The position numbers and the translations under genes are program-made. The notes beneath the pieces were generated by a model. The model was given only the letters and a program-made list of their open reading frames with translations, made no database searches and was not told the DNA's origin. Positions 1 through 64,000 of a stretch of DNA of 64,000 nt are shown one piece after another. The DNA is from an uncultured Acidobacteriota bacterium (GTDB lineage Bacteria; Acidobacteriota; JAQAZP01), in the NCBI GenBank assembly GCA_963836075.1, contig CAWIIB010000009.1:576001-640000 (forward strand), written 5' to 3'. How positions within the stretch are numbered: position 1 is the stretch's first letter; every line of letters starts with the position of its first letter.

Positions 1-105
1 GATCGCGTTATAAAAGGAAAGATTGTAGAACATGGTGGTGCTGCCAACATGCTTGGTCCTTTGATGGAGATTGGGGCGATTGAGGGGGTAGGCAACACTG
101 ATTAA
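1..105 (+). CDS. Partial cassette gene, C-terminus resembling SnoaL-like ester cyclase
   Basis: Frame 1 reads DRVIKGKIVEHGGAANMLGPLMEIGAIEGVGNTD*, ending just before an attC. Confidence 0.5.
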   Translation, partial: DRVIKGKIVEHGGAANMLGPLMEIGAIEGVGNTD

Positions 106-112
106 ATTACTC

Positions 113-228
113 GCAGAACCATCCCATACACCTGTCAGCCAGGTGTCACGGCCCTTGCTGAACAACCGGTCGCTCTCCTGGTGGCAACGGCCGTGCCACC
201 TGTCTGCAGGTGATGGGTGACGTTAGGC
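113..228 (+). repeat. attC, family A
   Basis: gcagaac...cacctg..ccaggtgtcacggcccttgc-loop-ggcaacggccgtgccacctg..caggtgatggg..gttaggc. Confidence 0.9.
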
Positions 229-300
229 AGACTGGCTTCGTCTGCCAGCTTGAGAAGTCTGAGAGAGAGTGAGAAATGAAGATTCGATTGCCTGAGGAGG

Positions 301-486
301 TTGAAGAACATGCGCCGTCGAGGTCCCGTGTCCACTGTGATCTTGTTCCTGGCTTTCGCAGTGATGTTCTCACTGGTTTTCTGGCCTGAGGTTTCCTTGG
401 CAGCGAAGATTGCGTTCTTCGCAGCCGGCGTTGGCTGCGGCGTGGGCATCGCACGCTGGCGCGGAGCAGTTCGTAAGCAGAGTTAG
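301..486 (+). CDS. Small two-TM membrane protein (cassette)
   Basis: RBS gaggagg; two hydrophobic segments; only + ORF in the cassette. Confidence 0.55.
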   Translation: MKNMRRRGPVSTVILFLAFAVMFSLVFWPEVSLAAKIAFFAAGVGCGVGIARWRGAVRKQS

Positions 487-520
487 CATGGAGCGTGCTC
501 GCGCGGCGGCTCGGCCAGAT

Positions 521-641
521 GCCTGACAGGCGATTGCAGCCGCCGGGCTTGCCTGTCACGTCGACTACACCGCGGGCTGACGCCCGCGACGCACCCGCCG
601 CGCCAGTCTGGCGCACGCGGCTGAAATGCGTTTCGTTAGGC
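521..641 (+). repeat. attC, foreign type, R'' degenerate (GAC)
   Basis: tgcctgac..tgcagccg...cggctgaa..gttaggc. Confidence 0.7.
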
Positions 642-728
642 GGCGCGAGTTTGTCAGCCCCTTGTGGCCAAACGCCTCCCGATGTTTGACAAGGCGCCGT
701 GCGTGGCGTGAAGTAGGAGATCGAAGAT

Positions 729-1070
729 ATGGACGCCAGCACTAGTGAGCCGGTCGCAGTCGTAGTTAACGAGGCACAACTTCTCCTTGCAGAGAAACGC
801 ACCTCCCTGGCAGTCATGCGAACAGGTATCGCCGTGCTTGCCTTACCGCTGTCGGTGTTCAGTTTACTGGTCGCGACATCGAAGTATTACGATGTCCTCA
901 ATGTCCTGCACTTCCTGATACCGCTGGCGAGTCTTTGTATCGCCTTACTCGTCTTTGGAACCTATCTGATAGTTGCTTCTGCCCGAAAGATCCGACAAGC
1001 CGATAGCCTGATTCATCGGATCAAGCTGGAGCATAGCGCAATCGCCCAGTTTCTAGAGCCAATGGAGTAA
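729..1070 (+). CDS. DUF202/YidH-like membrane protein
   Basis: LLAEKRTSLAVMRTGIA motif followed by TM helices; RBS ggag. Confidence 0.7.
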   Translation: MDASTSEPVAVVVNEAQLLLAEKRTSLAVMRTGIAVLALPLSVFSLLVATSKYYDVLNVLHFLIPLASLCIALLVFGTYLIVASARKIRQADSLIHRIKLEHSAIAQFLEPME

Positions 1071-1123
1071 GTGGCTATGTGTATTCGGGAAGTTTCAGGC
1101 AAACGGGACAGGTCGTGAACACG

Positions 1124-1220
1124 GTCTAACAGGAGCTTGCACCTGACAAAGCCGCTTGTCACGCCCCTGGCGGCGCCAGGGCCGCGCCAACCGACTTTGC
1201 AGGTGAAGCCATCGTTAGGC
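1124..1220 (+). repeat. attC, foreign type
   Basis: gtctaac..gcttgcacctg...caggtgaagc..gttaggc. Confidence 0.85.
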
Positions 1221-1231
1221 CGGAGAAAAGC

Positions 1232-1708
1232 ATGATTATGACAAAACATATTCTATGCGCCACAGTGTTATTGACAGCCTTTTGCCTATGTCCAGTCGGC
1301 TTATCAAATGAGCCTCCATTGAAGCTTGATCCAATAGATTTGTCTGGTCCGTATGAAGTTGAGTTAGGTGACTGGAAGCCGGCGCTGGAATTGGGAGCTG
1401 ACATTCAATACATCACTCCACCTCGCCAAATATCACTTAGCACAGCGAAGGCACCAGGACTGAAGCCAGAAGATCAAAGTGTTCGTCTAATAAAGCCATT
1501 TCCGGATGGTTCTAAAGTCATCCACAGCTTCTCATGTTGGGAGATTCGTAAGGATGGCAAAATCGATATTTGTTTCAGCACTGGACACAGCGGAATCTAT
1601 ATGATGGTAACCATCTCAGGTGATCGACTTATAGGAACAGCAGAGACATTTTGGAATTTTCCGAGGCAAATCCAAAGGGCCAAGGTGCAACTGAAGCGTG
1701 TTCATTGA
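1232..1708 (+). CDS. Exported hypothetical protein, paralog 1 of 3
   Basis: Signal-peptide-like N-terminus; near-identical to 3880..4356. Confidence 0.85.
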   Translation: MIMTKHILCATVLLTAFCLCPVGLSNEPPLKLDPIDLSGPYEVELGDWKPALELGADIQYITPPRQISLSTAKAPGLKPEDQSVRLIKPFPDGSKVIHSFSCWEIRKDGKIDICFSTGHSGIYMMVTISGDRLIGTAETFWNFPRQIQRAKVQLKRVH

Positions 1709-1719
1709 AGCAAAGCTCG

Positions 1720-1867
1720 GCCTAACAACCACATGCAACGGCCAAGCCGAATCCGTCACGCTGGTTGCATACCGCGCGGTCAATCAAAAGTCACGTGCGG
1801 GAACTACCAGGCATTGCCAAAGCAACCAGCGCGCCGGCCGGCTTGCCGCTGATGGGTGGCGTTATAC
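1720..1867 (+). repeat. attC, family B
   Basis: gcctaacaaccacat.caacggccaagccg..gctggttgc-53 nt-gcaaccagc..ggcttgccgctgatg..gttatac. Confidence 0.9.
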
Positions 1868-1886
1868 GCAAAGAGATATTTAAAGG

Positions 1887-2354
1887 ATGACAGAATCCGA
1901 AAGCATCAAGTATCGACTGATGATTGATGGTGAAGAGGATATTGTATCAAGCTTGGTGCAAACGTCATTCATGAAACACATCGCTTCATACTACAAACAG
2001 GATGGGATTAACGAGGTATTACGACTATCTGAACCATTTTCTATCAAAGCTCGGAATGAAGCTGGCAACGTGTTCATCGTATGTATGATCGGCTCTAAGC
2101 TTGCAGGAATGATGGAGTATAGAGACCCGGCACATATTGGTTTACTGTTTGTAGATCCAGATTATATGGGCCGAGACATCGGAGGAGGATTCATTGCTGA
2201 AGCGAAAGAGCGAGCGAAGGGCACTTTTGATGTAATAACAGTGAATGCCTCTCCCAACTCCGTCGCATTCTATGCAAAATACGGTTTCACTCACATTGGA
2301 GGAGTGAAGGAGGACGGGGGTATAGTATTTTATCCTATGGCCTTAGCTATTTAG
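1887..2354 (+). CDS. GNAT-family N-acetyltransferase
   Basis: LFVDPDYMGRDIG and VNASPNSVAFYAKYGF motifs. Confidence 0.9.
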   Translation: MTESESIKYRLMIDGEEDIVSSLVQTSFMKHIASYYKQDGINEVLRLSEPFSIKARNEAGNVFIVCMIGSKLAGMMEYRDPAHIGLLFVDPDYMGRDIGGGFIAEAKERAKGTFDVITVNASPNSVAFYAKYGFTHIGGVKEDGGIVFYPMALAI

Positions 2355-2360
2355 AGAATC

Positions 2361-2476
2361 GTATAACAAACCCATTCACCTGGCAGCCAGGTGTCACGGC
2401 CCTTGCTGAGCAAACGGTCGTTCTCCTGGTGGCAACGGCCGTGCCACCTGCCCGCAGGTGATGGGTGACGTTAGAT
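2361..2476 (+). repeat. attC, family A
   Basis: gtataac...gttagat, family A core. Confidence 0.9.
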
Positions 2477-2489
2477 GCGAGAGGTTCTT

Positions 2490-2987
2490 ATGAAATGTAG
2501 ATATTTTCAATTTGTAGTGCTTACCACTATTATTCTGAGCACTCATGCATTTGCTCATGTCGACACGATACTGCCCTTAAAAGATGGCGTGATAACGGGG
2601 TTACCCGAGCAATACCATCCGGCCTTGTTCGATGCAAATGAGCCCTCCATCCAAATCGGCCAGAACAAACTTGTCTTCCCACCATGCATAGCGAAGTACT
2701 TTCTCACGGACATGCGATTTGAACCGAATATCGACGACTGCAGTATTGAAATTAGCGGATCTTGGTATCACAACTCGTCAATCTTACCGCCATATATTTC
2801 AATCGATATTCATCCAGAGGAGCGACACTATTACTATTCGATACTACTTTCTCTAGAATCCCTGGAAATAATCCATGTTCAAGTGGTTATAAAAGAAAAG
2901 CATGTAACTTCCTATAACGAGATATCCATCAATGATCCCTGTAAGGCCCTATTGTCGAAATCATACTCAAAATTACCATTGCCATAG
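2490..2987 (+). CDS. Exported hypothetical protein
   Basis: RBS gagg; signal peptide ending AFA-H. Confidence 0.8.
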   Translation: MKCRYFQFVVLTTIILSTHAFAHVDTILPLKDGVITGLPEQYHPALFDANEPSIQIGQNKLVFPPCIAKYFLTDMRFEPNIDDCSIEISGSWYHNSSILPPYISIDIHPEERHYYYSILLSLESLEIIHVQVVIKEKHVTSYNEISINDPCKALLSKSYSKLPLP

Positions 2988-3029
2988 CAGAGGGTATTGA
3001 ATCACTGTTTAATAGGTTTTAGAAGGCGC

Positions 3030-3145
3030 ATCTAACAAACCCATTCACCTGTCAGCCAGGTGTCACGGCCCTTGCTGAGCAGCCAGTCGTTTCCCTGGTG
3101 GCAACGGCCGTGCCACCTGTCCGCAGGTGATGGGTAACGTTGTGC
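3030..3145 (+). repeat. attC, family A
   Basis: atctaac...gttgtgc. Confidence 0.9.
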
Positions 3146-3156
3146 AAAAATAACTC

Positions 3157-3185
3157 TTGACAATACGTACATGATAACGTACGTT
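3157..3185 (+). promoter_or_regulatory. Sigma70 promoter/operator of yefM-yoeB cassette
   Basis: TTGACA-17-TACGTT with two acgtac motifs overlapping the spacer and -10. Confidence 0.65.
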
Positions 3186-3206
3186 TGATGGTGTAGGAGG
3201 TGCACC

Positions 3207-3449
3207 ATGGCAACCATTACAGCAACAGAGGCAAGGGCCAAGCTTTACAGCTTGATAGACGAAGCAGAGAACTCCCACGAGCCCATTGTGATCACAGGAA
3301 AACGAGGTAACGCAGTGTTGGTTTCCGAAAACGACTGGAACGCCATAAAGGAAACATTGTTCTTGCTTTCCATTCCTGGCATGCGTGAATCGATTGTTGA
3401 GGGCATGAAAGAGCCGTTGGAGGAATCTTCTAAAAATCTCGATTGGTAG
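3207..3449 (+). CDS. yefM: Phd/YefM antitoxin
   Basis: ITATEARAKLYSLID..HEPIVITGKRGNAVLVS..ETLFLLSIPGMRESI. Confidence 0.92.
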   Translation: MATITATEARAKLYSLIDEAENSHEPIVITGKRGNAVLVSENDWNAIKETLFLLSIPGMRESIVEGMKEPLEESSKNLDW

Positions 3450-3454
3450 GACGG

Positions 3455-3715
3455 ATGTGGGACCTCTACTTCACGAAACGGGCACAGAAGGACGCAAAGA
3501 AAATAGCTGCGGCAGGTCTGAAGAATAAGACAAAGCAACTTCTAGAAATCATCCGTGAAAACCCATTCCAAAATCCCCCTCCATACGAAAAATTGGTTGG
3601 CGATTTAGCCGGCGCATATTCCCGACGTATCAACATTCAACATCGTTTAGTGTACCAAGTATATGAAAAGGAGAAGATCGTACGGGTACTCCGAATGTGG
3701 ACCCACTATGAATGA
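3455..3715 (+). CDS. yoeB: Txe/YoeB toxin
   Basis: PPYEKLVGDLAGAYSRRINIQHRLVY..MWTHYE. Confidence 0.92.
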   Translation: MWDLYFTKRAQKDAKKIAAAGLKNKTKQLLEIIRENPFQNPPPYEKLVGDLAGAYSRRINIQHRLVYQVYEKEKIVRVLRMWTHYE

Positions 3716-3722
3716 ACAGAAT

Positions 3723-3868
3723 GCACAACCACCACATTCAGCGGCCAAGCCAATTCCGTCACGCTGGTTGCATACCGAGCGGTCAATCAGATGGCCCGTT
3801 ATAACGCTGTCAAGCATTGCCAAAGCAACCAGCGCGCCGGGGCTTGCCGCTGATGTGAGGCGTTAGGC
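3723..3868 (+). repeat. attC, family B
   Basis: gcacaac...gttaggc. Confidence 0.9.
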
Positions 3869-3879
3869 CGAGGAAAAGC

Positions 3880-4356
3880 ATGATTACAACAAAGCATATT
3901 CTATGCGCCACAGTTTTATTGACAGCCTTTTGCCTATGCCCAGTCTGCTTATCAAATGAGCCTCCATTGAAGCTTGATCCAATAGTTCTGTCTGGTCCGT
4001 ATGAAGTTGAGTTGGGTGAATGGGAGCCGGCGCTGGAATTGGGAACTGATATTCAAACCATCACTCCACCTGTCCAAATATCACTTAGCACAGAGAAGGC
4101 ACCAGGACCGAAGCCAGAAATTCAAAGTGTTCGTCTAATAAAGCCCTTTCCGGATGGTTCTAAAGTCATCCACAGCTACTCATTTTGGGAGATTCGTAAG
4201 GATGGAAAAATCGATATTTGTTTCAGCACTGGCCACGGTGGAGTGTATATGACGGTATCAATCTCAAGTGATCGACTTATAGGAACAGCTGAGACATTTT
4301 GGGATTTTCCTAGGCAAACCCAAAGGGCCAAGGTGCAACTGAAGCGGGTTCATTGA
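3880..4356 (+). CDS. Exported hypothetical protein, paralog 2 of 3
   Basis: About 20 aa differences of 158 relative to 1232..1708. Confidence 0.85.
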   Translation: MITTKHILCATVLLTAFCLCPVCLSNEPPLKLDPIVLSGPYEVELGEWEPALELGTDIQTITPPVQISLSTEKAPGPKPEIQSVRLIKPFPDGSKVIHSYSFWEIRKDGKIDICFSTGHGGVYMTVSISSDRLIGTAETFWDFPRQTQRAKVQLKRVH

Positions 4357-4367
4357 AGCAAAGCTCG

Positions 4368-4515
4368 GCCTAACAACCACATGCAACGGCCAAGCCGAAT
4401 CCGTCGCGCTGGTTGCAGACCGCGCGCTAAACCAGATGTCCCGTTTCGGCGCTTTCAAGCAATGCTGGAGCAACCAGCGCGCCGGCCGGCTTGCCGCTGA
4501 TGTGGGGCGTTAGGC
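4368..4515 (+). repeat. attC, family B
   Basis: gcctaac...gttaggc. Confidence 0.9.
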
Positions 4516-4532
4516 CGAAGATGAGACAGATC

Positions 4533-5003
4533 ATGAAGAGATTTATTACATACACCACAATACTTCTACCTGTTTTAATCCTATGCTCAGCCGGCATATC
4601 AGATGAGCATCCTCTGAAGCCCAATCCAAAGGATATATCTGGTCCATATCAAATAGTGTTAGGTGAATGGATACCAGCTCTAGATATAGGAGCTGACGTG
4701 AAGTTCATTACCCCACCTCATCAAATAATGCTTAGCACTGAGATTTTACCGGGTCCCAAGAATGCACTTGGCAATGCTCGTTATTTAAAGCCCTATCCAG
4801 AGGGTTCGCATTCAATACACAGCTACTCATTCTGGGAGATCCTCGATGATGGCAGCATCTTTATTTCTTTTAGCACCGGCTACAGCGGACTATTTATGAC
4901 GTTAACCGTCTCGGGTGATAAGCTTCTAGGAACAGCGGAAACGTTTTGGGATTTTCCGAGGCAAACCCAGACAGCAGAGGTCCAACTGAAGCGTATTCAA
5001 TAG
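4533..5003 (+). CDS. Exported hypothetical protein, paralog 3 of 3 (more diverged)
   Basis: Shares SGPY..LGEW.PAL..G.D..ITPP and GTAETFWDFPRQTQ with the other paralogs. Confidence 0.85.
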   Translation: MKRFITYTTILLPVLILCSAGISDEHPLKPNPKDISGPYQIVLGEWIPALDIGADVKFITPPHQIMLSTEILPGPKNALGNARYLKPYPEGSHSIHSYSFWEILDDGSIFISFSTGYSGLFMTLTVSGDKLLGTAETFWDFPRQTQTAEVQLKRIQ

Positions 5004-5015
5004 AAATGAGGTTTG

Positions 5016-5131
5016 GCCTAACAAACCCATGCACCTGTCAGCCAGGTGTCACGGCCCTTGCTGAACATACGGTCGCTCATCTGGTGGCAACGGCCGTGCC
5101 ACCTGCCCGCAGGTGATGGGTGACGTTATGT
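5016..5131 (+). repeat. attC, family A
   Basis: gcctaac...gttatgt. Confidence 0.9.
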
Positions 5132-5150
5132 GTATATAAAGGAATGTTAA

Positions 5151-5711
5151 ATGCGTAGCGGTCTTATTAGTGTTTGCTTGTTGGCTACATTTTTTCTCTC
5201 TTCAATGCAGACACACTCACAAGAGAATGTTCAACCAACGCCATGGGAAAAGAGAATAGCTGCATATCAATCAGAATATCCTGATTTGCCACCCCTAAAG
5301 CTATCCAAGAAGCTAAAGGAGCACTTCCTTTTTTTGATGGATTCTGAACTAGGCATCGTATTTGGGTATTTTTGTTACGAGGCAGGCCAACCGCCAAAGG
5401 CACGAATATCTTGCTTCCGCTTGCTTGAGAGACGGAGGATTCTAGCTTTTCGCTACTTACTCCGCTTTGGGAATCCTGGGAGCAAGCTATATGCCGTTGA
5501 AAGCCTATACCTGCTAAAAGCGTGGGGATATGACATACCTGAGGAAGATACTCTACTCATTGAACAAGTTCTTAAATCTGAAGACCGTGCTGATGTTTGC
5601 AATGGTTGTATGGTGTCCACGGAGCCTTTGCATCGTGCCCTGACTCAAAAGGATCTCGAGCGAGTCGAAGAGAATTGGCAGGCATACAAAAAGATGGGTT
5701 GGGTAAGATAG
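5151..5711 (+). CDS. Exported hypothetical protein
   Basis: Signal-like N-terminus; fills the cassette; CxGC near C-terminus. Confidence 0.75.
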   Translation: MRSGLISVCLLATFFLSSMQTHSQENVQPTPWEKRIAAYQSEYPDLPPLKLSKKLKEHFLFLMDSELGIVFGYFCYEAGQPPKARISCFRLLERRRILAFRYLLRFGNPGSKLYAVESLYLLKAWGYDIPEEDTLLIEQVLKSEDRADVCNGCMVSTEPLHRALTQKDLERVEENWQAYKKMGWVR

Positions 5712-5719
5712 CAGAGAAC

Positions 5720-5834
5720 ACATAACAATCCCATACACCTGTCAGCCAGGTGTCACGGCCCTTGCTGATCTGACGGTCGTTTTGCTGGCGGCAACGGCCG
5801 TGCCACCTGCCGCAGGTGATGGGTGGCGTTATAC
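5720..5834 (+). repeat. attC, family A
   Basis: acataac...gttatac. Confidence 0.9.
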
Positions 5835-5849
5835 GGCAAAGGCTAGATT

Positions 5850-6395
5850 ATGGATATCGTTTGGCGAGTAGTGATAGTGATTGTTGTCACAGTCATAGTG
5901 AATGTATCGATCTTCCTATCTCCAAGACGACGCCATGAATTATCCAATGAGACATCCATAGAGCTCCGATATCCTCTAGGCTTTTTGATTATTAGCATCA
6001 TAGGTATTGCCTTAGCCAGCATGATGGTTCTTGTAGCAATAAATAAAGACAGCCTTCGCGAAGCACTACCGCCGACTATCGTATCCATTCCCTTTCTCTT
6101 GTTGGGTCTGTACATTCTTCTAGAGTTGAGAAAGAAGATAGTCCTTCGTCCAGATGGTTTCTACTCTCATACACCGTGGAAGCATGACTCATTCGTACCT
6201 TGGTCCAGCATACGGGTCGTACGCTATTCAGCGGTGAATGACTGGTTTATCCTAGATATCGGAAACAGCATGCACCGAATCAGCACCCACTTTGTATATT
6301 TCCCAGCTTTTCTTGATGGGTTAATGAAGAATGTGGAGCCATCTATTTGGAAGGCAGCAATCGAAAAGTATGCCAGGCCGAAAGTAGCCGTATAA
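5850..6395 (+). CDS. Three-TM membrane protein with possible bacterial PH-like C-domain
   Basis: TM helices followed by FVPWSSIRVVRY; stop codon lies in the attC R'' box. Confidence 0.75.
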   Translation: MDIVWRVVIVIVVTVIVNVSIFLSPRRRHELSNETSIELRYPLGFLIISIIGIALASMMVLVAINKDSLREALPPTIVSIPFLLLGLYILLELRKKIVLRPDGFYSHTPWKHDSFVPWSSIRVVRYSAVNDWFILDIGNSMHRISTHFVYFPAFLDGLMKNVEPSIWKAAIEKYARPKVAV

Positions 6396-6504
6396 CAAGC
6401 CCATTCACCTGATGCCAGGTGTCACGGCCCTTGCTGGGCATCCGGTCGATCTCCTTGGTGGCAACGGCCGTGCCACCCGCCACAGGTGATGGGTGACGTT
6501 CGAC
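6390..6504 (+). repeat. attC, family A
   Basis: gtataac...gttcgac. Confidence 0.9.
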
Positions 6505-6512
6505 GTAAAAGA

Positions 6513-7067
6513 ATGAAATTAAAATCGACAAAATCAGATGATCCAGCATTCGTCAGGCTCGTTGCCTCGATTCTTGATTCTGCTGTAGCCGAGAGCACTC
6601 CCGACATTGTGACGGTCATTCAGATCAAGAATTGGTTTGACCATAAGTGGCTCAAATTCTCGGGCAAGGTGTTGGGGGCATTCGGAATATGGAAGTCGGA
6701 ACTGACAGTACCTCCATTCCATCCGAACCGAGTCGTCAGCCAAACGGTAAGCCGCTTGACTGATGGTCTATACGAAGAATTCGAGGCTCCTCCCCTCCAC
6801 GTTTTGCAGCCCAGTTCTGCAAATCACAGCCGGAAGATGAGATACCAAACGGAATCAGGTGTCTTTGCGTGGTGGACAAGCAACACGGTTGAAAATGATC
6901 AAGGGAGCCTGATGGTTTACACCCAGATTGATGGTGAGTCCGTTACCTGGTTTCTTGGGTTTCAGAAAACAGATGACTGGAAGATTATCAAAAGGATAGG
7001 CATTCCAGACGTCATCATTGAAAAGCATATGAAGGGCGTCGAACAACCCCATTCACCTGTCGGCTAG
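6513..7067 (+). CDS. Hypothetical protein (reads into attC)
   Basis: Fills the cassette; KNWFDHKWLKFSGK..VPPFHPNRV. Confidence 0.8.
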   Translation: MKLKSTKSDDPAFVRLVASILDSAVAESTPDIVTVIQIKNWFDHKWLKFSGKVLGAFGIWKSELTVPPFHPNRVVSQTVSRLTDGLYEEFEAPPLHVLQPSSANHSRKMRYQTESGVFAWWTSNTVENDQGSLMVYTQIDGESVTWFLGFQKTDDWKIIKRIGIPDVIIEKHMKGVEQPHSPVG

Positions 7068-7153
7068 GTGTCACGGCCCTTGCTGATCTACCGGGCGTGC
7101 ACCTGGCGGCAACGGCCGTGCCACCTGCCTGCAGGTGATGGGTGACGTTCGAC
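7038..7153 (+). repeat. attC, family A
   Basis: gtcgaac...gttcgac. Confidence 0.9.
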
Positions 7154-7159
7154 GCAAAG

Positions 7160-7489
7160 ATGATAAAAATGAGTAACAGTGAAGAGATTCGCAAAGAACG
7201 TGAAAGGCTGAAGCAGAAATATAGTGGTGCTTTCAGTCGATTGAGCCAGGTTCTCTTCACTGAAGATCCCATAGGAATAAATTTCGGTGACAATACCGAC
7301 GAATACGAACCTGAGGTTGGTACTATCCTCTCAAGGCTAAGTCATTGTCGTTCAACGGATGAAATCCAAAAGGTTGTGCACGAGGAGTTTGTTAAGTGGT
7401 TCGACTCCGAAATAGCGGGCCCATTTGAGAGATACGAGACTGTAGCTAAACGTATTTATGATGAGGTGTTGCCAACCCTATCAGGATGA
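7160..7489 (+). CDS. DUF1871/YugE-like protein
   Basis: DPIGI..DEYEPEV..IL..F.KWF motif. Confidence 0.65.
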   Translation: MIKMSNSEEIRKERERLKQKYSGAFSRLSQVLFTEDPIGINFGDNTDEYEPEVGTILSRLSHCRSTDEIQKVVHEEFVKWFDSEIAGPFERYETVAKRIYDEVLPTLSG

Positions 7490-7496
7490 TTGGGAC

Positions 7497-7614
7497 GTCG
7501 AACAACCCCATTCACCTGTTGCCCTGGTGTCACGGCCCTTGCCGAGCATCAGGTCGCCATCGCTGGCGGGCAACGGCCGTGCCACCTGTCTGCAGGTGAT
7601 GGGTGACGTTCGGC
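7497..7614 (+). repeat. attC, family A
   Basis: gtcgaac...gttcggc. Confidence 0.9.
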
Positions 7615-7634
7615 CTGCATAGCTGAAAAATATA

Positions 7635-7669
7635 TTGACAAATCGAATGGTATCACATATAATACCATC
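7635..7669 (+). promoter_or_regulatory. Consensus sigma70 promoter with operator palindrome; leaderless start
   Basis: TTGACA-17-TATAAT, ATG at +7; atggtat..ataccat inverted repeat. Confidence 0.8.
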
Positions 7670-8096
7670 ATGAAGCCAAGCATAGTCATTGATACTAGTG
7701 TCCTCATTGCCGCTTTGCGGTCTAAGCATGGAGCCTCGTTCAGGCTTCTTAAGTTAATTGGTAAGAACAAGTTTGAACTAAACGTTTCAGTCCCGCTCAT
7801 TCTTGAACTTGAAGCAGTGGCCAAACGGCCCGGGAAAGTGCCAGGCCTTACTAGTGAAGATATTGACGACGTTATAGACTACATCTGTCGAGTCTCCCAT
7901 CACCGAATGATCCATTTTCTGTGGCGACCAACGCTCAGAGACCCTGGTGATGACCTCGGTACTTGAACTTGCCGTCGAAGCCGAATGTGACTATATCGTC
8001 ACCCACAATGTACGCGACTTCGACAAGGCTGAACAGTTTGGGATCTCTACTGTGACGCCTCGGCAGTTCTTAGGGATCATTGGAGAGCTACCATGA
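7670..8096 (+). CDS. PIN-domain toxin (apparent +1 frameshift at ~7958)
   Basis: VIDTSVLIAALRS..LRDPGDD; removing one G restores LVLELAVEAECDYIVTHNVRDF, ending in an ATGA overlap. Confidence 0.85.
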
Positions 8097-8329
8097 GTAC
8101 CATTAGCCTCAGAATCCCGGAATCTCTGCATGAGCGCGTGAGAGAACTTGCCAAGCAAGAAAACATCTCAATAAATCAATTCATCTCTACGGCTCTCGCT
8201 GAGAAAATTTCAGCATTACTGACCGCCGAGTACCTTGAAGAACGGGCGCTCCGTGGAAGACGCGCCAAGTTTAATCGTGCTCTCTCCAAAGTCAGTGACG
8301 CTGCTCCGGACAAATCTGACGAAATCTAA
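8093..8329 (+). CDS. Ribbon-helix-helix (HicB-like) antitoxin
   Basis: MSTISLRIPESLHERVRELAKQENISINQFI. Confidence 0.85.
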   Translation: MSTISLRIPESLHERVRELAKQENISINQFISTALAEKISALLTAEYLEERALRGRRAKFNRALSKVSDAAPDKSDEI

Positions 8330-8355
8330 TTGAATACTTGAATGGCCATAAAGAG

Positions 8356-8470
8356 GCCGAACCAGCCCATGCACCTGTCAGCCAGATGTCACGGCCCTTG
8401 CTGAGCAACCGATCGTACCTCTGGCGGCAACGGCCGTGCCACCTGTTGCAGGTGATGGGTGACGTTATAA
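8356..8470 (+). repeat. attC, family A
   Basis: gccgaac...gttataa. Confidence 0.9.
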
Positions 8471-8512
8471 AGCGATACATGAACCGGCATCTCGATGCGA
8501 GAGGTAGAGCTC

Positions 8513-9193
8513 ATGGCTGTTGAGATCATACCGATTCCACTTGGATTCGACACATGCTACGTCTTGAGAGCAGATGGTATGGTTGCGGTAGATGCCGGCG
8601 CCCCGAACAAGGTCAATCACTTTCTGTCCGGTTTGCAGCGTGCTGCAATTCAGCCCGAAGACATACAATTGATTGTGATTACACACGGTCATTGGGATCA
8701 CATTGGCTCTGCAAGCGACATGAAGTCGGCCACAGGTGCGAAGATCGCAATGCATGAAAACGAGATCGTTTGGTTGGAGCAGTCTCGAACGCCACTTTCT
8801 CCTGGTGTGACATGGTGGGGACGAATCTTTCGCGGCGTGCACCTAGTTTTCATGCCGTTGATAAAAGTCCCACCAGCAAAGGTAGACCTGCCGCTGAATA
8901 ACGACGGCCTTTCGCTGTCTGACTTTGGAATACCCGGTTGCATTTTGAGCACGCCGGGTCACTCATCGGGATCTGTTAGCGTGCTCCTCGATGGTGGTGA
9001 AGCGCTGGTTGGTGATCTTGCGATGAACAAGTTCCCACTGCGTTTGTCTCCTGGTCTTCCTATCTTTGCGGACGACCCAGGTGCGGTCATTGCCAGTTGG
9101 GAGTTGCTACTTGATGCGGGCGCAACGGAAGTCTATCCAGCCCATGGAAGGCCGTTTTCGGCGGATGTGATCCGACGCGCCATCGCTGTATAA
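8513..9193 (+). CDS. MBL-fold metallo-hydrolase
   Basis: THGHWDH, TPGHS, GD and PAHG motifs. Confidence 0.9.
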   Translation: MAVEIIPIPLGFDTCYVLRADGMVAVDAGAPNKVNHFLSGLQRAAIQPEDIQLIVITHGHWDHIGSASDMKSATGAKIAMHENEIVWLEQSRTPLSPGVTWWGRIFRGVHLVFMPLIKVPPAKVDLPLNNDGLSLSDFGIPGCILSTPGHSSGSVSVLLDGGEALVGDLAMNKFPLRLSPGLPIFADDPGAVIASWELLLDAGATEVYPAHGRPFSADVIRRAIAV

Positions 9194-9303
9194 CCAGCCC
9201 ATTCACCTGGCGCCAGGTGTCACGGCCCTTGCTGGGCAAACGGTCGCTCCTCAGGTGGCAACGGGCCGCGCCACCTGTCTGCAGGTGATGGGTGACGTTA
9301 AAC
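9188..9303 (+). repeat. attC, family A
   Basis: gtataac...gttaaac. Confidence 0.9.
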
Positions 9304-9325
9304 GCACTTATAAGATAAAAAGAGC

Positions 9326-9360
9326 TTGACGCGTAACGTTATACGTCATATCTTACTACC
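9326..9360 (+). promoter_or_regulatory. higBA promoter/operator; leaderless start
   Basis: TTGACG-17-TATCTT, ATG at +7; tgacg..taac/gtta..cgtca palindrome. Confidence 0.7.
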
Positions 9361-9649
9361 ATGATACGGTCATTCAAAAACAAAGAGACGGAGAAACTCT
9401 TCGGCCGTGTCCGGTCAGCAAAGCTTCCGGGGGATATCCAACGAGTTGCCCTACGAAAGCTCCGCATGCTTCACCGGGCAAAAACCCTTGCGGACCTTAG
9501 AGTTCCGCCAGCAAACCGACTTGAGCGCCTTTCGGGTAATCGAGCCGGTCAGGTACAGTATTCGTATCAATGATCAGTGGCGTATCTGTTTCCGCTGGGA
9601 TTCTGGTGACGCCTTCGAAGTTGAGATCGTTGACTATCATCGAGGCTAG
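9361..9649 (+). CDS. higB: HigB toxin (apparent +1 frameshift at ~9552)
   Basis: MIRSFKNKETEKLF..DLRVPPANRLERL joined to YSIRINDQWRICFRW..VEIVDYH. Confidence 0.88.
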
Positions 9650-9651
9650 CC

Positions 9652-9957
9652 ATGGCTAAAAACAAGCTTGATCCGGTCCACCCTGGTGAGATCCTATTTG
9701 AGGAATTCCTCAAACCTATGGGGCTCAGTCAAAACCAGCTCGCTAATGATATTGGTGTCCCCCCTCGTCGAATCAACGAGATTGTTCATGGTAAGCGTCG
9801 CGTTACGGCGGATACGGCTTTGCGGTTGGCAAAATATTTCAAGATGTCCCCAGAGTTTTGGCTCGGTCTTCAGATGGACTACGAGTTAGACCTCGAAATG
9901 GACCGTCTTGGTGACCGTTTAAGCAAGGAAGTTGGCGAATATTCACGAGCATCTTAG
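9652..9957 (+). CDS. higA: HigA antitoxin
   Basis: VHPGEILFEEFL..RINEIVHGKRRVTADTALRLA..FWLGLQ. Confidence 0.92.
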   Translation: MAKNKLDPVHPGEILFEEFLKPMGLSQNQLANDIGVPPRRINEIVHGKRRVTADTALRLAKYFKMSPEFWLGLQMDYELDLEMDRLGDRLSKEVGEYSRAS

Positions 9958-9964
9958 AAGAGGC

Positions 9965-10079
9965 GTCCAACAAGCCCATTCACCTGTCAGCCAGGTGTCA
10001 CGGCCCTTGCTGAACACTTGGCCGTTCTTCTGCTGGCAACGGCCGTGCCACCTGTTGCAGGTGATGGGTGGCGTTATGT
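9965..10079 (+). repeat. attC, family A
   Basis: gtccaac...gttatgt. Confidence 0.9.
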
Positions 10080-10093
10080 TTGAAGAGAATGAT

Positions 10094-10561
10094 ATGGAAT
10101 CAATGAGGACCTTAAAAGCTATAGAAGGTTTTATACAGCTTGTTGAGCAAGAGGGCTTCCCTGATGAAGCGCAACTTAAATTGGCGCTTGATGAGCTTGC
10201 TCTTGCAAGCAATATATGCACAGATTTTGAATTTGATGAAAGAGAATTACCAGAGGCACCAGACCTCGATCAGATAAAAATTCGAGACATGGTCTATTCT
10301 AAATTTCCAGATTATGGAATGTATAATTTACCTGAAAAAGTTGGAGGCGATTTGTCTGAGACAGAATAAATGCTTGGCAGTGCCCATGACGACTTACAGG
10401 ACATTTACAGAGATCTAAAAGAAGTAAAATGGACTTGGGAAAATAATAGTGCCGAGGATGGAATGTGGTATTTTCATTGGGGCTATGACCATCATTGGGG
10501 AGCTCATTTAAGAAATCTTCAATGGTATCTATATAATTCAAGATACGAAGGAAGCAGATAA
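10094..10561 (+). pseudogene. DUF5063-like protein with in-frame TAA at 10367
   Basis: Same frame on both sides of the stop; GSAHDDLQDIYRDL..W.F..HWGAH. Confidence 0.65.
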
Positions 10562-10564
10562 ATA

Positions 10565-10638
10565 ACATAACAAGGCAAATCAACTCGGATGCAATTTCCG
10601 CTGTGCTCCATTCGCACCGGTTATTTGCAGCGTTATGT
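10565..10638 (+). repeat. Short attC, foreign type
   Basis: acataac..gcaaatcaac...gttatttgc..gttatgt. Confidence 0.85.
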
Positions 10639-10652
10639 TTCCATGAGAATAT

Positions 10653-11012
10653 GTGATGATTAATCGAGCAGCTGTCATATTAAAATACAAAGCTCCTGCG
10701 GTTAAATGGATAAATGAAGCGGATCCGAATGCCAAAGGGCGGGAGTTTGATATCTCGCTGGAATCGGTAAATGAGGAAAGGACTGTTTATCTTATACCTG
10801 AAGAAGATGCAGATAATGATGCTGCTTTTAAAAAGTGGATTCGAAGATACTACAGTACGCTTTTTGAGTGGGAACTTGAGGGCTGGTACACAGATGAAGA
10901 GATGTGGCCAAAGGACAGAACATTGGAGCTTTTCAACGAGTGGTTCGAGGTCCAGTGCCATACCGTTATTGAAGACACCGTGGGTGATCCGATAGAAGAT
11001 GACGAAACATAA
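10653..11012 (+). CDS. Acidic hypothetical protein
   Basis: Fills the cassette; stop lies in R''; W.TDEEMWPKDRTL.LF.EWF. Confidence 0.8.
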   Translation: MMINRAAVILKYKAPAVKWINEADPNAKGREFDISLESVNEERTVYLIPEEDADNDAAFKKWIRRYYSTLFEWELEGWYTDEEMWPKDRTLELFNEWFEVQCHTVIEDTVGDPIEDDET

Positions 11013-11122
11013 CCATCCCATTCACCTGTCAGCCAGGTGTCACGGCCCTTGCTGAACAGATGGTCGTTATCCTGGTGGCAACGGCCGTGCCACCTGCCCA
11101 CAGGTGATGGTCGGCGTTAGCT
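11007..11122 (+). repeat. attC, family A
   Basis: acataac...gttagct. Confidence 0.9.
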
Positions 11123-11143
11123 CGACTCCAGAGAGGAAGATTA

Positions 11144-11407
11144 ATGAAGGCATATGGGAAACCTTCTATCGATTCCATCCGCTCTTTTGAAACATCAGCT
11201 CTATCATGTGCAAAGACCACGGATCCGCCCCCAGGATCTTTCCATTTGGGAAGTGCATACGATACCTTCACTGGCCATTTTGCTTTTGGATGGGGGACTT
11301 TGGAATCCCAAACCGGTTCAGCAGGCATCGGATTTGGCCCTGGTGGAACCTCATATTCTGGATCATATATGGGCGCTTGTGGTATATGGATAACATTCAG
11401 CTCTTAA
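11144..11407 (+). CDS. Small Gly/Ser-rich protein
   Basis: RBS gagg; C-terminus homologous to the remnant at 25829..25939. Confidence 0.65.
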   Translation: MKAYGKPSIDSIRSFETSALSCAKTTDPPPGSFHLGSAYDTFTGHFAFGWGTLESQTGSAGIGFGPGGTSYSGSYMGACGIWITFSS

Positions 11408-11422
11408 GTTAATCGAATGATG

Positions 11423-11537
11423 AGCTAACAATCCCATTCACCTGTCGTCCAGGTGTCACGGCCCTTGCTGAACCACCGGTCGTTTTGCTGGCGGCAACGG
11501 CCGTGCCACCTGCCGCAGGTGATGGGTGGCGCTGTGC
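11423..11537 (+). repeat. attC, family A, crossover triplet mutated (GCT)
   Basis: agctaac...gctgtgc; the next cassette ends in gcacaac. Confidence 0.85.
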
Positions 11538-11560
11538 TATATAGAACGTGGACACCTCAT

Positions 11561-12976
11561 TTGAAACTGCGTCTCTCAATAATCCTCGGCATACTGACCG
11601 TGCTCCACCTTGGCGGCTGCAGGCCACACCTTGAGTCGCAAGAGTCTCAATCAGCGATCGCATTCGTCAACGTAAATGTTGTTCCGATGGATCGCAACGT
11701 CGTCCTTAAGAACCATACAGTTGTAGTGGAAGGAGACAGAATTCAATCACTTGCTCCTACCGCTTTACTGAATCCACCTCCCGGATCTACCATCATTGAT
11801 GGTAAGAACAAATACCTCATGCCTGGCCTTGCGGACATGCATGTTCATGTCATTGATAAGGACCAACTGATCCTGTTTATTGCCAATGGAGTGACAACCG
11901 TTCGCAATATGTGGGGCGAACCAAAACATCTCGAGTGGCGACAAGCTATCAGCGATAATCAACTCGTGGGACCAACGATCTACACTGCGGGAGCCATAAT
12001 CGACGGTGACCCGCCGGTCTTCCCGGAAAGTCAAGTTGTCACCTCCACCGAGCAGGCGCAGATCATCGTAGCCGAACAGAAAGCAGCCGGCTATGACTTC
12101 TTAAAAGTGTACAGCAATTTGTCCCTGGAAGCCTACGATGCTTTGGTCGCAGCTGCGAGCGCTCTGGAGATACCGATAGATGGACATGTACCGGCAGATG
12201 TCGGGCTCGAACATGTTCTGGCATCTCGGCAACGCTGTATCGAACACCTGGATGGTTACGAAACCGCTCTGGTTTCAGATAGTTGTGCACCTCTTGACCA
12301 GCGTGGCCTTGCGGCACTGATACTGGCGTGGACCGCTCTTGATCGGAGCAAATTCCCCGAGATTGTAAAGCAAACGCGGGAAGCTGGAACTTGGAATTGT
12401 CCGACGTTGATTGTATATGAAAAATGGGTGCCACCGGATAAGGCGACCGCGCTGCTCAAAGGCAAGGAATTCACATACCTGTCACCCGACGAGATTGAAT
12501 TTCACCATCCGAAGAACAACTACACAAATAGCTTTACCCCTGCGATGTTTGGTGACGTCGCAACTGGTAACCCAATCCGCAAGGAACTGACGAAAAGGCT
12601 TCATGAAGGGGGTGCCCGAATCCTTCTCGGAACAGATTGTGGCAATCCGCTAGTCGTGCCGGGATTCTCAACACATGAGGAGTTGCAGAACCTCGTTGAA
12701 GCAGGTCTCACGCCATACGAAGCTATCAAGGCAGGTACGCATGATGCAGCGGAGTTCTTTAACGCGCTGGAGGAGTTTGGGACTGTAGCCGTTGGCAGTC
12801 GAGCAGACTTGATTCTCGTTGAAGGCAATCCACTCGATGACGTGGCTAATGTTGGGAAGCGCATTGGTGTCATGGCCCGAGGGAGTTGGTATCCCGAGAG
12901 AGCTTTGAAGGCGCGGTTGGATAAACTGGCGGCACGTTATTCTCGCGAGACAATGCATAAAATGACGCCGAATTGA
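11561..12976 (+). CDS. Amidohydrolase-family lipoprotein
   Basis: LMPGLADMHVH, GVTTVR, IEH, GTD and GSRADLIL motifs; LGGC lipobox; start codon uncertain. Confidence 0.9.
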   Translation: MKLRLSIILGILTVLHLGGCRPHLESQESQSAIAFVNVNVVPMDRNVVLKNHTVVVEGDRIQSLAPTALLNPPPGSTIIDGKNKYLMPGLADMHVHVIDKDQLILFIANGVTTVRNMWGEPKHLEWRQAISDNQLVGPTIYTAGAIIDGDPPVFPESQVVTSTEQAQIIVAEQKAAGYDFLKVYSNLSLEAYDALVAAASALEIPIDGHVPADVGLEHVLASRQRCIEHLDGYETALVSDSCAPLDQRGLAALILAWTALDRSKFPEIVKQTREAGTWNCPTLIVYEKWVPPDKATALLKGKEFTYLSPDEIEFHHPKNNYTNSFTPAMFGDVATGNPIRKELTKRLHEGGARILLGTDCGNPLVVPGFSTHEELQNLVEAGLTPYEAIKAGTHDAAEFFNALEEFGTVAVGSRADLILVEGNPLDDVANVGKRIGVMARGSWYPERALKARLDKLAARYSRETMHKMTPN

Positions 12977-12986
12977 ATGGATGAAC

Positions 12987-13105
12987 GCACAACAATTGAA
13001 TTGAGCGGGCCGGGGATTCCATCCCCAGCGGTCAGGCGAATGGCTTGAGCCACCCACGCGCCGGATAAGCATCCGGCATCCCGGCCGCTCATTCTGTCGT
13101 TGGAC
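12987..13105 (+). repeat. attC, foreign type
   Basis: gcacaac..gaattgagcgggccggg...cccggccgctcattc..gttggac. Confidence 0.85.
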
Positions 13106-13214
13106 GGCAACTGGAGGAATAAGACAGTAAACGGACAGGGCAATATCCGTAAGACCTTCAATAACTATAGCTTGCCTCTTGTTTTATCGTATCATCACAT
13201 GATATAGTAAGACC

Positions 13215-13430
13215 ATGAAAAAGCACCGATCAAAAAGGCGAGTAACCAGCAGAATCATTCGAAAGGGTGTAGCTACTGGCCGTCTCACAGAAGGTCAGCT
13301 CTCTACCCCTGCTGATCGAATTGAAGCCGTATGGGAACTCACGCTTTTATGCCATGCATGGTTGAGTGAATCTTTAGATGAACCGCGACTTCAAAGATCT
13401 CATAGCAGAGTTAAACGCACAAGGGGTTGA
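13215..13430 (+). CDS. Small basic protein, partner of the downstream nucleotidyltransferase
   Basis: Extended -10 (TGaTATAGT) with ATG at +7; overlaps the next gene by 53 nt. Confidence 0.6.
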   Translation: MKKHRSKRRVTSRIIRKGVATGRLTEGQLSTPADRIEAVWELTLLCHAWLSESLDEPRLQRSHSRVKRTRG

Positions 13431-13830
13431 GTTCATAGTGGTTGGTGCTCATGCCTTGGCAGCTCATGGCTTTGTACGAGCAACTCAAGACCTAGATATT
13501 TGGATTCGACCAAGCCTTGATAACGCCCAGAAGGTAATAATTGCACTTAAAAGCTTTGGTGCACCTCTTCACGATCTTACGGAAGACGACCTTATCAATG
13601 AAGACGTCGTCTTCCAAGTTGGTCTCCCACCTATCCGAATAGATATTCTCACTGCAATTGATGGTGTTTCATTCGGGGAGGCCTGGGAGGATCGCTTCCA
13701 TACTAAATTTTCAGGTCTTCCAATATCTGTTTTATCCAAACCCCTGTTGCTAAAAAACAAACGTGCCTCAGGCCGAAAACAAGATCTCGCTGATGTTGAG
13801 AGGTTGGAAAACCTTGAAGATACTGAGTAA
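13378..13830 (+). CDS. Pol-beta-fold nucleotidyltransferase (DUF6036-like)
   Basis: VVGAHAL..R.TQDLDIW and NKRASGRKQDLAD motifs. Confidence 0.8.
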   Translation: MNRDFKDLIAELNAQGVEFIVVGAHALAAHGFVRATQDLDIWIRPSLDNAQKVIIALKSFGAPLHDLTEDDLINEDVVFQVGLPPIRIDILTAIDGVSFGEAWEDRFHTKFSGLPISVLSKPLLLKNKRASGRKQDLADVERLENLEDTE

Positions 13831-13862
13831 TATTGAAATCAGTAGTATTTTGATAATCCACC

Positions 13863-14011
13863 GTCCAACAACCACATTCAACGGTCAAGCCGATTTCGTC
13901 ACGCTGGTTGCAATCCGCACGTTTGGTCAAAAGGCTCGCGCCGACGCTATCGGGCATTGCGAAGGCAACCATCTCGCCGACTCGGCTTGCCGCTGATGTG
14001 GAGCGTTAGCT
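13863..14011 (+). repeat. attC, family B
   Basis: gtccaac...gttagct. Confidence 0.9.
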
Positions 14012-14028
14012 TTGCACGGAGATGAGAT

Positions 14029-14601
14029 ATGGCAAATAGAAGGGTAGTAATATTTCTTACCACAATACTTTTCTCCAGCCTCCTTTCGTTGTCGTATGGA
14101 TTGCGCGATTTGGAAATTGTCCCAGATGGGGATATGCCTAATGTGGTTCCTTTGTATGTATTTGGTGAGCCCATTTCATTACGAATGATATTGATCAATT
14201 TGGGCCCTGATGAAGTGCTCACCTTTTTAAACTATCATGAGAATGAAGATAAGACTGATGAAATATGCGGGCTTACCGTGCGAGTCGTAGAGGATTCGGG
14301 GAAAGTCCTTACAAGACATGACATCTTTCCATCTGATCCTGGCAGAAGCGATTGGTGGACATTTAAGTACCTGGAATCTACTGCATACGAGATGGGCTCA
14401 GATGGGCAGGTGTCAAGTAAGGTTCATATATTGGATCCTGGGACTTCCGCCTCATGCATATTTAGGCTTGATAAGGTTCTCAGAGATGCCCCTGGACTCA
14501 GTGGACCACTTGTTCCTGGCTACTATGATGTCCAGGTATCATATGATCAACTGACATCAAATATTCTTCGAATTCAAATAGTAAATGAGATCCAGAAGTG
14601 A
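14029..14601 (+). CDS. Exported hypothetical protein, probably beta-sandwich
   Basis: Signal peptide; PGYYDVQVSY..SNILRIQI end. Confidence 0.75.
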   Translation: MANRRVVIFLTTILFSSLLSLSYGLRDLEIVPDGDMPNVVPLYVFGEPISLRMILINLGPDEVLTFLNYHENEDKTDEICGLTVRVVEDSGKVLTRHDIFPSDPGRSDWWTFKYLESTAYEMGSDGQVSSKVHILDPGTSASCIFRLDKVLRDAPGLSGPLVPGYYDVQVSYDQLTSNILRIQIVNEIQK

Positions 14602-14607
14602 GTGGCA

Positions 14608-14723
14608 AGCTAACCATCCCATTCACCTGTCGATCAGGTGTCACGGCCCTTGCTTGACAAACGGTCGCTCTTCTGGTGGCAACGGCCGTGCCACCTGTCC
14701 GCAGGTGATGGGTGACGTTGGCC
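14608..14723 (+). repeat. attC, family A
   Basis: agctaac...gttggcc. Confidence 0.9.
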
Positions 14724-14745
14724 TCCAAATAATTGAAATAAAGTA

Positions 14746-14781
14746 TTGACGAAGTGTAGCCGATAGGCTACATTGTAAGTG
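14746..14781 (+). promoter_or_regulatory. TA promoter/operator
   Basis: TTGACG-17-TACATT with tgtagcc-gata-ggctaca inverted repeat. Confidence 0.75.
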
Positions 14782-15072
14782 ATGGTAGAGATACGAAAAA
14801 CAGCAAACTTTGTTAAGTGGATTGACGGGTTACGTGACATTCGTGCCCGTGCTCGAGTGCAAGCGAGAATCGAACGCCTTGCCCTCGGACATACAGGCGA
14901 CGCAAAACCGGTGGGCGAAGGGGTATCAGAGCTGAGGATCGATTATGGTCCTGGATATCGAGTCTACTGCAAGAAGCAGGGCCAAACATTGATTGTTCTG
15001 CTAGCCGGCGGCGATAAACGGACTCAAAGCCGGGACATTAAGACTGCCCTGCGCCTCGCGCGTGACCTCTAG
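14782..15072 (+). CDS. RelE-superfamily addiction-module killer (HI1419-like)
   Basis: GDAKPVGEGVSELRIDYGPGYRVY..LLAGGDKRTQ. Confidence 0.9.
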   Translation: MVEIRKTANFVKWIDGLRDIRARARVQARIERLALGHTGDAKPVGEGVSELRIDYGPGYRVYCKKQGQTLIVLLAGGDKRTQSRDIKTALRLARDL

Positions 15073-15082
15073 GAGATTGACT

Positions 15083-15382
15083 ATGAGTAAAACAAAAACC
15101 ACTCGATACGATGTAGCCGAGCACCTTAGGACACCAGAAGAAATGGCAGCATACCTGGAAGCTTGTTTTGAAGAGTCCGAAGGAGATGCGTCATTCATAG
15201 CTAAAGCGCTCGGCGATATTGCTCGCGCTAAAGGCATGACACAAGTTGCGCGCGATGCCGGTCTTTCCCGGGAAAGCCTATACAAGGCTCTATCGGGAGA
15301 GCGTACACCAAGCTTCGATACGATTCTTAAGGTTATCAAGGCACTCGGTATTGAACTGCATGCTGCTCCGGTACAAACCTGA
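15083..15382 (+). CDS. HTH addiction-module antidote (HI1420-like)
   Basis: ALGDIARAKGMTQVARDAGLSRESLYKALS..PSFDTI. Confidence 0.9.
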   Translation: MSKTKTTRYDVAEHLRTPEEMAAYLEACFEESEGDASFIAKALGDIARAKGMTQVARDAGLSRESLYKALSGERTPSFDTILKVIKALGIELHAAPVQT

Positions 15383-15390
15383 AACGGCGA

Positions 15391-15536
15391 GGCCAACAAC
15401 CACATTCAACGGTCAAGCCGATTCCGTCACGCTGTTTGCAAACCGTGCGGTCAATCAAAAGGCTCGTTAGGTCCCTTCACGGCATTGCCAAAGCAACCAG
15501 CGCGCCGGGGCTTGCCGCTGATGTGGGGCGTTAGCT
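15391..15536 (+). repeat. attC, family B
   Basis: ggccaac...gttagct. Confidence 0.9.
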
Positions 15537-15549
15537 CGCTAGAAAAGAA

Positions 15550-15786
15550 ATGGAATTTATCGAGACTATCCTGACGTTTCTGTCCATATTTTGTGTCGTG
15601 GTCTCATTCGCCATCTTCATCATAGTCGGCATTAGTCATGGTGGTGGGCTATACATGTCGCCTTCTGATCCTGCTCTAGTGAACGAGATCAGCAAGACGG
15701 GGATCAGGTGGTTCATCGCAGCTTTTTTCTTGATGCTGATAGGTATCGCATCGCTAATACTACTGGTTTTGATAGCCTTGCAATAG
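15550..15786 (+). CDS. Small two-TM membrane protein
   Basis: Only ORF at the cassette start; two hydrophobic helices. Confidence 0.6.
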   Translation: MEFIETILTFLSIFCVVVSFAIFIIVGISHGGGLYMSPSDPALVNEISKTGIRWFIAAFFLMLIGIASLILLVLIALQ

Positions 15787-15871
15787 AAACGCTCTCAGTT
15801 CCTGCGTGAGAGAGACGGACGGGGCCATAGGTAACAGTAGAGTCCACGCACATGGGTAACATAAAAGTCCG

Positions 15872-16018
15872 AGCTAACAACCACATTCAACGGCCAAGCC
15901 GATGCCGTCACGCCGGTTGCAGACCGCGCGGCAAATCAAACAACCCGTTTCAGCCCTTCCTGGCTTTGAAAAAGCAACCAGCGCGCCGGCGGCTTGCCGC
16001 TGATGTGGAGCGTTCGGT
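15872..16018 (+). repeat. attC, family B
   Basis: agctaac...gttcggt. Confidence 0.9.
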
Positions 16019-16035
16019 CGATTAGAAATAAAACC

Positions 16036-16074
16036 TTGACAGGAAAACAATATCACCGTATCTTACTAGTAAGA
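16036..16074 (+). promoter_or_regulatory. TA promoter/operator
   Basis: TTGACA-17-TATCTT; tcttactagtaaga palindrome. Confidence 0.75.
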
Positions 16075-16095
16075 CCCTAAACTTGGAGGTTCCTG

Positions 16096-16359
16096 ATGAG
16101 TTCACTAGCCACAACCAAAATGTCCTCGAAAGGACAAGTCGTTATTCCGGAAGAGGTTCGTAAGCGCTTAGGGCTTGAGCCCGGAACACAGTTCGTTGTC
16201 ATCGGCGATAAGGAAGCCGTTGTCCTCAAGATACTATCGCCTCCATCGATGGATGAATTTGATGAGCTGATTTCAAAGGCACGCCGTCAGGCCAAGCAAG
16301 CCGGAATGAAGAAATCTGACATTCAAAAAGCTGTTGCGAAGTCTCGGAGCAAAAAGTGA
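16096..16359 (+). CDS. AbrB/MazE-type antitoxin
   Basis: TTKMSSKGQVVIPEEVRKRLGLEPG. Confidence 0.9.
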   Translation: MSSLATTKMSSKGQVVIPEEVRKRLGLEPGTQFVVIGDKEAVVLKILSPPSMDEFDELISKARRQAKQAGMKKSDIQKAVAKSRSKK

Positions 16360-16760
16360 ACATCGTCCTTGACACAAATGTGTTCGTGTCAGGCATTTTC
16401 TATTCCGGGCCTCCATACCAAATCCTCCAAGCCTGGCGCGATCGTATCGTTCAGATTGTCACTTCACCCGAGATCCTCGATGAGTACACACGGGTTCTTG
16501 AAGAACTCGGAACACAGCATCCGGAAATTTCCATCCTACCCATCATCGATTTTCTAACCCTTCATACACATATCGTCCTTGCCCCACCGTTGCAGACTGC
16601 CGTTTGTACTGATCCGGACGATGACATGTTCTTCGCTTGCGCAGTCGCAAGTAAAACGAAGCTCATTGTAAGCGGTGACAAGCACTTGCTCTCATGTGAT
16701 GGTTATAAAGGTATTGAGGTTTTGAAACCCAGAGCGTTTGTTGAAAATTACTCGCTATAA
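16356..16760 (+). CDS. PIN-domain toxin
   Basis: VLDTNVFVS..DPDDDMFFACA..IVSGDKHLL; GTGA overlap with the antitoxin. Confidence 0.9.
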   Translation: MNIVLDTNVFVSGIFYSGPPYQILQAWRDRIVQIVTSPEILDEYTRVLEELGTQHPEISILPIIDFLTLHTHIVLAPPLQTAVCTDPDDDMFFACAVASKTKLIVSGDKHLLSCDGYKGIEVLKPRAFVENYSL

Positions 16761-16769
16761 GAAAGACCG

Positions 16770-16883
16770 ACCGAACCATCCCATTCACCAGGCAGCCAGG
16801 TGTCACGGCCCTTGCTAACTGACGGTCGCTTCCCTGGTGGCAACGGCCGTGCCACCTGCCGCAGGTGATGGGTGACGTTATGC
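16770..16883 (+). repeat. attC, family A
   Basis: accgaac...gttatgc. Confidence 0.9.
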
Positions 16884-16895
16884 AGGAATAGTGAT

Positions 16896-17372
16896 ATGAA
16901 GCATGTAGTTTATCTTGTATTTCTATTGTCCTTTTCATGTTGTCTACATGGACAGACGCAATCAAATATGCTCGATGAATTGATACTAAATCGAGCCAAA
17001 TGGGAGGCTCTTGGTTTAACCGACTATGATATTCAGATTAAAGATGACACATGCTGGTGTATGCATGCACTGGGTTATGGGCCTATAAAATCTTACGTGA
17101 GGAATGACCAAATACGATCTTCATACTATTTGGGTGAGCGCCGAGACGGTTATAAGAATGGTGACAGGATAAGAGAGAGTTCTCATCTGATAAAGACAAT
17201 AAAGGACCTTTTTGAGTTAGCGGAACTAAGAATCAGGAAAGCATCACCTGAAGCGATTAGCATCAAGTACGATGAGGTATATGGTTTTCCTTCAGTGATT
17301 GACTACGATGAGCCAGAGTGGGCCGATGAGCAGTCCCGGTTGATTGTAGTGTCCTTCAAGGCAAGGAAATAG
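16896..17372 (+). CDS. DUF6174-like exported protein
   Basis: RAKWEALGLTDY..C.C..TIKDLF..YDEVYGFP..D...ADE. Confidence 0.7.
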   Translation: MKHVVYLVFLLSFSCCLHGQTQSNMLDELILNRAKWEALGLTDYDIQIKDDTCWCMHALGYGPIKSYVRNDQIRSSYYLGERRDGYKNGDRIRESSHLIKTIKDLFELAELRIRKASPEAISIKYDEVYGFPSVIDYDEPEWADEQSRLIVVSFKARK

Positions 17373-17377
17373 AAACT

Positions 17378-17493
17378 GCATAACAAACCCATCCACCTGC
17401 TGTCCAAGTGTCAGGGCCCTTGCTGAACAGGCGGTCGCTTTCCTGGTGGCAACGGCCGTGCCACCTGCCCGCAGGTGATGGGTGACGTTAGGG
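17378..17493 (+). repeat. attC, family A
   Basis: gcataac...gttaggg. Confidence 0.9.
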
Positions 17494-17525
17494 TAAACCA
17501 ATTTAATGAAGCCAACAGAAATCTC

Positions 17526-17554
17526 TTGACTTTCAGCGATAACGTGATTACATT
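17526..17554 (+). promoter_or_regulatory. mazEF promoter
   Basis: TTGACT-17-TACATT. Confidence 0.65.
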
Positions 17555-17579
17555 GTAGTTACCGACTGGAGGTAACAAG

Positions 17580-17831
17580 ATGAAGACAAAAATAGTGAAA
17601 ATTGGCAATTCTCAGGGTGTTCGCATTCCCAAACCTCTAATCGAGCAAACAGGCTTGTCTGACGAGGTTGAAATCAGCATCCAAGGAGACACCCTCGTTA
17701 TCAGTGTGGCTCATAGGCCGCGTGAAGGCTGGGAAGTTTCCTTCCAGGCCATGGCTGATGAAGGTGCAGATTCTCTGCTGGATGATACCCTTCAAACTTC
17801 TGCGTGGGATGATGAGGAGTGGGAATGGTAA
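17580..17831 (+). CDS. mazE: MazE/AbrB antitoxin
   Basis: IVKIGNSQGVRIPK..WDDEEWEW. Confidence 0.9.
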   Translation: MKTKIVKIGNSQGVRIPKPLIEQTGLSDEVEISIQGDTLVISVAHRPREGWEVSFQAMADEGADSLLDDTLQTSAWDDEEWEW

Positions 17832-18148
17832 TCAATCGCTTCGACGTCTATCTTGTCAACCTTGATCCGACCGTCGGAAGTGAAATCAAGAAGACGCGCC
17901 CCTGCCTAGTCATATCCCCTGATGAGATGAATCATCATATCCGCACTTTGATCGTCGCTCCGATGACAACCAAAGGAAAGCCCTATCCAAGCAGGGTGAA
18001 ATGTAGGTTTAAGGGAAAATCTGGCCTTATTGTTCTAGACCAAATCCGGACGATTGACGCCAACCGAATCGTAAAGAGACTCGGACGTATCAATAAGCAA
18101 ACCGAAGTGAAGGTTTTAGATCTTCTTGGTGAGATGTTTGCACCATAG
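17825..18148 (+). CDS. mazF: MazF/PemK toxin
   Basis: VNLDPTVGSEIKKTRPCLVIS..VAPMTT..DQIRTID. Confidence 0.92.
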   Translation: MVINRFDVYLVNLDPTVGSEIKKTRPCLVISPDEMNHHIRTLIVAPMTTKGKPYPSRVKCRFKGKSGLIVLDQIRTIDANRIVKRLGRINKQTEVKVLDLLGEMFAP

Positions 18149-18156
18149 AAAGGTCA

Positions 18157-18273
18157 CCCTAACCATCCCATACACCTGGCAGCCAGGTGTCACGGCCCTT
18201 GCTAAGCAGCCAGCCGTTTTAGCTGGGGTCAACGGCCGTGCCACCTGTCCGCAGGTGATGGGTTGCGTTAGGC
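18157..18273 (+). repeat. attC, family A
   Basis: ccctaac...gttaggc. Confidence 0.9.
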
Positions 18274-18307
18274 TCCATTTACTTAGATAAACGAGCAACG
18301 GGAGGGA

Positions 18308-18526
18308 GTGGCTCACATGAACAGACCGGTAGTGGTTATTGGGATTGTTATCATCGTCAACGCGTGCATTTGGGGATTCACCATGATCATGGCATCCCGT
18401 GCACTCAGCGGTACTGGAGCATATGAGCAGATACAGAACATCCTTGCCGCTGGCGCCGCTTCGTCGCTCATCGTGGTGGGTGGAGGTCTTGGCGGTCTGG
18501 TCACGCGCTTGAAGTCGAAGGAGTGA
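18308..18526 (+). CDS. Small two-TM membrane protein
   Basis: RBS ggaggga; two hydrophobic segments. Confidence 0.6.
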   Translation: MAHMNRPVVVIGIVIIVNACIWGFTMIMASRALSGTGAYEQIQNILAAGAASSLIVVGGGLGGLVTRLKSKE

Positions 18527-18591
18527 CCACCGCCTGCTTGCCGGCCGGGTTGTGTGCGAGTGGGTTCGCTGCAACCTAATTGTCGTTAGGC
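18520..18591 (+). repeat. Degenerate attC
   Basis: gttaggctt at 18585 complements aagcctaac at the end of the next cassette; left arm is poorly conserved. Confidence 0.45.
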
Positions 18592-18611
18592 TTTCATGTG
18601 AGAGGAATTCA

Positions 18612-18779
18612 ATGAAAAAGCTACCTCTCCTTTTCGCGGTTATCAGCTTCATCCTTGCGATTGTCATTTTCTTCGGAACTGAAGGGTATCGGGCCATCTA
18701 CAGTGGGCTGTTCTTTTTCTTGATATCTGTTGTGTTTCTTTGCAGAGCTCGGAAGCGTGGACAGAAAGCCCCAGAGTAA
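18612..18779 (+). CDS. 55-aa two-TM peptide
   Basis: RBS gagagga; MKKLPLLFAVISFIL..YSGLFFFLI. Confidence 0.65.
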   Translation: MKKLPLLFAVISFILAIVIFFGTEGYRAIYSGLFFFLISVVFLCRARKRGQKAPE

Positions 18780-18812
18780 TCCTGTTGCCAGTGAGCACTC
18801 ATTGAGGGTGAA

Positions 18813-18927
18813 GCCTAACAAGCCCATGCACCTGGCAGTCATGTGTCACGGCCCTTGCTAAGCATCCGGTCGTTCATCTTGTGGCAATGACCGTGCCACC
18901 TGCCGCAGGTGATGGGTAACGTTGGCC
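18813..18927 (+). repeat. attC, family A
   Basis: gcctaac...gttggcc. Confidence 0.9.
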
Positions 18928-19001
18928 CTAAAGAAATGACTTGACGGAACGTCATCGATGGATATATTGTAATACTATAGCCTATCGATGGAGGGCATGG
19001 C

Positions 19002-19209
19002 ATGACTACAGTAACCATATCACCCAAATTTCAGATCGTTATCCCGCGGCCAATCCGTGACCGCCTGCGCCTCCGACCAGGACAAAAAATCCAGGTTGTT
19101 GAGTACCGATGGCAGACTTGAGCTGATACCAGAGCGCGACATTGAAGAGCTACGTGGATTCTTGAAAGGGATCAACACTGACTTTGAGCGGGAGGATGAC
19201 AGAGTATGA
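19002..19209 (+). CDS. AbrB-type antitoxin (apparent +1 frameshift at ~19106; missing from the ORF track)
   Basis: MTTVTISPKFQIVIPRPIRDRLRLRPGQKIQVVEY joined to DGRLELIPERDIEELRGFLKGINTDFEREDDRV; ATGA overlap with vapC. Confidence 0.85.
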
Positions 19210-19583
19210 ACATAGTCGATTCCTCCGGATGGCTTGAATACTATGCTGGTGGAAGAAATGCCAAGCACTTCCTGCCAGTACTAAAGGATATTGAATCTCT
19301 GGTTGTACCTACCGTTTCACTCTATGAAGTTTTTAAGGTCGTACTTCGAGAACGTGGTGAGGACGATGCGCTTCAGGCTGTCAGTGCTATGCAAAAGGGC
19401 CTCGTAGTAGATCTAACGCCTAGGCTTTCACTATCTGCCGCCAAACTCAGCATCAAGCACTCATTGCCTATGGCAGATAGCATTATTCTTGCAACGGCAC
19501 GAGAATATGAAGCTACGATATGGACACAGGATGTTGATTTTAAGGGTTTGCCCGAGGTCCAGTACTTCCAAAAGAAAAAATAG
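19206..19583 (+). CDS. vapC: VapC PIN toxin
   Basis: NIVDSSGWLEY..EVFK..LPMADSIILATA..WTQDVDF. Confidence 0.9.
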   Translation: MNIVDSSGWLEYYAGGRNAKHFLPVLKDIESLVVPTVSLYEVFKVVLRERGEDDALQAVSAMQKGLVVDLTPRLSLSAAKLSIKHSLPMADSIILATAREYEATIWTQDVDFKGLPEVQYFQKKK

Positions 19584-19585
19584 AG

Positions 19586-19731
19586 GGCCAACAACCACAT
19601 TCAACGGCCAAGCCGATTCCGTCACGCTGGTTGCATACCGAGCGGTCAATCAGACGGCCCGTTACAGCGGTTCCAGGCATTGCCAAAGCAACCAGCGCGC
19701 CGGGGCTTGCCGCTGATGTGGGGCGTTATGC
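19586..19731 (+). repeat. attC, family B
   Basis: ggccaac...gttatgc. Confidence 0.9.
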
Positions 19732-19741
19732 CAAAAACATC

Positions 19742-19776
19742 TTGACAGACGTAACCCCAGAGGTTACATTCAGGAT
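19742..19776 (+). promoter_or_regulatory. higBA promoter/operator
   Basis: TTGACA-17-TACATT; gtaacc-ccaga-ggttac inverted repeat. Confidence 0.75.
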
Positions 19777-20055
19777 ACGATAAGAAGCTTCGCGCACAAA
19801 GGCCTTGAGAGGTTTTTCCTTAACGGCACCATGAAGGGCATTCAGGCTGCTCATGCACAGAAATTGAGCGATATTCTTGATTTACTTGATGCCTCGGTGA
19901 CTGTAGAAGATATGCGATTTCCTGGCTCAGGGCTGCATAGGCTGAAGGGCAAACTTAAAGATCACTATAGCGTGAAAGTATCTGGCAATTGGCGCGTCAT
20001 TTTCACGTTCAAAAGTGGGGACGCATATGTTGTTGATTACATTGACTATCACTGA
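19777..20055 (+). CDS. higB: HigB toxin with ACG in place of ATG
   Basis: (M)IRSFAHKGLERFF..LHRLKG..SVKVSGNWRVIF..VDYIDYH. Confidence 0.85.
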   Translation, partial: TIRSFAHKGLERFFLNGTMKGIQAAHAQKLSDILDLLDASVTVEDMRFPGSGLHRLKGKLKDHYSVKVSGNWRVIFTFKSGDAYVVDYIDYH

Positions 20056-20067
20056 TGAGGTGCTGAT

Positions 20068-20370
20068 ATGAAGAACAGAAAGAGAAAGCCTGCCCATCCC
20101 GGTGGCATTTTAAAGAGGCAGTATCTTGATGTGCTCGGTCTCTCTGTGTCTGGACTTGCGAGCATTCTAGGTGTTTCTCGAAAAACTGTATCCAAAATCA
20201 CCAATGAGCGTGGTTCTGTAACGCCCAATATGGCTCTTAGGCTTTCTAAAGCCTTTGGTACCTCTGCGGAGCTTTGGATGAACTTGCAGCAGGCTTTTGA
20301 TCTTTGGGTGGCTACACACGAATCAACCGACTGGAAAAAGATCAAGCAGCTCGACTTTCCTGCAGCATAG
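20068..20370 (+). CDS. higA: HigA antitoxin
   Basis: PAHPGGILK..LGVSRKTVSKI..MALRLSKAFGTSAELWMNLQ. Confidence 0.92.
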   Translation: MKNRKRKPAHPGGILKRQYLDVLGLSVSGLASILGVSRKTVSKITNERGSVTPNMALRLSKAFGTSAELWMNLQQAFDLWVATHESTDWKKIKQLDFPAA

Positions 20371-20399
20371 ACAGAATTGGCTTGGCTAGCAGATAATTG

Positions 20400-20545
20400 G
20401 CATAACAACCACATTCAACGGTCAAGCCGAATCCGTCACGCTGGTTGCATTCCGTGCGATCAATCTAATGGCATGTGCCGGCACTTCCAGGCATTGCAAA
20501 AGCAACCAGCGCGCCGGAGCTTGCCGCTGATGTGGGGCGTTAGGC
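20400..20545 (+). repeat. attC, family B
   Basis: gcataac...gttaggc. Confidence 0.9.
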
Positions 20546-20562
20546 GTCGGAGGAGTATTGAA

Positions 20563-21111
20563 TTGAAATTAAGGTGTAAAGGGTTATTGATTGTTTGCAC
20601 CATTGCCCTACACGCTGTTTTCAGCCTTGCATACAGTCAATGTGATATACCGCGACCAATCAATAGCGAATACATAGCAGCCCTGAAGGATATTGCCTAC
20701 TATAATGAAATGGGTGGAGGCGGAGATAAATGCTATTGGGAAATAGTCGGACTTGGACTACCCGTTGTTGAAGAGCTCATTGACCTTATTGACGATCCAA
20801 TTCTAACCAAACATCTTGTCCCCCACTGGGGCGGCCAATATGCGGTAGGTGATATTGCTCTAAACTTGCTTTTGGATATCATTCATATTCCAGTTGTCGA
20901 TTTACTGCCAAATGTTGATCCAAAAGACTTTAAAACTATGGGGTTCGGCGTTTACTGGAAATATGTTAGGACTGATCCCAAAAACCGCTTTGAAGTTCAG
21001 TCTGACATTCAAAAATGGTTTGAGAAGCACAAAGAATCTCTTTACTGGAAGGATATTCAGGGGCTCCAGGCTGGCGGACAGTACCAGTTGAAGCCAGAAA
21101 AGGACGCCTAA
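20563..21111 (+). CDS. Exported hypothetical protein
   Basis: AGGAG RBS then TTG start; signal peptide; stop lies in R''. Confidence 0.75.
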   Translation: MKLRCKGLLIVCTIALHAVFSLAYSQCDIPRPINSEYIAALKDIAYYNEMGGGGDKCYWEIVGLGLPVVEELIDLIDDPILTKHLVPHWGGQYAVGDIALNLLLDIIHIPVVDLLPNVDPKDFKTMGFGVYWKYVRTDPKNRFEVQSDIQKWFEKHKESLYWKDIQGLQAGGQYQLKPEKDA

Positions 21112-21222
21112 CCATCCCATTCACCTGGCAGCCAGGTGTCACGGCCCTTGCTGGGCAACCGGTCGTTCTCCAGGTGGCAACGGCCGTGCCACCTGGCCGC
21201 AGGTGATGGGCAGGCGTTAGGC
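21106..21222 (+). repeat. attC, family A
   Basis: gcctaac...gttaggc. Confidence 0.9.
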
Positions 21223-21257
21223 GAAGTAACAATAATTGACATTCGAACAATATCGTC

Positions 21258-21575
21258 ATGACTGTTAGAGATTACTTAAACAGCAAACGCAAACAAGCAT
21301 GGCTTATACTTTGCTTCGGTATATTCCATACGCTCATAGGATTTGTGGTCCTATTGCTAACAACATATTTTGGCCTATTTTTATCAGCCATTGGATTTCT
21401 GGTCTATCTGTACGGGTTTTATCGGATCATACAGGCGGCCAAATGCCCAAACTGTAAGAACACGATCATCGGTGGTATTAACTTCAACCGTTACATTGGT
21501 AAGTATATTAACTATTGCCAGTTTTGTGGCAGATCACTAGACGAAGAATTGGGCGTGGATGTGATTGATGAGTAG
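21258..21575 (+). CDS. Two-TM protein with C-terminal zinc ribbon
   Basis: CPNC...CQFCG. Confidence 0.75.
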   Translation: MTVRDYLNSKRKQAWLILCFGIFHTLIGFVVLLLTTYFGLFLSAIGFLVYLYGFYRIIQAAKCPNCKNTIIGGINFNRYIGKYINYCQFCGRSLDEELGVDVIDE

Positions 21576-21612
21576 CAGATTTCATGAAACGAGTAAGCGA
21601 AATGAGAACAAC

Positions 21613-21728
21613 GCCTAACCATCCCATTCACCTGTTGGCCAGCTGTCACGGCCCTTGTTGATCATCCGGTCGTTCTCACAGGCGGCAACGGCCGTGCCAC
21701 CTACCACAGGTGATGGGTGACCCTAGGT
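21613..21728 (+). repeat. attC, family A, crossover triplet mutated (CCT)
   Basis: gcctaac...cctaggt. Confidence 0.85.
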
Positions 21729-21731
21729 CAA

Positions 21732-22043
21732 ATGATGAACAAGCAAAAATATTATCGAAGAATATTGCGCTATAAGGACGATCATATACCCTTATTAGTC
21801 TTTATGGGTGGATGGTGGAGTATCCTGAAAGTATTCATATTCGGTTTCGGATTGTATTTGGTAATTGAAGGAATAACAGCAATAAAGATGATTGGTATCT
21901 TTCTAATTGGTTATTCATTGGGGAAGATAGCGGCGGCCTTCAATTCATATTTTTCATCAATGAGGCAATGGGAACACCTGAATGACGTGATTGATTGGGA
22001 AAAAGTGTCCGAATCCGCGAGTTCTAAGGAAAAGTTGACCTAA
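21732..22043 (+). CDS. Two-TM membrane protein
   Basis: W..L..VIDWEKV C-terminal motif; stop lies in R''. Confidence 0.7.
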   Translation: MMNKQKYYRRILRYKDDHIPLLVFMGGWWSILKVFIFGFGLYLVIEGITAIKMIGIFLIGYSLGKIAAAFNSYFSSMRQWEHLNDVIDWEKVSESASSKEKLT

Positions 22044-22155
22044 CAAGCCCATTCATCTGATGGCCAGGTGTCACGGCCCTTGCTTGACAGCCGGTCGCTA
22101 TCGCTGGTGGGCAACGGCCGTGCCACCTGTCCGCAGGTGATGGGTAACGTTAGGT
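22038..22155 (+). repeat. attC, family A
   Basis: acctaac...gttaggt. Confidence 0.9.
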
Positions 22156-22179
22156 CAGCGACTAAAGAGGAGATGTGTA

Positions 22180-23136
22180 GTGCTATTAATTGCTCAAGAA
22201 TTGAAGCACTGTAGGTTTGTGCTTATATCCACTTTCTGTATCTGCCTTGCAGTGATTCTGGTTTCCGGCTGTGAGGCTAACAAGCGCAGTGTTAAGGAAC
22301 TCAGCGTTCAAACTCCTGACGTAACATTGTTTGCACGCACCGCGGGGCATCTGGAGTCCGGTAACGTGCTCATAGCAGTTAACGGTGGGCCTGGCTTGTC
22401 CAGTCACTATATGCTCAGCTTAGAGCGCTTGGCGGGCACTGAGCTCGCTGTGATCACCTATGATCAAAGAGGGGTGAGCCGATCGACGGACGTACCCCCC
22501 ATTCCTGATAATTTCACGTTTCAGAAATATGTGGAGGATCTTGAGTATGTGCGGGCAGCGAGTGGAGTGGAGACCGTTCACCTGTTGGGACATTCATGGG
22601 GTGGCCTCGTGGCGTTGAGCTACGCTGTAACCTATCCGGAGAGGATACGTTCGATAGTCCTAATAGGCTGTGGCCCACCCACATGGGACCAGGTACGAAC
22701 ATGTTTTGAGAAGATCCAGCAAAGATTCGTGGAATTGCAAGCTTCGGGGCTGATCCCCAGCGGTCTGACACCGGGGACAAAGGAGTTCGGGGAAGCGATC
22801 CTCGCAGCTTACTTCTCTGATCCGACCTTCTGGTTTTCGTCAGACGACGAAGGAAGTGAGCCGGTACAAAATCAACGAGTGAACCAGCTGACTTGGACAG
22901 CTGTTCAGGATTACGATTTGACTTCCGAACTTTCTAGGCTGGAGCACCGAGTATTGGTGCTCCGAGGCGAGGGTGATCCATGTGAGCCGTCCGCCGGCCA
23001 GGCCGTTGAAGAAGCACTGTCGTCCGCCGAAATCCTGTCTGTTATGTTGAAAGATTGCGGACACTTCTGGCACGAGTGTCCCGAGGAGTTTTTCGCAGCG
23101 GTTAGACCGTTCCTTTACGAATCAGTGACGGAGTAG
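22180..23136 (+). CDS. Alpha/beta hydrolase (proline iminopeptidase-like) lipoprotein
   Basis: NGGPG, YDQRG, GHSWGG, GEGD and CGH motifs; VSGC lipobox. Confidence 0.9.
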   Translation: MLLIAQELKHCRFVLISTFCICLAVILVSGCEANKRSVKELSVQTPDVTLFARTAGHLESGNVLIAVNGGPGLSSHYMLSLERLAGTELAVITYDQRGVSRSTDVPPIPDNFTFQKYVEDLEYVRAASGVETVHLLGHSWGGLVALSYAVTYPERIRSIVLIGCGPPTWDQVRTCFEKIQQRFVELQASGLIPSGLTPGTKEFGEAILAAYFSDPTFWFSSDDEGSEPVQNQRVNQLTWTAVQDYDLTSELSRLEHRVLVLRGEGDPCEPSAGQAVEEALSSAEILSVMLKDCGHFWHECPEEFFAAVRPFLYESVTE

Positions 23137-23181
23137 GCATAAGACTAGCAGGGCACTTGAGATCTAGCCAGACTGGATTGC

Positions 23182-24263
23182 GACTTGACATCAAGTTTGA
23201 ACTGCGACAGTAGCCCTTACGCATAGACGCACTCCTCAGGTGTGAAGAAGCCAAGGATTTTCCTGGGCCGAGTGTTCAGCTTTGCAGCAATGGCGTTGCA
23301 TTGCTGCTGGCTCACCGAGGCCATCGATTCGGATTTAGGCAGATATTGGCGGATGAGGCCGTTGGTGTTTTCATTAGTGCCACGTTCCCAAGAGTGATAA
23401 GGCGTGGCGAAGTAAAACTGAACTCCGGTATTTTGCTCGATTAATTTGTGGCCATGGAATTCCGTACCATTATCAGCAGTGATCGTCTTAATTTTCTTTT
23501 GATGACGTTTGATAATTTTAAGTAACCTGGCGTTGAGCTGGTCGATGGTTCTCGCCTTGAGCTTGCCTATGAGGGTGTATCTGGTCTTCCGCTCCACCAG
23601 GGTGACGATACAGTCTTTACTTCCCTTGCCCAGCACCGTATCGATCTCCCAGTGGCCGAAGGTCTTCCAGGTTTCAACATCCGCAGGGCGCTCTGATATG
23701 TGGCGCTTCCCGGCCAAGCGGCCCCTGCTGTCATAGGCGCCATAGCGCTTGCGACGTTGCTTAAAAGCACCGCGAAGGTGGGTGTAGAGGTCACCGCCGG
23801 CTTCCATGTCGGCCCAGACGTATAGATAGATGGTTTCGTGGCTGATATTTAGCAGGTTCTCCCGTTTCAGATAGCCGGAGACCTGCTCAGGGCTCCAGTC
23901 GAGAAGCAGCAGAGATTCGACCATGGCAAAGTCCTGGGCTGTGAACTGCTGATTTCTTCGAGAGCGGCTACGCCGGCCTCGTGTTCGACTGTCAGCCTTG
24001 AAAGGACGATAACCCGTATCGCTGCACTGGTTTCGTCTGATCTCACGGTAGATGGAGCTGCGGTGGCGGCCGAGGATCCTGGCTATCCTCGAGGTTTTAA
24101 AACCTTGTTTTCTGAGGGCAGAGATCATATATCTCTCTTCACGGGTGATCTGGTGATAAATCATGGCTGCCTCCCTTTAATTGGTCGTTGAGAGAAGCAG
24201 CCATTATCCCAGATCGCCCGTGCTTTAAGCACAGGTGTCGCACTTAGTATATGAATTCGCGCC
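23182..24263 (-). mobile_element. IS30-family insertion sequence with TGC target duplication
   Basis: Imperfect 28-bp IRs ending tgcgaca/tgtcgca; TGC at 23179-81 and 24264-66. Confidence 0.88.
23217..24164 (-). CDS. IS30-family DDE transposase
   Basis: GHWEIDTV, TADNGTEF, PYHSWERGTNENTNGLIRQY and LNTRPRK motifs. Confidence 0.95.
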   Translation of the reverse strand: MIYHQITREERYMISALRKQGFKTSRIARILGRHRSSIYREIRRNQCSDTGYRPFKADSRTRGRRSRSRRNQQFTAQDFAMVESLLLLDWSPEQVSGYLKRENLLNISHETIYLYVWADMEAGGDLYTHLRGAFKQRRKRYGAYDSRGRLAGKRHISERPADVETWKTFGHWEIDTVLGKGSKDCIVTLVERKTRYTLIGKLKARTIDQLNARLLKIIKRHQKKIKTITADNGTEFHGHKLIEQNTGVQFYFATPYHSWERGTNENTNGLIRQYLPKSESMASVSQQQCNAIAAKLNTRPRKILGFFTPEECVYA

Positions 24264-24379
24264 TGCGAACAAGCCCATTCACCTGTCAGCCAGGCGTCAC
24301 GGCCCTTGCTGATCAATCGGTCGTCATTCTGGTGGCAACGGCCGTGCCACCCGCCTGCAGGTAATGGGTGGCGTTCCCG
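24264..24379 (+). repeat. attC, family A
   Basis: tgcgaac...gttcccg. Confidence 0.9.
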
Positions 24380-24464
24380 AAGAAAGAAATATTAAGATCT
24401 TTTAGCGGCAGACCGAATATGGTATCATATTAGGACTGGACGCATTATGTAAGGAGGGCCGTCA

Positions 24465-24740
24465 ATGAGTATTGAAAATGACATCCGACCAATCACCTAT
24501 CTAAAATCAAGAGCAGCAGACTTACTGAAACAGGTAAACGAAACCCAGCGACCCGTCATCATCACCCAGAACGGAGAACCTAGGGCGGTTCTTCAAGATC
24601 CCCAAAGCTATGAAAGCATGAGAAATGCCCTAGGACTCCTGAAGCTGATCTCGCAAGGCGAAGAGGATATCCGCAAGGGAAAGGTCCGCACTAAGGATGA
24701 GGTCTTTTCGAGAATCGAAAAGGCGATACGCAAGAAATGA
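24465..24740 (+). CDS. Phd/YefM antitoxin
   Basis: DIRPITYLKSRAADLL..PVIITQNGEPRAVL. Confidence 0.9.
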   Translation: MSIENDIRPITYLKSRAADLLKQVNETQRPVIITQNGEPRAVLQDPQSYESMRNALGLLKLISQGEEDIRKGKVRTKDEVFSRIEKAIRKK

Positions 24741-25063
24741 AAGAAACATTCGGAGTCTTTTGGGCCGCCGTAGCTGAAAAGGATCTTTTGGGAGTCGTCG
24801 ATTTCATTGCTGAAGAAGATCCTGAAGTTGCCCTGAATATCCTGAACAAGATCAAGGATCGCACATCTACGCTTGATCATTACCCTATGCGGGGTCGTAA
24901 CGTACCAGAGCTACTACAACATGGCATGGCACGATACCGTGAACTTGTGATCAACCCCTGGCGGGTGATCTACAGGATTGAAGAAAAGAAAGTGTATGTC
25001 GTTTCTGTTATTGACTCACGCCGTAACGTGGAAGACATTCTGCTGGCGAGATTTCTAAGATAA
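24737..25063 (+). CDS. RelE/ParE toxin
   Basis: AEKDL..I..D...P.RGR.VPEL..YREL..PWRVIYRI..DSRR. Confidence 0.9.
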   Translation: MKETFGVFWAAVAEKDLLGVVDFIAEEDPEVALNILNKIKDRTSTLDHYPMRGRNVPELLQHGMARYRELVINPWRVIYRIEEKKVYVVSVIDSRRNVEDILLARFLR

Positions 25064-25065
25064 TT

Positions 25066-25231
25066 CGAGAACAACCACATTCAACGGTCAAGCCGATTCC
25101 GTCACGCTGGTTGCAAACCATACTGCCATTCATACGGCTCGATTCGCCGCTGCCAGGCCTTACCAAAGCAACCAGCGCGCCGGCCGGCGCTTCGCACCGA
25201 CTCGGCTTGCCGCTTATGTGGGGCGTTAGCC
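25066..25231 (+). repeat. attC, family B (about 18 nt insertion in right arm)
   Basis: cgagaac...gttagcc. Confidence 0.88.
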
Positions 25232-25243
25232 GCAGAAGGATAG

Positions 25244-25825
25244 ATGATTCGTTTCTCTGAAGAGAATGAATATAATTATGGATACACGATGTATTTACGC
25301 ATGCGAATAGTATGTTTATCGATATTGCTTTCTACGCTGTCAACATTGTTGTTTTCACAGGCTACAGTTCGCCAAGGTAGTTCGGCTGATCTTCGACTTG
25401 AACATGATCAGTACAATTACACTTCTCCAATGATTCTTACACAATCATTAAGAACTTTATGCGTAGATCACGATATCGATCGTGATGGGATTGGACGATC
25501 ATTTTCATTCGGAAAGTACAGATGCGACAACGTATCTCTTAAGCAAATATATGTTGAAAGAAGAAATAAGAAGAGATGGCCATCCGAAAGGTTATCGATA
25601 TGGGTTCTTGTATATACATATCCACATCGAGATAAGTTAGTTACCTTGAAACTTAACGTGTATTTGGGTGAGAAATGGATCTGTGGAAGTATCATAACTG
25701 ATATCGATGCCGAGGAAACGAAGGAAACAGAATCCGAGGTGAGCTTCTCATACCCCAAGCATCTATTCACTAGTGGCATTGCACCCGTATTGAAGGTAAC
25801 AATGATCGTCCATGATAACGGATAA
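25244..25825 (+). CDS. Exported hypothetical protein
   Basis: Signal-like segment; ends in an orphan R'' box (cggataac). Confidence 0.7.
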   Translation: MIRFSEENEYNYGYTMYLRMRIVCLSILLSTLSTLLFSQATVRQGSSADLRLEHDQYNYTSPMILTQSLRTLCVDHDIDRDGIGRSFSFGKYRCDNVSLKQIYVERRNKKRWPSERLSIWVLVYTYPHRDKLVTLKLNVYLGEKWICGSIITDIDAEETKETESEVSFSYPKHLFTSGIAPVLKVTMIVHDNG

Positions 25826-25828
25826 CTT

Positions 25829-25939
25829 GGATATGAGTCAGTTAGTGGCTCAGCAGGTGTAGGCGTGGGCCCCGGCGGAACAACATCTAGCGTCTGGTAT
25901 TCTGCAATATGCGGTAATTGGATAACCTTTAGTTCTTGA
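25829..25939 (+). pseudogene. 3' remnant of a paralog of 11144..11407
   Basis: GYESVSGSAGVGVGPGGTTSSVWYSAICGNWITFSS* with no start codon. Confidence 0.75.
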
Positions 25940-25957
25940 AATTGCCGGAATGATACG

Positions 25958-26073
25958 AGCGAACAAACCCCATTCACTTGGCAGCCAGGTGTCACGGCCC
26001 TTGCAGAACAAGTGGTCGTTATCGCTGAGCAACGGCCGTGCCACCTGTCCACAAGTGATGGGTAACGTTCGCC
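25958..26073 (+). repeat. attC, family A
   Basis: agcgaac...gttcgcc. Confidence 0.9.
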
Positions 26074-26083
26074 AAGAGGCCCC

Positions 26084-27181
26084 ATGAGAGAAACTTCAAT
26101 TCGGTTTTGCGAGCACTTTCCGCTGTTCGTCATGAATGGGTGGAATAGGACTACCTGGCTCATACCCATCGTCGTGCTCTCCCTGCTCCAGGCAGGCTGC
26201 AGCTACTGGATTTTCGATGTCGGTATCGGATTGATCGACACGAAAACTCAGTCGATGACTTTTCTGCGGTCGGGGGATAACCGGGAAGTTGTTGTCAATA
26301 TCTCAGAGCAGGATCGGAGTTTTCAGACATTCCATCGTATCGACAATCAACTCCAGATGCGCACGATCACATTCGATGGCAAAGTTCTGAGCAAACGGAC
26401 TATTCCACTCCTGGTGGAAGGTTACGCTGGCAAATACCAATATGCTGTGTCTCCGGACGGCAGCCAAATCATATACTTCGACTATTCTACGAAAGGACTG
26501 CGTATTTACGATACTGTAATTAATGACGACTCCCCACTTATGGACAGGGTGGACTCCACGGGCGTCGGAATAGCGAATATCCACTTTGTCTCTCAGGATG
26601 AAATCGTCCTCATATTGCTCAGTGATGAGGCAATAGGGCGAACCGGAAACGCCATCGTCCAGTTCAATATTGCAACTAAGACTGCGAAGACAATTGCCGA
26701 GCCTATATACCTTTTCTCCTGCCCAGACGCCTCTTTTTCGAGATCGAACAGGTATCTCGCATACTGGGAAGCAAGCGAACAGCACAGCATCTACGGAGAT
26801 GTTCGTATTCTCGACCTGAAGACATCCCAGGTCGTGGGCACAATCGAGAATCCGGGAGATGCCCTTATGAGTTGTCCGTCCGTGAGTCCGAACGAGCAGA
26901 TGGTTGCCTGTGTTGCGGGAAATTCGCTGTTAACGGCGCCGCTCTCAGGTGAGCCGGCAAAGGTAGTGAAGACTCTGCCCGAAAATCTCACCTGCTACTC
27001 CCTGGTTTTCCTCAACGACAAGACACTGCTCTACCGGACCGGCAAGGGCGGCCCCCGGTATGCCCTCACAGCGCTGGATATAGACACCGGCAAGGAAATC
27101 CGGTATTCGAAGCGCGCGTTCAACGGCGATATCTTTGTCGTTGATAATGGGAATCGATTGATCTGCGAACTGGGGGATTGA
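26084..27181 (+). CDS. TolB-like beta-propeller lipoprotein
   Basis: QAGC lipobox; SPDG/SPNE propeller repeats. Confidence 0.75.
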   Translation: MRETSIRFCEHFPLFVMNGWNRTTWLIPIVVLSLLQAGCSYWIFDVGIGLIDTKTQSMTFLRSGDNREVVVNISEQDRSFQTFHRIDNQLQMRTITFDGKVLSKRTIPLLVEGYAGKYQYAVSPDGSQIIYFDYSTKGLRIYDTVINDDSPLMDRVDSTGVGIANIHFVSQDEIVLILLSDEAIGRTGNAIVQFNIATKTAKTIAEPIYLFSCPDASFSRSNRYLAYWEASEQHSIYGDVRILDLKTSQVVGTIENPGDALMSCPSVSPNEQMVACVAGNSLLTAPLSGEPAKVVKTLPENLTCYSLVFLNDKTLLYRTGKGGPRYALTALDIDTGKEIRYSKRAFNGDIFVVDNGNRLICELGD

Positions 27182-27193
27182 TTGGGAAACCAT

Positions 27194-27269
27194 GGCGGAC
27201 AAACAAATCCACATTACCCGTGGGGGCGAGCGGACGCGCCCCGCGGTCCCGTGATTTCCGGCGTTAGCT
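27194..27269 (+). repeat. Short foreign attC, R'' degenerate (GAC)
   Basis: ggcggac..aaatccac...gtgattt..gttagct. Confidence 0.7.
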
Positions 27270-27320
27270 CGTCAGAGAAAAGACTTGACTGATCTGCATG
27301 TATAATGCATATTAATACAT

Positions 27321-27518
27321 ATGAGAACTACGCTTAACATCGAGGAAAGCCTGCTTAAGCAGGCGGCAAAGTTGACTGGGCTGAAGGAAAAAACTGCTCT
27401 CGTTCGACGCGGACTTGAGGCGCTCATTGCCTTGGAAAGCGCCCGTCGTCTGGCTACCCTTGGAGGTAGCGAGAAGAAGCTCAAGCCGATCCCGCGGCGC
27501 CGAACAAGTGCAGCATGA
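27321..27518 (+). CDS. vapB: VapB antitoxin
   Basis: MRTTLNIEESLL..EKTALVRRGLEALI..RRLATLGGSE. Confidence 0.9.
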   Translation: MRTTLNIEESLLKQAAKLTGLKEKTALVRRGLEALIALESARRLATLGGSEKKLKPIPRRRTSAA

Positions 27519-27871
27519 TTCTTGTTGATACTTCCGTCTGGATCAATCACCTGCGCAAGGCTGATGAGGAACTCTCCAAGTTCCTCGATCAGGGTGTGGT
27601 TCTGTGCCATCCTTTCGTGATTGGCGAATTGGCATGCGGCAACATGAAGAACCGAGATGAGATTCTCGAATTGTTAGCCGCACTTCCTGGAGCCGATGTA
27701 GCCAGCCATGAAGAAGCAATGCATCTTGTCACCGGTCGCCAGTTATGGGGCAAAGGTATCGGCTGGATTGATGTCCATCTACTGGCCTCAGCACTTCTGT
27801 CAAACTGCACACTTTGGACGAAAGATAAAGCTCTGCAATCCATTTCTCGCTCGCTCAATATCGGGGCGTGA
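27515..27871 (+). CDS. vapC: VapC PIN toxin
   Basis: ILVDTSVWI..HPFVIGELACG..GIGWIDVHLLAS..LWTKD. Confidence 0.92.
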   Translation: MILVDTSVWINHLRKADEELSKFLDQGVVLCHPFVIGELACGNMKNRDEILELLAALPGADVASHEEAMHLVTGRQLWGKGIGWIDVHLLASALLSNCTLWTKDKALQSISRSLNIGA

Positions 27872-27880
27872 GAAAGGGTG

Positions 27881-27920
27881 AGCTGACGTGGCACCAGCCC
27901 GCAGGTGATGGGAACTTCGT
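27881..27920 (+). repeat. Internally deleted family A attC
   Basis: agctgac joined directly to gtggcaccagcccgcaggtgatggg. Confidence 0.65.
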
Positions 27921-27927
27921 GCTGTGA

Positions 27928-28776
27928 GTGAAGAGTATGGACATGTTTGAACAACTCGAAGAGATCAACAAACGACCTGAACCGTTTGCGTGCTATACGG
28001 CGGCAGAATTGTGGACCGACACTCATACCTCGGAGCAGATGCTCGCCTGCCATCTCGATGCCGATATCGATCTGTCATCTCGTCGAGTTGAATTCATAGA
28101 CCGATCAGTGGCATGGATCGGCTCACATTTCAATGTCAGAGCTGGTACCCGGATTGCCGATTTCGGCTGCGGCCCCGGACTTTACGCCAACCGTCTGGCC
28201 AAGCTCGGTGCAAGCGTGACGGGCATTGATTTCTCCAAACGCTCGCTCAGGCACGCACGCACAGTTGCTGCAGAGGAGGGGTTGGCGGCCGAATACGTTA
28301 ACCAGAATTACCTGGAATTCGAAACCGAAGAGCGGTTCGACATTATCCTGATGATCATGTGCGACTTCTGTGCCCTCAGCCCTGAGCAGCGCATGACCAT
28401 GCTGGGGAAGTTCCAGACCCTCCTGGCGTCAGGGGGATCGGTCCTGCTCGACGTCTACTCCCGGAGTGCATTCGAACAACGTGAGGAGGCGGCCTCCTGC
28501 GAGGAGAACCTGCTCAGTGGATTCTGGTCACCCGAGAAGTACTACGGTTTCCTGAACACCTTCAAGTATGACGATATCGGCGTGGTCCTGGACAAGTACA
28601 CCATCGTCGAGGCCAGGCGTACACGGACAATCTACAACTGGCTCCAGTACTTCTCCCCGGGAGCCCTGCAGAGCGAGTTCGAGAAAGCGGGATTCACCCG
28701 CCAGGAGTTCTACGGCAATGTGGCAGGGGCACCGTTTGCTGAGTCTGCATCAGAGTTTGCCATCGTGGGGAAGTAG
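27928..28776 (+). CDS. Class I SAM-dependent methyltransferase (probable last cassette)
   Basis: IADFGCGPGLY..GIDFS. Confidence 0.9.
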   Translation: MKSMDMFEQLEEINKRPEPFACYTAAELWTDTHTSEQMLACHLDADIDLSSRRVEFIDRSVAWIGSHFNVRAGTRIADFGCGPGLYANRLAKLGASVTGIDFSKRSLRHARTVAAEEGLAAEYVNQNYLEFETEERFDIILMIMCDFCALSPEQRMTMLGKFQTLLASGGSVLLDVYSRSAFEQREEAASCEENLLSGFWSPEKYYGFLNTFKYDDIGVVLDKYTIVEARRTRTIYNWLQYFSPGALQSEFEKAGFTRQEFYGNVAGAPFAESASEFAIVGK

Positions 28777-28804
28777 GGACCTTTTCCATCTCTTGCGGTG
28801 AGAT

Positions 28805-31504
28805 ATGCGGGATAGAATGGAACAAATGATCGGCCAGAGCCTTGCCCACTACAAGATCATCGCTGCCCTCGGGGCCGGCGGAATGGGTGAGGTGTACCGT
28901 GCCACAGATACGACGCTGAACCGTGACGTCGCCATCAAGGTACTCCCGGCGGAAGTGGCGCAAGACTCCCAGCGACTGGCCCGCTTACGCCGCGAGGCAC
29001 AGCTTCTCGCTGCCCTGAACCACCCGAACATCGCGGCGATCTACGGACTGGAGGAGGCGAAGGGGAAGTCCTTCCTGGCTCTTGAGCTGGTCGAGGGCGA
29101 GGACCTCAAGGAGCGCCTCGAGCGGGGTGCGGTTCCCGTCGACGAAGCGCTGGAGATTGCGGAGCAGATCGCGGAGGCCCTCGAGGAGGCGCACAACAAG
29201 GGGATCGTCCACCGCGACCTCAAGCCCGCCAACGTCAAGATCACCCCTGATGGCAAGGCGAAAGTCCTCGACTTCGGTCTCGCCAAGGCCTGGGCCGGCG
29301 ACGACGTCGGTGGGACGTCGGCGGCGGCCCAGTCGGAGTCACTGACTCTGACGCACGCCGGCACGGTGCCCGGCAGGATCATGGGCACGGCAGCGTACAT
29401 GTCACCCGAGCAGGCGCGGGGCAAGCCGGTGGACAAGCGGGCAGACGTCTGGTCCTTCGGCGTGGTGCTGTGGGAGATGCTGACTGGCCAGGCGCTCTTC
29501 CGGGGCGATACGGTGGCCGACGTCATCGCGGCAGTCGTGACGATGGAGCCGGACCTCGACGCGGTGCCGTCCACCACGCCGCCGGCGGTGCGCCGCCTGC
29601 TCGCGCTCTGTCTCCGCAAGGACCCGCGCACTCGACTGCCCGATATCGGTGCCGCCCGCCTGGAATTACAGGAACTGCTTGCGGGCTCCACATTGGAACC
29701 CGGGGCCGCCGGGACAGACCACGATTCCTCCGGCGCCACGAAGGTTCGGCGCCTCGTGCGGCAGAGATGGGCCTGGGCGGCGGCGCTCCTTGTGACCGCC
29801 GGACTGGCCGGTTTCTTAACTGTGGCCCTGCTCACGCAAACCCCGGAAGCGCAGCCCGCCGTGCACTTCATCTTCGACCCACCCGAGAACGTAACCCTCT
29901 CCGACTTCAATCCCCTTGCCGTGTCGCCCGAGGGCAGCACCATCGTATTCGCCGGCTGGCCTCCCGTTGGTGCGAAGCAACTCTGGACGCGCACCCTGGA
30001 CGTGCCGGAGGTCCAGGCGCTTCCCGGGACGGAAGGCGCAGGTCAGCCCTTCTGGTCTCCCGACGGTTCGTCGATCGCGTTCTTTGCCGAGGGCGAACTG
30101 AGGAAGCTGAGCCTGGCGAGCGGGAAGGTCCAGAAAATCTGCTTACTTCCTCCCGGTTGCCCCGGCCCCGCGGGTACCTGGAGCAATGAGGGCACCATTA
30201 TTTTCTCGACAGGAACGGTAAAAGGGCTGTTCCGGGTCCCAGCAGCGGGAGGGGAACCCAGGCCCCTGACAACGCCCGACGAGCAAACACACCACTGGTG
30301 GCCGCAATTCCTGCCCGACGGGCGCCGCTTCATCTTCGAAATCTACAGCCTGCAGGCGGGGAAGAAGGGTGTCTACGTGTCCTCTCTTGATGCGCCCGAC
30401 CAGTGGCGCCTTCTTCTGCCCGTACCTATGCGCACCCGGTACGGCTCGGGGCAGCTGCTCTACGTGCAGGATGGCAGCACCCTCCTGGCGCGGCCCTTCG
30501 ACATCGCACGAGCAGAACTCGCGGGTGATCCGGTGGCGGTGGCATCGCCCGTGGCCTCGGGCAGGGTTCCCCGCTGGGGGTGGTTCTCGGTCTCGGCCGG
30601 AGGCGTCCTGACCTATCTCGAGGGAACCACCAATACCCAGCTCGTGTGGCTCGACCGAGCGGGGAAGCGGCTCGGGACGCTCGGGGCCCCCGGGCGCTAC
30701 GAAGGCCCGATCATCCTCTCGCCGGACGACAGCCGCGTTGCGGTGGAGATCATCGCCGGAGACGGGTTGTGGGACATCTGGGTGGTCGACGTGGCCCGCG
30801 GGTTGGCCAGCCGCGTGACCACCGGCCCCCCGCAGTCGACGGACCCGGTCTGGTCCCCGGACAGCCGGGAGCTCATTTTCGAGAGAGGTTCCGGCGGCGG
30901 TGATCTCTATCGCAAGGATCTGCGGATCGGCGCCAATGCGTCGCCGCTGCTGGAGACCTCCCAGGGCGAGATCCCGGAGGACTGGTCGCGCGACGGGAAG
31001 ATCCTGCTCTACCGCACAACCGGGGAGGAGAGCGCCCTGTGGGCGCTGCCCCTGGACGGGGACGGCTCACCCGAGCTGGTGATCAAAACCGGATTCTCGT
31101 TGCGCCAGGCGCAGATGTCTCCCGACGGGCGGTGGCTGGCCTACATGTCCAACGAGTCTGGACAATTCGAGGTCTACGTCGAGCCGTTCCGTCGACCGGG
31201 CGAGCGGGTGCGCGTCTCCCCCGACGGCGGCAGTCAGCCCAGGTGGCGTGGCGACGGGAAGGAGCTCTTCTACCTGTCTCCCGACGGGCCGCTGATGGCT
31301 GTGGATGTCCGGGAGGGAGCTTCGGGACCCGATGTGGGGATGCCTGCAGTGCTCATTCCCGCCGATAAGGCCGGAGCGCGGCTGTGGGGAAGCGACGACT
31401 ACGCGGTCACCGCGGACGGCCAGCGCTTCCTGGTGAAGACGCGCGTCGAAGAGGAGGACCGGCGGATCCACGTTTTCCTCAACTGGACCTCGCTGCTGGA
31501 GTGA
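28805..31504 (+). CDS. Hanks-type Ser/Thr kinase with TM and TolB/PD40 beta-propeller
   Basis: LGAGGMGEVY, VAIK, HRDLKPAN, DFGLAK and YMSPEQ motifs; WSPDG repeats. Confidence 0.95.
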   Translation: MRDRMEQMIGQSLAHYKIIAALGAGGMGEVYRATDTTLNRDVAIKVLPAEVAQDSQRLARLRREAQLLAALNHPNIAAIYGLEEAKGKSFLALELVEGEDLKERLERGAVPVDEALEIAEQIAEALEEAHNKGIVHRDLKPANVKITPDGKAKVLDFGLAKAWAGDDVGGTSAAAQSESLTLTHAGTVPGRIMGTAAYMSPEQARGKPVDKRADVWSFGVVLWEMLTGQALFRGDTVADVIAAVVTMEPDLDAVPSTTPPAVRRLLALCLRKDPRTRLPDIGAARLELQELLAGSTLEPGAAGTDHDSSGATKVRRLVRQRWAWAAALLVTAGLAGFLTVALLTQTPEAQPAVHFIFDPPENVTLSDFNPLAVSPEGSTIVFAGWPPVGAKQLWTRTLDVPEVQALPGTEGAGQPFWSPDGSSIAFFAEGELRKLSLASGKVQKICLLPPGCPGPAGTWSNEGTIIFSTGTVKGLFRVPAAGGEPRPLTTPDEQTHHWWPQFLPDGRRFIFEIYSLQAGKKGVYVSSLDAPDQWRLLLPVPMRTRYGSGQLLYVQDGSTLLARPFDIARAELAGDPVAVASPVASGRVPRWGWFSVSAGGVLTYLEGTTNTQLVWLDRAGKRLGTLGAPGRYEGPIILSPDDSRVAVEIIAGDGLWDIWVVDVARGLASRVTTGPPQSTDPVWSPDSRELIFERGSGGGDLYRKDLRIGANASPLLETSQGEIPEDWSRDGKILLYRTTGEESALWALPLDGDGSPELVIKTGFSLRQAQMSPDGRWLAYMSNESGQFEVYVEPFRRPGERVRVSPDGGSQPRWRGDGKELFYLSPDGPLMAVDVREGASGPDVGMPAVLIPADKAGARLWGSDDYAVTADGQRFLVKTRVEEEDRRIHVFLNWTSLLE

Positions 31505-31619
31505 CGCGTCAGAGCGCGCGGCCAGGAGAACGATTCTCGCCCGTCCGAAGCCGTCCGGCGACCGAAGAAAAGATCAAGCGATGCAAGCCCCGGCCCCAGA
31601 AGTGATATGATCTTCGGCC

Positions 31620-32522
31620 ATGAGCACTGAGACTCCAGCGAAGAAGAATCCCGGCCTGCTCCGGGACCTGCTGACCCTGATGAAGGCCCGGATCACCGTG
31701 GCCACCACCGTGACCACCGGCGCGGGCTATATCCTCGCTGCTGGTGAGATGCGCGGGGAGATCATCTTCCCTCTGCTGGGCACTTTCCTGCTCGCCTCCG
31801 GCTCGTCGGCGCTGAACCAGTGCCAGGAGGTGGAGATCGACGCGCGGATGCCGCGCACCCGCAACCGCCCGCTGCCCGCAGGACGGATCAGCCTCTCCGC
31901 GGCGCTCTTCTTCTCCATCCTGCTGATCCTCTTCGGGCTCTATTTCCTCGCCTCGGTGGAACGAAACACCCTGCTGCTGCTCGGGCTGGGAGCGTTTGCC
32001 GTCTTCTGGTACAACGGGGTCTACGTCTATCTCAAGCGGTTCACCGCTTTTGCCGCGGTGCCCGGGGCTCTGGTGGGGGCCCTGCCGCCGATGATCGGCT
32101 GGGTTGCAGCGGGCGGTGAGTTGGGCGACCCGCTGATCCTGCTGCTGGCCGCTTTTTTCTTCATCTGGCAAATCCCCCACTTCTGGCTGCTGCTGCTGAT
32201 GCAGGGGGATGAATACGAGGCCGCCGGCCTGCCCACCTTGACGGCGGTCTTTTCGCCGGGACAGCTCTTCCGCATCACCTTCATGTGGGTTCTGGCCACC
32301 GCGGTGGCCGGGATCGTCCTGCCGGCCGTCGCCCGCAACGCCGTACCCTGGTACTGGGGCGTGGCCATGGCCGGGGCCTCGCTCTGGCTGGCGATGAAAG
32401 CCGTGGTGCTGCTCCGGCCCCCCGCACCTGACCTGCGGCGCACCTACGTCAAATCGTTCATCCACATCAATATCTACGCCCTGCTGATCACCGTCTGTCT
32501 CTCACTGGCCGCCCTGAAATAA
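31620..32522 (+). CDS. cyoE: Protoheme IX farnesyltransferase
   Basis: ALNQ..E..ID..M.RTRNRPLP.G, GALPP.IGW and WQIPHFW motifs. Confidence 0.92.
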   Translation: MSTETPAKKNPGLLRDLLTLMKARITVATTVTTGAGYILAAGEMRGEIIFPLLGTFLLASGSSALNQCQEVEIDARMPRTRNRPLPAGRISLSAALFFSILLILFGLYFLASVERNTLLLLGLGAFAVFWYNGVYVYLKRFTAFAAVPGALVGALPPMIGWVAAGGELGDPLILLLAAFFFIWQIPHFWLLLLMQGDEYEAAGLPTLTAVFSPGQLFRITFMWVLATAVAGIVLPAVARNAVPWYWGVAMAGASLWLAMKAVVLLRPPAPDLRRTYVKSFIHINIYALLITVCLSLAALK

Positions 32523-32665
32523 CCTGCGGTCCGGGACAGTCCGAAGCGGTTGATTCCTAACGTTTTCCCCTCTCAGACAAGTTATTTTTCGTCAAGTCTG
32601 CTCCTGAAATGCCGAAATAATAAGGTATCGAGCAATATAAGAGCATCGCCCTCGATGCTGTACAT

Positions 32666-35600
32666 ATGTTTAATCGGTCTGGAGCCGGGATGACACCCAT
32701 GGGAGCTATTTCAATGCCTACTAAACCAACGGCAGTGTACTGCCTCATCGCGGTTCTGGCGGTCTTCAGCGTCATGGTCACGCCGGCGCCGGCAGCCCAG
32801 GGACAGAACGTCACCTTCGATCACATCACGATCAGGGATGGCCTGTCCCAGAGTTCGGTGTTCACCATCCTCCAGGACCGGCAGGGGTTCATGTGGTTCG
32901 GCACCGAGGACGGACTGAACCGCTACGACGGCTACCAGTTCGTCACCTACAAGAACGACCCCGAGTGGCCCACCAGCCTGAGTTACAACTACATCAAGGC
33001 GATTCTCCAGGACCGCGACGGTGTCCTCTGGGTGGGCACCTACGGCGGAGGGCTGAACCGCTTCAATCCCGTCACCGCCGACTTTACCTGCCAGCGCAAG
33101 GTGGAAGGTGATCCGCAAAGCCTGTGCAACGACCGAATCACCGTGCTCTGTGAAGACTCCAGTGGTGCGCTCTGGGTGGGGACCGAGGACGGTTTGAGCC
33201 GGCGGGACAGGGAAACCGGACAGTTCACCAGCTACCGCAATGATCCGGCCAATCCGTACAGCCTCGGCAGCAACGCCATCACCGCCCTGGCTGAAGACAC
33301 GTCGGGCCGTCTCTGGGTCGGCACCGCAGACCGGGGTATCTCGCTCTACGACAGATCCACCGGCCAGTTCCGCCAATACGACCTGGAACCGTCCGGTCTG
33401 GGCGGACTACTGGGGGCCAACACCGTTCACTCGCTCTATCTCGACTCCACCGGCGCCATTCATGCCGGCACGGGGTACGGCCTGTTCGCATTCGACGAGA
33501 CCGGGGACCGCTTCGCCAGTGCTGCGGAACAGCGCGGCGCCGGCCAGCTGCGCCAGGAGGCGATCTCCGCCACCTTCGAGGACAGCAACGGCACCTTCTG
33601 GTTCGGGGCGCAGAACAGCGGTCTGTTCAGCTTCGACCGCCGGGCCGAGGAGCTGCGGCACTGCCGCCCGGTGGCCAACGACGACAGCTCCCTCGCCGGC
33701 AGCAACGTCTATTCCATCTACGAGGACCGGACCGGGGTGCTCTGGATCGGCACCGACATGGGGGTCAACAAGCACGACATCCGCAAATCGTACTTTGTCC
33801 ACCACCGGTCGATCTTCCAGGACCCGACGAGCCTCAGCGACAACTACGTCCGCTGCTTCCACGAGGACCGGGACGGTTTGATCTGGATCGGCACCTACGG
33901 CGGCCTCAATGTCTTCAACCCGCACAACGGCCTCTTCTCCAGCAACCGGCACGACCCCGGCAACCCGGGCAGTATCAGCGACAACAAGGTGATGTCCATC
34001 GCCGCCGACCCGGACGGATCGGTCTGGCTGGCCACGCACAAGGGGCTCGACAACTACAACCGGACGAGCCGAACCTTCTCCCATCACCGCCACGACCCGC
34101 TGGATGAAACGAGTATCAGCGACGACCTGGTGCGCGTGACCTTTATTGACAGCGCCGGCGGCCTCTGGCTGGGCACCAGGCGCGGGCTCAACCGCTACGA
34201 CCGCCGGCAGGACAGTTTTACGCGATTTCTCAGTTCGGCTGACGACACGTCCACCCTCAGCCAGGACTATGTCTATTGTATCGGGGAGGACAACCAGGGA
34301 AACCTCTGGGTCGGCACCATCGACGGGCTCAACCGTCTCGACCGCGACAGCGGCACTTTCACCCGCTACTATGCCGATCCCGCTGACAGGACCAGCCTGA
34401 GCAGCAGTGAAGTTCTCTCGCTCTGCGAAGACAGCCGGGGCATTCTCTGGGTCGGCACTACCAGCGGTCTCAACCGCTATAACCAGGCCAGCGACACCTT
34501 CACCTACTACCTGGAAAAGGACGGCCTGCCCAACAACTGCATCTACACCATCCTCGAGGACGGCAAGGGCAACCTCTGGATGAGCACCAACCGCGGCATT
34601 TCCATGTTCGACCCGGCCCGCGAGACCTTCGTCAACTACACCGTGACCGACGGTCTGCAGAACGAAGAGTTCAACCTGGGGTCCAGCTTCAGGAGCAGGA
34701 ACGGCAGTCTCTGGTTTGGCGGGATCAACGGGTTCAACATCATCGATCCCGACGGGATCCGCAAGAACGACCAGGTCCCGCCCATGGTGATCACCGAGCT
34801 GAAGATCTTCAACCGCTCGTCCAGCGGTCGGGTGGAAAAGGACGCCACGGGCACCATTGCCGGCCAGGAGAAGATCGAACTCTCCTGGAAGGACTACGGG
34901 TTCCAGGTGGCCTTTGCCGCGCTGCACTACTCCAACCCGGAGAAGAACCGCTACTCCGTGATGCTCGAGGGTTTCGACACCGGCTGGATCAACCTGGGCA
35001 ACCGGCGCGAAGCGACATACAACAACCTGCCGCCCGGCGACTACACCCTGAGGATCAAGGGCTGCAACGCCGACGGATTCTGGAACGAGGGCGGCGCCGA
35101 AGTCCAGCTCTCGGTCCTGCCGCCGTTCTGGGCCACCGCCTGGTTCAAGATCGCGGCTATCCTCGGCGGCCTGCTGCTGCTGGCCGGCGTGATCCACCTG
35201 CGCACCCGTTCGGTGCGCAAGCAGAACCAGCGGCTGGAGCAGCGGGTTGAACTGCGCACCACCGAGATGAAGAAGTCGAACCGCGAGCTGCGCAAGGAGA
35301 TCGTGGTCCGCAAGAGACTGGAGGCCGAAGCGCGCCGGCGCGCGGCCCAGGCCGCCCTGATCCACCAGGTGGGCCAGCGGTTGAGCAGCGAGCTGAACAT
35401 CGAATCGCTGCTCGGCGACACGGTCCAGGCGATACGCGACACGTTCGACTACTACGGCGTGATGCTGCTGATCAAGGACGAGAAGAGCGACCAGCTGGTG
35501 CTCAAGGCCATTGCCGGCGGATACAGCGAGATCTTTCCTGCGGACCTGACCATCCCGGTGGGCCAGGGCATGGTGGGGCGGGCCGCCATGTCGGGTGCGG

Positions 35601-38260
35601 CCCAGGTGAGCGGCAACGTCTGCAGCGATCCCCACTACATCAGGGTCGCCGACGAGAAGACCACCTCCGAGCTCTCGATTCCCATCTGCAGCGGCGAGAC
35701 GGTGATCGGAGTGCTCGATATCCAGAGCCGGGAGGCCGACGTCTTCGACGAGATGGACATCGAGGCGATGCAGACTCTGAGCGTCCAGATTTCGTCAGCC
35801 ATCGAGAACGCCCGGCTCTACGAAGAGGCCAACACGCTCTACGAGCAGGCCAACAGTGAAATCGAGATCCGCAAAGCCGTGGAGCGGGAACTTCGCACGG
35901 CCAAGGATCTCGCCGAGTCGGCCACCGTGGCCAAAAGCGAGTTCCTGGCCAATATGAGCCACGAGATCCGCACGCCGATGAACGGCGTGATCGGGATGAC
36001 CGGACTGCTCCTCGGCACCCGGTTGAGTCCCGAGCAGCGGGAGTATGCGGAAATCGTCAGCAACAGCGCCGACACCCTGCTGACGGTGATCAATGACATC
36101 CTCGACTACTCGAAGATCGAGGCGGGAAAGATCGACCTGGAAGAAATCGAATTCAACGTCCGCAACACCATCGACACCGTGGTGGACATGATGAGCCTGC
36201 GGGCCGAGGAGAAGGGGCTGGAATTCAACTACCTGGTTGACCAGAAAATCCCCACCATGCTCAAGGGTGACCCCGGCCGGATGAAACAGGTCCTGCTCAA
36301 CCTGGTGAACAACGCGATCAAGTTCACCGAGAAGGGCGAGGTCTTCATCAACGCCGAACTGGAAAAAGACTACGGCGAGGACGTTACGATGAAGATTTCG
36401 GTGATCGACACCGGGATCGGCGTTCCCCAGGAGGGACGGGACAACTTGTTCAAGTCTTTTACCCAGGTCGATTCGTCCACCACCAGGCAATATGGCGGCT
36501 CCGGTCTGGGCCTGGCCATCTCCAAAAATCTGGTGGAGCTGATGGACGGCCGTATCGGCATGGAGAGCGCCCCCGGCTCGGGCTCGGCGTTCTGGTTCAC
36601 GGTGACCATGAGCAAGGGCCGCCAGCTGACCGAATTCAACATGGACAAGGGCCTCGACCTGCGGAGCAAACGGGTCCTCATCGTCGACGACAACGCCACC
36701 AACCGCTTCGTGCTGCGCGAGCAGATGAAATCCTGGGGTTGCAGCTACGAGGAGGCCAAATGCGGGCCGGAAGCGCTGGAGAAGCTGTCCCAGGCCTCGG
36801 CGCAAGGGGTTCCTTTCGACATCGTCCTGGTGGACATGATGATGCCGGGGATGAACGGCGAAACCCTGGGACGGAAGATCATGGGGGACGAACAGCTGTC
36901 GAGTTCGATCCTGATCATGCTCACCTCGGTGGGCCGGCGGGGTGACGCAACCCGGGCCCACGACATCGGGTTCTCGGCCTACCTGACCAAGCCGATCAAA
37001 CAGTCGCACCTCTACGACTGCATGGTCTCGGTGGTTTCCAAGGGGCTGGACGCCCGGATCGTCGCCCCCAAGCTGATCGTCACCAGGCACTCAATCGCCG
37101 AGCAGAAGAAACATGGCGCCCGGTTCCTGCTGGCCGAGGACAACCTGATCAACCAGAAGGTGGCCATCAGGATCATCGAGAGCATGGGCTTCTCCATCCA
37201 AGCGGTCAACAACGGTCAGGAAGCGGTGGAACGGCTGGAACGGGAAAAATACGACCTGGTGCTGATGGATGTGCAGATGCCGGTGATGGACGGGTTCAAG
37301 GCGACCCAGGCCATCCGCACCTCCGATATCATCGACAACGAGATCCCGATTATCGCCATGACCGCCCACGCGATGAAGGGCGACCGCGAACGGTGCCTCG
37401 ACGCCGGCATGGACGACTACGTGCCCAAGCCAATCAACCAGGGAGATCTGCGCAAGGCCATCGACCGCCAGCTCTCGAGAATGCCGAGAGACACGCAGGA
37501 GCCGGATAGTGATTCCGCAACGGACACGGACGACCAGCGGTCAGCGGATGAAGCCCTATTGCCCATGGAGGCCCAGGACCAGGACGACGTCCCGGCGCAG
37601 CCCGCTCCAGCGGGAGATGACTCTCCGGACCATGCCGGGGATCCGTTGCTGGAGATCGCCCTGGCGCTGGACAAATCCCTGGTCCAGGCCGATCCTCCGG
37701 TGGTGGATGAGCCCCCGGTGAAGGAGGTGGACCCGGCTCAGGTGCGCGACCCGCTGCTGGAAATTGCCCTGGCCCAGGTCGAGGCCCCGGCTCTTGACGT
37801 CGCGCCGACAGAGAGTGCTGCCCCGGATGAGGATGATGCCCCGCTTGAAGGAACGGCCCCGGAGGACGTTGCCCCGTCAACGGAGGATGAACCGATGGAC
37901 CAGAACATCGACCGTGAAGCCTATTTCGACCGTTCCGAACTGGCGGAACGCCTCGGCGGTGATGATGAGGTGGTGGAGGAAGTGGTGGAATTTTTCCTCC
38001 AGGAGGTCCCGCTGCAGATGGATGAGCTGCGCAAGGCGCTTGAAGAGTGCGACTTTCACCAGGTCCAGGAACTGGCCCACGGCATGAAGGGATCCTGCCT
38101 CAACGTGGCCGCCGGCACCATGGGCCAGGCAGCCATGGAGATCGAGTCCCTCTGCAAGGAAAACGAGTTGGACAAGGTTCCCCAGGCCACCGACAAGCTG
38201 GCCTGTGTGTTCGACACGACGAAAAAGGTGATCACCGGGCAAAACACCCCGGACGCATAG
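32666..38260 (+). CDS. Hybrid sensor kinase: beta-propeller sensor, YYY, TM, GAF, HisKA/HATPase, two REC, Hpt
   Basis: LWVGT repeats; [15 protein letters not shown]; GSGLGL; two receiver domains; AHGMKGS. Confidence 0.95.
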
Positions 38261-38294
38261 GGCGAACCGGCCTGGAAAACCTCTGTGCCCCACG

Positions 38295-38331
38295 ACCGGA
38301 TCCGGCGGACCGTCGGATCCGGTTTTCTGTT
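38295..38331 (+). terminator. Intrinsic terminator
   Basis: accggatccggc / gtcggatccggt stem followed by tttctgtt. Confidence 0.7.
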
Positions 38332-38456
38332 GTACGCCCCGCCCGGCCCGTCGAAAAATCTTGTGAACAACCCCGCCATCGAACATAATAAATGGTTGAC
38401 ACAAACAATGGACAACAGCACGGCCGGCGCCACACCCGTCCCAGCGGAGAAGGAAA

Positions 38457-41111
<2,655 letters not shown>

Positions 41112-41143
41112 CCCGGGTCACGAAGACGTGACATGGCCAGGCT

Positions 41144-41569
41144 TCAGGGCAGCCCCGCCGGCCGGGTTTCGACCCCGCCGGCCCGCAGTGTGCCCTTGAT
41201 CTCCAGGACATGGAAAATCCAGATATGGTCCTGGTCATCCTGCCTGGCCTTGACCACCACCTGCGGGCTGCTTTCGCCGGTGGTGGTGATCGACCGGGGG
41301 TCGAGGTCGAATTCGGCCTTCTGGAAATAAGCCGCCCGCTGGCGAAAGCCTTCCGCATTGGTCCAGGTGCCGCCGTCCCGGGCCCATAGCTCCTCGACCC
41401 GGGCCTGGTCCCCGGCCTGGAAAGCCTCGATCAGGGCAATCACCACTTCGACTTCAGGAGACACCTCCTGCGCCCCCGGGGCTGCGTCCGACAGATCGGC
41501 GGCAGTGGAACCTCCACATCCGCAGACCACAATCAGGAACAGCAGAATCCACGATCTCATTTTCGACAT
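41144..41569 (-). CDS. Putative lipoprotein
   Basis: VCGC lipobox; RBS aggagg. Confidence 0.7.
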   Translation of the reverse strand: MSKMRSWILLFLIVVCGCGGSTAADLSDAAPGAQEVSPEVEVVIALIEAFQAGDQARVEELWARDGGTWTNAEGFRQRAAYFQKAEFDLDPRSITTTGESSPQVVVKARQDDQDHIWIFHVLEIKGTLRAGGVETRPAGLP

Positions 41570-41650
41570 ACTCTCACCCTCCTGGTTGGATAGATCGTTG
41601 TCTTGTGTCACCCACCGCTTCCGCAGCATCGACCGAGAACCGCCTCGCCC

Positions 41651-42235
41651 CTACCAGGGCGAACTGATCCTGGCCCGGAAACGTCCTTCGGTGAGTACCA
41701 TGTTGGGCAGAGTATTGTCGGTGTGCGGGAGGGAGACTTCGGTGAAACTGCCTTCCACCACGCCGTCAGCGCCAAACTTTTCCACGTGGATCCTGCCCGG
41801 TCCGGCCCATTCCTCACCGCTCTCATCGATGAAGCCGAACCCGATGGACGCCATGGCGAGCATCGGATCCATCGGCTTGCTCATGTCTTTGGATGGGGGC
41901 AGGTCCGCCGGAAAGGCCGCCTTCTTCAGATCCAGCGAGAGAAAAATAATCCTCAGACTCTCGCCGGAACCGGCCGCGGGAAAGGCTTTGATCGCGCTCG
42001 ATACCGGCGTGTAGAAGTTATCGCCGGCCGGCAGGTGATCATAACGCTTCGCTATCCCATCCGCCTCGAAGACAAAACTCCCCTCAACCACGGCTTCCTT
42101 GACCGGTTGGGCCACCGCTTTATCCGGCGACGATGAGGTGCGAGCGGTCTTCTCCGGTGCCGCCTCTCCTCCCGCTCCGCAGCTGAACAGAGAGACCGCT
42201 ACGATCAGGGTTATCATCAGAATTCGAAGATGCAT
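41651..42235 (-). CDS. Putative lipoprotein
   Basis: LFSC lipobox; RBS aaggag. Confidence 0.75.
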   Translation of the reverse strand: MHLRILMITLIVAVSLFSCGAGGEAAPEKTARTSSSPDKAVAQPVKEAVVEGSFVFEADGIAKRYDHLPAGDNFYTPVSSAIKAFPAAGSGESLRIIFLSLDLKKAAFPADLPPSKDMSKPMDPMLAMASIGFGFIDESGEEWAGPGRIHVEKFGADGVVEGSFTEVSLPHTDNTLPNMVLTEGRFRARISSPW

Positions 42236-42511
42236 CTTCCACTCCTTCTGAACACCCGACTGGATTCTCAGTCGATTCTGTTTTATCGATAAAATTTGTC
42301 TACCATTAACAGGATAGGGGAATTTCTCCCCCCGGTCAAGCGGCCGCCAGCTCCCGGCAGACCGCAGGAAGGGATGGAATGATCAAAATGAACAAGGAGT
42401 TGAGTTAGTAGAGAAAATTTTGTGTTTTCAATGGGAAAGTCGAAAAATTGACCAGGAAATAGCGGAATCCGATGGTGATACGCTGAAATATGACCTGCTT
42501 GCAGGCATATT

Positions 42512-43900
42512 TCAGGGTTTTCCCTTCAAACCGGTCATCGTCCCGGGCTCGAGCAGCTGTTTCAGCTGATCCTCGGGCATGTCGGTCATCTCCAGGGCCA
42601 CCTCGAGCACCGGGCGACCTTCGGCGTAGGCCCGTTTGGCGATGGCCGCGGCCTTTTCGTACCCCACCACCGGATTGAGCGCCGTCACCAGAATCGGGTT
42701 GCGGGCCAGGGCCTGGCCCAGCCGCTCCCGGTTGACCGTGAAGCCGGCGATGGCCCGGTCGGCCAGCAGGCGGGCGCTGTTGCTCAACAGTGCGATACTC
42801 TCCAGCAGGTTGCGGGCGATCAGCGGCAGCTGCACGTTGAGCTGGAAGCTGCCCGACTGGCCGGCCAGGGCGACGGCCGCGTCGTTGCCCACCACCTGGG
42901 CGCAGACCATGGCCACCGACTCGGGGATCACCGGGTTGACCTTGCCCGGCATGATGCTGCTGCCGGGCTGCAGGGCGGGCAGCGCGATCTCCCCCAGCCC
43001 GGCCAGCGGGCCGGAGTTCATCCAGCGCAGATCGTTGGCGATCTTGGTCAGACCCACGGCCAGGGTCCGCAGCTGGCCGCTCATCTCCACCGCCGCATCC
43101 TGGCCGCCCATGGCGGCGAAGTGGTCACCGGCAATCTCGAAATCGATGCCGGTCTTCTCCGACAGCCGACGGGCCACACCATCGGAAAAGCGCGGGTGGG
43201 CGTTGAGACCGGTGCCCACTGCAGTGCCGCCCAGGGCCAGGCGCCGGAGACGCGCCAGCGAACCCTCGATGCGCTCGATCCCTTCCCGCACCTGGGCTGC
43301 CCAGCCGCCCAGTTCCTGGCCCAGGGTCAACGGCAGGGCATCCATCAGGTGGGTCCGGCCGGTCTTCACCACGCCGGACAGCTCCACCGCCCGGGCCTCG
43401 ATGGTCTCGGCCAGGTGGTCCAGGGCGGGCAGCAGCCGCCGGTGAATCTCCAGGCAGGCGGCCAGGTGTATGGCCGATGGGACCACGTCGTTGCTGCTCT
43501 GCCCCATGTTCACCTGGTCGTTGGGGTGGACCGGCTCCTCCAGACGTTCGGAAGCGATGCGGGCGATCACCTCGTTGGCGTTCATGTTGCTGCTGGTCCC
43601 CGACCCGGTCTGGAAGACGTCCACCGGGAACTGGCCGTCGTGCTTCCCCTCCTCCACCTCGGTGGCCGCCGCGGCGATGGCCTCGGCCACCCCGGCGTCG
43701 AGGAGGCCCAGTTCGGCGTTCACCGCGGCCGCGGCGCCCTTGATCATGGCCAGCGCCCGGATGAACGGCAGCGGCATGGCCATCCCGCTCACCGGGAAAT
43801 TCTCCACCGCCCGCTGGGTTTGTGCGCCGTAAAGGGCGTCGGCCGGAACCTCGATCTCACCCAGGCTGTCGTGTTCGGTGCGGGTTGCTTCGTCGCTCAT
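42512..43900 (-). CDS. fumC: Class II fumarate hydratase
   Basis: [19 protein letters not shown] and [11 protein letters not shown] motifs. Confidence 0.96.
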
Positions 43901-43934
43901 CGGGGGTCCTCCTCTCGCTGGTCTACGATATATC

Positions 43935-45233
43935 TTAATGCCTGTGGACCCCAAGTTGCACCACGTCCCGGCCGAAGATCAGGTCGAGGGTCCAGTCGAG
44001 GGCCACCCGCACCTTGCGCGCCAGACCCGGCATCTTGGAGAGGTAGACTGAGCGCCAGAGAAACCAGGCCAGGAACCCGGAGAGCTTGATCCCGAAAATC
44101 TTCGCCACCCCGGTGCGGCAGCCCAGGGCGGCCAGGGTGCCGATGGTCTTGTAGACGAAGGGCCGGGGTTTCTCGCCGGCGGCCAGCCGCAGCAGCGTCC
44201 GGGCCAGGTGCACCCCCTGGCGCACGGCGTTCTGTGCCGTGGGGGCATAGGCTTTTCCCTCAGGGTCGGGGTTGATCGCCGCGTCGCCGATGGCCCAGAC
44301 ATTGTCGAAACCGCGGACCCGCAGGTCCGGCTCGCAGAGGATGTAGCCCAGCTTGTCGAAGGGCAGCGGCAGCCGGGCCAGCAGCGGGTTGGGCGCGATC
44401 CCGGCGCACCAGATCACCGTCTCGCTCTCCAGCCGCCGGCCGTCACCCAGCATCACGTGATCAGCGGCGATGGAGTGGACCGAGCTTTCGAGCAGCAGAT
44501 CGATGCCCCGGGCCGTGAGCTTCTCCGCCGCGTAGGCGGAAAGGTCTTCGTCCAGGGCGGGGAGGATCCGCTCGCTGATTTCGACCATGCTCACCCTGCA
44601 GAGGCCCGGGTTGAGGCTGGGGTAGTGCTCGCACGCCTCGGCAAGGAACTCGCTAAACTCGCCAGCCACCTCCACACCGGTGAAGCTGCCGCCCACCACC
44701 ACGAAGTGCAGCAGCCGGCGGCGCTGCTCCTCCGAGCCGGCGGCGTCGGCCCGCTCCAGAACCTGGATCGCGTGGTCCCTGAGGGCCACCGCCTCCACCA
44801 GGCTCTTCAGCTCGAACCCGTGTTCCCGCAGCCCCTCGATGGGCGGCAGCCGGGTGACGCTGCCCAGCGAGATCACCAGCTGATCGTAGTGCAGCTGTTC
44901 GACCACGTCCGACCCCGACATGCGGTAGGAGACGGTTTGCGCGCCGGTGTCCACCCCCTCGATGTCGGCCATGCGGAAGGTGCAGCGGCCGGTGAAGTCG
45001 CGGATGGAGACCACGGTGTGCCTCGGGTGCAGGCTGCCGGTGCCCGCCTCCACAAGCAGGGGGTAGAAGATGAAGTAGTTGTGGCGGTCGATGATGGTGA
45101 CGTCCACCTCGCCCCGCCGCACGGCCCTGTCCAGCGCCTGGGCGCAGTAGGCCCCGCCGAACCCGCCGCCCAGGATCACCAGGTGCGGCCGCGGACGGCC
45201 GTTGGCCCTAACCGTGACATCTCCCCTCTTCAT
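43935..45233 (-). CDS. ndh: Type II NADH dehydrogenase (FAD-dependent oxidoreductase)
   Basis: [23 protein letters not shown] and AQ.A.RQG motifs. Confidence 0.88.
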
Positions 45234-45402
45234 TCCACATCTCCTGGAGCATCATGGCCCCGGATTAATTATGGAACCTAGAGCGAATTAGTCAATCATT
45301 AAATTGAGGGAGGAGAGCCTGTCATTGCGAGCGAAGCGAAGCAATCTCCATTTCAGCCCTAATGGCTCTTTTGAGATTGCTTCGTCGCCTTCGGCTCTAA
45401 CC

Positions 45403-45807
45403 TTGAGAAGACCGTAGGCATGGAGCTTCCGGATCCACTGGCAGTCAAGCACGTCCGTCTTCTTCCGCCCCGGCACGTTCCTGGACTGGCGGGCATCCAC
45501 CAGTACCACCTCCAGCCCATGCTGCTCCAGCACATTGGCCACCGGGACCCAGTAGACCCCGGTACCTCTCCATCGCTACTGTCGTGACGCCGCAACTGGT
45601 CAGCCAACGGCCCATCTCATGCAGGTCAGGTGTCTTGCAGTCAAACGAACGAACCGGCTGCTCATCCCGCTCCGGTGATACCGCCACCAGATGCTTGCGG
45701 GATCCCACGTCGATACCAGCCGCCGAAGGGTTGACCTGCTCCATCGTCTCGTCCAGCTTCTTCATCTTTGACCGTGACTTCTCTCGCTTCTTCTTGCTAT
45801 CCTTCAT
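45403..45807 (-). pseudogene. IS110 transposase N-terminal DEDD domain only
   Basis: AAGIDVGS..VAME(STGVYW)..KKTDVLDCQWI..HAYGLL; no C-terminal domain. Confidence 0.88.
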
Positions 45808-45810
45808 CTG

Positions 45811-46034
45811 ACAGTTCCTTGTGTGGTGGTTAACTTCTGGCCCTGGCCCGGAGGAGATCGTCGAGTAATCTCTTAAACGGGATAGCTTCGTTCGGGCGCC
45901 TAACCAGAATCGGAGCTTCACCAATCAGACCTTCTCCTACCCCGGAACCAGGCTCGCAAGCGGGCAACAGTGCTCCAATGTGCCGCCGGTCATTGCTGCC
46001 AGGACCGTGAAAGCCTAACTGTACAAGGAACTGT
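45811..46034 (-). ncRNA. Candidate IS110 bridge RNA
   Basis: 12-bp closing IR, nested 9-bp stem with G-U on minus, and short matches to both element junctions. Confidence 0.5.
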
Positions 46035-46092
46035 TTCTTTTACATATCTCCCGCTGCCCCAGCGGGTCGGGGGCTCGCAATGACATTTCCGG

Positions 46093-48396
46093 CTATTTCC
46101 GTGCCGCGTGCGGGTGACCTTCGGCGTCGATGGCGGCCAGGGCGGCGATGCTCACCACCTCCTCCACCTCGCAGCCCTTCTGCAGCACGTGGATCGGCAG
46201 CTTCATCCCGGCGAGGATCGGGCCGACGGTGTGGGCCCCGCCCAGCTTGCGCAGCAGCTTGTAGGCGATGTTGCCGCTGGCCAGGTCGGGGAAGAGCAGC
46301 ACGGTGGCGTCCCCCTTGATCCGCGAGAAGGGGAAGAACTCGGTGGCGATATCACTGTCGATGGCGGTGTCCACCTGCATCTCGCCGTCGGCCAGCAGGT
46401 CGGGACAGCGCTCGGCCAGGATCTCCCGGGCCCGGCGCACCTTGGACGAGGCCGGGTGCGGAGCAGAACCGAAGTTGGAGAAGGAGAGCAGCGCCACCCG
46501 CGGTTCGATGTCGAGGCTGCGGGCCACTTCCGCCGCGATCTCGGCCAGGCCGGCCAGCTGTTCGGCGTCGGGCTCGATGTTCACCGTGGTGTCGGAAAAG
46601 ATGAGCAGGCGGTTCTCGAAGATCATCACGTAACTGCCGCTGACCAGCTGGACGCCCATCGGCTCCTTGACCACCTGCAGGGCGGGCCGGATGGTTTCCG
46701 GGTAGTGACCCGTCATCCCGCCCACCATGGCGTCTGCGTCTCCTGCCATCACCATCATCGGGGCGAAGTAGCGGCGGTTGGCCATCAGCTTGGCCGCCTC
46801 GCTGCGGATCAGCCCCTTGCGCTGGCGGTTCTGGAAAAACGACTCGATGTACTCCTCGCGCTTGGGAAAGATCAGCGGGTCGATGATCTCCACGTCACCG
46901 AGCAGTTCCAGGCCCAGCTCCTCGACCCGGGCGCGGATTGCCGCTTCACTGCCCAGCAGCACCGGCTTCGCGATCCCTTCCTCGACGATCTGGTGCGCGG
47001 CGCGGAGGATCTTCGGGTCGTCCCCCTCGGAGAAGACGATGCGTTTCTTGGTCTTCATCGAACGGGCCTTGCCGATCAGCTGGCGCATGAAACGGTGGCC
47101 GGGACCGAGGCGGCTCTCCAGGGCGTTGCGGTAAGCGTCCCAGTCCTCGATCGGCTTCTGGGCCACCCCAGTCTCGCAGGCGGCGCGGGCCACGGCCACC
47201 GTCTCCCAGATCAGCACCCGGGGGTCGAAGGGTTTGGGGATCAGGTATTCCCGGCCGTAGTGCAGCTGATCCACACCGTAGGCCCGGCAGACTTCGTCCG
47301 GCACGTCCTCCTTGGCCAGCTTGGCCAGGGCCCGGGCCGCAGCCACCTTCATCTCCTCGTTGATCGCCCGGGAACGGACGTCCAGGGCGCCGCGGAAGAT
47401 GAAGGGGAAGCCGAGCACATTGTTCACCTGGTTGGGGAAGTCGCTGCGGCCGGTGGCCATGATTACGTCGGGCCGGGCAGCCACGGCTTCGGGGTAGGTG
47501 ATCTCCGGGTCGGGGTTGGCCATGGCAAAGACGATGGGATCGGCGGCCATGGACTGGACCATCTCCCGGCTCACCACGTCGGCCACCGAGACGCCGCAGA
47601 AGACGTCGGACCCCTCCATGGCCTCGGCCAGGGTTCGGCGCCCGGTCTCCGCGGCGAAGCGGGCCTTGTACTTGTTGTATTTCGGGTGGTCGGGATCGAG
47701 GTCCTCGCGGCTGCCGTGGATCACACCCTTGGTGTCGCACATCATGACGTTTTCCAGACGGACGCCGAGGGAGACGTAAAAGTTGGCGCAGGCGATGCCG
47801 GCGGCGCCGGCGCCGTTGCAGACCACCCGCAGGTCCTCCAGCTTCTTCTCCACCAGCTCGGCGGCGTTGACCAGCGCCGCCCCGGAGATGATCGCCGTGC
47901 CGTGCTGGTCGTCGTGGAACACGGGGATGTTCATCGTCCGCTTCAGCGTCTCTTCGATCAGGAAGCATTCGGGGGCCTTGATGTCCTCGAGGTTGATCCC
48001 GCCGAAGGTCGGCTCCAGCAGCTGGCAGGTGCGGATAATCTCCTGCGGATCGAGGGTATCCAGTTCGATGTCGAAGACATCGATATCGGCGAAGCGTTTG
48101 AACAGCACGCCCTTGCCCTCCATCACCGGCTTGCCGGCCAGGGCGCCGATGTTGCCCAGGCCCAGCACCGCCGTGCCGTTGGAGAGCACGGCCACCAGGT
48201 TGCCCTTGGCGGTGTAGAGGTAGGCGTCCTCCGGGTTCTTCTCGATCTCCAGACAGGGTACGGCCACGCCGGGGCTGTAGGCCAGGGAGAGATCGCGCTG
48301 GGTCAGACAGGGCTTGGTGGGCGTGACCTGGATCTTCCCGTGCCTGCCGCGGGAGTGGTATTCGAGAGCCTGCTGCTTCTTGTTCATCTCCTCCAC
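46093..48396 (-). CDS. maeB: NADP-dependent malic enzyme (PTA-domain fusion)
   Basis: [33 protein letters not shown] and DGEMQ motifs. Confidence 0.96.
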
Positions 48397-48496
48397 CTCA
48401 TTTTGCCGGCGCCTGATATGCCCTCACCGGGGCCGTTCCACCGGACAGAGGGCGAATTATACATGGAACGTCACCCGGGGCAAGTGGTTTTCAGGA

Positions 48497-49651
48497 TCAA
48501 TCCAGTTTCTTGCTGAAACGCACCGAGGCAAGGGCGAGGAAGAGGATGCCAAACCCGGCCAGCGCGACGGCCTGGGACCAGAGGGCGGTGATACCGGCGC
48601 CCTTGAGAAATACGCCGCGGAGGATCTCCGCGTAGTAGGTCACGGGGATCAGGCGGCTCACCAGCTGCAGGAACGGCGGCATGCTGTCGACGGGGAAGAG
48701 CAGGCCGGAGAGATAGATCATCGGCAGCATCACCAGGAACGTGGCGGCCATCATCGCCTGCTGTTGTGTGCGCACCAGGGTGGAGACCAGCAGGCCCAGG
48801 CTGAGCATGTTGATCACGAAGAGCAGGGTCAGCCCGACGAGGAGCATAAGCGAGCCCCGCAAAGGCACCCTGAACCAGCCCACCGCGAGGGCGATGACCA
48901 GGAAGAGGTCCACCACGCCGATAATCCCGAAGGGGAGCAGCTTGCCGGCGATGATCTGCCACCCCCTGAGCGGGGTGACGATCAGCTGTTCCATGGTGCC
49001 GATCTCCTTCTCCCGCACCACCCCCATGGCGGAGAGAATCATGGTGATCATCATCAGCACCATGGCCAGCACTGCCGGCACGTAAAACCAGCGGCTGCGC
49101 AGGTCCGGGTTATACCACACCCGGGGCACCAGTTCCGCCTGTCCGGCCAGTTGGAACGGGCGGCCCGAGGCCGCGGACTGACGCCGGAGTTCGGCCAGCC
49201 GCGCAACCAACAGCTCACCGTTGCGCCGGGCCACGATCTGTGCCGCATAGGCCATGCCGCTGGTGGCCGAGGTGGTCTCACTGCCGTCGACGATGAGCTG
49301 CACCGCCGATCGCCGCCCGGCGGCAATGTCACTGCCGAATCCCCGGTCAATAACCAGCCCGATCTGCGCCCGGCCGCTGACCAGCCACGGCTCAACCGCC
49401 CCGGCAGCCTCCTCGCTGCCCAGCAGTTCGAAGTAACCCGAGCCGGTGAAGTCCCGGGCCAGCTGGCGGCTCTCCGCTGACCGATCCAGGTCCACCAGCA
49501 CCATGGGGAGGAGGTTGACGTCGAGGTTGGCCGCGTAGCCCAGGAACAGGAGCTGCAACGCCGGGGCGATGATCGCCACACGCAGCATCACCGGATCACG
49601 CAGCAGTTGCTGGAACTCCTTGCGGATCATGGCCAGGAGCATACGAAACAT
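48497..49651 (-). CDS. ABC-2 permease (YbhR-like)
   Basis: WYNPDL..VREKEIGTMEQLIVTP. Confidence 0.92.
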   Translation of the reverse strand: MFRMLLAMIRKEFQQLLRDPVMLRVAIIAPALQLLFLGYAANLDVNLLPMVLVDLDRSAESRQLARDFTGSGYFELLGSEEAAGAVEPWLVSGRAQIGLVIDRGFGSDIAAGRRSAVQLIVDGSETTSATSGMAYAAQIVARRNGELLVARLAELRRQSAASGRPFQLAGQAELVPRVWYNPDLRSRWFYVPAVLAMVLMMITMILSAMGVVREKEIGTMEQLIVTPLRGWQIIAGKLLPFGIIGVVDLFLVIALAVGWFRVPLRGSLMLLVGLTLLFVINMLSLGLLVSTLVRTQQQAMMAATFLVMLPMIYLSGLLFPVDSMPPFLQLVSRLIPVTYYAEILRGVFLKGAGITALWSQAVALAGFGILFLALASVRFSKKLD

Positions 49652-50781
49652 TACCCCCCCTTCCTGGCGAAGCGAATCGCGGCCAGGGCCAGTAGCACCA
49701 CGCTCAGCAAAGTCAGGGCCCCGCACTGGCGCCAGAACGGGGCCAGCGTCGCCCCCTTGAGCATGATGCCGCGCAGGATCTCCAGATAGTAACGGGTGGG
49801 CACGAGGAAGGAGAGCCCCTGGAGAAACAGCGGCATGTTGCGCAGGGGAAAGATGAACCCGGAGAGGAGCAGCGCGGGCAGCATGGAGACGAGGATGCCC
49901 AGCTGGAATGCCACGGCCTGAGTATCGGTGATGGTGGAGATGAGCAGCCCGATGCAGAACCCGCCCAGCAGGTACAGCGCCGTGGCCAGAAAGAGATCGA
50001 AATAGGAGCCGCGGACCGAAACCCCGAAGAGCAGCCGCGCGGCAACCAGGATGATGACGGTTGAGGCCAGGCAGATGCCGAGAAAGGGCAGGGTCTTGCC
50101 CAACAGGATCTGCACCGTGCTTAGCGGTGCCACGCTCAGCTGCTCCATGGTGCCCCGCTCTGTCTCGCGCACCACCGAAAGGGCGGTGGAGAGCACCGCG
50201 GTGATCATCAGGATGAAACCGATGAGGCCGGGCACCAGAAAGTGGGACGACAGCAGCTGGGGGTTGTACCAGACCCGGGGCTCCACTTCGACAAGGGTAT
50301 CGAGAACCGCACTGCCGCCCGCCGCCCGCAGGGTGCGGGCCAGATGTTCCGCGTTCCAGGTCTGGAGCAGGGCAGTGGCATAGCCGAAGGCGGTGTTGGC
50401 GGTAATGGCATCGGTGCCGTCGATGATCAGCTGCACCGGAGCGCTTCTTCCGGCGGCCAGGTCGCTGCCGAATGTTTCGGGGATGACCAGCGCGGCCCGG
50501 GCGCCGCCGGCCTGGAACAACGCGTGAATATCTCCCGTCCGGGCCGGCCCCGCCGCCGGGCTAAAACGCCGGGAGTTGAAGAAGGCGGCCTGCAGCTCGC
50601 GGCTCGCCGGCGTCAGGTCCCGGTCCTCCACGGCCAGCGGCAGGTCCCAGACGTCGAAGTTCACCGCATATCCGAAAACCACCAGCATGAAGGCCGGCAG
50701 GCCGAGGAGCATTGCCAGAAAGAGCGGATCGCGGCTGATCTGCCGCATCTCCTTCACCGCAATGGCCCAGATCTTCCTCAT
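49651..50781 (-). CDS. ABC-2 permease (YbhS-like)
   Basis: KEMRQISRD..WYNP..RETERGTMEQL. Confidence 0.92.
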   Translation of the reverse strand: MRKIWAIAVKEMRQISRDPLFLAMLLGLPAFMLVVFGYAVNFDVWDLPLAVEDRDLTPASRELQAAFFNSRRFSPAAGPARTGDIHALFQAGGARAALVIPETFGSDLAAGRSAPVQLIIDGTDAITANTAFGYATALLQTWNAEHLARTLRAAGGSAVLDTLVEVEPRVWYNPQLLSSHFLVPGLIGFILMITAVLSTALSVVRETERGTMEQLSVAPLSTVQILLGKTLPFLGICLASTVIILVAARLLFGVSVRGSYFDLFLATALYLLGGFCIGLLISTITDTQAVAFQLGILVSMLPALLLSGFIFPLRNMPLFLQGLSFLVPTRYYLEILRGIMLKGATLAPFWRQCGALTLLSVVLLALAAIRFARKGG

Positions 50782-51764
50782 CACCCTGACCCTTCCGCCG
50801 TTTCGATGGCCCGGATGAAAACGTCTTCCAGCGAAGGGACGATTCGCTGGGCCGCGGCACCCGGCAGGCCCCGGTGCTGGAGGAGATCGATGACCCGGCG
50901 CTCCAGCCCGGGCTCGTCCCCGGCCACCAGGTGCAGCTGCGTTCCGAAGGCGATCACATCGTGGACCCATGACTGACCGTCAAGCAGGTCGATGGCCGCC
51001 TGGACGTCGGGACAGGTGACCTCGAGCACCGCCTGGCCGCCGAAGACGTCTTTCATTTCACTCACCGTGCCCAGCGAGATGAGGCGACCGGCATGCATCA
51101 GGGCCAGCCGGTGGCAGTGCTCCGCCTCGTCCATGTAGTGGGTGGTGACGAAAACCGTGGTCCCGCCGGCAGCCAGCTGGTCGATCAGCTCCCAGAACTC
51201 GCGGCGGGAGATGGGATCCACCCCGCCTGTGGGTTCGTCGAGAAAGACGATTTCCGGCTCATGGAGCAACGCGCAGACCAGGGCCAGCCTCTGCTTCCAG
51301 CCCCCGGGGAGTTCGCGGGTGACCAGCCGTTCTTTCCCCTTCAGCCCGGCCGTCTCCAGGGCCCACGCTTCACGCTGGCGCTGCCGGCTCGCATCCAACC
51401 CATAGACCCCGCCGAAGAAGCTGATGTTCTGCCCCACGCTGAGATCCTCGTAGAGGCTGAAGCGCTGGCTCATGTATCCGATACGCCTCTTCACCTCCTC
51501 GGGTCTGGCGGCCACATCCAGCCCCAGCACCCGGGCAGTGCCCTCGGTGGGCGACAGCAGGCCGCAGAGGATGCGGATCACCGTGGTTTTACCGGCGCCG
51601 TTGGAGCCGAGAAAGCCAAAGATTTCGCCGCGGTGTACCGAGAAGTCGACCTTGTCCACCGCGGTGAAGCTGCCGAACCGGCGGGTCAGGCCACGCACCT
51701 CCACCACCGTCTCAACCCCGTTCTCCGGTTTGGCCCGACTGTCAGGATTCATGCTCTGCTCCAT
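50781..51764 (-). CDS. ABC transporter ATP-binding protein
   Basis: GSNGAGKTT, LPGG and FLDEPT motifs. Confidence 0.94.
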   Translation of the reverse strand: MEQSMNPDSRAKPENGVETVVEVRGLTRRFGSFTAVDKVDFSVHRGEIFGFLGSNGAGKTTVIRILCGLLSPTEGTARVLGLDVAARPEEVKRRIGYMSQRFSLYEDLSVGQNISFFGGVYGLDASRQRQREAWALETAGLKGKERLVTRELPGGWKQRLALVCALLHEPEIVFLDEPTGGVDPISRREFWELIDQLAAGGTTVFVTTHYMDEAEHCHRLALMHAGRLISLGTVSEMKDVFGGQAVLEVTCPDVQAAIDLLDGQSWVHDVIAFGTQLHLVAGDEPGLERRVIDLLQHRGLPGAAAQRIVPSLEDVFIRAIETAEGSG

Positions 51765-51777
51765 CCCCGCCGGCCGG

Positions 51778-53153
51778 TCACCGCCCCAGCACCCTGGTCA
51801 GGCGGGCCTGGCCGAGCTGGATCTGGATTTCCGCCGCAGTGCGCGAGAGCCCGGCTTGCAGCAGGGCCACTTCGGCGTCCAGCATTTCGGAGGAAGCGAG
51901 CAGGCCTTCGCGGTAGCGATCCCCGGCCACCTTGCGGTTCTCCTCGGCCGAAGCCAGACCGGCGCCGGCAACCGGCAATGCCGCCCGGGCCGCTGCCAGT
52001 TCGTGCCAGGTGGCGGTGACCTGCTCGCGGATGGTGAGGTCCAGAGACTCCAGCCGCCGGGCCGCCGCCTCGGCTTCGCTCTCCGCCCGTTCCACACGGG
52101 CCCGACGCTTGCCGCCGTCCCAGAAGCGGTAGGTCAGGTTGAGCGACACGTCCCAGGTGTCGTTGAATTCGTCCACCGGCGGAAGGATCAGCATGTTCGG
52201 CCGGGAGTACTCGGTACCCGGCTCCGGCGCTGATCACCGGCTTGTATTCGGCGCGTTCCCGCTCCACCGCGGCCCGCGCCGCCTCCACCCGCGCCGCCAG
52301 AGCAGCCCGCTCGGGGCGTGCGGCCAGCGCTTCGTCGATCAGTTCGCTCAATTCCGCTGCGCTGTCATCCTCCTCCAACGGGCGGCCTTCGACCTCGATC
52401 ACCGCCTCCGGAGGCAATCCCAGCAAGCTGGCCAGGCGGGCGGCCGCCACCGCCCGGTCGCGTTCGGCCTCCAACCTGTCCAGCAGGGCTTTGTCCCGCT
52501 CCACCTGCACGGCCAGCAGGTTGTTCTTTGCCGCCAGGCCGAAACGGATGCGGTTTTCCACATCGGCCAGGTGCGATTCGAACGCTTCGATCCCGGCAAC
52601 ATAGACCCGGGCCTGTTCCTCGGCGAACAGTACCTCTGAAGAAGGCGTCGGTGACCCACAGGCGGAGGTCGTCCTCGGCCACCGCCAGGTCTCCCGCCGC
52701 GGCGGCGGTGGACCACTGGGCGGCCTCGGTACCCCAGCGGGTTCGGCCGCCGGTGTAGAGCGGAACCCGCAGGTCCAGCATCGCTCCGTAACGGTTGGGG
52801 ATGTTGGGGAAGACCACGTTCCGTGACCCGTCGGGCTGGGTGATGGCATATTCGGGGACATCGGACAGGCGCGAGGCCCGCGCCGACGCATCCAGGTCGG
52901 GCATCCGGACCGATTGAGCCAGCCGTTCGGACGCTTCACCTGCCCGGATCAACGCACGCCGTTCCTCGAGGATTGGCGAGTCTTCTTCAGCCATGGCCAG
53001 CGCCTGCTCGAGGGTCAGCCGGACAACGACTTCTTCCGCGGCCGGCGGCATGTACACCTCTTCACTCCCCTGCGCCGATGCGGCCGCGGCCAGAACCATG
53101 CAGACGGCCATGGTGAGAAACAGACGTTGTACTCTATTCGTCCGGAGTGGCAT
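51778..53153 (-). CDS. TolC-family outer-membrane efflux protein (two apparent +1 frameshifts at ~52633 and ~52213)
   Basis: LTLEQAL..PLYTGG, ALAARPE and YREGL..EMLDAE are spread over three frames. Confidence 0.85.
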
Positions 53154-54103
53154 CAGTGGACCTCCGTTTCTGCCGCACGGATCCTGGCGATAAAGATGTC
53201 TTCGAGGGTCGGGGAGACGGCGCGGCTGGACAACACGTCAAGGCCCCGCTGGCGAAGCGATTCAGCGAGGACAGCGGCAACGGCCTCCGCCCTGCCGGCC
53301 CCCGCGGTGAGTGTGAGGTGGTACCGTTCGCCGAACAGTTCCGCGTGGGCCACCGCGGGGTGCCCGCGCAAGGCGGCTCCGGCTTCACGGAGCGGGCGGG
53401 CGATGACCTCCACCATTTCCTCCTCCGACTGCCGCCGGATCTCACGCGGGTCGCCCTGGGTGAGCAGCCGCCCCTTGTACATCATCCCCACCCGCTGGCA
53501 GCGTTCCGCCTCATCGAGATAGGGCGTGGTCATCACCACCGTCAGCCCTTCACGCTGCAAACCGGCGAGCAGACGCCAGAAATCACGGCGTGAAACCGGG
53601 TCCACACCGGTGGTCGGTTCGTCGAGGATCAGCAACTCCGGCTGGTGGATCAGCGTGCAGACCAGGGCCAGCTTCTGCTTCATTCCGCCGGAGAGCCGCT
53701 GGGCCAGACGCCTGCGGAAGGGGGTCAGCCGGACCAGGGACAGCAGTTCGTCACGCCGCTTCCTCCACTGACGAACTCCGTGGATCGAAGCAAAAAAAGA
53801 CACGTTCTCGTCCACCGACAGGTCTCCGTAGAGCGAAAAGCGCTGGGAGAGATACCCCACGCTGTGGGCCAGCTTCCGCCTGCGCCGGTGGGGGTTGAGA
53901 CCGCAGGTGGTGACCGACCCGCCGTCCGGCTTGAGCAGGCCGAGGCCCACGCGGAGGCTGGTGGTCTTGCCCGCGCCATCGGGGCCGATCAGTCCGAACA
54001 TCTCCCCGTGCGCCACGGCCAGGTCCAGACCATCGACGGCGGTGACCGCACCGTAGCTTTTACGCATCCCCCGGTAGCTGAGCACCGGGTCTCCGGCGTT
54101 CAT
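53153..54103 (-). CDS. ABC transporter ATP-binding protein
   Basis: GPDGAGKTT, LSGGMKQKL and LDEPT motifs. Confidence 0.94.
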   Translation of the reverse strand: MNAGDPVLSYRGMRKSYGAVTAVDGLDLAVAHGEMFGLIGPDGAGKTTSLRVGLGLLKPDGGSVTTCGLNPHRRRRKLAHSVGYLSQRFSLYGDLSVDENVSFFASIHGVRQWRKRRDELLSLVRLTPFRRRLAQRLSGGMKQKLALVCTLIHQPELLILDEPTTGVDPVSRRDFWRLLAGLQREGLTVVMTTPYLDEAERCQRVGMMYKGRLLTQGDPREIRRQSEEEMVEVIARPLREAGAALRGHPAVAHAELFGERYHLTLTAGAGRAEAVAAVLAESLRQRGLDVLSSRAVSPTLEDIFIARIRAAETEVH

Positions 54104-55086
54104 TCCCCGACCCCCGCGGCCCCGGCCGCCGCCCGCAGCCGGGCCCGGGCCGGCATGCCGGGTTTGAACAGGCCATCGTCGTTCTCCAGGCGGATCCTGA
54201 TCCGGTAGACCAGCTTCACCCGCTCGTCCCGGGTTTGAACATTCTTCGGCGTAAACTCCGCCCTGGGGTTGATCCAGGAAATCCTGCCGCTCCGCTGTTG
54301 GCCGTCGTCGGTGATCACCTCCGCCTGCTGCTCCAGCCGGATGCGGCCCAGGTCGGGCCCGGATACGTAGGCGGTGAGCCACACGTCGGATAGGTCTGTG
54401 ATCACGGCCAGCACGGTTCCCGGAGAGACCAGCTCGCCCACCTCCACCAGCGACTCGGTCACCACGCCGGAGACCGGGCTGACCACCGTGGCGTCACTGA
54501 TCTGTTGCTCGAGGATGGCGATGCCGGAGTCGGCCGAGGCGAGCCTGGCTTCGGCGGCCTGGATCTCTTCCCTGCGGAACCCGGCTGCCAGCTTGGCCAG
54601 CCGCTGCCGGGCCGCCTCCACCGTTTGGGCCGAGACGTCGCGGCGGGCCAGGGCATCGTCGCGGGACTTTTCCGTGCCGGACCCGACATCGAGCAGTCCC
54701 TGGAAGCGGTCCAGATCTCGTTGGGCCGCGGCGAGGTCGGCCTCCGCCCGTCCCAGCTCGGCGCGGGCCACGGCGATGTCCTCATGCTGGTAGCCGCTCC
54801 GTTTCAGCTGCAGTTCGGCCTCGGCCAGGGTTCGGCCGGCCCGGGCCGAAGCCAGCTGCAGTTCGAGGTCGATGGTGTCCACCCGCGCCACAGCGGAGCC
54901 GGCGTCCACCGCTTCTCCCTCCTCGAGCGCGAGCATCACCAGCGTGCCGCCGAGTTTTGTGGACAGCCGCACCTCGGTGGCCTCCACGTAGCCGTTGGCT
55001 TCGATGACATCCGGATCGGTCCGATCATTGCAGCCGGCGACGAGGAAGAGGAGAACGAGGCAGAAGGCAGCCAGAGTTCGAATCAT
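54100..55086 (-). CDS. HlyD-family membrane fusion protein (YbhG-like)
   Basis: VAGC lipobox; AEFTPKNVQT..KPGMPA. Confidence 0.93.
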   Translation of the reverse strand: MIRTLAAFCLVLLFLVAGCNDRTDPDVIEANGYVEATEVRLSTKLGGTLVMLALEEGEAVDAGSAVARVDTIDLELQLASARAGRTLAEAELQLKRSGYQHEDIAVARAELGRAEADLAAAQRDLDRFQGLLDVGSGTEKSRDDALARRDVSAQTVEAARQRLAKLAAGFRREEIQAAEARLASADSGIAILEQQISDATVVSPVSGVVTESLVEVGELVSPGTVLAVITDLSDVWLTAYVSGPDLGRIRLEQQAEVITDDGQQRSGRISWINPRAEFTPKNVQTRDERVKLVYRIRIRLENDDGLFKPGMPARARLRAAAGAAGVGE

Positions 55087-55333
55087 GTCAAATCTCCTTC
55101 GGGCCAGATCGTGCGATGGGACAGCAGTTGGTTGAAATGTATCACCATGGAATACCGATGAAAAGCGGCCGACTCCTGCAAAGCCGCCCGGTTGACCGCA
55201 TCTCACCCCCTCATGTAACATTCATAAAGACCGCTGATAACCCTCACATTAAACAGGTACGCTCTTATCGTGTGGCGCGGTGACGTGCGCTGCGCGACAG
55301 GCCGGCGGGGCTTGCCAGCAGTTGGAGTGAACT

Positions 55334-56014
55334 ATGCCCAGGCTCTTTGCGGCGTTGATGCGACATGGACAATACCACCAGGCCCCGGACACACCCGGTG
55401 CGCACCAGCCGCACCCGCTGACTCCGGCGGGTGAAGCACAGGCCCGGCGTGGCGCCGGCAGCCTGCTGGAAATCGCCCACCGCGAGGGATGGCGGGTGGA
55501 CCGGGTGGTGGACAGTTCGACCATACTCCGGGCGTGGCAAACGGCAAATCTCTCCACGAGCGTGTTCGCCGTCCGCCTGGGAACCTCTTTCCGGGTCACC
55601 CCCTTCCACGAACTTGCGGAGCGCAGTGTGGGCAGCGCGGCCAACCTGACCATGAAGCAGATCAAATCGGTGGTGGCCGCAGATCCGCGCTGCGATGATC
55701 TGCCAAAGGACTGGAAATCGAAGAGCCGGTTCCGGTTGCCGCTGCCCGGCGCCGAGTCGCTGCTCGAGGCCGGAGACCGGGTCAGCCGCATTCTCGAATC
55801 GAGAATGGCCGAACTGGTCGAAGAGGCGACCGTTGACACGGTGCGCCTCTTTGTGGGTCACGGCGGCGCCTTCAGGCACGCCGCGGTGCACCTCGGCGTA
55901 CTCGACATCGACGAGGTGCCGACCCTCTCGATGCACCACTGCCGGCCAGTGGTGCTCGAACGGACGGCCGACGGCAGTTGGGCCAAAGTGGCCGGCCAGT
56001 GGAAGGAACGGTAG
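55334..56014 (+). CDS. Histidine phosphatase family protein
   Basis: RHG motif; RAWQTA; L.ER; VGHG. Confidence 0.85.
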   Translation: MPRLFAALMRHGQYHQAPDTPGAHQPHPLTPAGEAQARRGAGSLLEIAHREGWRVDRVVDSSTILRAWQTANLSTSVFAVRLGTSFRVTPFHELAERSVGSAANLTMKQIKSVVAADPRCDDLPKDWKSKSRFRLPLPGAESLLEAGDRVSRILESRMAELVEEATVDTVRLFVGHGGAFRHAAVHLGVLDIDEVPTLSMHHCRPVVLERTADGSWAKVAGQWKER

Positions 56015-56219
56015 CCGAATTCGACGGAGAAATGATCACTTTGCTTACGCCTCGACCCGCCGTCGCCTGAACGACCCCGGCCGAAATTAAAAATTTTTGT
56101 TAATACTCACATAACTTCTTGACGACACGAGGGATGGAACGTACGTACCTGCATATTCGGATCCTGCATCTTCGCGGCGCCGGCACAGTTCTATCAGCTG
56201 GTTTTCATCCGAGGTCCCC

Positions 56220-56669
56220 ATGGTCAAGAAAAAGGCGGCAAGGAAAGTCTCCGGCGGCAATAAGAAAGCAAAAGCTGTCGCAGGCAAGGGAACGAACAAG
56301 AAAAAAAGGGTGAAAGCACAAAAAATGATGACCAGCGAAATGAAACCCGAGAAGGAAACGACTGCTGTAATTGAAAAACTTCTGCCTGCTGACAAAACCG
56401 AAAAAAAGAAGAAGAAAAAGAAGAACAAAGTCAAATTCAAGAGCATGATGCTCAGGGAAGAGGCGATCTCATATTTCGAGGCGATCCTGGCCGGTATCAA
56501 GCGGGGGTCGATCCAGATCCGGCAGGGTGACGAGTCCGTCGAACTCAGACCGACGCCCCAGCTCGATGTCTCGGTAAAGGCCGCCTCACGTGACCAGGAT
56601 GAAAGAATAGTCTTTGAGATCAAGTGGAGAACGGCGTCAGAAAGTGATCTGACCATCTCCACCGACTAA
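56220..56669 (+). CDS. Amphi-Trp domain protein with Lys-rich N-terminal extension
   Basis: EAISYFEAILAGIKRG..VELRP..VKA..FEIKW. Confidence 0.8.
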   Translation: MVKKKAARKVSGGNKKAKAVAGKGTNKKKRVKAQKMMTSEMKPEKETTAVIEKLLPADKTEKKKKKKKNKVKFKSMMLREEAISYFEAILAGIKRGSIQIRQGDESVELRPTPQLDVSVKAASRDQDERIVFEIKWRTASESDLTISTD

Positions 56670-56703
56670 CCGGGCGCCCGGCGCCTGTCGGAGCAAGGGA
56701 GCG

Positions 56704-56988
56704 ATGAAAGAGCAGGAACAGGACTTCCGGCACGAATCCCTCCAGGACCGGATCTCCATCGAGCAGTACCTGAAAGCGCTGAACAGCGGGTTCACCACGG
56801 GCCGGCTCAAATTCAGCAACGAGGACGGCGAAATCGTTTTCAAACCCCGGGGGCTGGTCAACTTCGAGGTCCGGGCCAGCCGGAAACAGGACCGCGCCCG
56901 GCTGACCCTGAAGTTCAGCTGGAAGGATGGCGAAGGACGGTCGGGCAACGGTAACGGCAAGCTGCAGATCAACGGCAAACACGACTGA
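56704..56988 (+). CDS. Amphi-Trp domain protein
   Basis: FRHESLQD..I..YL.AL..GF..G..L.LKFSWK. Confidence 0.82.
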   Translation: MKEQEQDFRHESLQDRISIEQYLKALNSGFTTGRLKFSNEDGEIVFKPRGLVNFEVRASRKQDRARLTLKFSWKDGEGRSGNGNGKLQINGKHD

Positions 56989-58631
56989 TGGCCCACATGC
57001 TGTCCCGCATCGGTGTGGAGGGCAACCTCCGGTTCCAGATTCTCGAGGTCCGCAAGCAGTTGAAGCGGATCGACGTCTACCTCCGCAAACCCTCCCCATC
57101 CGGCCTGGAGAAGATCACCGCCGGCGACGATTACATCGATAACCTCAAGCGGATCATCCACCGCAAGTGTTACACCGTTGCGGCGGAGGAGCACGGCGAG
57201 GACGGCCCCCCGGTGGACCTGCTGCGGGCGGTGAACGTGGTGGCCACCAACCTGGAGCGGATCTCGGATTTCTGCGAGGACATCGCCGACCAGGTGGCGC
57301 ACATCGAGGACCCGAAGCTGCTCCGCAAGACAGACTTCCGGCCCCTGGTGTCACAGGCGACCGACGGCCTCGAACTGGTGGAGAAAGCCCTCTTCCGTAT
57401 GGACGTGGAGCAGGCCCTGGGGGTCTGCCGCATCGAGGTCGAGATGGATCGGATCTACGACCGGAGCTTCAAGGCCTGCCTCGACGAAATGCGCACCGGA
57501 CAGGGCATCCAGGGTCAGGTGACGCTGATCTTCATCCACCACTACTTCGAACGGATGGGTGACGCCCTGCAGAACATCGGCGAAGCGATCATCAGCGCGG
57601 CCATCGGTGAGCGGATCAAGATCGAGCAGTTCCACGAATTGGAGGACTCGCTGGAGGCCGGGGCGATGGACGACCATGCCGGCGAAGTCACCCTGCGAAC
57701 CATCGGTGAGACCCGCTCCGGCTGCCGGATCGACGAGGTGCGCGACGGGTCCTCCGGAGACCGGTCGATCATCTTCAAGTCGGGCCGCAAGAAGAAACTC
57801 CTCGAAGAGAAGAAGTGCATCGACCGCTGGCACAAGGTCATGCCCGGCATGGCCCCGAAGATCCACTCCTTCCACGAGGGGAAGGATCACGCCTCGCTGC
57901 TTGTGGAATACCTTCCTGGAAGCACGCTGGAATCGACGCTGCTCCAGGGGCGGATCAAGGATCTCGACCCGGCCCTCGACTGCCTCTTCAAAACGCTCAC
58001 CGGCATCTGGGGGCAAACGAGGAAGAAGAAACCAAAGCCGGCCCGCTTCATGAAACAGTTGTCGGACAGGATGGAAGACGTGTATACCGTGCACAACGCC
58101 TTGCGCACCAACGGCATCTCCATCGGCGGGCTGAAGGCACCCTCGTTCGAGGAGTTGATAAAACAGGCAAAAAAGCTGGAGAAAACCCTCGAGCCGCCTT
58201 TCTCGGTGCTGGGCCACGGGGATTTCAACGTGGACAACGTGATCTACGATCCAGAGGCGGACACGGTTCACTTCATCGACCTGCACCGCTCGCGGATGAT
58301 GGATTACACCCAGGACATCTCCGTCTTTCTCGTTTCCTGCCAGCGGCTGCAGGTCTTCGAAGAGCCGGTGCGGCGCAGGATCGCCCATACCTCCCTACGG
58401 GTGTTCGACTTTGCCTCGAGCTATGCGGAAAAGAGCGGGGATGACACCTTCAATGCCCGGCTGGCCCTGGGCCTGGCCCGGTCCCTGGCCAGTTCCACCC
58501 GCTTTATCCTCGACCGCAAGAGGGCCAAGGCGATATTTCTCCGTTCGCGCTACATCCTCGAGCGGCTGATGGCCGCCACCCCTGCCAGCCTCTCGGAATT
58601 CGTCATTCCCCGGGAAATTCTGGTGGATTAA
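56988..58631 (+). CDS. PhoU-domain / APH-like phosphotransferase fusion
   Basis: NLERISD and FERMGD..NIGE PhoU repeats; HGDFNVDN and FIDL kinase motifs. Confidence 0.85.
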   Translation: MAHMLSRIGVEGNLRFQILEVRKQLKRIDVYLRKPSPSGLEKITAGDDYIDNLKRIIHRKCYTVAAEEHGEDGPPVDLLRAVNVVATNLERISDFCEDIADQVAHIEDPKLLRKTDFRPLVSQATDGLELVEKALFRMDVEQALGVCRIEVEMDRIYDRSFKACLDEMRTGQGIQGQVTLIFIHHYFERMGDALQNIGEAIISAAIGERIKIEQFHELEDSLEAGAMDDHAGEVTLRTIGETRSGCRIDEVRDGSSGDRSIIFKSGRKKKLLEEKKCIDRWHKVMPGMAPKIHSFHEGKDHASLLVEYLPGSTLESTLLQGRIKDLDPALDCLFKTLTGIWGQTRKKKPKPARFMKQLSDRMEDVYTVHNALRTNGISIGGLKAPSFEELIKQAKKLEKTLEPPFSVLGHGDFNVDNVIYDPEADTVHFIDLHRSRMMDYTQDISVFLVSCQRLQVFEEPVRRRIAHTSLRVFDFASSYAEKSGDDTFNARLALGLARSLASSTRFILDRKRAKAIFLRSRYILERLMAATPASLSEFVIPREILVD

Positions 58632-58948
58632 CCAAAGATTGCCCTTTTCGCGCGCCCGCCCGCCCCTCAACGCTTGAAGGCCCCGGCCCCCACCCCCCCG
58701 CGAGAGGGTTCGAATTCCTACAAGTGGATTTGTTTTAACGCTTTATCTCTTCGCCGGCACGGCTCTTCGTTTGCGCCCAAATTGATCGACTACTATCATG
58801 GATCTTTAAGCGTAAAGGCTATTGAATCTCCCCGCCGGCCCGTCAAGCCCGCATTTCTCACAAGGTATCACGTGAATATGGGGATGGTTTGTGAGAAGCA
58901 CGGATCATTGACGGTACCCAATTTGAACAGAGCCCAAGGAGCCCCCGA

Positions 58949-60346
58949 ATGAATAGGCACGCACTTATCAAGGAATTGCAAGAGAGCTGGTCCACCGATC
59001 CGCGGTGGGACGGCATAGAACGACCGTACTCGGCCGAGGACGTGGTCAAACTCCGTGGCACGGTCCAGGAGGAGCACACCCTGGCCCGGTTGGGAGCCGA
59101 ACGGCTGTGGCAACTGCTGAAAAGTGAACCGTTCGTCCGCTCACTGGGCGCACTCACCGGCAACCAGGCCGTGCAGCAGGTGCAGGCCGGCCTGAAGGCG
59201 ATCTACGTCAGCGGCTGGCAGGTGGCCGGCGACGCCAACAACGCGGGGCAGATGTATCCCGACCAGAGCCTCTACCCGGCGGACAGCGTCCCCTCCCTGG
59301 TGCGCAGGATCAACAACGCGCTGATGCGGGCCGACCAGATCACCCACGCCGAGGGCCGCTCGGAGAGCATGCCCTGCTGGTTCGCGCCCATCGTGGCCGA
59401 CGCCGAGGCCGGTTTCGGCGGCATCCTCAACGCCTTCGAACTGATGAAGGGGATGATCGAGGCCGGTGCCGCCGGGGTACACTTCGAAGACCAGCTCTCC
59501 TCGGCCAAGAAATGCGGTCACATGGGGGGCAAGGTGCTGGTGCCCACCCAGGAAGCGGTGAGCAAGCTGGTGGCGGCCCGGCTGGCCGCCGACACCCTCG
59601 GCGTGCCCACCCTGGTCATCGCCCGCACCGACGCCAACGGCGCCAGCCTGCTGACCAGCGACATCGATGAAAATGACCGCCCCTTTGTCACCGGTGAACG
59701 GACCCCCGAAGGCTTCTTCCACGTCAACAAGGGGCTGGACCAGGCCATCTCCCGCGGACTGGCCTACGCCCCGTTTGCCGACCTGGTCTGGTGCGAGACC
59801 TCGCACCCCGACCTGGACGAGGCGCGGAAGTTCGCCGAGGCGTTGCACGAGAAGTTCCCCGGCAAACTGCTGGCCTACAACTGCTCCCCTTCGTTCAACT
59901 GGAAACGCCACCTGGACGACGCCACCATCGCCGCATTCCAGCGGGAGCTGGGAGCCATGGGCTACAAGTACCAGTTCGTCACCCTGGCCGGCTTCCACTC
60001 GCTGAACACGGTGATGTTCGAGCTGGCCCACGCCTACCGCGACAGCGGCATGGCCGCCTATTCCAGGCTGCAGGAGAGGGAATTCGAGCTGGAACAGGAC
60101 CACGGCTTCCGCGCGGTGAAGCACCAGAGTTTTGTCGGTGCCGGCTATTTCGACTCGGTGAACCAGGCGATCATGGCCGGCCAGAGCTCCACCACCGCTC
60201 TGGAGGGTTCCACCGAGGCCGAGCAGTTCACCGAGAAGACCCCGGACTTCCGTGAGGCCGAGGTGCACCACGTGGGCAGCAGCGAGGTCGACCCGGTTTC
60301 CCCCGGGGTGACGCTGGTGGAGCCGCCCAAGGGTTCGGCATCATAG
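58949..60346 (+). CDS. aceA: Isocitrate lyase
   Basis: [15 protein letters not shown] and [10 protein letters not shown] motifs. Confidence 0.97.
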
Positions 60347-60379
60347 CCGGCAGTTCCGGAACAGAAGGACCAGAGTAAA

Positions 60380-61507
60380 ATGAGCTATCAATCGTTCCTC
60401 CCGCCGCTGCGGACCCTGATGGGTCCCGGTCCCTCCGACGTGCACCCCCGGGTGCTCCAGGCCATGTCCCGCCGGACCGTGGGCCACCTCGACCCCGCCT
60501 TCGTGGCGATGATGGACGAGGTGAAGGCGATGCTCCAGTCGGCGTTGAAAACCCGAAACGAAATGACCATGGTGGTCTCGGCTCCCGGCTCCGCCGGCAT
60601 GGAAGCGGCCATCGTCAACCTGGTTCAGCCGGGCGACAAGGTGGCGGTCTGCGTTAATGGCGTCTTTGGCACCCGGATGGCCGAGATCGTGGGCCGCGCC
60701 GGCGGGACGGCCATCGTGGTGGAAGAGGAGTGGGGCCGGGCGGTGGACCCAAACAAGTTGGAAGATGCACTGCGCGCTACCCCTGGAATCAAGGCGGCGG
60801 CCTTTGTTCACGCCGAGACCTCCACCGGCGCCCTCTCCGACGCCAAAGCACTGGCCGAGGTGGCCCGGCGGCACGGCTGCCTGGTGATCGCCGACGCGGT
60901 GACGTCGCTGGGCGGAGCACCGCTGGAGGTGGACGGCTGGGGCCTCGACGCGGTCTACTCCGGCAGCCAGAAATGCCTTTCCTGCACCCCCGGCCTCTCG
61001 CCCCTCACCTTCAGCGAACGGGCCATGGAGGCGGTGGCCGGACGGAAAACCCCGGTGCAGAGCTGGTTCCTCGACCTGAACCTGGTGCGCTCGTACTGGG
61101 GTGGCGGGAAGAAGAGGGCCTACCACCACACCGCGCCGATCAATGCACTCTACGGACTGCACGAGGCGCTGGTCATCCTCCACGAGGAGGGGCTGGAGAA
61201 CGCCTGGAAACGCCACGAGGACAATCACCAGCGGTTGCGCCGCGGCCTGGAGGAGATGGGTCTGGAATACCTGGTCCCCCAGGGTGAACGGATCCCGCAC
61301 CTCAATTCCGTGCGGGTTCCCGACGGCGTGGACGAGGCCGCGGTGCGCAGCCGCCTGCTCAACGAATACAACCTGGAAATCGGGGCCGGACTGGGGCCGC
61401 TGGCCGGAAAGATCTGGCGCATCGGCCTGATGGGCCACACCTCCCGGCCGAAGAACATCCTTTTCTGCCTCTCCGCCCTGGGGGAAACCCTGCGGGCCGA
61501 GGCGTAG
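60380..61507 (+). CDS. Alanine/serine-glyoxylate aminotransferase (class V PLP)
   Basis: LMGPGPS, HAETSTG, DAVTS, SGSQKCL and YHHT motifs. Confidence 0.92.
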   Translation: MSYQSFLPPLRTLMGPGPSDVHPRVLQAMSRRTVGHLDPAFVAMMDEVKAMLQSALKTRNEMTMVVSAPGSAGMEAAIVNLVQPGDKVAVCVNGVFGTRMAEIVGRAGGTAIVVEEEWGRAVDPNKLEDALRATPGIKAAAFVHAETSTGALSDAKALAEVARRHGCLVIADAVTSLGGAPLEVDGWGLDAVYSGSQKCLSCTPGLSPLTFSERAMEAVAGRKTPVQSWFLDLNLVRSYWGGGKKRAYHHTAPINALYGLHEALVILHEEGLENAWKRHEDNHQRLRRGLEEMGLEYLVPQGERIPHLNSVRVPDGVDEAAVRSRLLNEYNLEIGAGLGPLAGKIWRIGLMGHTSRPKNILFCLSALGETLRAEA

Positions 61508-61542
61508 CGCACTTTTTATTCTGAATTCAAGGATCCAAGACC

Positions 61543-63120
61543 ATGGAAATCAAACTCACTGCACCGGTGAGCGGGGCCGGAGCGGAGATTCTCACCCAGG
61601 AGGCACTGGACTTTGTGGCCGGCCTGGCCGCCACTTTCGATGTCCGGCGCCGGGAACTGCTCCAGCGGCGGCAGCAGCGGCAGGCCGAGCTGGACGCCGG
61701 CGCCATGCCCGACTTCCTCCCTGAGACCGCGGAGATCCGCAACGGCGACTGGAGCATCGCCCCGCTGCCCGCGGACCTCGAAGACCGCCGGGTGGAGATT
61801 ACCGGCCCGCCGGACCGCAAGATGGTGATCAACGCCCTCAACTCCGGATCCAGCGTTTTCATGGCCGACTTCGAAGACGCCAACTCCCCCACCTGGTCCA
61901 ACTGCGTGGAGGGGCAGGTGAATGTCCGGGATGCCGTGCGGGGAACCATCAGCTTCACCAATCCGGCGGGCAAGGAGTACCGCCTGGGGGATTCCCCCGC
62001 CGTGCTGATGGTGCGGCCGCGGGGCTGGCACCTGGAGGAGAAACATCTGCTGGTGGACGGCACGCCGGTCTCCGCCTCGCTCTTCGACTTCGGGCTCTAC
62101 CTCTTTCACAACGCCCGTACCCTGATGGACAGGGGGACCGGGCCCTACTACTACCTGCCAAAGCTGGAAAGCCACCTGGAAGCCCGGCTGTGGAACGATG
62201 TCTTCGTCGCCGCCCAGGAGAGGCTGGGCATCCCCCGGGGGACCATCCGAGCCACGGTGCTGGTGGAGACCATCCTCGCCGCCTTCGAGATGGACGAGAT
62301 CCTCCACGAGCTGCGCGAGCACTCCGCCGGGCTGAACTGCGGCCGCTGGGACTACATTTTCAGCATCATCAAGCGCTTCCGTTCGCGGCCCGACTTTGTC
62401 ATGCCCGACCGGGGCCAGGTGGGCATGGACCGCCACCTGATGCACTCCTACTCGCTGCTGGCCATCAAGACCTGCCACCGCAGGGGCGCCCCGGCCATCG
62501 GCGGCATGGCGGCCAACATCCCGATCAAGAACGACCCCGAAGCCAACGACGTCGCCATGGGCAAGGTGCGGGCGGACAAGGAACGGGAATCATCCGACGG
62601 TCACGACGGCACCTGGGTGGCCCACCCGGGGCTGGTCCAGCCGGCCCGCGAGATCTTCGACCGCAACATGCCCACCCCAAACCAGATCCACCGTAAGCGG
62701 GAGGACGTGGAGGTCAGCGCCGCGGACCTGCTCCGGATTCCCGGGGGGACGATCACCGAAGCGGGACTGCGTCACAACATCGACGTGGGAATCCAGTATC
62801 TCGAAGCCTGGCTCGGGGGCAGCGGCTGCGTGCCGATCTACAACCTGATGGAGGATGCGGCCACCTCCGAGATCTCCCGGGCCCAGATCTGGCAGTGGAT
62901 CAGGCACGACACCGGCGTACTGGATGACGGCCGGCAGGTCACGGCTGACCTGGTCCGCTCGATGGTGCCCGAGGAACTGGACAAGATCCGCTCCCTGACC
63001 GGGGACCAGCGCTACGATGCCGGGCACTTCCCCCTGGCCCGCCGCCTCTTTGAAAAACTGGTCACCGGCGACGATTTCGCCGAATTTCTCACCCTGGACG
63101 CGTATCAGCAGCTGGACTGA
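61543..63120 (+). CDS. aceB: Malate synthase A
   Basis: [25 protein letters not shown] and [12 protein letters not shown] motifs. Confidence 0.97.
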
Positions 63121-63240
63121 GTACCTGCGGTCCCGGCGCCCCCTGAATCCGGTGTGGAAACACGATCCCATCCCTCCCGCCAACCAGGGTCGGATCATGC
63201 TGGATTACAATGAGTTATCGGCTAACTGTCAATTCCCGTC

Positions 63241-63304
63241 GTTGACATAGGGAATACAGGTTTCCGAATCAGCGAAGTGCCGAAAGGCACTTGTCTATGT
63301 CGAC
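63241..63304 (+). other. Candidate structured RNA (three-way junction with GAAA tetraloop)
   Basis: 10-bp closing stem with one G-U, ggaa/ttcc hairpin, aagtgcc-GAAA-ggcactt hairpin. Confidence 0.35.
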
Positions 63305-63652
63305 CCGTCTCTCTATAATATAGATAAATGGATCGATAGATTTCAGCCGTTGCGGCTATTTTCGATAACAGTCTCCTGTACCTCATGAAACAAAAATACG
63401 GGTTTAAACGAGTCGCTGTGCGTACTCGTGATTGATTGGACCGGATGCAGTGAGCGGTTGCCTTGCTACGAGCGTTGGCCCACATCTCACCATTCGACTA
63501 GTCCCCAATACATATTGATGCAGGCGAAAGGAGGTCAGAGCTATCCTGCTCCAGCGGCATTCACCACTGCCGCTTAAAGATTGTTCCCAAATCTGGACCG
63601 CTGCCGGCCTCCTCCAGAACAGCAGGTTGCGGTTCACTCCACAGGAGATGTT

Positions 63653-64000
63653 ATGAGAATTCGATATCTGATCGCGTTCCTGCTGGTTGTCGGCCTGGGC
63701 GCCACCGGCGCAATGGCCGCCAGTTACACCGTCTACCCCACGGTGGAGACCAACGGCACCGGTTACACCACTTACGATGCCAAGACCGGCGGCACCGTGC
63801 TGGCCTGGGGCGGGGTCTCCACCGGCACGGTGAGAAAAGAAAACGGCTACTTCAAATTTGACATCGCCTCGGTGCCCGACGCCACCGCGCCCACCAAGGT
63901 GGAATTCCACTTCTACGTCAACGCCACCAATTATCCCTGGTACAGCGTCACCCCGCTGTCCATCGACCCCAACGCGTTCAGTTCCACCGCGGCCATGGTC
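63653..64000 (+). CDS. Partial exported protein (runs off the window)
   Basis: RBS aggag; signal peptide MRIRYLIAFLLVVGLGATGAMA; GYFKFDI.SVP segment resembles DNRLRE-type domains. Confidence 0.7.
   Translation, partial: MRIRYLIAFLLVVGLGATGAMAASYTVYPTVETNGTGYTTYDAKTGGTVLAWGGVSTGTVRKENGYFKFDIASVPDATAPTKVEFHFYVNATNYPWYSVTPLSIDPNAFSSTAAMV

Follow-up and report, generated by a model that had tools for sequence, protein, structure and literature searches.

The 53-nt loops of the family-B attC sites in the window (the whole 64,000-nt stretch of DNA analyzed) form the tip of a canonical attC recombination hairpin, its variable terminal structure (VTS). Their divergence is likely the product of ordinary attC evolution, in which this tip, in a family of long attC sites specific to the genus, drifts at a near-synonymous rate and is occasionally altered by patch conversion. 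Loop distance tracked synonymous distance (dS) at a ratio of approximately 0.5-1.4 (zero for recent duplicates) in seven groups of sibling or orthologous cassettes and one metagenome contig, a small set of groups of which several came from related metagenome contigs. The sole exception was the lineage of one loop, 1769-1821.

The cassette array and its attC sites

Positions 1-27,900 of the window are a sedentary chromosomal integron cassette array. Repeat families and nhmmer matches identified 32 attC sites in 27.9 kb, with the ORFs all on one strand (Table 1), and GC content was 0.45-0.53 within the array vs 0.58-0.68 past 28 kb. The left end of the array falls just outside the window, to the left, and a full-length intI (G000:C9:572416-573354, minus strand) is located 2.7 kb left of the first attC site; it scored 377 bits against TIGR02249, for which the cut-off is 265. 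The cassette contents, including toxin-antitoxin pairs, GNAT and hydrolases, were typical of integrons. The same genome (G000) has a second array, also with family-B sites, and an Rfam search matched no family in the window or in this second array. Families A and B are a new and well-sampled attC family pair, with unusually long sites, from a poorly sampled genus; the family-B profile was present in 3 of 41 relatives searched, all of the same genus.

Table 1. Coordinates of the array, the sibling cassettes and the family-B attC sites
Feature	Position	Strand	Loop	Remarks
Cassette array	1..27912	+		23 family-A and 9 family-B attC sites; cassette ORFs on + strand
Sibling cassette 1	1215..1861	+		from TT of upstream R' core to G of own R' core
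Sibling cassette 2	3863..4509	+		
Third sibling cassette	G000:C9:1279203-1279857	-		second array
Family-B attC	1724..1863	+	1769-1821	belongs to 158-aa cassette 1232-1708; loop anomalous, probably replaced
Family-B attC	3727..3864	+	3772-3824	Phd/YoeB-like toxin-antitoxin cassette
Family-B attC	4372..4511	+	4417-4469	sibling 158-aa cassette 3880-4356
Family-B attC	13867..14007	+	13912-13964	
Family-B attC	15395..15532	+	15440-15492	left arm GCTGTTTGC
Family-B attC	15876..16014	+	15921-15973	left arm GCCGGTTGC
Family-B attC	19590..19727	+	19635-19687	PIN-domain cassette
Family-B attC	20404..20541	+	20449-20501	HigB/HTH cassette
Family-B attC	25070..25227	+	25115-25167	Phd/ParE cassette

The exact pattern GCTGKTTGC-N53-GCAACCA had 8 plus-strand matches in the window and 0 in 100 shuffles. 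The ninth site (15912) was missed by this pattern because of its GCCGGTTGC arm, and its centre is likewise 53 nt. Family-B sites were 138-158 nt long, and the right arm of the site at 25070..25227 contained an additional GC-rich palindromic insert of approximately 20 nt. All 15 family-B sites of the genome had the inverse core AAC at the 5' end, and the core at the 3' end was CGTT in 14 and CATT in 1. Homology among the three siblings began at TTAGGC and stopped at GGCG|TT, which is the G|TT crossover. The inner stem of family-B sites was a near-constant 12 bp (CGCTGGTTGC / GCAACCAGCG).

For the 15 sites of the genome, RNAalifold predicted a consensus of 37 pairs, 2 of which showed compensatory changes; the R box, L box and inner stem were paired and 53 nt were left unpaired. 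The predicted fold also had unpaired bases separating the R box from the L box, as well as individual extra bases along the '' arm. When 12 sites were folded with DNA parameters, the bottom strand was predicted to be more stable than the top strand in all 12 (-32.6 to -46.2 kcal/mol vs -27.6 to -39.2 kcal/mol). Taken together, the cores and G|TT boundary, the predicted fold, the bottom-strand stability and the array beside an integrase identify these sites as attC.

The loops were also searched for structure and signals of their own. A conserved fold inside the loop was rejected, as RNAalifold left the loop unpaired and no helix covaried, and when all contiguous helices were scanned across 40 distinct loops, the only candidates were of 3-4 bp and conflicted with one another. 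The best candidate, a bulged 6-bp helix (GG(T)CAAT / ATTGCC), was complementary in 77-83% of cells; it was rejected against letter shuffles, which equalled this in 458 and 910 of 1000 trials, and double changes were absent from it. A promoter and terminator search in the loops gave nothing consistent and no consensus promoter, with 22 promoter-like sites found vs a shuffle expectation of 22.1.

Family-A loops had been described in the initial annotation as mostly 23 nt. The same mode was recovered, but at 25 nt when measured from TTGC to GCAA, because the earlier arms were drawn one base further in on either side. Our pattern parsed 24 of 29 family-A sites, leaving 5 out; the centre measured 25 nt in 16 of those parsed and ranged from 24 to 27 nt in the remaining 8. 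The two families, with tips of 25 nt (A) and 53 nt (B), are related and lie in the same array. Compensatory changes distinguish their inner stems, and the motif CGGTC is present in the loops of both.

Loop length and conservation

This genome, two congeners and metagenome contigs together supplied a wider sample of 47 unique full family-B sites. The length of 53 nt, earlier described as locked, held for all 9 sites in the window, but elsewhere it is a mode rather than a fixed value: 41 of the 47 loops were 53 nt, 3 were 52 nt, and 51, 54 and 57 nt occurred once each. One of the 15 family-B sites in the genome had the 57-nt loop. Orthologues of the PIN cassette in congeners G001 and G002 had loops of 51 and 52 nt, and loops of sibling cassettes across genomes differed by 1-2 gap positions. 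A metagenome match with a 48-nt gap (L167) was left out of these counts; the family profile misses it at E 1e-8.

Each loop had also been reported as unique. The nine loops are indeed distinct within the window, with 7-25 differences of 53 in pairwise comparison (mean 17.7), but genome-wide the loop at 20449-20501 has an identical copy in the second array, where its HigB/HTH cassette is duplicated. The term hypervariable was an overstatement, since many of the 53 columns are conserved. Eighteen were at least 90% conserved and formed two blocks (positions 1-28 and 43-52), 19 were conserved at 70-90%, and the 16 below 70% sat mostly at positions 29-42. Six indel steps were counted in the loop vs 360 substitution steps, and 36 vs 71 in the right arm. 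The scarcity of indels in the loop is a real oddity. Simple neutrality does not cover this scarcity or the 18 near-invariant columns, which occur without a covarying helix.

Loop divergence in sibling cassettes

Loop figures were calculated as Jukes-Cantor distances and set against dS. Loop distance was 0.27 with dS 0.22 for site 4372 and its second-array sibling, 0.27 with 0.20 for L192-L165, 0.45 with 0.51-0.53 for site 25070 and G001, and 0.72 with 0.57-0.62 for L179-L180. The PIN-cassette trio gave 0.41 with 0.33-0.36, 0.31 with 0.35-0.64, and 0.36 with 0.49-0.76. For the duplicated HigBA cassette, the loop distance was 0 with dS 0-0.014. Close pairs behaved similarly, with 1 loop difference and 0 across 900 upstream bases for L181-L175, and 0 loop differences and 1 across 220 upstream bases for L166-L192. 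Four metagenome runs, all as assembled contigs, were compared with the stretch; a contig of run X1 spanned 1233-1865 with 18 differences, of which at least 16 fell in the ORF and no more than 2 in the loop. The initial annotation had held that loop divergence equal to dS across more sibling pairs, with neutral indel rates, would argue against special diversification of the loop. Equality with dS was largely found; neutral indel rates were not, because indels were scarcer than expected. Once the 18 conserved columns were set aside, the free columns were somewhat faster than the whole-loop rate, which leaves room for a modest mutational acceleration.

The sibling cassettes at 1232 and 3880 reproduced the contrast first reported for them, with 39 of 477 coding differences (8.2%), 0 of 15 from stop to attC, and 19 of 53 in the loop. 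In both pairs that include the 1769-1821 loop, loop distance was 0.49 vs dS of 0.11-0.15. Loop changes per sibling lineage were 13, 6 and 6 vs 12, 27 and 17 coding changes (exact multinomial P = 0.002). This loop had 19 and 19 differences from its siblings and 11-13 from non-siblings (family mean, 17), the arms of its site retained sibling-specific markers, and 6 of its 8 non-consensus states were A. No donor was found, and even the closest loop had 11 differences in 53. For the three siblings, the coding tree had a bootstrap value of 39 with 4, 2 and 3 informative sites, and rooting by a 56%-identical family-A paralogue left it unresolved; the data therefore show a disproportion in branch length and not a topological conflict. 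Siblings of the 158-aa cassette were not found in G001 or G002 with the query used. The PHI recombination test was not significant (P = 0.99 for whole sites and 0.94 for loops). From these comparisons, the loop at 1769-1821 is probably a replaced patch rather than the result of steady hypermutation. Loop swapping by gene conversion, one of the processes suggested initially, is the best reading of this anomalous pair, as the loop is nearer to non-siblings; however, this is a single case and lacks support from the PHI test.

Search for diversifying machinery

No reverse transcriptase (RT) was found nearby. PF00078 gave one match genome-wide, at C1:1070-1810, which is that of a group II intron because an Intron_gpII match comes next. 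Loop copies outside the two arrays were not found, only chance matches of 14-18 nt (E of at least 0.01). No base-specific substitution spectrum was seen, as all six classes occurred, and the transition:transversion ratio was 46:47 in the loop vs 195:116 in upstream DNA (P = 0.03). No DIVERSIFYING machinery was found in the form of a nearby RT, a template copy or a base-specific spectrum, and the marks of a diversity-generating retroelement, an RT near the tract and an adenine-type template repeat, were absent. A loose short-arm pattern scan of the genome contigs was discarded; it gave at least 117 stretches and, among the matches listed, none fits the family profile.

Interpretation

Under ordinary attC evolution, what the integrase would read on the folded bottom strand are the R and L boxes, which are paired, the central spacer, which is not, and the extrahelical bases; these parts, together with the 12-bp inner stem, would stay near-constant. 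The tip past the inner stem would be needed merely as a connector and presumably is not read by the integrase. About one third of tip positions are conserved; the remainder would drift at about the synonymous rate, so the loop would mark the line of descent of its cassette, as neutral sequence does. The loop thus appears to be mostly unconstrained. Occasionally, a loop patch could be replaced by gene conversion, through homologous recombination between two family-B attC sites, for which the near-identical flanks (45 nt on the left and approximately 40 nt on the right) would offer the homology. We propose such a replacement as the reason that, in one sibling, the loop has diverged far more than the gene.

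Other explanations account for parts of the data. The loop could have a sequence- and length-specific job of its own, as a binding site on the folded strand for a host or integron accessory protein or as a tertiary fold, with only the central 12-15 nt free. We consider this unlikely, although the two conserved blocks, their conservation without a covarying helix, the CGGTC motif common to both families and indels approximately 60-fold rarer than substitutions (2-fold in the right arm) are all consistent with it. Shared ancestry and homogenization could also give conservation, and the indel contrast may be mutational, because the right-arm indels lie in slippage-prone G/C runs and the palindromic insert. 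Furthermore, loops of 51-57 nt persist in the family, no binding partner is known, and promoter-like sites are no more frequent than expected. It is quite unlikely that the family-B tip, through its 53-nt length and two conserved blocks, is read on the folded strand by a sequence-specific partner, or folded in tertiary structure, in a manner that tunes excision while short-patch conversion swaps the central 12-15 nt; if it were so, the tip would tune the timing of excision of toxin-antitoxin-rich cassettes.

Two further explanations invoke faster change in the loop. Passive damage to single-stranded DNA exposed when attC folds is very doubtful as the main cause. The loop is predicted to be unpaired, its free columns may exceed dS somewhat when conserved columns are excluded, and the shifted transition:transversion ratio would fit. 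However, C-to-T changes were not in excess and all six classes were seen, whole-loop distance did not exceed dS for most of the sibling groups, the excess was limited to one lineage and not clock-like, and the X1 contig changed mainly in its ORF. Active diversification, whether through targeted mutagenesis or through copies drawn from a pool of templates (in the manner of a diversity-generating retroelement or similar), would give each cassette a made-to-order tag, and we regard it as highly improbable. It could draw on the distinct loops of the window, on the one sibling loop that is 36% different vs 6-8% in the gene, and on the prevalence of A in that loop. Neither the targeted form nor templating from a separate pool, both raised in the initial annotation, is supported: loop distances are near dS in the remaining sibling groups, duplicated and orthologous cassettes retain their loops (identical in recent duplicates), the X1 contig has a conserved loop, the spectrum is mixed, loop copies are confined to the two arrays, and the sole RT, that of the group II intron, is on another contig.

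Active diversification of attC centres would bear on the origin of cassettes and attC sites, but the evidence does not favor it. Ordinary evolution of these centres, as favored here, would mean that they act as weakly constrained DNA that follows cassette descent, perhaps with occasional patch exchange. The loop-versus-dS figures provide a quantitative benchmark reusable for other arrays, and the remaining puzzle is why indels are so scarce in a 53-nt tip that appears to be unpaired.

Comparison with known systems

The likeness to diversity-generating retroelements is superficial, consisting of a short tract that varies between similar copies; here the tract is non-coding, and an adjacent RT, a template repeat and an adenine-specific pattern are lacking. 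Closer parallels are found in integrons. In PMC5371416, the VTS is the part of attC sites that is described as variable, and attC sites within one chromosomal integron are reported to be approximately 80% identical; the lengths given are 120-129 bp for Vibrio attC and a range of 57-141 bp for attC. Gene conversion among 59-be (attC) sites was proposed in PMC1382264, and short-tract non-reciprocal exchange of this kind would explain homogeneous arms with a replaced loop. In that paper conversion is proposed as a homogenizing force, whereas here it would bring a different loop into a cassette, in one lineage and without support from PHI.

As in VCR and other species-specific 59-be families, many copies are present per array beside intI, with conserved ends that carry the RYYYAAC and GTTRRRY cores and with a narrow length distribution within the family. 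The bottom strand forms a hairpin (here predicted) in which the central spacer is unpaired and some bases are extrahelical; copies in one host are highly identical and variable in the centre. Unlike VCR, family-B sites, at 138-158 nt, are at or above the range quoted in PMC5371416, and for their tip the prediction is a 53-nt loop, mostly unpaired, above a 12-bp stem, where VCRs are described as a branched quasi-palindrome. Also unlike VCR and the 59-be families, two related families, A and B, occur together in one array.

Chromosomal integron context

G+C content in the window is 45-53% up to 27.9 kb and 58-68% beyond, and this first part is dense in two repeat families, A and B. In a whole-genome profile search, family A had 23 copies in the window and family B had 9, and each family had 6 further copies elsewhere on the same contig. 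The opposite strand encodes an integron integrase of full length (TIGR02249, 377 bits vs. a cut-off of 265), 2.7 kb to the left of where the repeats start. Cassette products comprise toxin-antitoxin pairs, a GNAT acetyltransferase, hydrolases, and many proteins without a known family. The integrase, the repeats, and this usual cassette mix together identify the first part of the window as a sedentary chromosomal integron and the repeats as its attC sites. An IS91/Y2 transposase gene lies between intI and the first attC and may cut the array off from its integrase and attI. Toxin-antitoxin genes were found in 5 of the 9 family-B cassettes of the window. Promoter-like sites were seen directly past the attC sites of some toxin-antitoxin cassettes (e.g., 16036 and 19742).

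A second, smaller array lies on the same contig. The 339-aa ORF adjoining it matches only positions 2-171 of the 315 in the integron-integrase model, and this integrase looks truncated. In the attC of the second array's duplicated HigBA cassette, the R' core reads GCATT rather than GCGTT. This is the one family-B site, among 15 in this genome, that is missing the conserved GTT, and it may be a dead site. A family of 158-aa proteins carries family-B sites on three copies and a family-A site on one; it has no Pfam match, and its N-terminus is hydrophobic and signal-peptide-like by eye.

Coordinates of features in and around the two arrays (G000:C9, the whole contig; C1, another contig of this genome; G002, a congener genome; L-numbers, extracted loci)
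Feature	Location	Strand	Remarks
IS91/Y2-family transposase gene (PF04986, PF14319)	G000:C9:574178-575338 (L002 8178-9338)	+	Between intI and first attC, just left of window
158-aa paralogous family, four members	Window 1232-1708, 3880-4356, 4530-4997; G000:C9:1279363-1279836		
Phd/YoeB toxin-antitoxin	Window 3207-3715		Family-B cassette
HigB-like/HTH toxin-antitoxin	Window 14779-15382		Family-B cassette
PIN toxin-antitoxin	Window 19206-19583		Family-B cassette
HigB/HTH toxin-antitoxin	Window 19831-20370		Family-B cassette
Alpha/beta-hydrolase ORF	Window 22180-23136		Adjoins rve/HTH_38 transposase gene
Transposase gene, rve + HTH_38 domains	Window 23217-24164	-	Inside array; IS30-like by domain content
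Phd/ParE toxin-antitoxin	Window 24465-25063		Family-B cassette
GC-rich palindromic ~20-nt right-arm insert	Window 25070-25227; L149, L178, L180, L188, G002:C36		Some family-B sites
Second, smaller cassette array	G000:C9:1269460-1279345	-	6 family-B and at least 4 family-A sites (L001, L006; region to 1281076)
Second-array HigBA attC	L001:5815-5952 (G000:C9:1273815-1273952)		
Group II intron, start of C1	G000:C1:800-2416 (L193)		515-aa reverse-transcriptase ORF, then Rfam Intron_gpII match, 65 bits

Structure, length, and variability of the family-B loop

The bottom-strand consensus fold of the 15 family-B sites of this genome contains 37 predicted pairs. The R box forms its terminal stem; a short spacer without pairs separates this from the L-box stem, whose '' arm has single extra bases. 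A 3-bp step follows, and then an inner stem of 12 bp in which CGCTGGTTGC is predicted to pair with GCAACCAGCG; no pairing is predicted for the 53 nt. In all 12 sites folded, the bottom strand was predicted to be more stable than the top, and three sibling cassettes could be aligned from the TT of the upstream core through the G of their own core. The predicted layout is that of canonical attC architecture, with the 53-nt tip, here called the loop, corresponding to the "variable terminal structure" described in PMC5371416. Family A is related to family B: its inner stem (CGGCCCTTGC/GCAACGGCCG) takes up the same place, with compensatory changes. Measured between arms TTGC and GCAA, the family-A center could be parsed in 24 of 29 sites, 16 of them with 25 nt and the other 8 with 24-27 nt. 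No helix inside the family-B loop was supported, the candidates being short and mutually exclusive; the likeliest of them, a 6-bp helix with a bulge, showed no compensatory change and was equaled by shuffles.

The initial annotation described a loop of exactly 53 nt without indels. This was true of all nine window sites: the exact arm pattern matched 8 plus-strand sites, each with 53 nt between the arms (0 matches in 100 shuffles), and the ninth, with one arm base changed, again had a 53-nt center. It was not true more widely, as the loop is 53 nt in 14 of the 15 sites of this genome but 57 nt in one, and two congener genomes (G001 and G002) have loops of 51, 52, 53, and 54 nt. A metagenome scan allowing 46-62 nt between the arms added 28 loci. 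De-duplication left 47 unique complete sites, with loops of 53 nt in 41, 52 nt in 3, and 51, 54, and 57 nt once each; 7 partial sites had loops of 53 (4), 52 (2), and 55 nt (1). Mapped onto a tree of these 47 sites, loop changes amounted to 360 substitution steps vs. 6 indel steps, and loop length is thus strongly, although not absolutely, conserved. The right arm required 71 and 36, respectively; however, its indels are located in G/C runs and the ~20-nt palindromic insert, so this contrast may be partly mutational.

The nine window loops are each unique, as had been claimed, differing at 7-25 of 53 positions (mean 17.7). Hypervariability applied to only part of the loop: among 40 distinct 53-nt loops, 16 columns were less than 70% conserved (mostly positions 29-42), 19 were 70-90% conserved, and 18 were at least 90% conserved. 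The mean pairwise difference was 17/53 for the loop vs. 6.6/83 for the arms.

Loop divergence compared with synonymous distance

All family-B sites were searched for cassettes with a common upstream gene, which were then compared using the Jukes-Cantor distance of the loop and the synonymous distance (dS), which is approximate for stop-to-stop frames. Sibling groups were few, some came from related metagenome contigs, and one run, X2, may be near the source sample. The reported divergence of the siblings at 1232 and 3880 was confirmed, with 39/477 coding, 0/15 stop-to-attC, and 19/53 loop differences; their arms differ at 1/45 (left) and 2/39 (right) positions.

Loop distance and dS of sibling cassettes (numbers after cassette names are attC positions in the window)
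Comparison	Loop	dS	Remarks
158-aa trio, 1724 vs. 4372	0.49	0.15	
158-aa trio, 1724 vs. second-array copy	0.49	0.11	
158-aa trio, 4372 vs. second-array copy	0.27	0.22	
L192-L165	0.27	0.20	
PIN-cassette trio (19590, G002, G001)	0.41, 0.31, 0.36	0.33-0.36, 0.35-0.64, 0.49-0.76	Additionally 1-2 gap positions apart
ParE cassette, 25070 vs. G001	0.45	0.51-0.53	One gap position
L179-L180	0.72	0.57-0.62	Short alignment, uncertain ORFs
Duplicated HigBA cassette, 20404 vs. second array	0/53 differences	0-0.014	
L181-L175	1 difference		0 in 900 upstream bases
L166-L192	0 differences		1 in 220 upstream bases

With comparisons involving loop 1769-1821 (attC 1724) set aside, the loop tracks dS, at a ratio of approximately 0.5-1.4. 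A loop distance several-fold above dS was seen only for pairs with that loop (0.49 vs. 0.11-0.15). A contig from metagenome run X1 covering 1233-1865 has 18 differences from the window, at least 16 of them in the ORF; it matches the window at three loop positions given for it, so that the loop holds at most 2.

Origin of loop variation

The search for a DIVERSIFYING machine covered reverse transcriptase, loop copies, and the substitution spectrum. The genome's single reverse transcriptase match is on C1 and directly followed by a group II intron RNA match; the nearby enzyme that had been envisaged was therefore not found. Nor was a template: away from the two arrays, loop sequences gave nothing more than chance matches of 14-18 nt. 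Seven sibling comparisons yielded 93 loop differences, which included all six classes (AG 22, CT 24, AT 21, GT 11, CG 8, AC 7), with no adenine-specific or cytosine-specific signature, and transitions to transversions were 46:47 in the loop vs. 195:116 in upstream DNA (P = 0.03).

Loop swapping or gene conversion, also proposed initially, fared better, owing to loop 1769-1821. In the 158-aa trio, per-lineage differences were 13, 6, and 6 in the loop vs. 12, 27, and 17 in the ORF, such that the lineage with the least change in the gene has changed most in the loop (P = 0.002, exact multinomial test). Loop 1769-1821 differs from each of its two siblings at 19 positions, compared to 17 for an average family pair and only 11-13 for several non-sibling loops, whereas the other two siblings are mutually nearest (12 differences). 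The arms around it retain markers common to the three siblings, and 8 of its 13 private states are non-consensus, clustered at positions 19-38. The simplest reading of these patterns is that this loop took over a patch of sequence from a different family-B site, with the invariant attC arms potentially supplying the homology; gene conversion among 59-be sites was proposed earlier for Vibrio (PMC1382264). However, three results weaken patch replacement: a donor was not found, with even the nearest loop 11 differences away; the PHI recombination test was not significant; and the trio's gene tree has no resolved branching. Two patterns hint at movement of attC parts from one cassette to another. 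The ~20-nt right-arm insert is in one sibling and missing from the other in two sibling groups, yet common to non-siblings, although repeated deletion could produce the same pattern; and a paralogue that shares 56% identity with the 158-aa gene bears a family-A site.

We propose that what the integrase would recognize in the folded bottom strand is the R box, the L box, and the unpaired features; these, with the inner stem, would be held constant by selection, perhaps aided by conversion. The tip may act as a connector in which about a third of positions are constrained and the rest drift, with rare patch exchange between sites uncoupling loop from gene. A drifting tip would make the loop a lineage mark of its cassette, and this is most likely what it is, rather than a made-to-order barcode: apart from loop 1769-1821, loops track dS, the duplicated HigBA loops are identical, and the spectrum carries no adenine-specific or cytosine-specific signature.

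Comparison with known attC sites

Of 41 relatives' genomes searched, 3 had the attC family, and these belong to a single genus; a family-profile screen of loci from a loose public-genome scan found none among the matches listed. A limited, unsystematic look at the literature found no published analysis of loop divergence against dS. Families A and B together form a new pair among the species-specific attC families of chromosomal integrons. They can be compared with the VCRs, which, as described in PMC5371416, share their array context, core sites, and hairpin features, along with a narrow length range and high identity within a host. Family-B sites are 138-158 nt, compared to the attC range of 57-141 bp quoted in PMC5371416. 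Unlike VCRs, the new sites have a tip for which little pairing is predicted, and a single array holds two attC families that are related.

Follow-up and report, generated by a model that had tools for sequence, protein, structure and literature searches.

An IS110-family insert with a putative bridge RNA gene in a REP-like palindrome of an uncultured Acidobacteriota bacterium

According to excerpts of the two IS621 papers (PMC11208160, PMC11208158), IS621 has a CT core and a bridge RNA of 177 nt in which a target loop is followed by a donor loop; the same excerpts place the left target guide (A50-U58) 5' of the stem-loop and the right target guide (G77-G80) 3' of it. For ISPpu9 and ISPpu10 of Pseudomonas putida, IS110-family elements residing in REP sequences, an excerpt of another report describes separate chromosomal modules that form circles and move (PMC12288879). 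When the literature was searched for non-autonomous, truncated, or orphan bridge-RNA elements of the IS110 family, ISPpu9 was the sole relevant case among the matches listed.

Here we describe an insert found in the window, that is, the whole stretch of 64,000 nt that was analysed (contig CAWIIB010000009.1 of assembly GCA_963836075.1, positions 576,001 to 640,000), to whose positions the coordinates refer unless another sequence is named. Very probably, recombination guided by a bridge RNA once integrated an IS110-family element here, and the insert is an immobile remnant of it in which the bridge RNA gene has stayed intact.

The insertion site and the truncated copy

The insert lies between two genes, and the malic-enzyme gene, the insert, and the NDH-2 gene all have the same (minus) orientation. 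The features of the locus are as follows.

46093-48396, minus strand: malic enzyme/PTA fusion gene, upstream neighbour of the insert; intact frame, 767 aa
46076-46085, minus strand: left target (LT), palindrome half tgtcattgcg, from sequence comparison
46074-46075, minus strand: core dinucleotide AG (CT on the plus strand), single; the full copy and the multi-copy relatives have AG on both sides
45398-46073, minus strand: insert, a 676-bp 3'-truncated IS110-family element, from the joint 45397/46074 in metagenome run X1 and the alignment to the full-length copy L002
45401-45807, minus strand: remnant of the transposase gene, with an ATG at 45807, an extra G at 45566, and homology that stops at 45405/45401
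45398-45400, minus strand: tta, the 3 nt before the right target; filler, or a leftover of the right-end tip cTTAag
45320-45397, minus strand: remainder of the REP-like palindrome, i.e., the right target gagccgaaggcgacgaagcaatctc (45397-45373), a loop, and the distal arm (45348-45320)
43935-45233, minus strand: NDH-2 gene, downstream neighbour of the insert; intact frame, 432 aa

On the plus strand, the split palindrome reads tgtcattgcgag...gcaatctc (45320-45348), gagattgc...ggctc (45373-45397), and ctcgcaatgaca (46074-46085). A literature search with its sequence returned unrelated primer matches only. The sole sigma-70-like site in 45250-46250 (minus strand, window positions 45268-45295, TTGACT-16-CATAAT) falls between the palindrome and the NDH-2 gene, ahead of the start of the latter at 45233.

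Most of the stretch was found in many metagenome runs (20 rows from 7 studies), and the contigs of four of them were compared with positions 45300-46150. Such contigs carry no information on RNA ends or levels; the small-share runs X19 and X20 were left out, as were stretches that no contig covered. One contig of run X1 (422 nt) turned out to consist of 45319-45397 joined straight to 46074-46150, with 676 bases skipped, 0 other letters over the 79 and 77 flanking bases, and 0 bases common to both sides. Because this contig joins 45397 to 46074 unambiguously, the insert comprises exactly 45398-46073. The empty site, tgtcattgcgAG|gagccgaagg, is a normal member of the palindrome family, and the insertion point within it is gcgAG|gagcc. 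The insertion in the window is real, and its left junction is precise. The preliminary description of this locus, which had proposed a search for empty REP sites, was thus right about a palindrome split by some 680 bp, the empty form of the very same site giving 676 bp. It was mistaken in reading CT on both sides of the insert: the true core is found at 46074-46075 only, the CT at 45397-45398 is composed of one flank base and one insert base, and there is no duplication.

The same description had called for full-length copies, and a DNA search of the own genome revealed one (L002 1513-3170), on the same contig about 675 kb from the window, to which we refer as the master copy. It is the only other copy, and in a palindrome of the same family it occupies the position that the window copy occupies in its own. 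In total, the own genome has two bridge RNA copies and, besides the window fragment, one IS110-family transposase gene. No near copies were found in 60 related genomes, weak matches in G016 and G048 having been set aside. The 10-mer tgtcattgcg of the left target is also present 5' of the full-length copy and in L025-L027; among the four listed relatives with the left target guide TTGCGAG, the three others have the full 10-mer and L024 retains cattgcg only.

The boundaries of the element were read from relatives. In four genomes with several related copies, divergence starts just outside the flank-AG on the left and just after AG on the right. A 61%-identical element of an uncultured bacterium is inserted in the same place of the same palindrome (...tgtcattgcgAG | left end ... 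gtttcttagg AG | gagcgaagcggcgaagcaatctc). Since the left-end sequence of this relative differs from that of the window element, the left boundary is set at 46073 and the core is AG on the transposase-sense strand.

Over 46085..45406, the window copy shows two differences from the master: position 46071, the third base of the left end, is C in the window copy and G in the master, and the ESTG motif is interrupted by a frameshift that results from an additional G (45566). About 140 codons can be aligned before the homology stops at 45405/45401; next come tta (45400-45398) and the palindrome (gagccgaagg...). The master copy ends with ...gtttcttaag, AG, and gagccc...; measured against this end, the window copy therefore lacks about 985 bp. 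Gone are about two-thirds of the transposase gene (some 320 codons), the right end, the second AG, and the sub-terminal repeat GTTTCTT. The core AG is present once, and no bases are shared at the joint.

The protein of the master copy (462 aa) shows the DEDD (RuvC-like) domain PF01548 that is characteristic of the IS110 group (8.6e-22, 78 bits), as well as the C-terminal Tnp domain PF02371 (3.6e-11), and it scores 259.5 bits against the whole-protein model NF033542, "IS110 family RNA-guided transposase," for which the cut-off is 140. To the solved IS621 and ISCro4 proteins it is distant, with E about 1e-4 (9.4e-05 for IS621). The end architecture is also that of the IS110 group, with a long non-coding left end (266 nt), a very short right end (the stop codon of the master lies 3 nt before the element end), and no terminal inverted repeats; the core is found at both junctions of the master (AG/AG) and of multi-copy relatives, but not of the window copy. 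The window fragment matches PF01548 at positions 55-105 only, with 28.8 bits, below the 29-bit cut-off, and it has no Tnp domain. The earlier statement that the insert keeps the DEDD half of the transposase is therefore too generous, the more so as the frame is broken at 45566.

These features of the window copy could in principle be errors of the assembly, with the real locus being either empty or full-length. In runs X1, X2, and X3, the extra G is absent from every contig spanning 45405-46085; past 45405, the loose end of the X1 contig is full-length transposase sequence, and the contigs of X2 and X3 run on for several hundred bases. Among the contigs listed for the four runs none bridges the truncated junction at 45398-45405, so that the assembly is its sole support, and no similar truncated copy was found among those contigs, in the own genome, or in the 60 relatives. 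The three 1-nt differences fall in short runs (GG, CC, and AA), and the empty allele in X1 would also agree with such an artefact. Nevertheless, we regard it as highly improbable: the reading frames are intact in the master copy as well as in the genes on either side of the insert (767 and 432 aa), and a mis-join would be expected at a shared sequence, whereas here it would fall at a non-homologous point and involve filler bases.

The putative bridge RNA and its guides

The upstream non-coding region of the insert was interpreted with the help of its relatives. Left ends were compared by eye for 6 elements and then by pattern for 81 loci, and a covariance model (R1) was built from 39 sequences to remove the pattern bias. 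On the window, R1 gave a single match (45997-45862, 84.5 bits, E 4.7e-18); among the relatives, 75 of 80 loci were matched, on the sense strand and upstream of the gene, and in the own genome exactly two matches were obtained. No Rfam family was detected over 44800-46600 at E <= 1. The predicted features of the region are as follows.

46033-46073, minus strand: left-end tip, composed of the right-donor bases (46073-46067), a hairpin CCCGCT/AGCGGG (46066-46050), and AAGAAAC (46039-46033)
45839-46006, minus strand: bridge RNA, 168 nt, from the P1 5' arm (46006-45998) to the P1 3' arm (45847-45839)
45946-45991, minus strand: target-binding loop, with P2 GACC (45991-45988) / GGTT (45949-45946) and the P3 hairpin (45977-45961)
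45986-45978 and 45959-45951, minus strand: target loop guides, i.e., a candidate right target guide in 45986-45978 and the left target guide at 45959-45953, followed by CC (45952-45951)
45848-45945, minus strand: donor-binding loop, with a closing helix (45945-45928 / 45862-45848), the P3' hairpin (45923-45878), and the left donor guide (45876-45870)
45811-45822, minus strand: 3' arm of a 12-bp inverted repeat over the RBS, with its 5' arm at 46034-46023; paired in the MFE fold

Two rules describe the left guides. The left target guide (LTG) comprises the 7 nt after a conserved CCCG-N and equals the five left-flank bases plus AG, and the left donor guide (LDG) comprises the 7 nt after TCCCG-N, located 60-83 nt later, and equals the last five right-end bases plus AG. 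In the pattern set (39 non-redundant elements, 33 of them with enough flank), the exact LTG 7-mer was found 100-160 nt upstream in 25/33, compared with a mean of 1.35 and a maximum of 6 when partners were permuted (500 permutations), and the LDG was found at the right end in 30/33 (permuted mean 5.0, maximum 12). The set obtained with the covariance model (69 non-redundant RNAs) gave exact matches for 45 of 58 LTGs (permuted mean 3.2, maximum 9) and 51 of 59 LDGs (6.5 and 14, respectively), and AG ended both guides in 69/69 cases. The covariation of non-coding ends with targets, which had been named as a check, is thus borne out for the LTG by a count of 45/58 against a permuted mean of 3.2. 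In addition, 17 of 23 elements (6.9 expected) begin their left end with the same 2 nt that come directly after the LTG.

In the window copy, the LTG is TTGCGAG (45959-45953) and the LDG is TTAAGAG (45876-45870). The latter equals the right-end tip plus core of the master (cTTAAG + AG, L002 approximately 3164-3170) and has no counterpart in the window copy. The 9-mer ttgcgagcc, previously noticed at 45959-45951 and again at the junction (46080-46072), is indeed present at both places and is explained by the rules, since the LTG with its 2-nt extension matches flank, core, and the start of the left end. The proposal that a bridge RNA is programmed to this palindrome family stands as far as the left target guide is concerned. 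It fails for the donor guide, which had been sought in ggttag: the match between 45905-45900 and 45402-45397 exists, but the true donor guide is TTAAGAG. The rejected 6-mer lies inside the variable donor-loop hairpin, and its chance expectation is about 0.06 in 266 nt.

The predicted structure was supported by the alignment to the covariance model, in which P2 was paired in 99.1% and P3 in 99.7% of cells, and helix 3, in the donor loop, in 91.7%, with 8 of its 11 pairs changed on both sides. For the three helices of the model together, 95.6% of cells were paired, compared with 83.1% in shuffled and at most 47.5% in slid alignments, and double changes amounted to 186 cells versus 54 in shuffled ones. 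The outer helix P1 keeps a constant distance from the guides and has unrelated sequences in different elements; the mean length of its longest helix was 9.0 in the 39 elements and 6.78 with mismatched partners (maximum 7.36 of 200). For the closing helix of the donor loop, the respective values were 6.79 and 6.11 (maximum 6.64). In the window copy, P1 (46006-45998 / 45847-45839) has nine pairs, one of them G-U. It coincides with the nested stem previously seen at 45839-47 / 45998-46006, which thereby turns out to be a conserved closing helix, and as it spans 46006-45839, the RNA should be about 168 nt long. Folds of the single sequence were uninformative (z of -2.45 and -0.97). Because guides covary with flanks throughout the family and the structure itself shows covariation, sequence comparison supports the reading of the upstream non-coding region as a bridge RNA gene whose left target guide is programmed to the palindrome family. 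Over the span of this putative RNA, the window copy is identical to the master copy.

A candidate right target guide was found in the 9-nt segment between GACCG and the first hairpin, which is complementary to the core-G plus the first four right-target bases more often than with permuted partners, in one register only; 75 of 145 pairs were formed, compared with 57.7 +/- 4.7 after permutation, and 0 of 1000 permutations reached the observed count. The window element fits this family register poorly (1/4 plus core); its CGGC (45985-45982) would find a partner in a GCCG that lies two bases deeper in the target. For the right donor guide, no register on the 5' strand of the donor loop exceeded permutation. 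In the 14 nt after the LDG, the best value for the right donor was 7/1000 and that for the right target 18/1000 at one shift, both uncorrected for about 50 tests, and no right donor signal survives that number of tests. Scanning the RNA for 5-mer complements of the right target and the right donor returned only the left end's own hairpin.

Nearer to the tip, the left-end motif AAGAAAC covaries with the GTTTCTT of the relatives' right ends (column 69 versus LD -9, complementary in 20 of 23, with 11.3 expected). Among the relatives (e.g., L043, L062, and L077), the pairs of sub-terminal repeats include AAGAAAC/GTTTCTT, AGTAAC/GTTAC, and AATAAC/GTTAT, the left one located about 36-43 nt inside and the right one at the tip, where it overlaps the donor half-site.

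The 12-bp inverted repeat over the RBS was correctly described earlier: its arms, ACAGTTCCTTGT (46034-46023) and ACAAGGAACTGT (45822-45811), match without exception, and it covers AAGGA and stops 3 nt short of the ATG at 45807. It would hide the RBS in transcripts containing left-end positions 40-51. Conservation of such an RBS-covering long-range helix in the family was not demonstrated (8.30 versus 7.73, maximum 8.38). Neither the left end nor the left junction gave a sigma-70-like site in the promoter scan. Since the malic-enzyme gene has the same orientation, read-through from it would give a sense RNA of the left end, and the remnant would then act at most as a supplier of bridge RNA in trans. 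One contig of the RNA library X18 covers 45852-46086. As it continues into a different flank, it represents another insertion site, and with DNA carry-over being possible in this library, it gives no more than a faint indication of transcription of left ends.

The target guide TTGCGAG is common to nine non-redundant elements (loci L002, L024-L028, L048, L054, L057, and L060), and the MAG labels of these elements are Pirellulales, Desulfobacterales, Anaerolineae, Entotheonella, Gammaproteobacteria, and others. The left junction reads ...caTTGCGAG in four of four cases in L024-L027, with gtcattgcgag in three of the four; in the other TTGCGAG elements, an exact match to the 7-mer is found at the left end. 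This distribution suggests that the palindrome family, or at least a shared target, crosses phyla. Another locus, L083, has two bridge RNA matches (546-662 and 2251-2367), and its right target is the start of a left end; judged from this arrangement, it is a head-to-tail tandem that contains a natural right-end/AG/left-end junction.

Origin of the window copy and the solo left-end tips

In the reading that we prefer, integration would have occurred at gcgAG|gagcc between the malic-enzyme and NDH-2 genes, guided by the bridge RNA, and the present form would most likely have arisen when a copy that had been full length at this site suffered an illegitimate deletion. To derive the right junction aagg-tta-gagcc from the master, one needs a large deletion, a loss of 1 nt, and, in addition, a filler of 3 nt or a loss of 4 nt; because filler or several small losses are needed, the junction looks like the product of illegitimate recombination. 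A simple microhomology junction was considered for the right end, and none fits the comparison of the window copy with the master. Since the donor half-site TTAAG with its AG is absent, the copy would be neither excised nor mobilised by the mechanism of the family.

The preliminary description had instead seen a mini IS110 that could be mobilised in trans. A non-autonomous element with both recombination ends, moved by the master by means of its own bridge RNA, would account for a bridge RNA identical to that of the master and for the precise left junction. Its right junction, ggTTAGAG, does resemble TTAAGAG (3/5 plus core in the best register); TTAGAG differs from the donor guide by a single missing base, which leaves some room for a deletion derivative that once had two ends. 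The ISPpu9 modules, too, are reported, in the excerpt of that work, to move separately by using a transposase (PMC12288879). Still, a mini-IS or MITE has both ends, a duplicated core, and several copies, and the window copy has none of these. The right-end tip and the GTTTCTT repeat are missing, the core is not duplicated, and the donor guide is left without a partner; the copy is single in its genome, with none in the 60 relatives or in the contigs listed for the four runs. Moreover, LD-LDG mismatches are reported in excerpts on IS621 to be poorly tolerated. We therefore consider a mobilisable element very improbable.

A copy that was never full length at the window site deserves more weight, even if it is the less probable course compared with a later deletion. 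In such a case, after a one-ended or aborted integration, e.g., of a single-stranded intermediate, the left junction would be precise and the right one illegitimate. The precise left junction agrees with this course, as does a right junction that lacks the core, has three bases without explanation, and is preceded, 5 nt inside the copy, by the loss of 1 nt; a preprint on IS621, in the part available, describes mainly single-strand excision and half-match recombination. On the other hand, its product would be indistinguishable from that of a later deletion, and the tta equals the true right-end positions -5 to -3, in agreement with a deletion by which some bases of the end were spared.

Besides these copies, at least 15 solo units were noticed in G000 outside the window (e.g., C9:60328-60410, C9:3369650-3369725, C5:27143-27225, and C10:20600-20675). 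Each is composed of tgtcattgcgAG followed by about 55 nt that by eye resemble the first 55 nt of the IS left end (a hairpin plus AAGAAACA-N-GTTCTT), usually with another tgtcattgcgAG-gagcc palindrome next to it; at one locus two units are in tandem. They have no bridge RNA, R1 matching just two places in the genome, and at the position equivalent to 46071 they mostly have C, as does the window copy. A further site outside the window, G000:C9:60490-60590, is donor-junction-like: gcttgtTTCTTAAG and AG are followed by a 35-bp palindromic hairpin resembling the left end and then by the reverse complement of tgtcattgcgAG.

With its occupied site, empty site, master copy, and readable bridge RNA, the locus offers a natural reference set in a clade far from IS621, one in which the sequence itself reveals the left guides of 7 nt. 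If transcribed by read-through from the malic-enzyme gene, the fragment would be an additional source of bridge RNA for the one master copy, and the left junction of the window copy, together with the solo left-end tips, would constitute half-sites at which the recombinase could cause rearrangements.

Comparison with known systems

As far as the excerpts of the IS621 papers go, the system described here resembles IS621 in several respects: the recombinase belongs to the DEDD plus Tnp family, a long left end encodes an RNA of about 170 nt with the target loop before the donor loop, the left guides equal flank plus core and right-end tip plus core around a core of 2 nt, REP-type palindromes serve as insertion sites, and a 2-nt extension of the guide matches the other DNA partner, as handshake guides do. 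There are also differences. The proteins are distant (E 9.4e-05), with 462 aa here and 328 aa in IS621; no right donor guide was found here, and there is a 7-nt sub-terminal repeat (AAGAAAC/GTTTCTT). The long guides are of 7 nt and lie 3' of each loop hairpin, in contrast to the position 5' of the stem-loop given in the IS621 excerpts, and the core is AG on the transposase-sense strand but CT in IS621, if the strand is taken as in the text of those papers.

From the last two differences and with the same proviso about the strand given in the excerpts, we infer that a reading of the opposite strand would align with IS621, having a CT core, a short guide on the 5' side, and on the 3' side a long one whose 2-nt extension matches the donor, and the body of the element would then be inverted relative to the core. 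A much broader proposal, which we put forward only tentatively and think more apt to be wrong than right, is that of a widespread, deep-branching IS110 clade in which the bridge RNA is reversed compared with IS621, so that 3' long guides with a 2-nt handshake-like extension and a sense AG core would amount to an IS621-like CT machinery in which the body of the element is inverted relative to the core; the solo units, at least 15 in number and each some 55 nt long, would be footprints of half-site, left-guide-only recombination, and the left-end tips a self-spreading appendage of the palindrome.

With the IS1111 group, the element shares sub-terminal inverted repeats of at least 7 nt, and it differs from that group, as described in the excerpt of PMC11208160, in the location of the RNA, which lies upstream of the gene here, in a long left end, and downstream of the gene there, in a long right end. 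The likeness to ISPpu9 and ISPpu10 lies in an IS110-family element residing in REP and in parts of the element that are also found separately in the chromosome. The modules there are reported, in the excerpt of that work, to be circular and mobile, whereas the window fragment lacks one end and is present in a single copy. The feature in the window is an ordinary decayed IS, a known kind of element.
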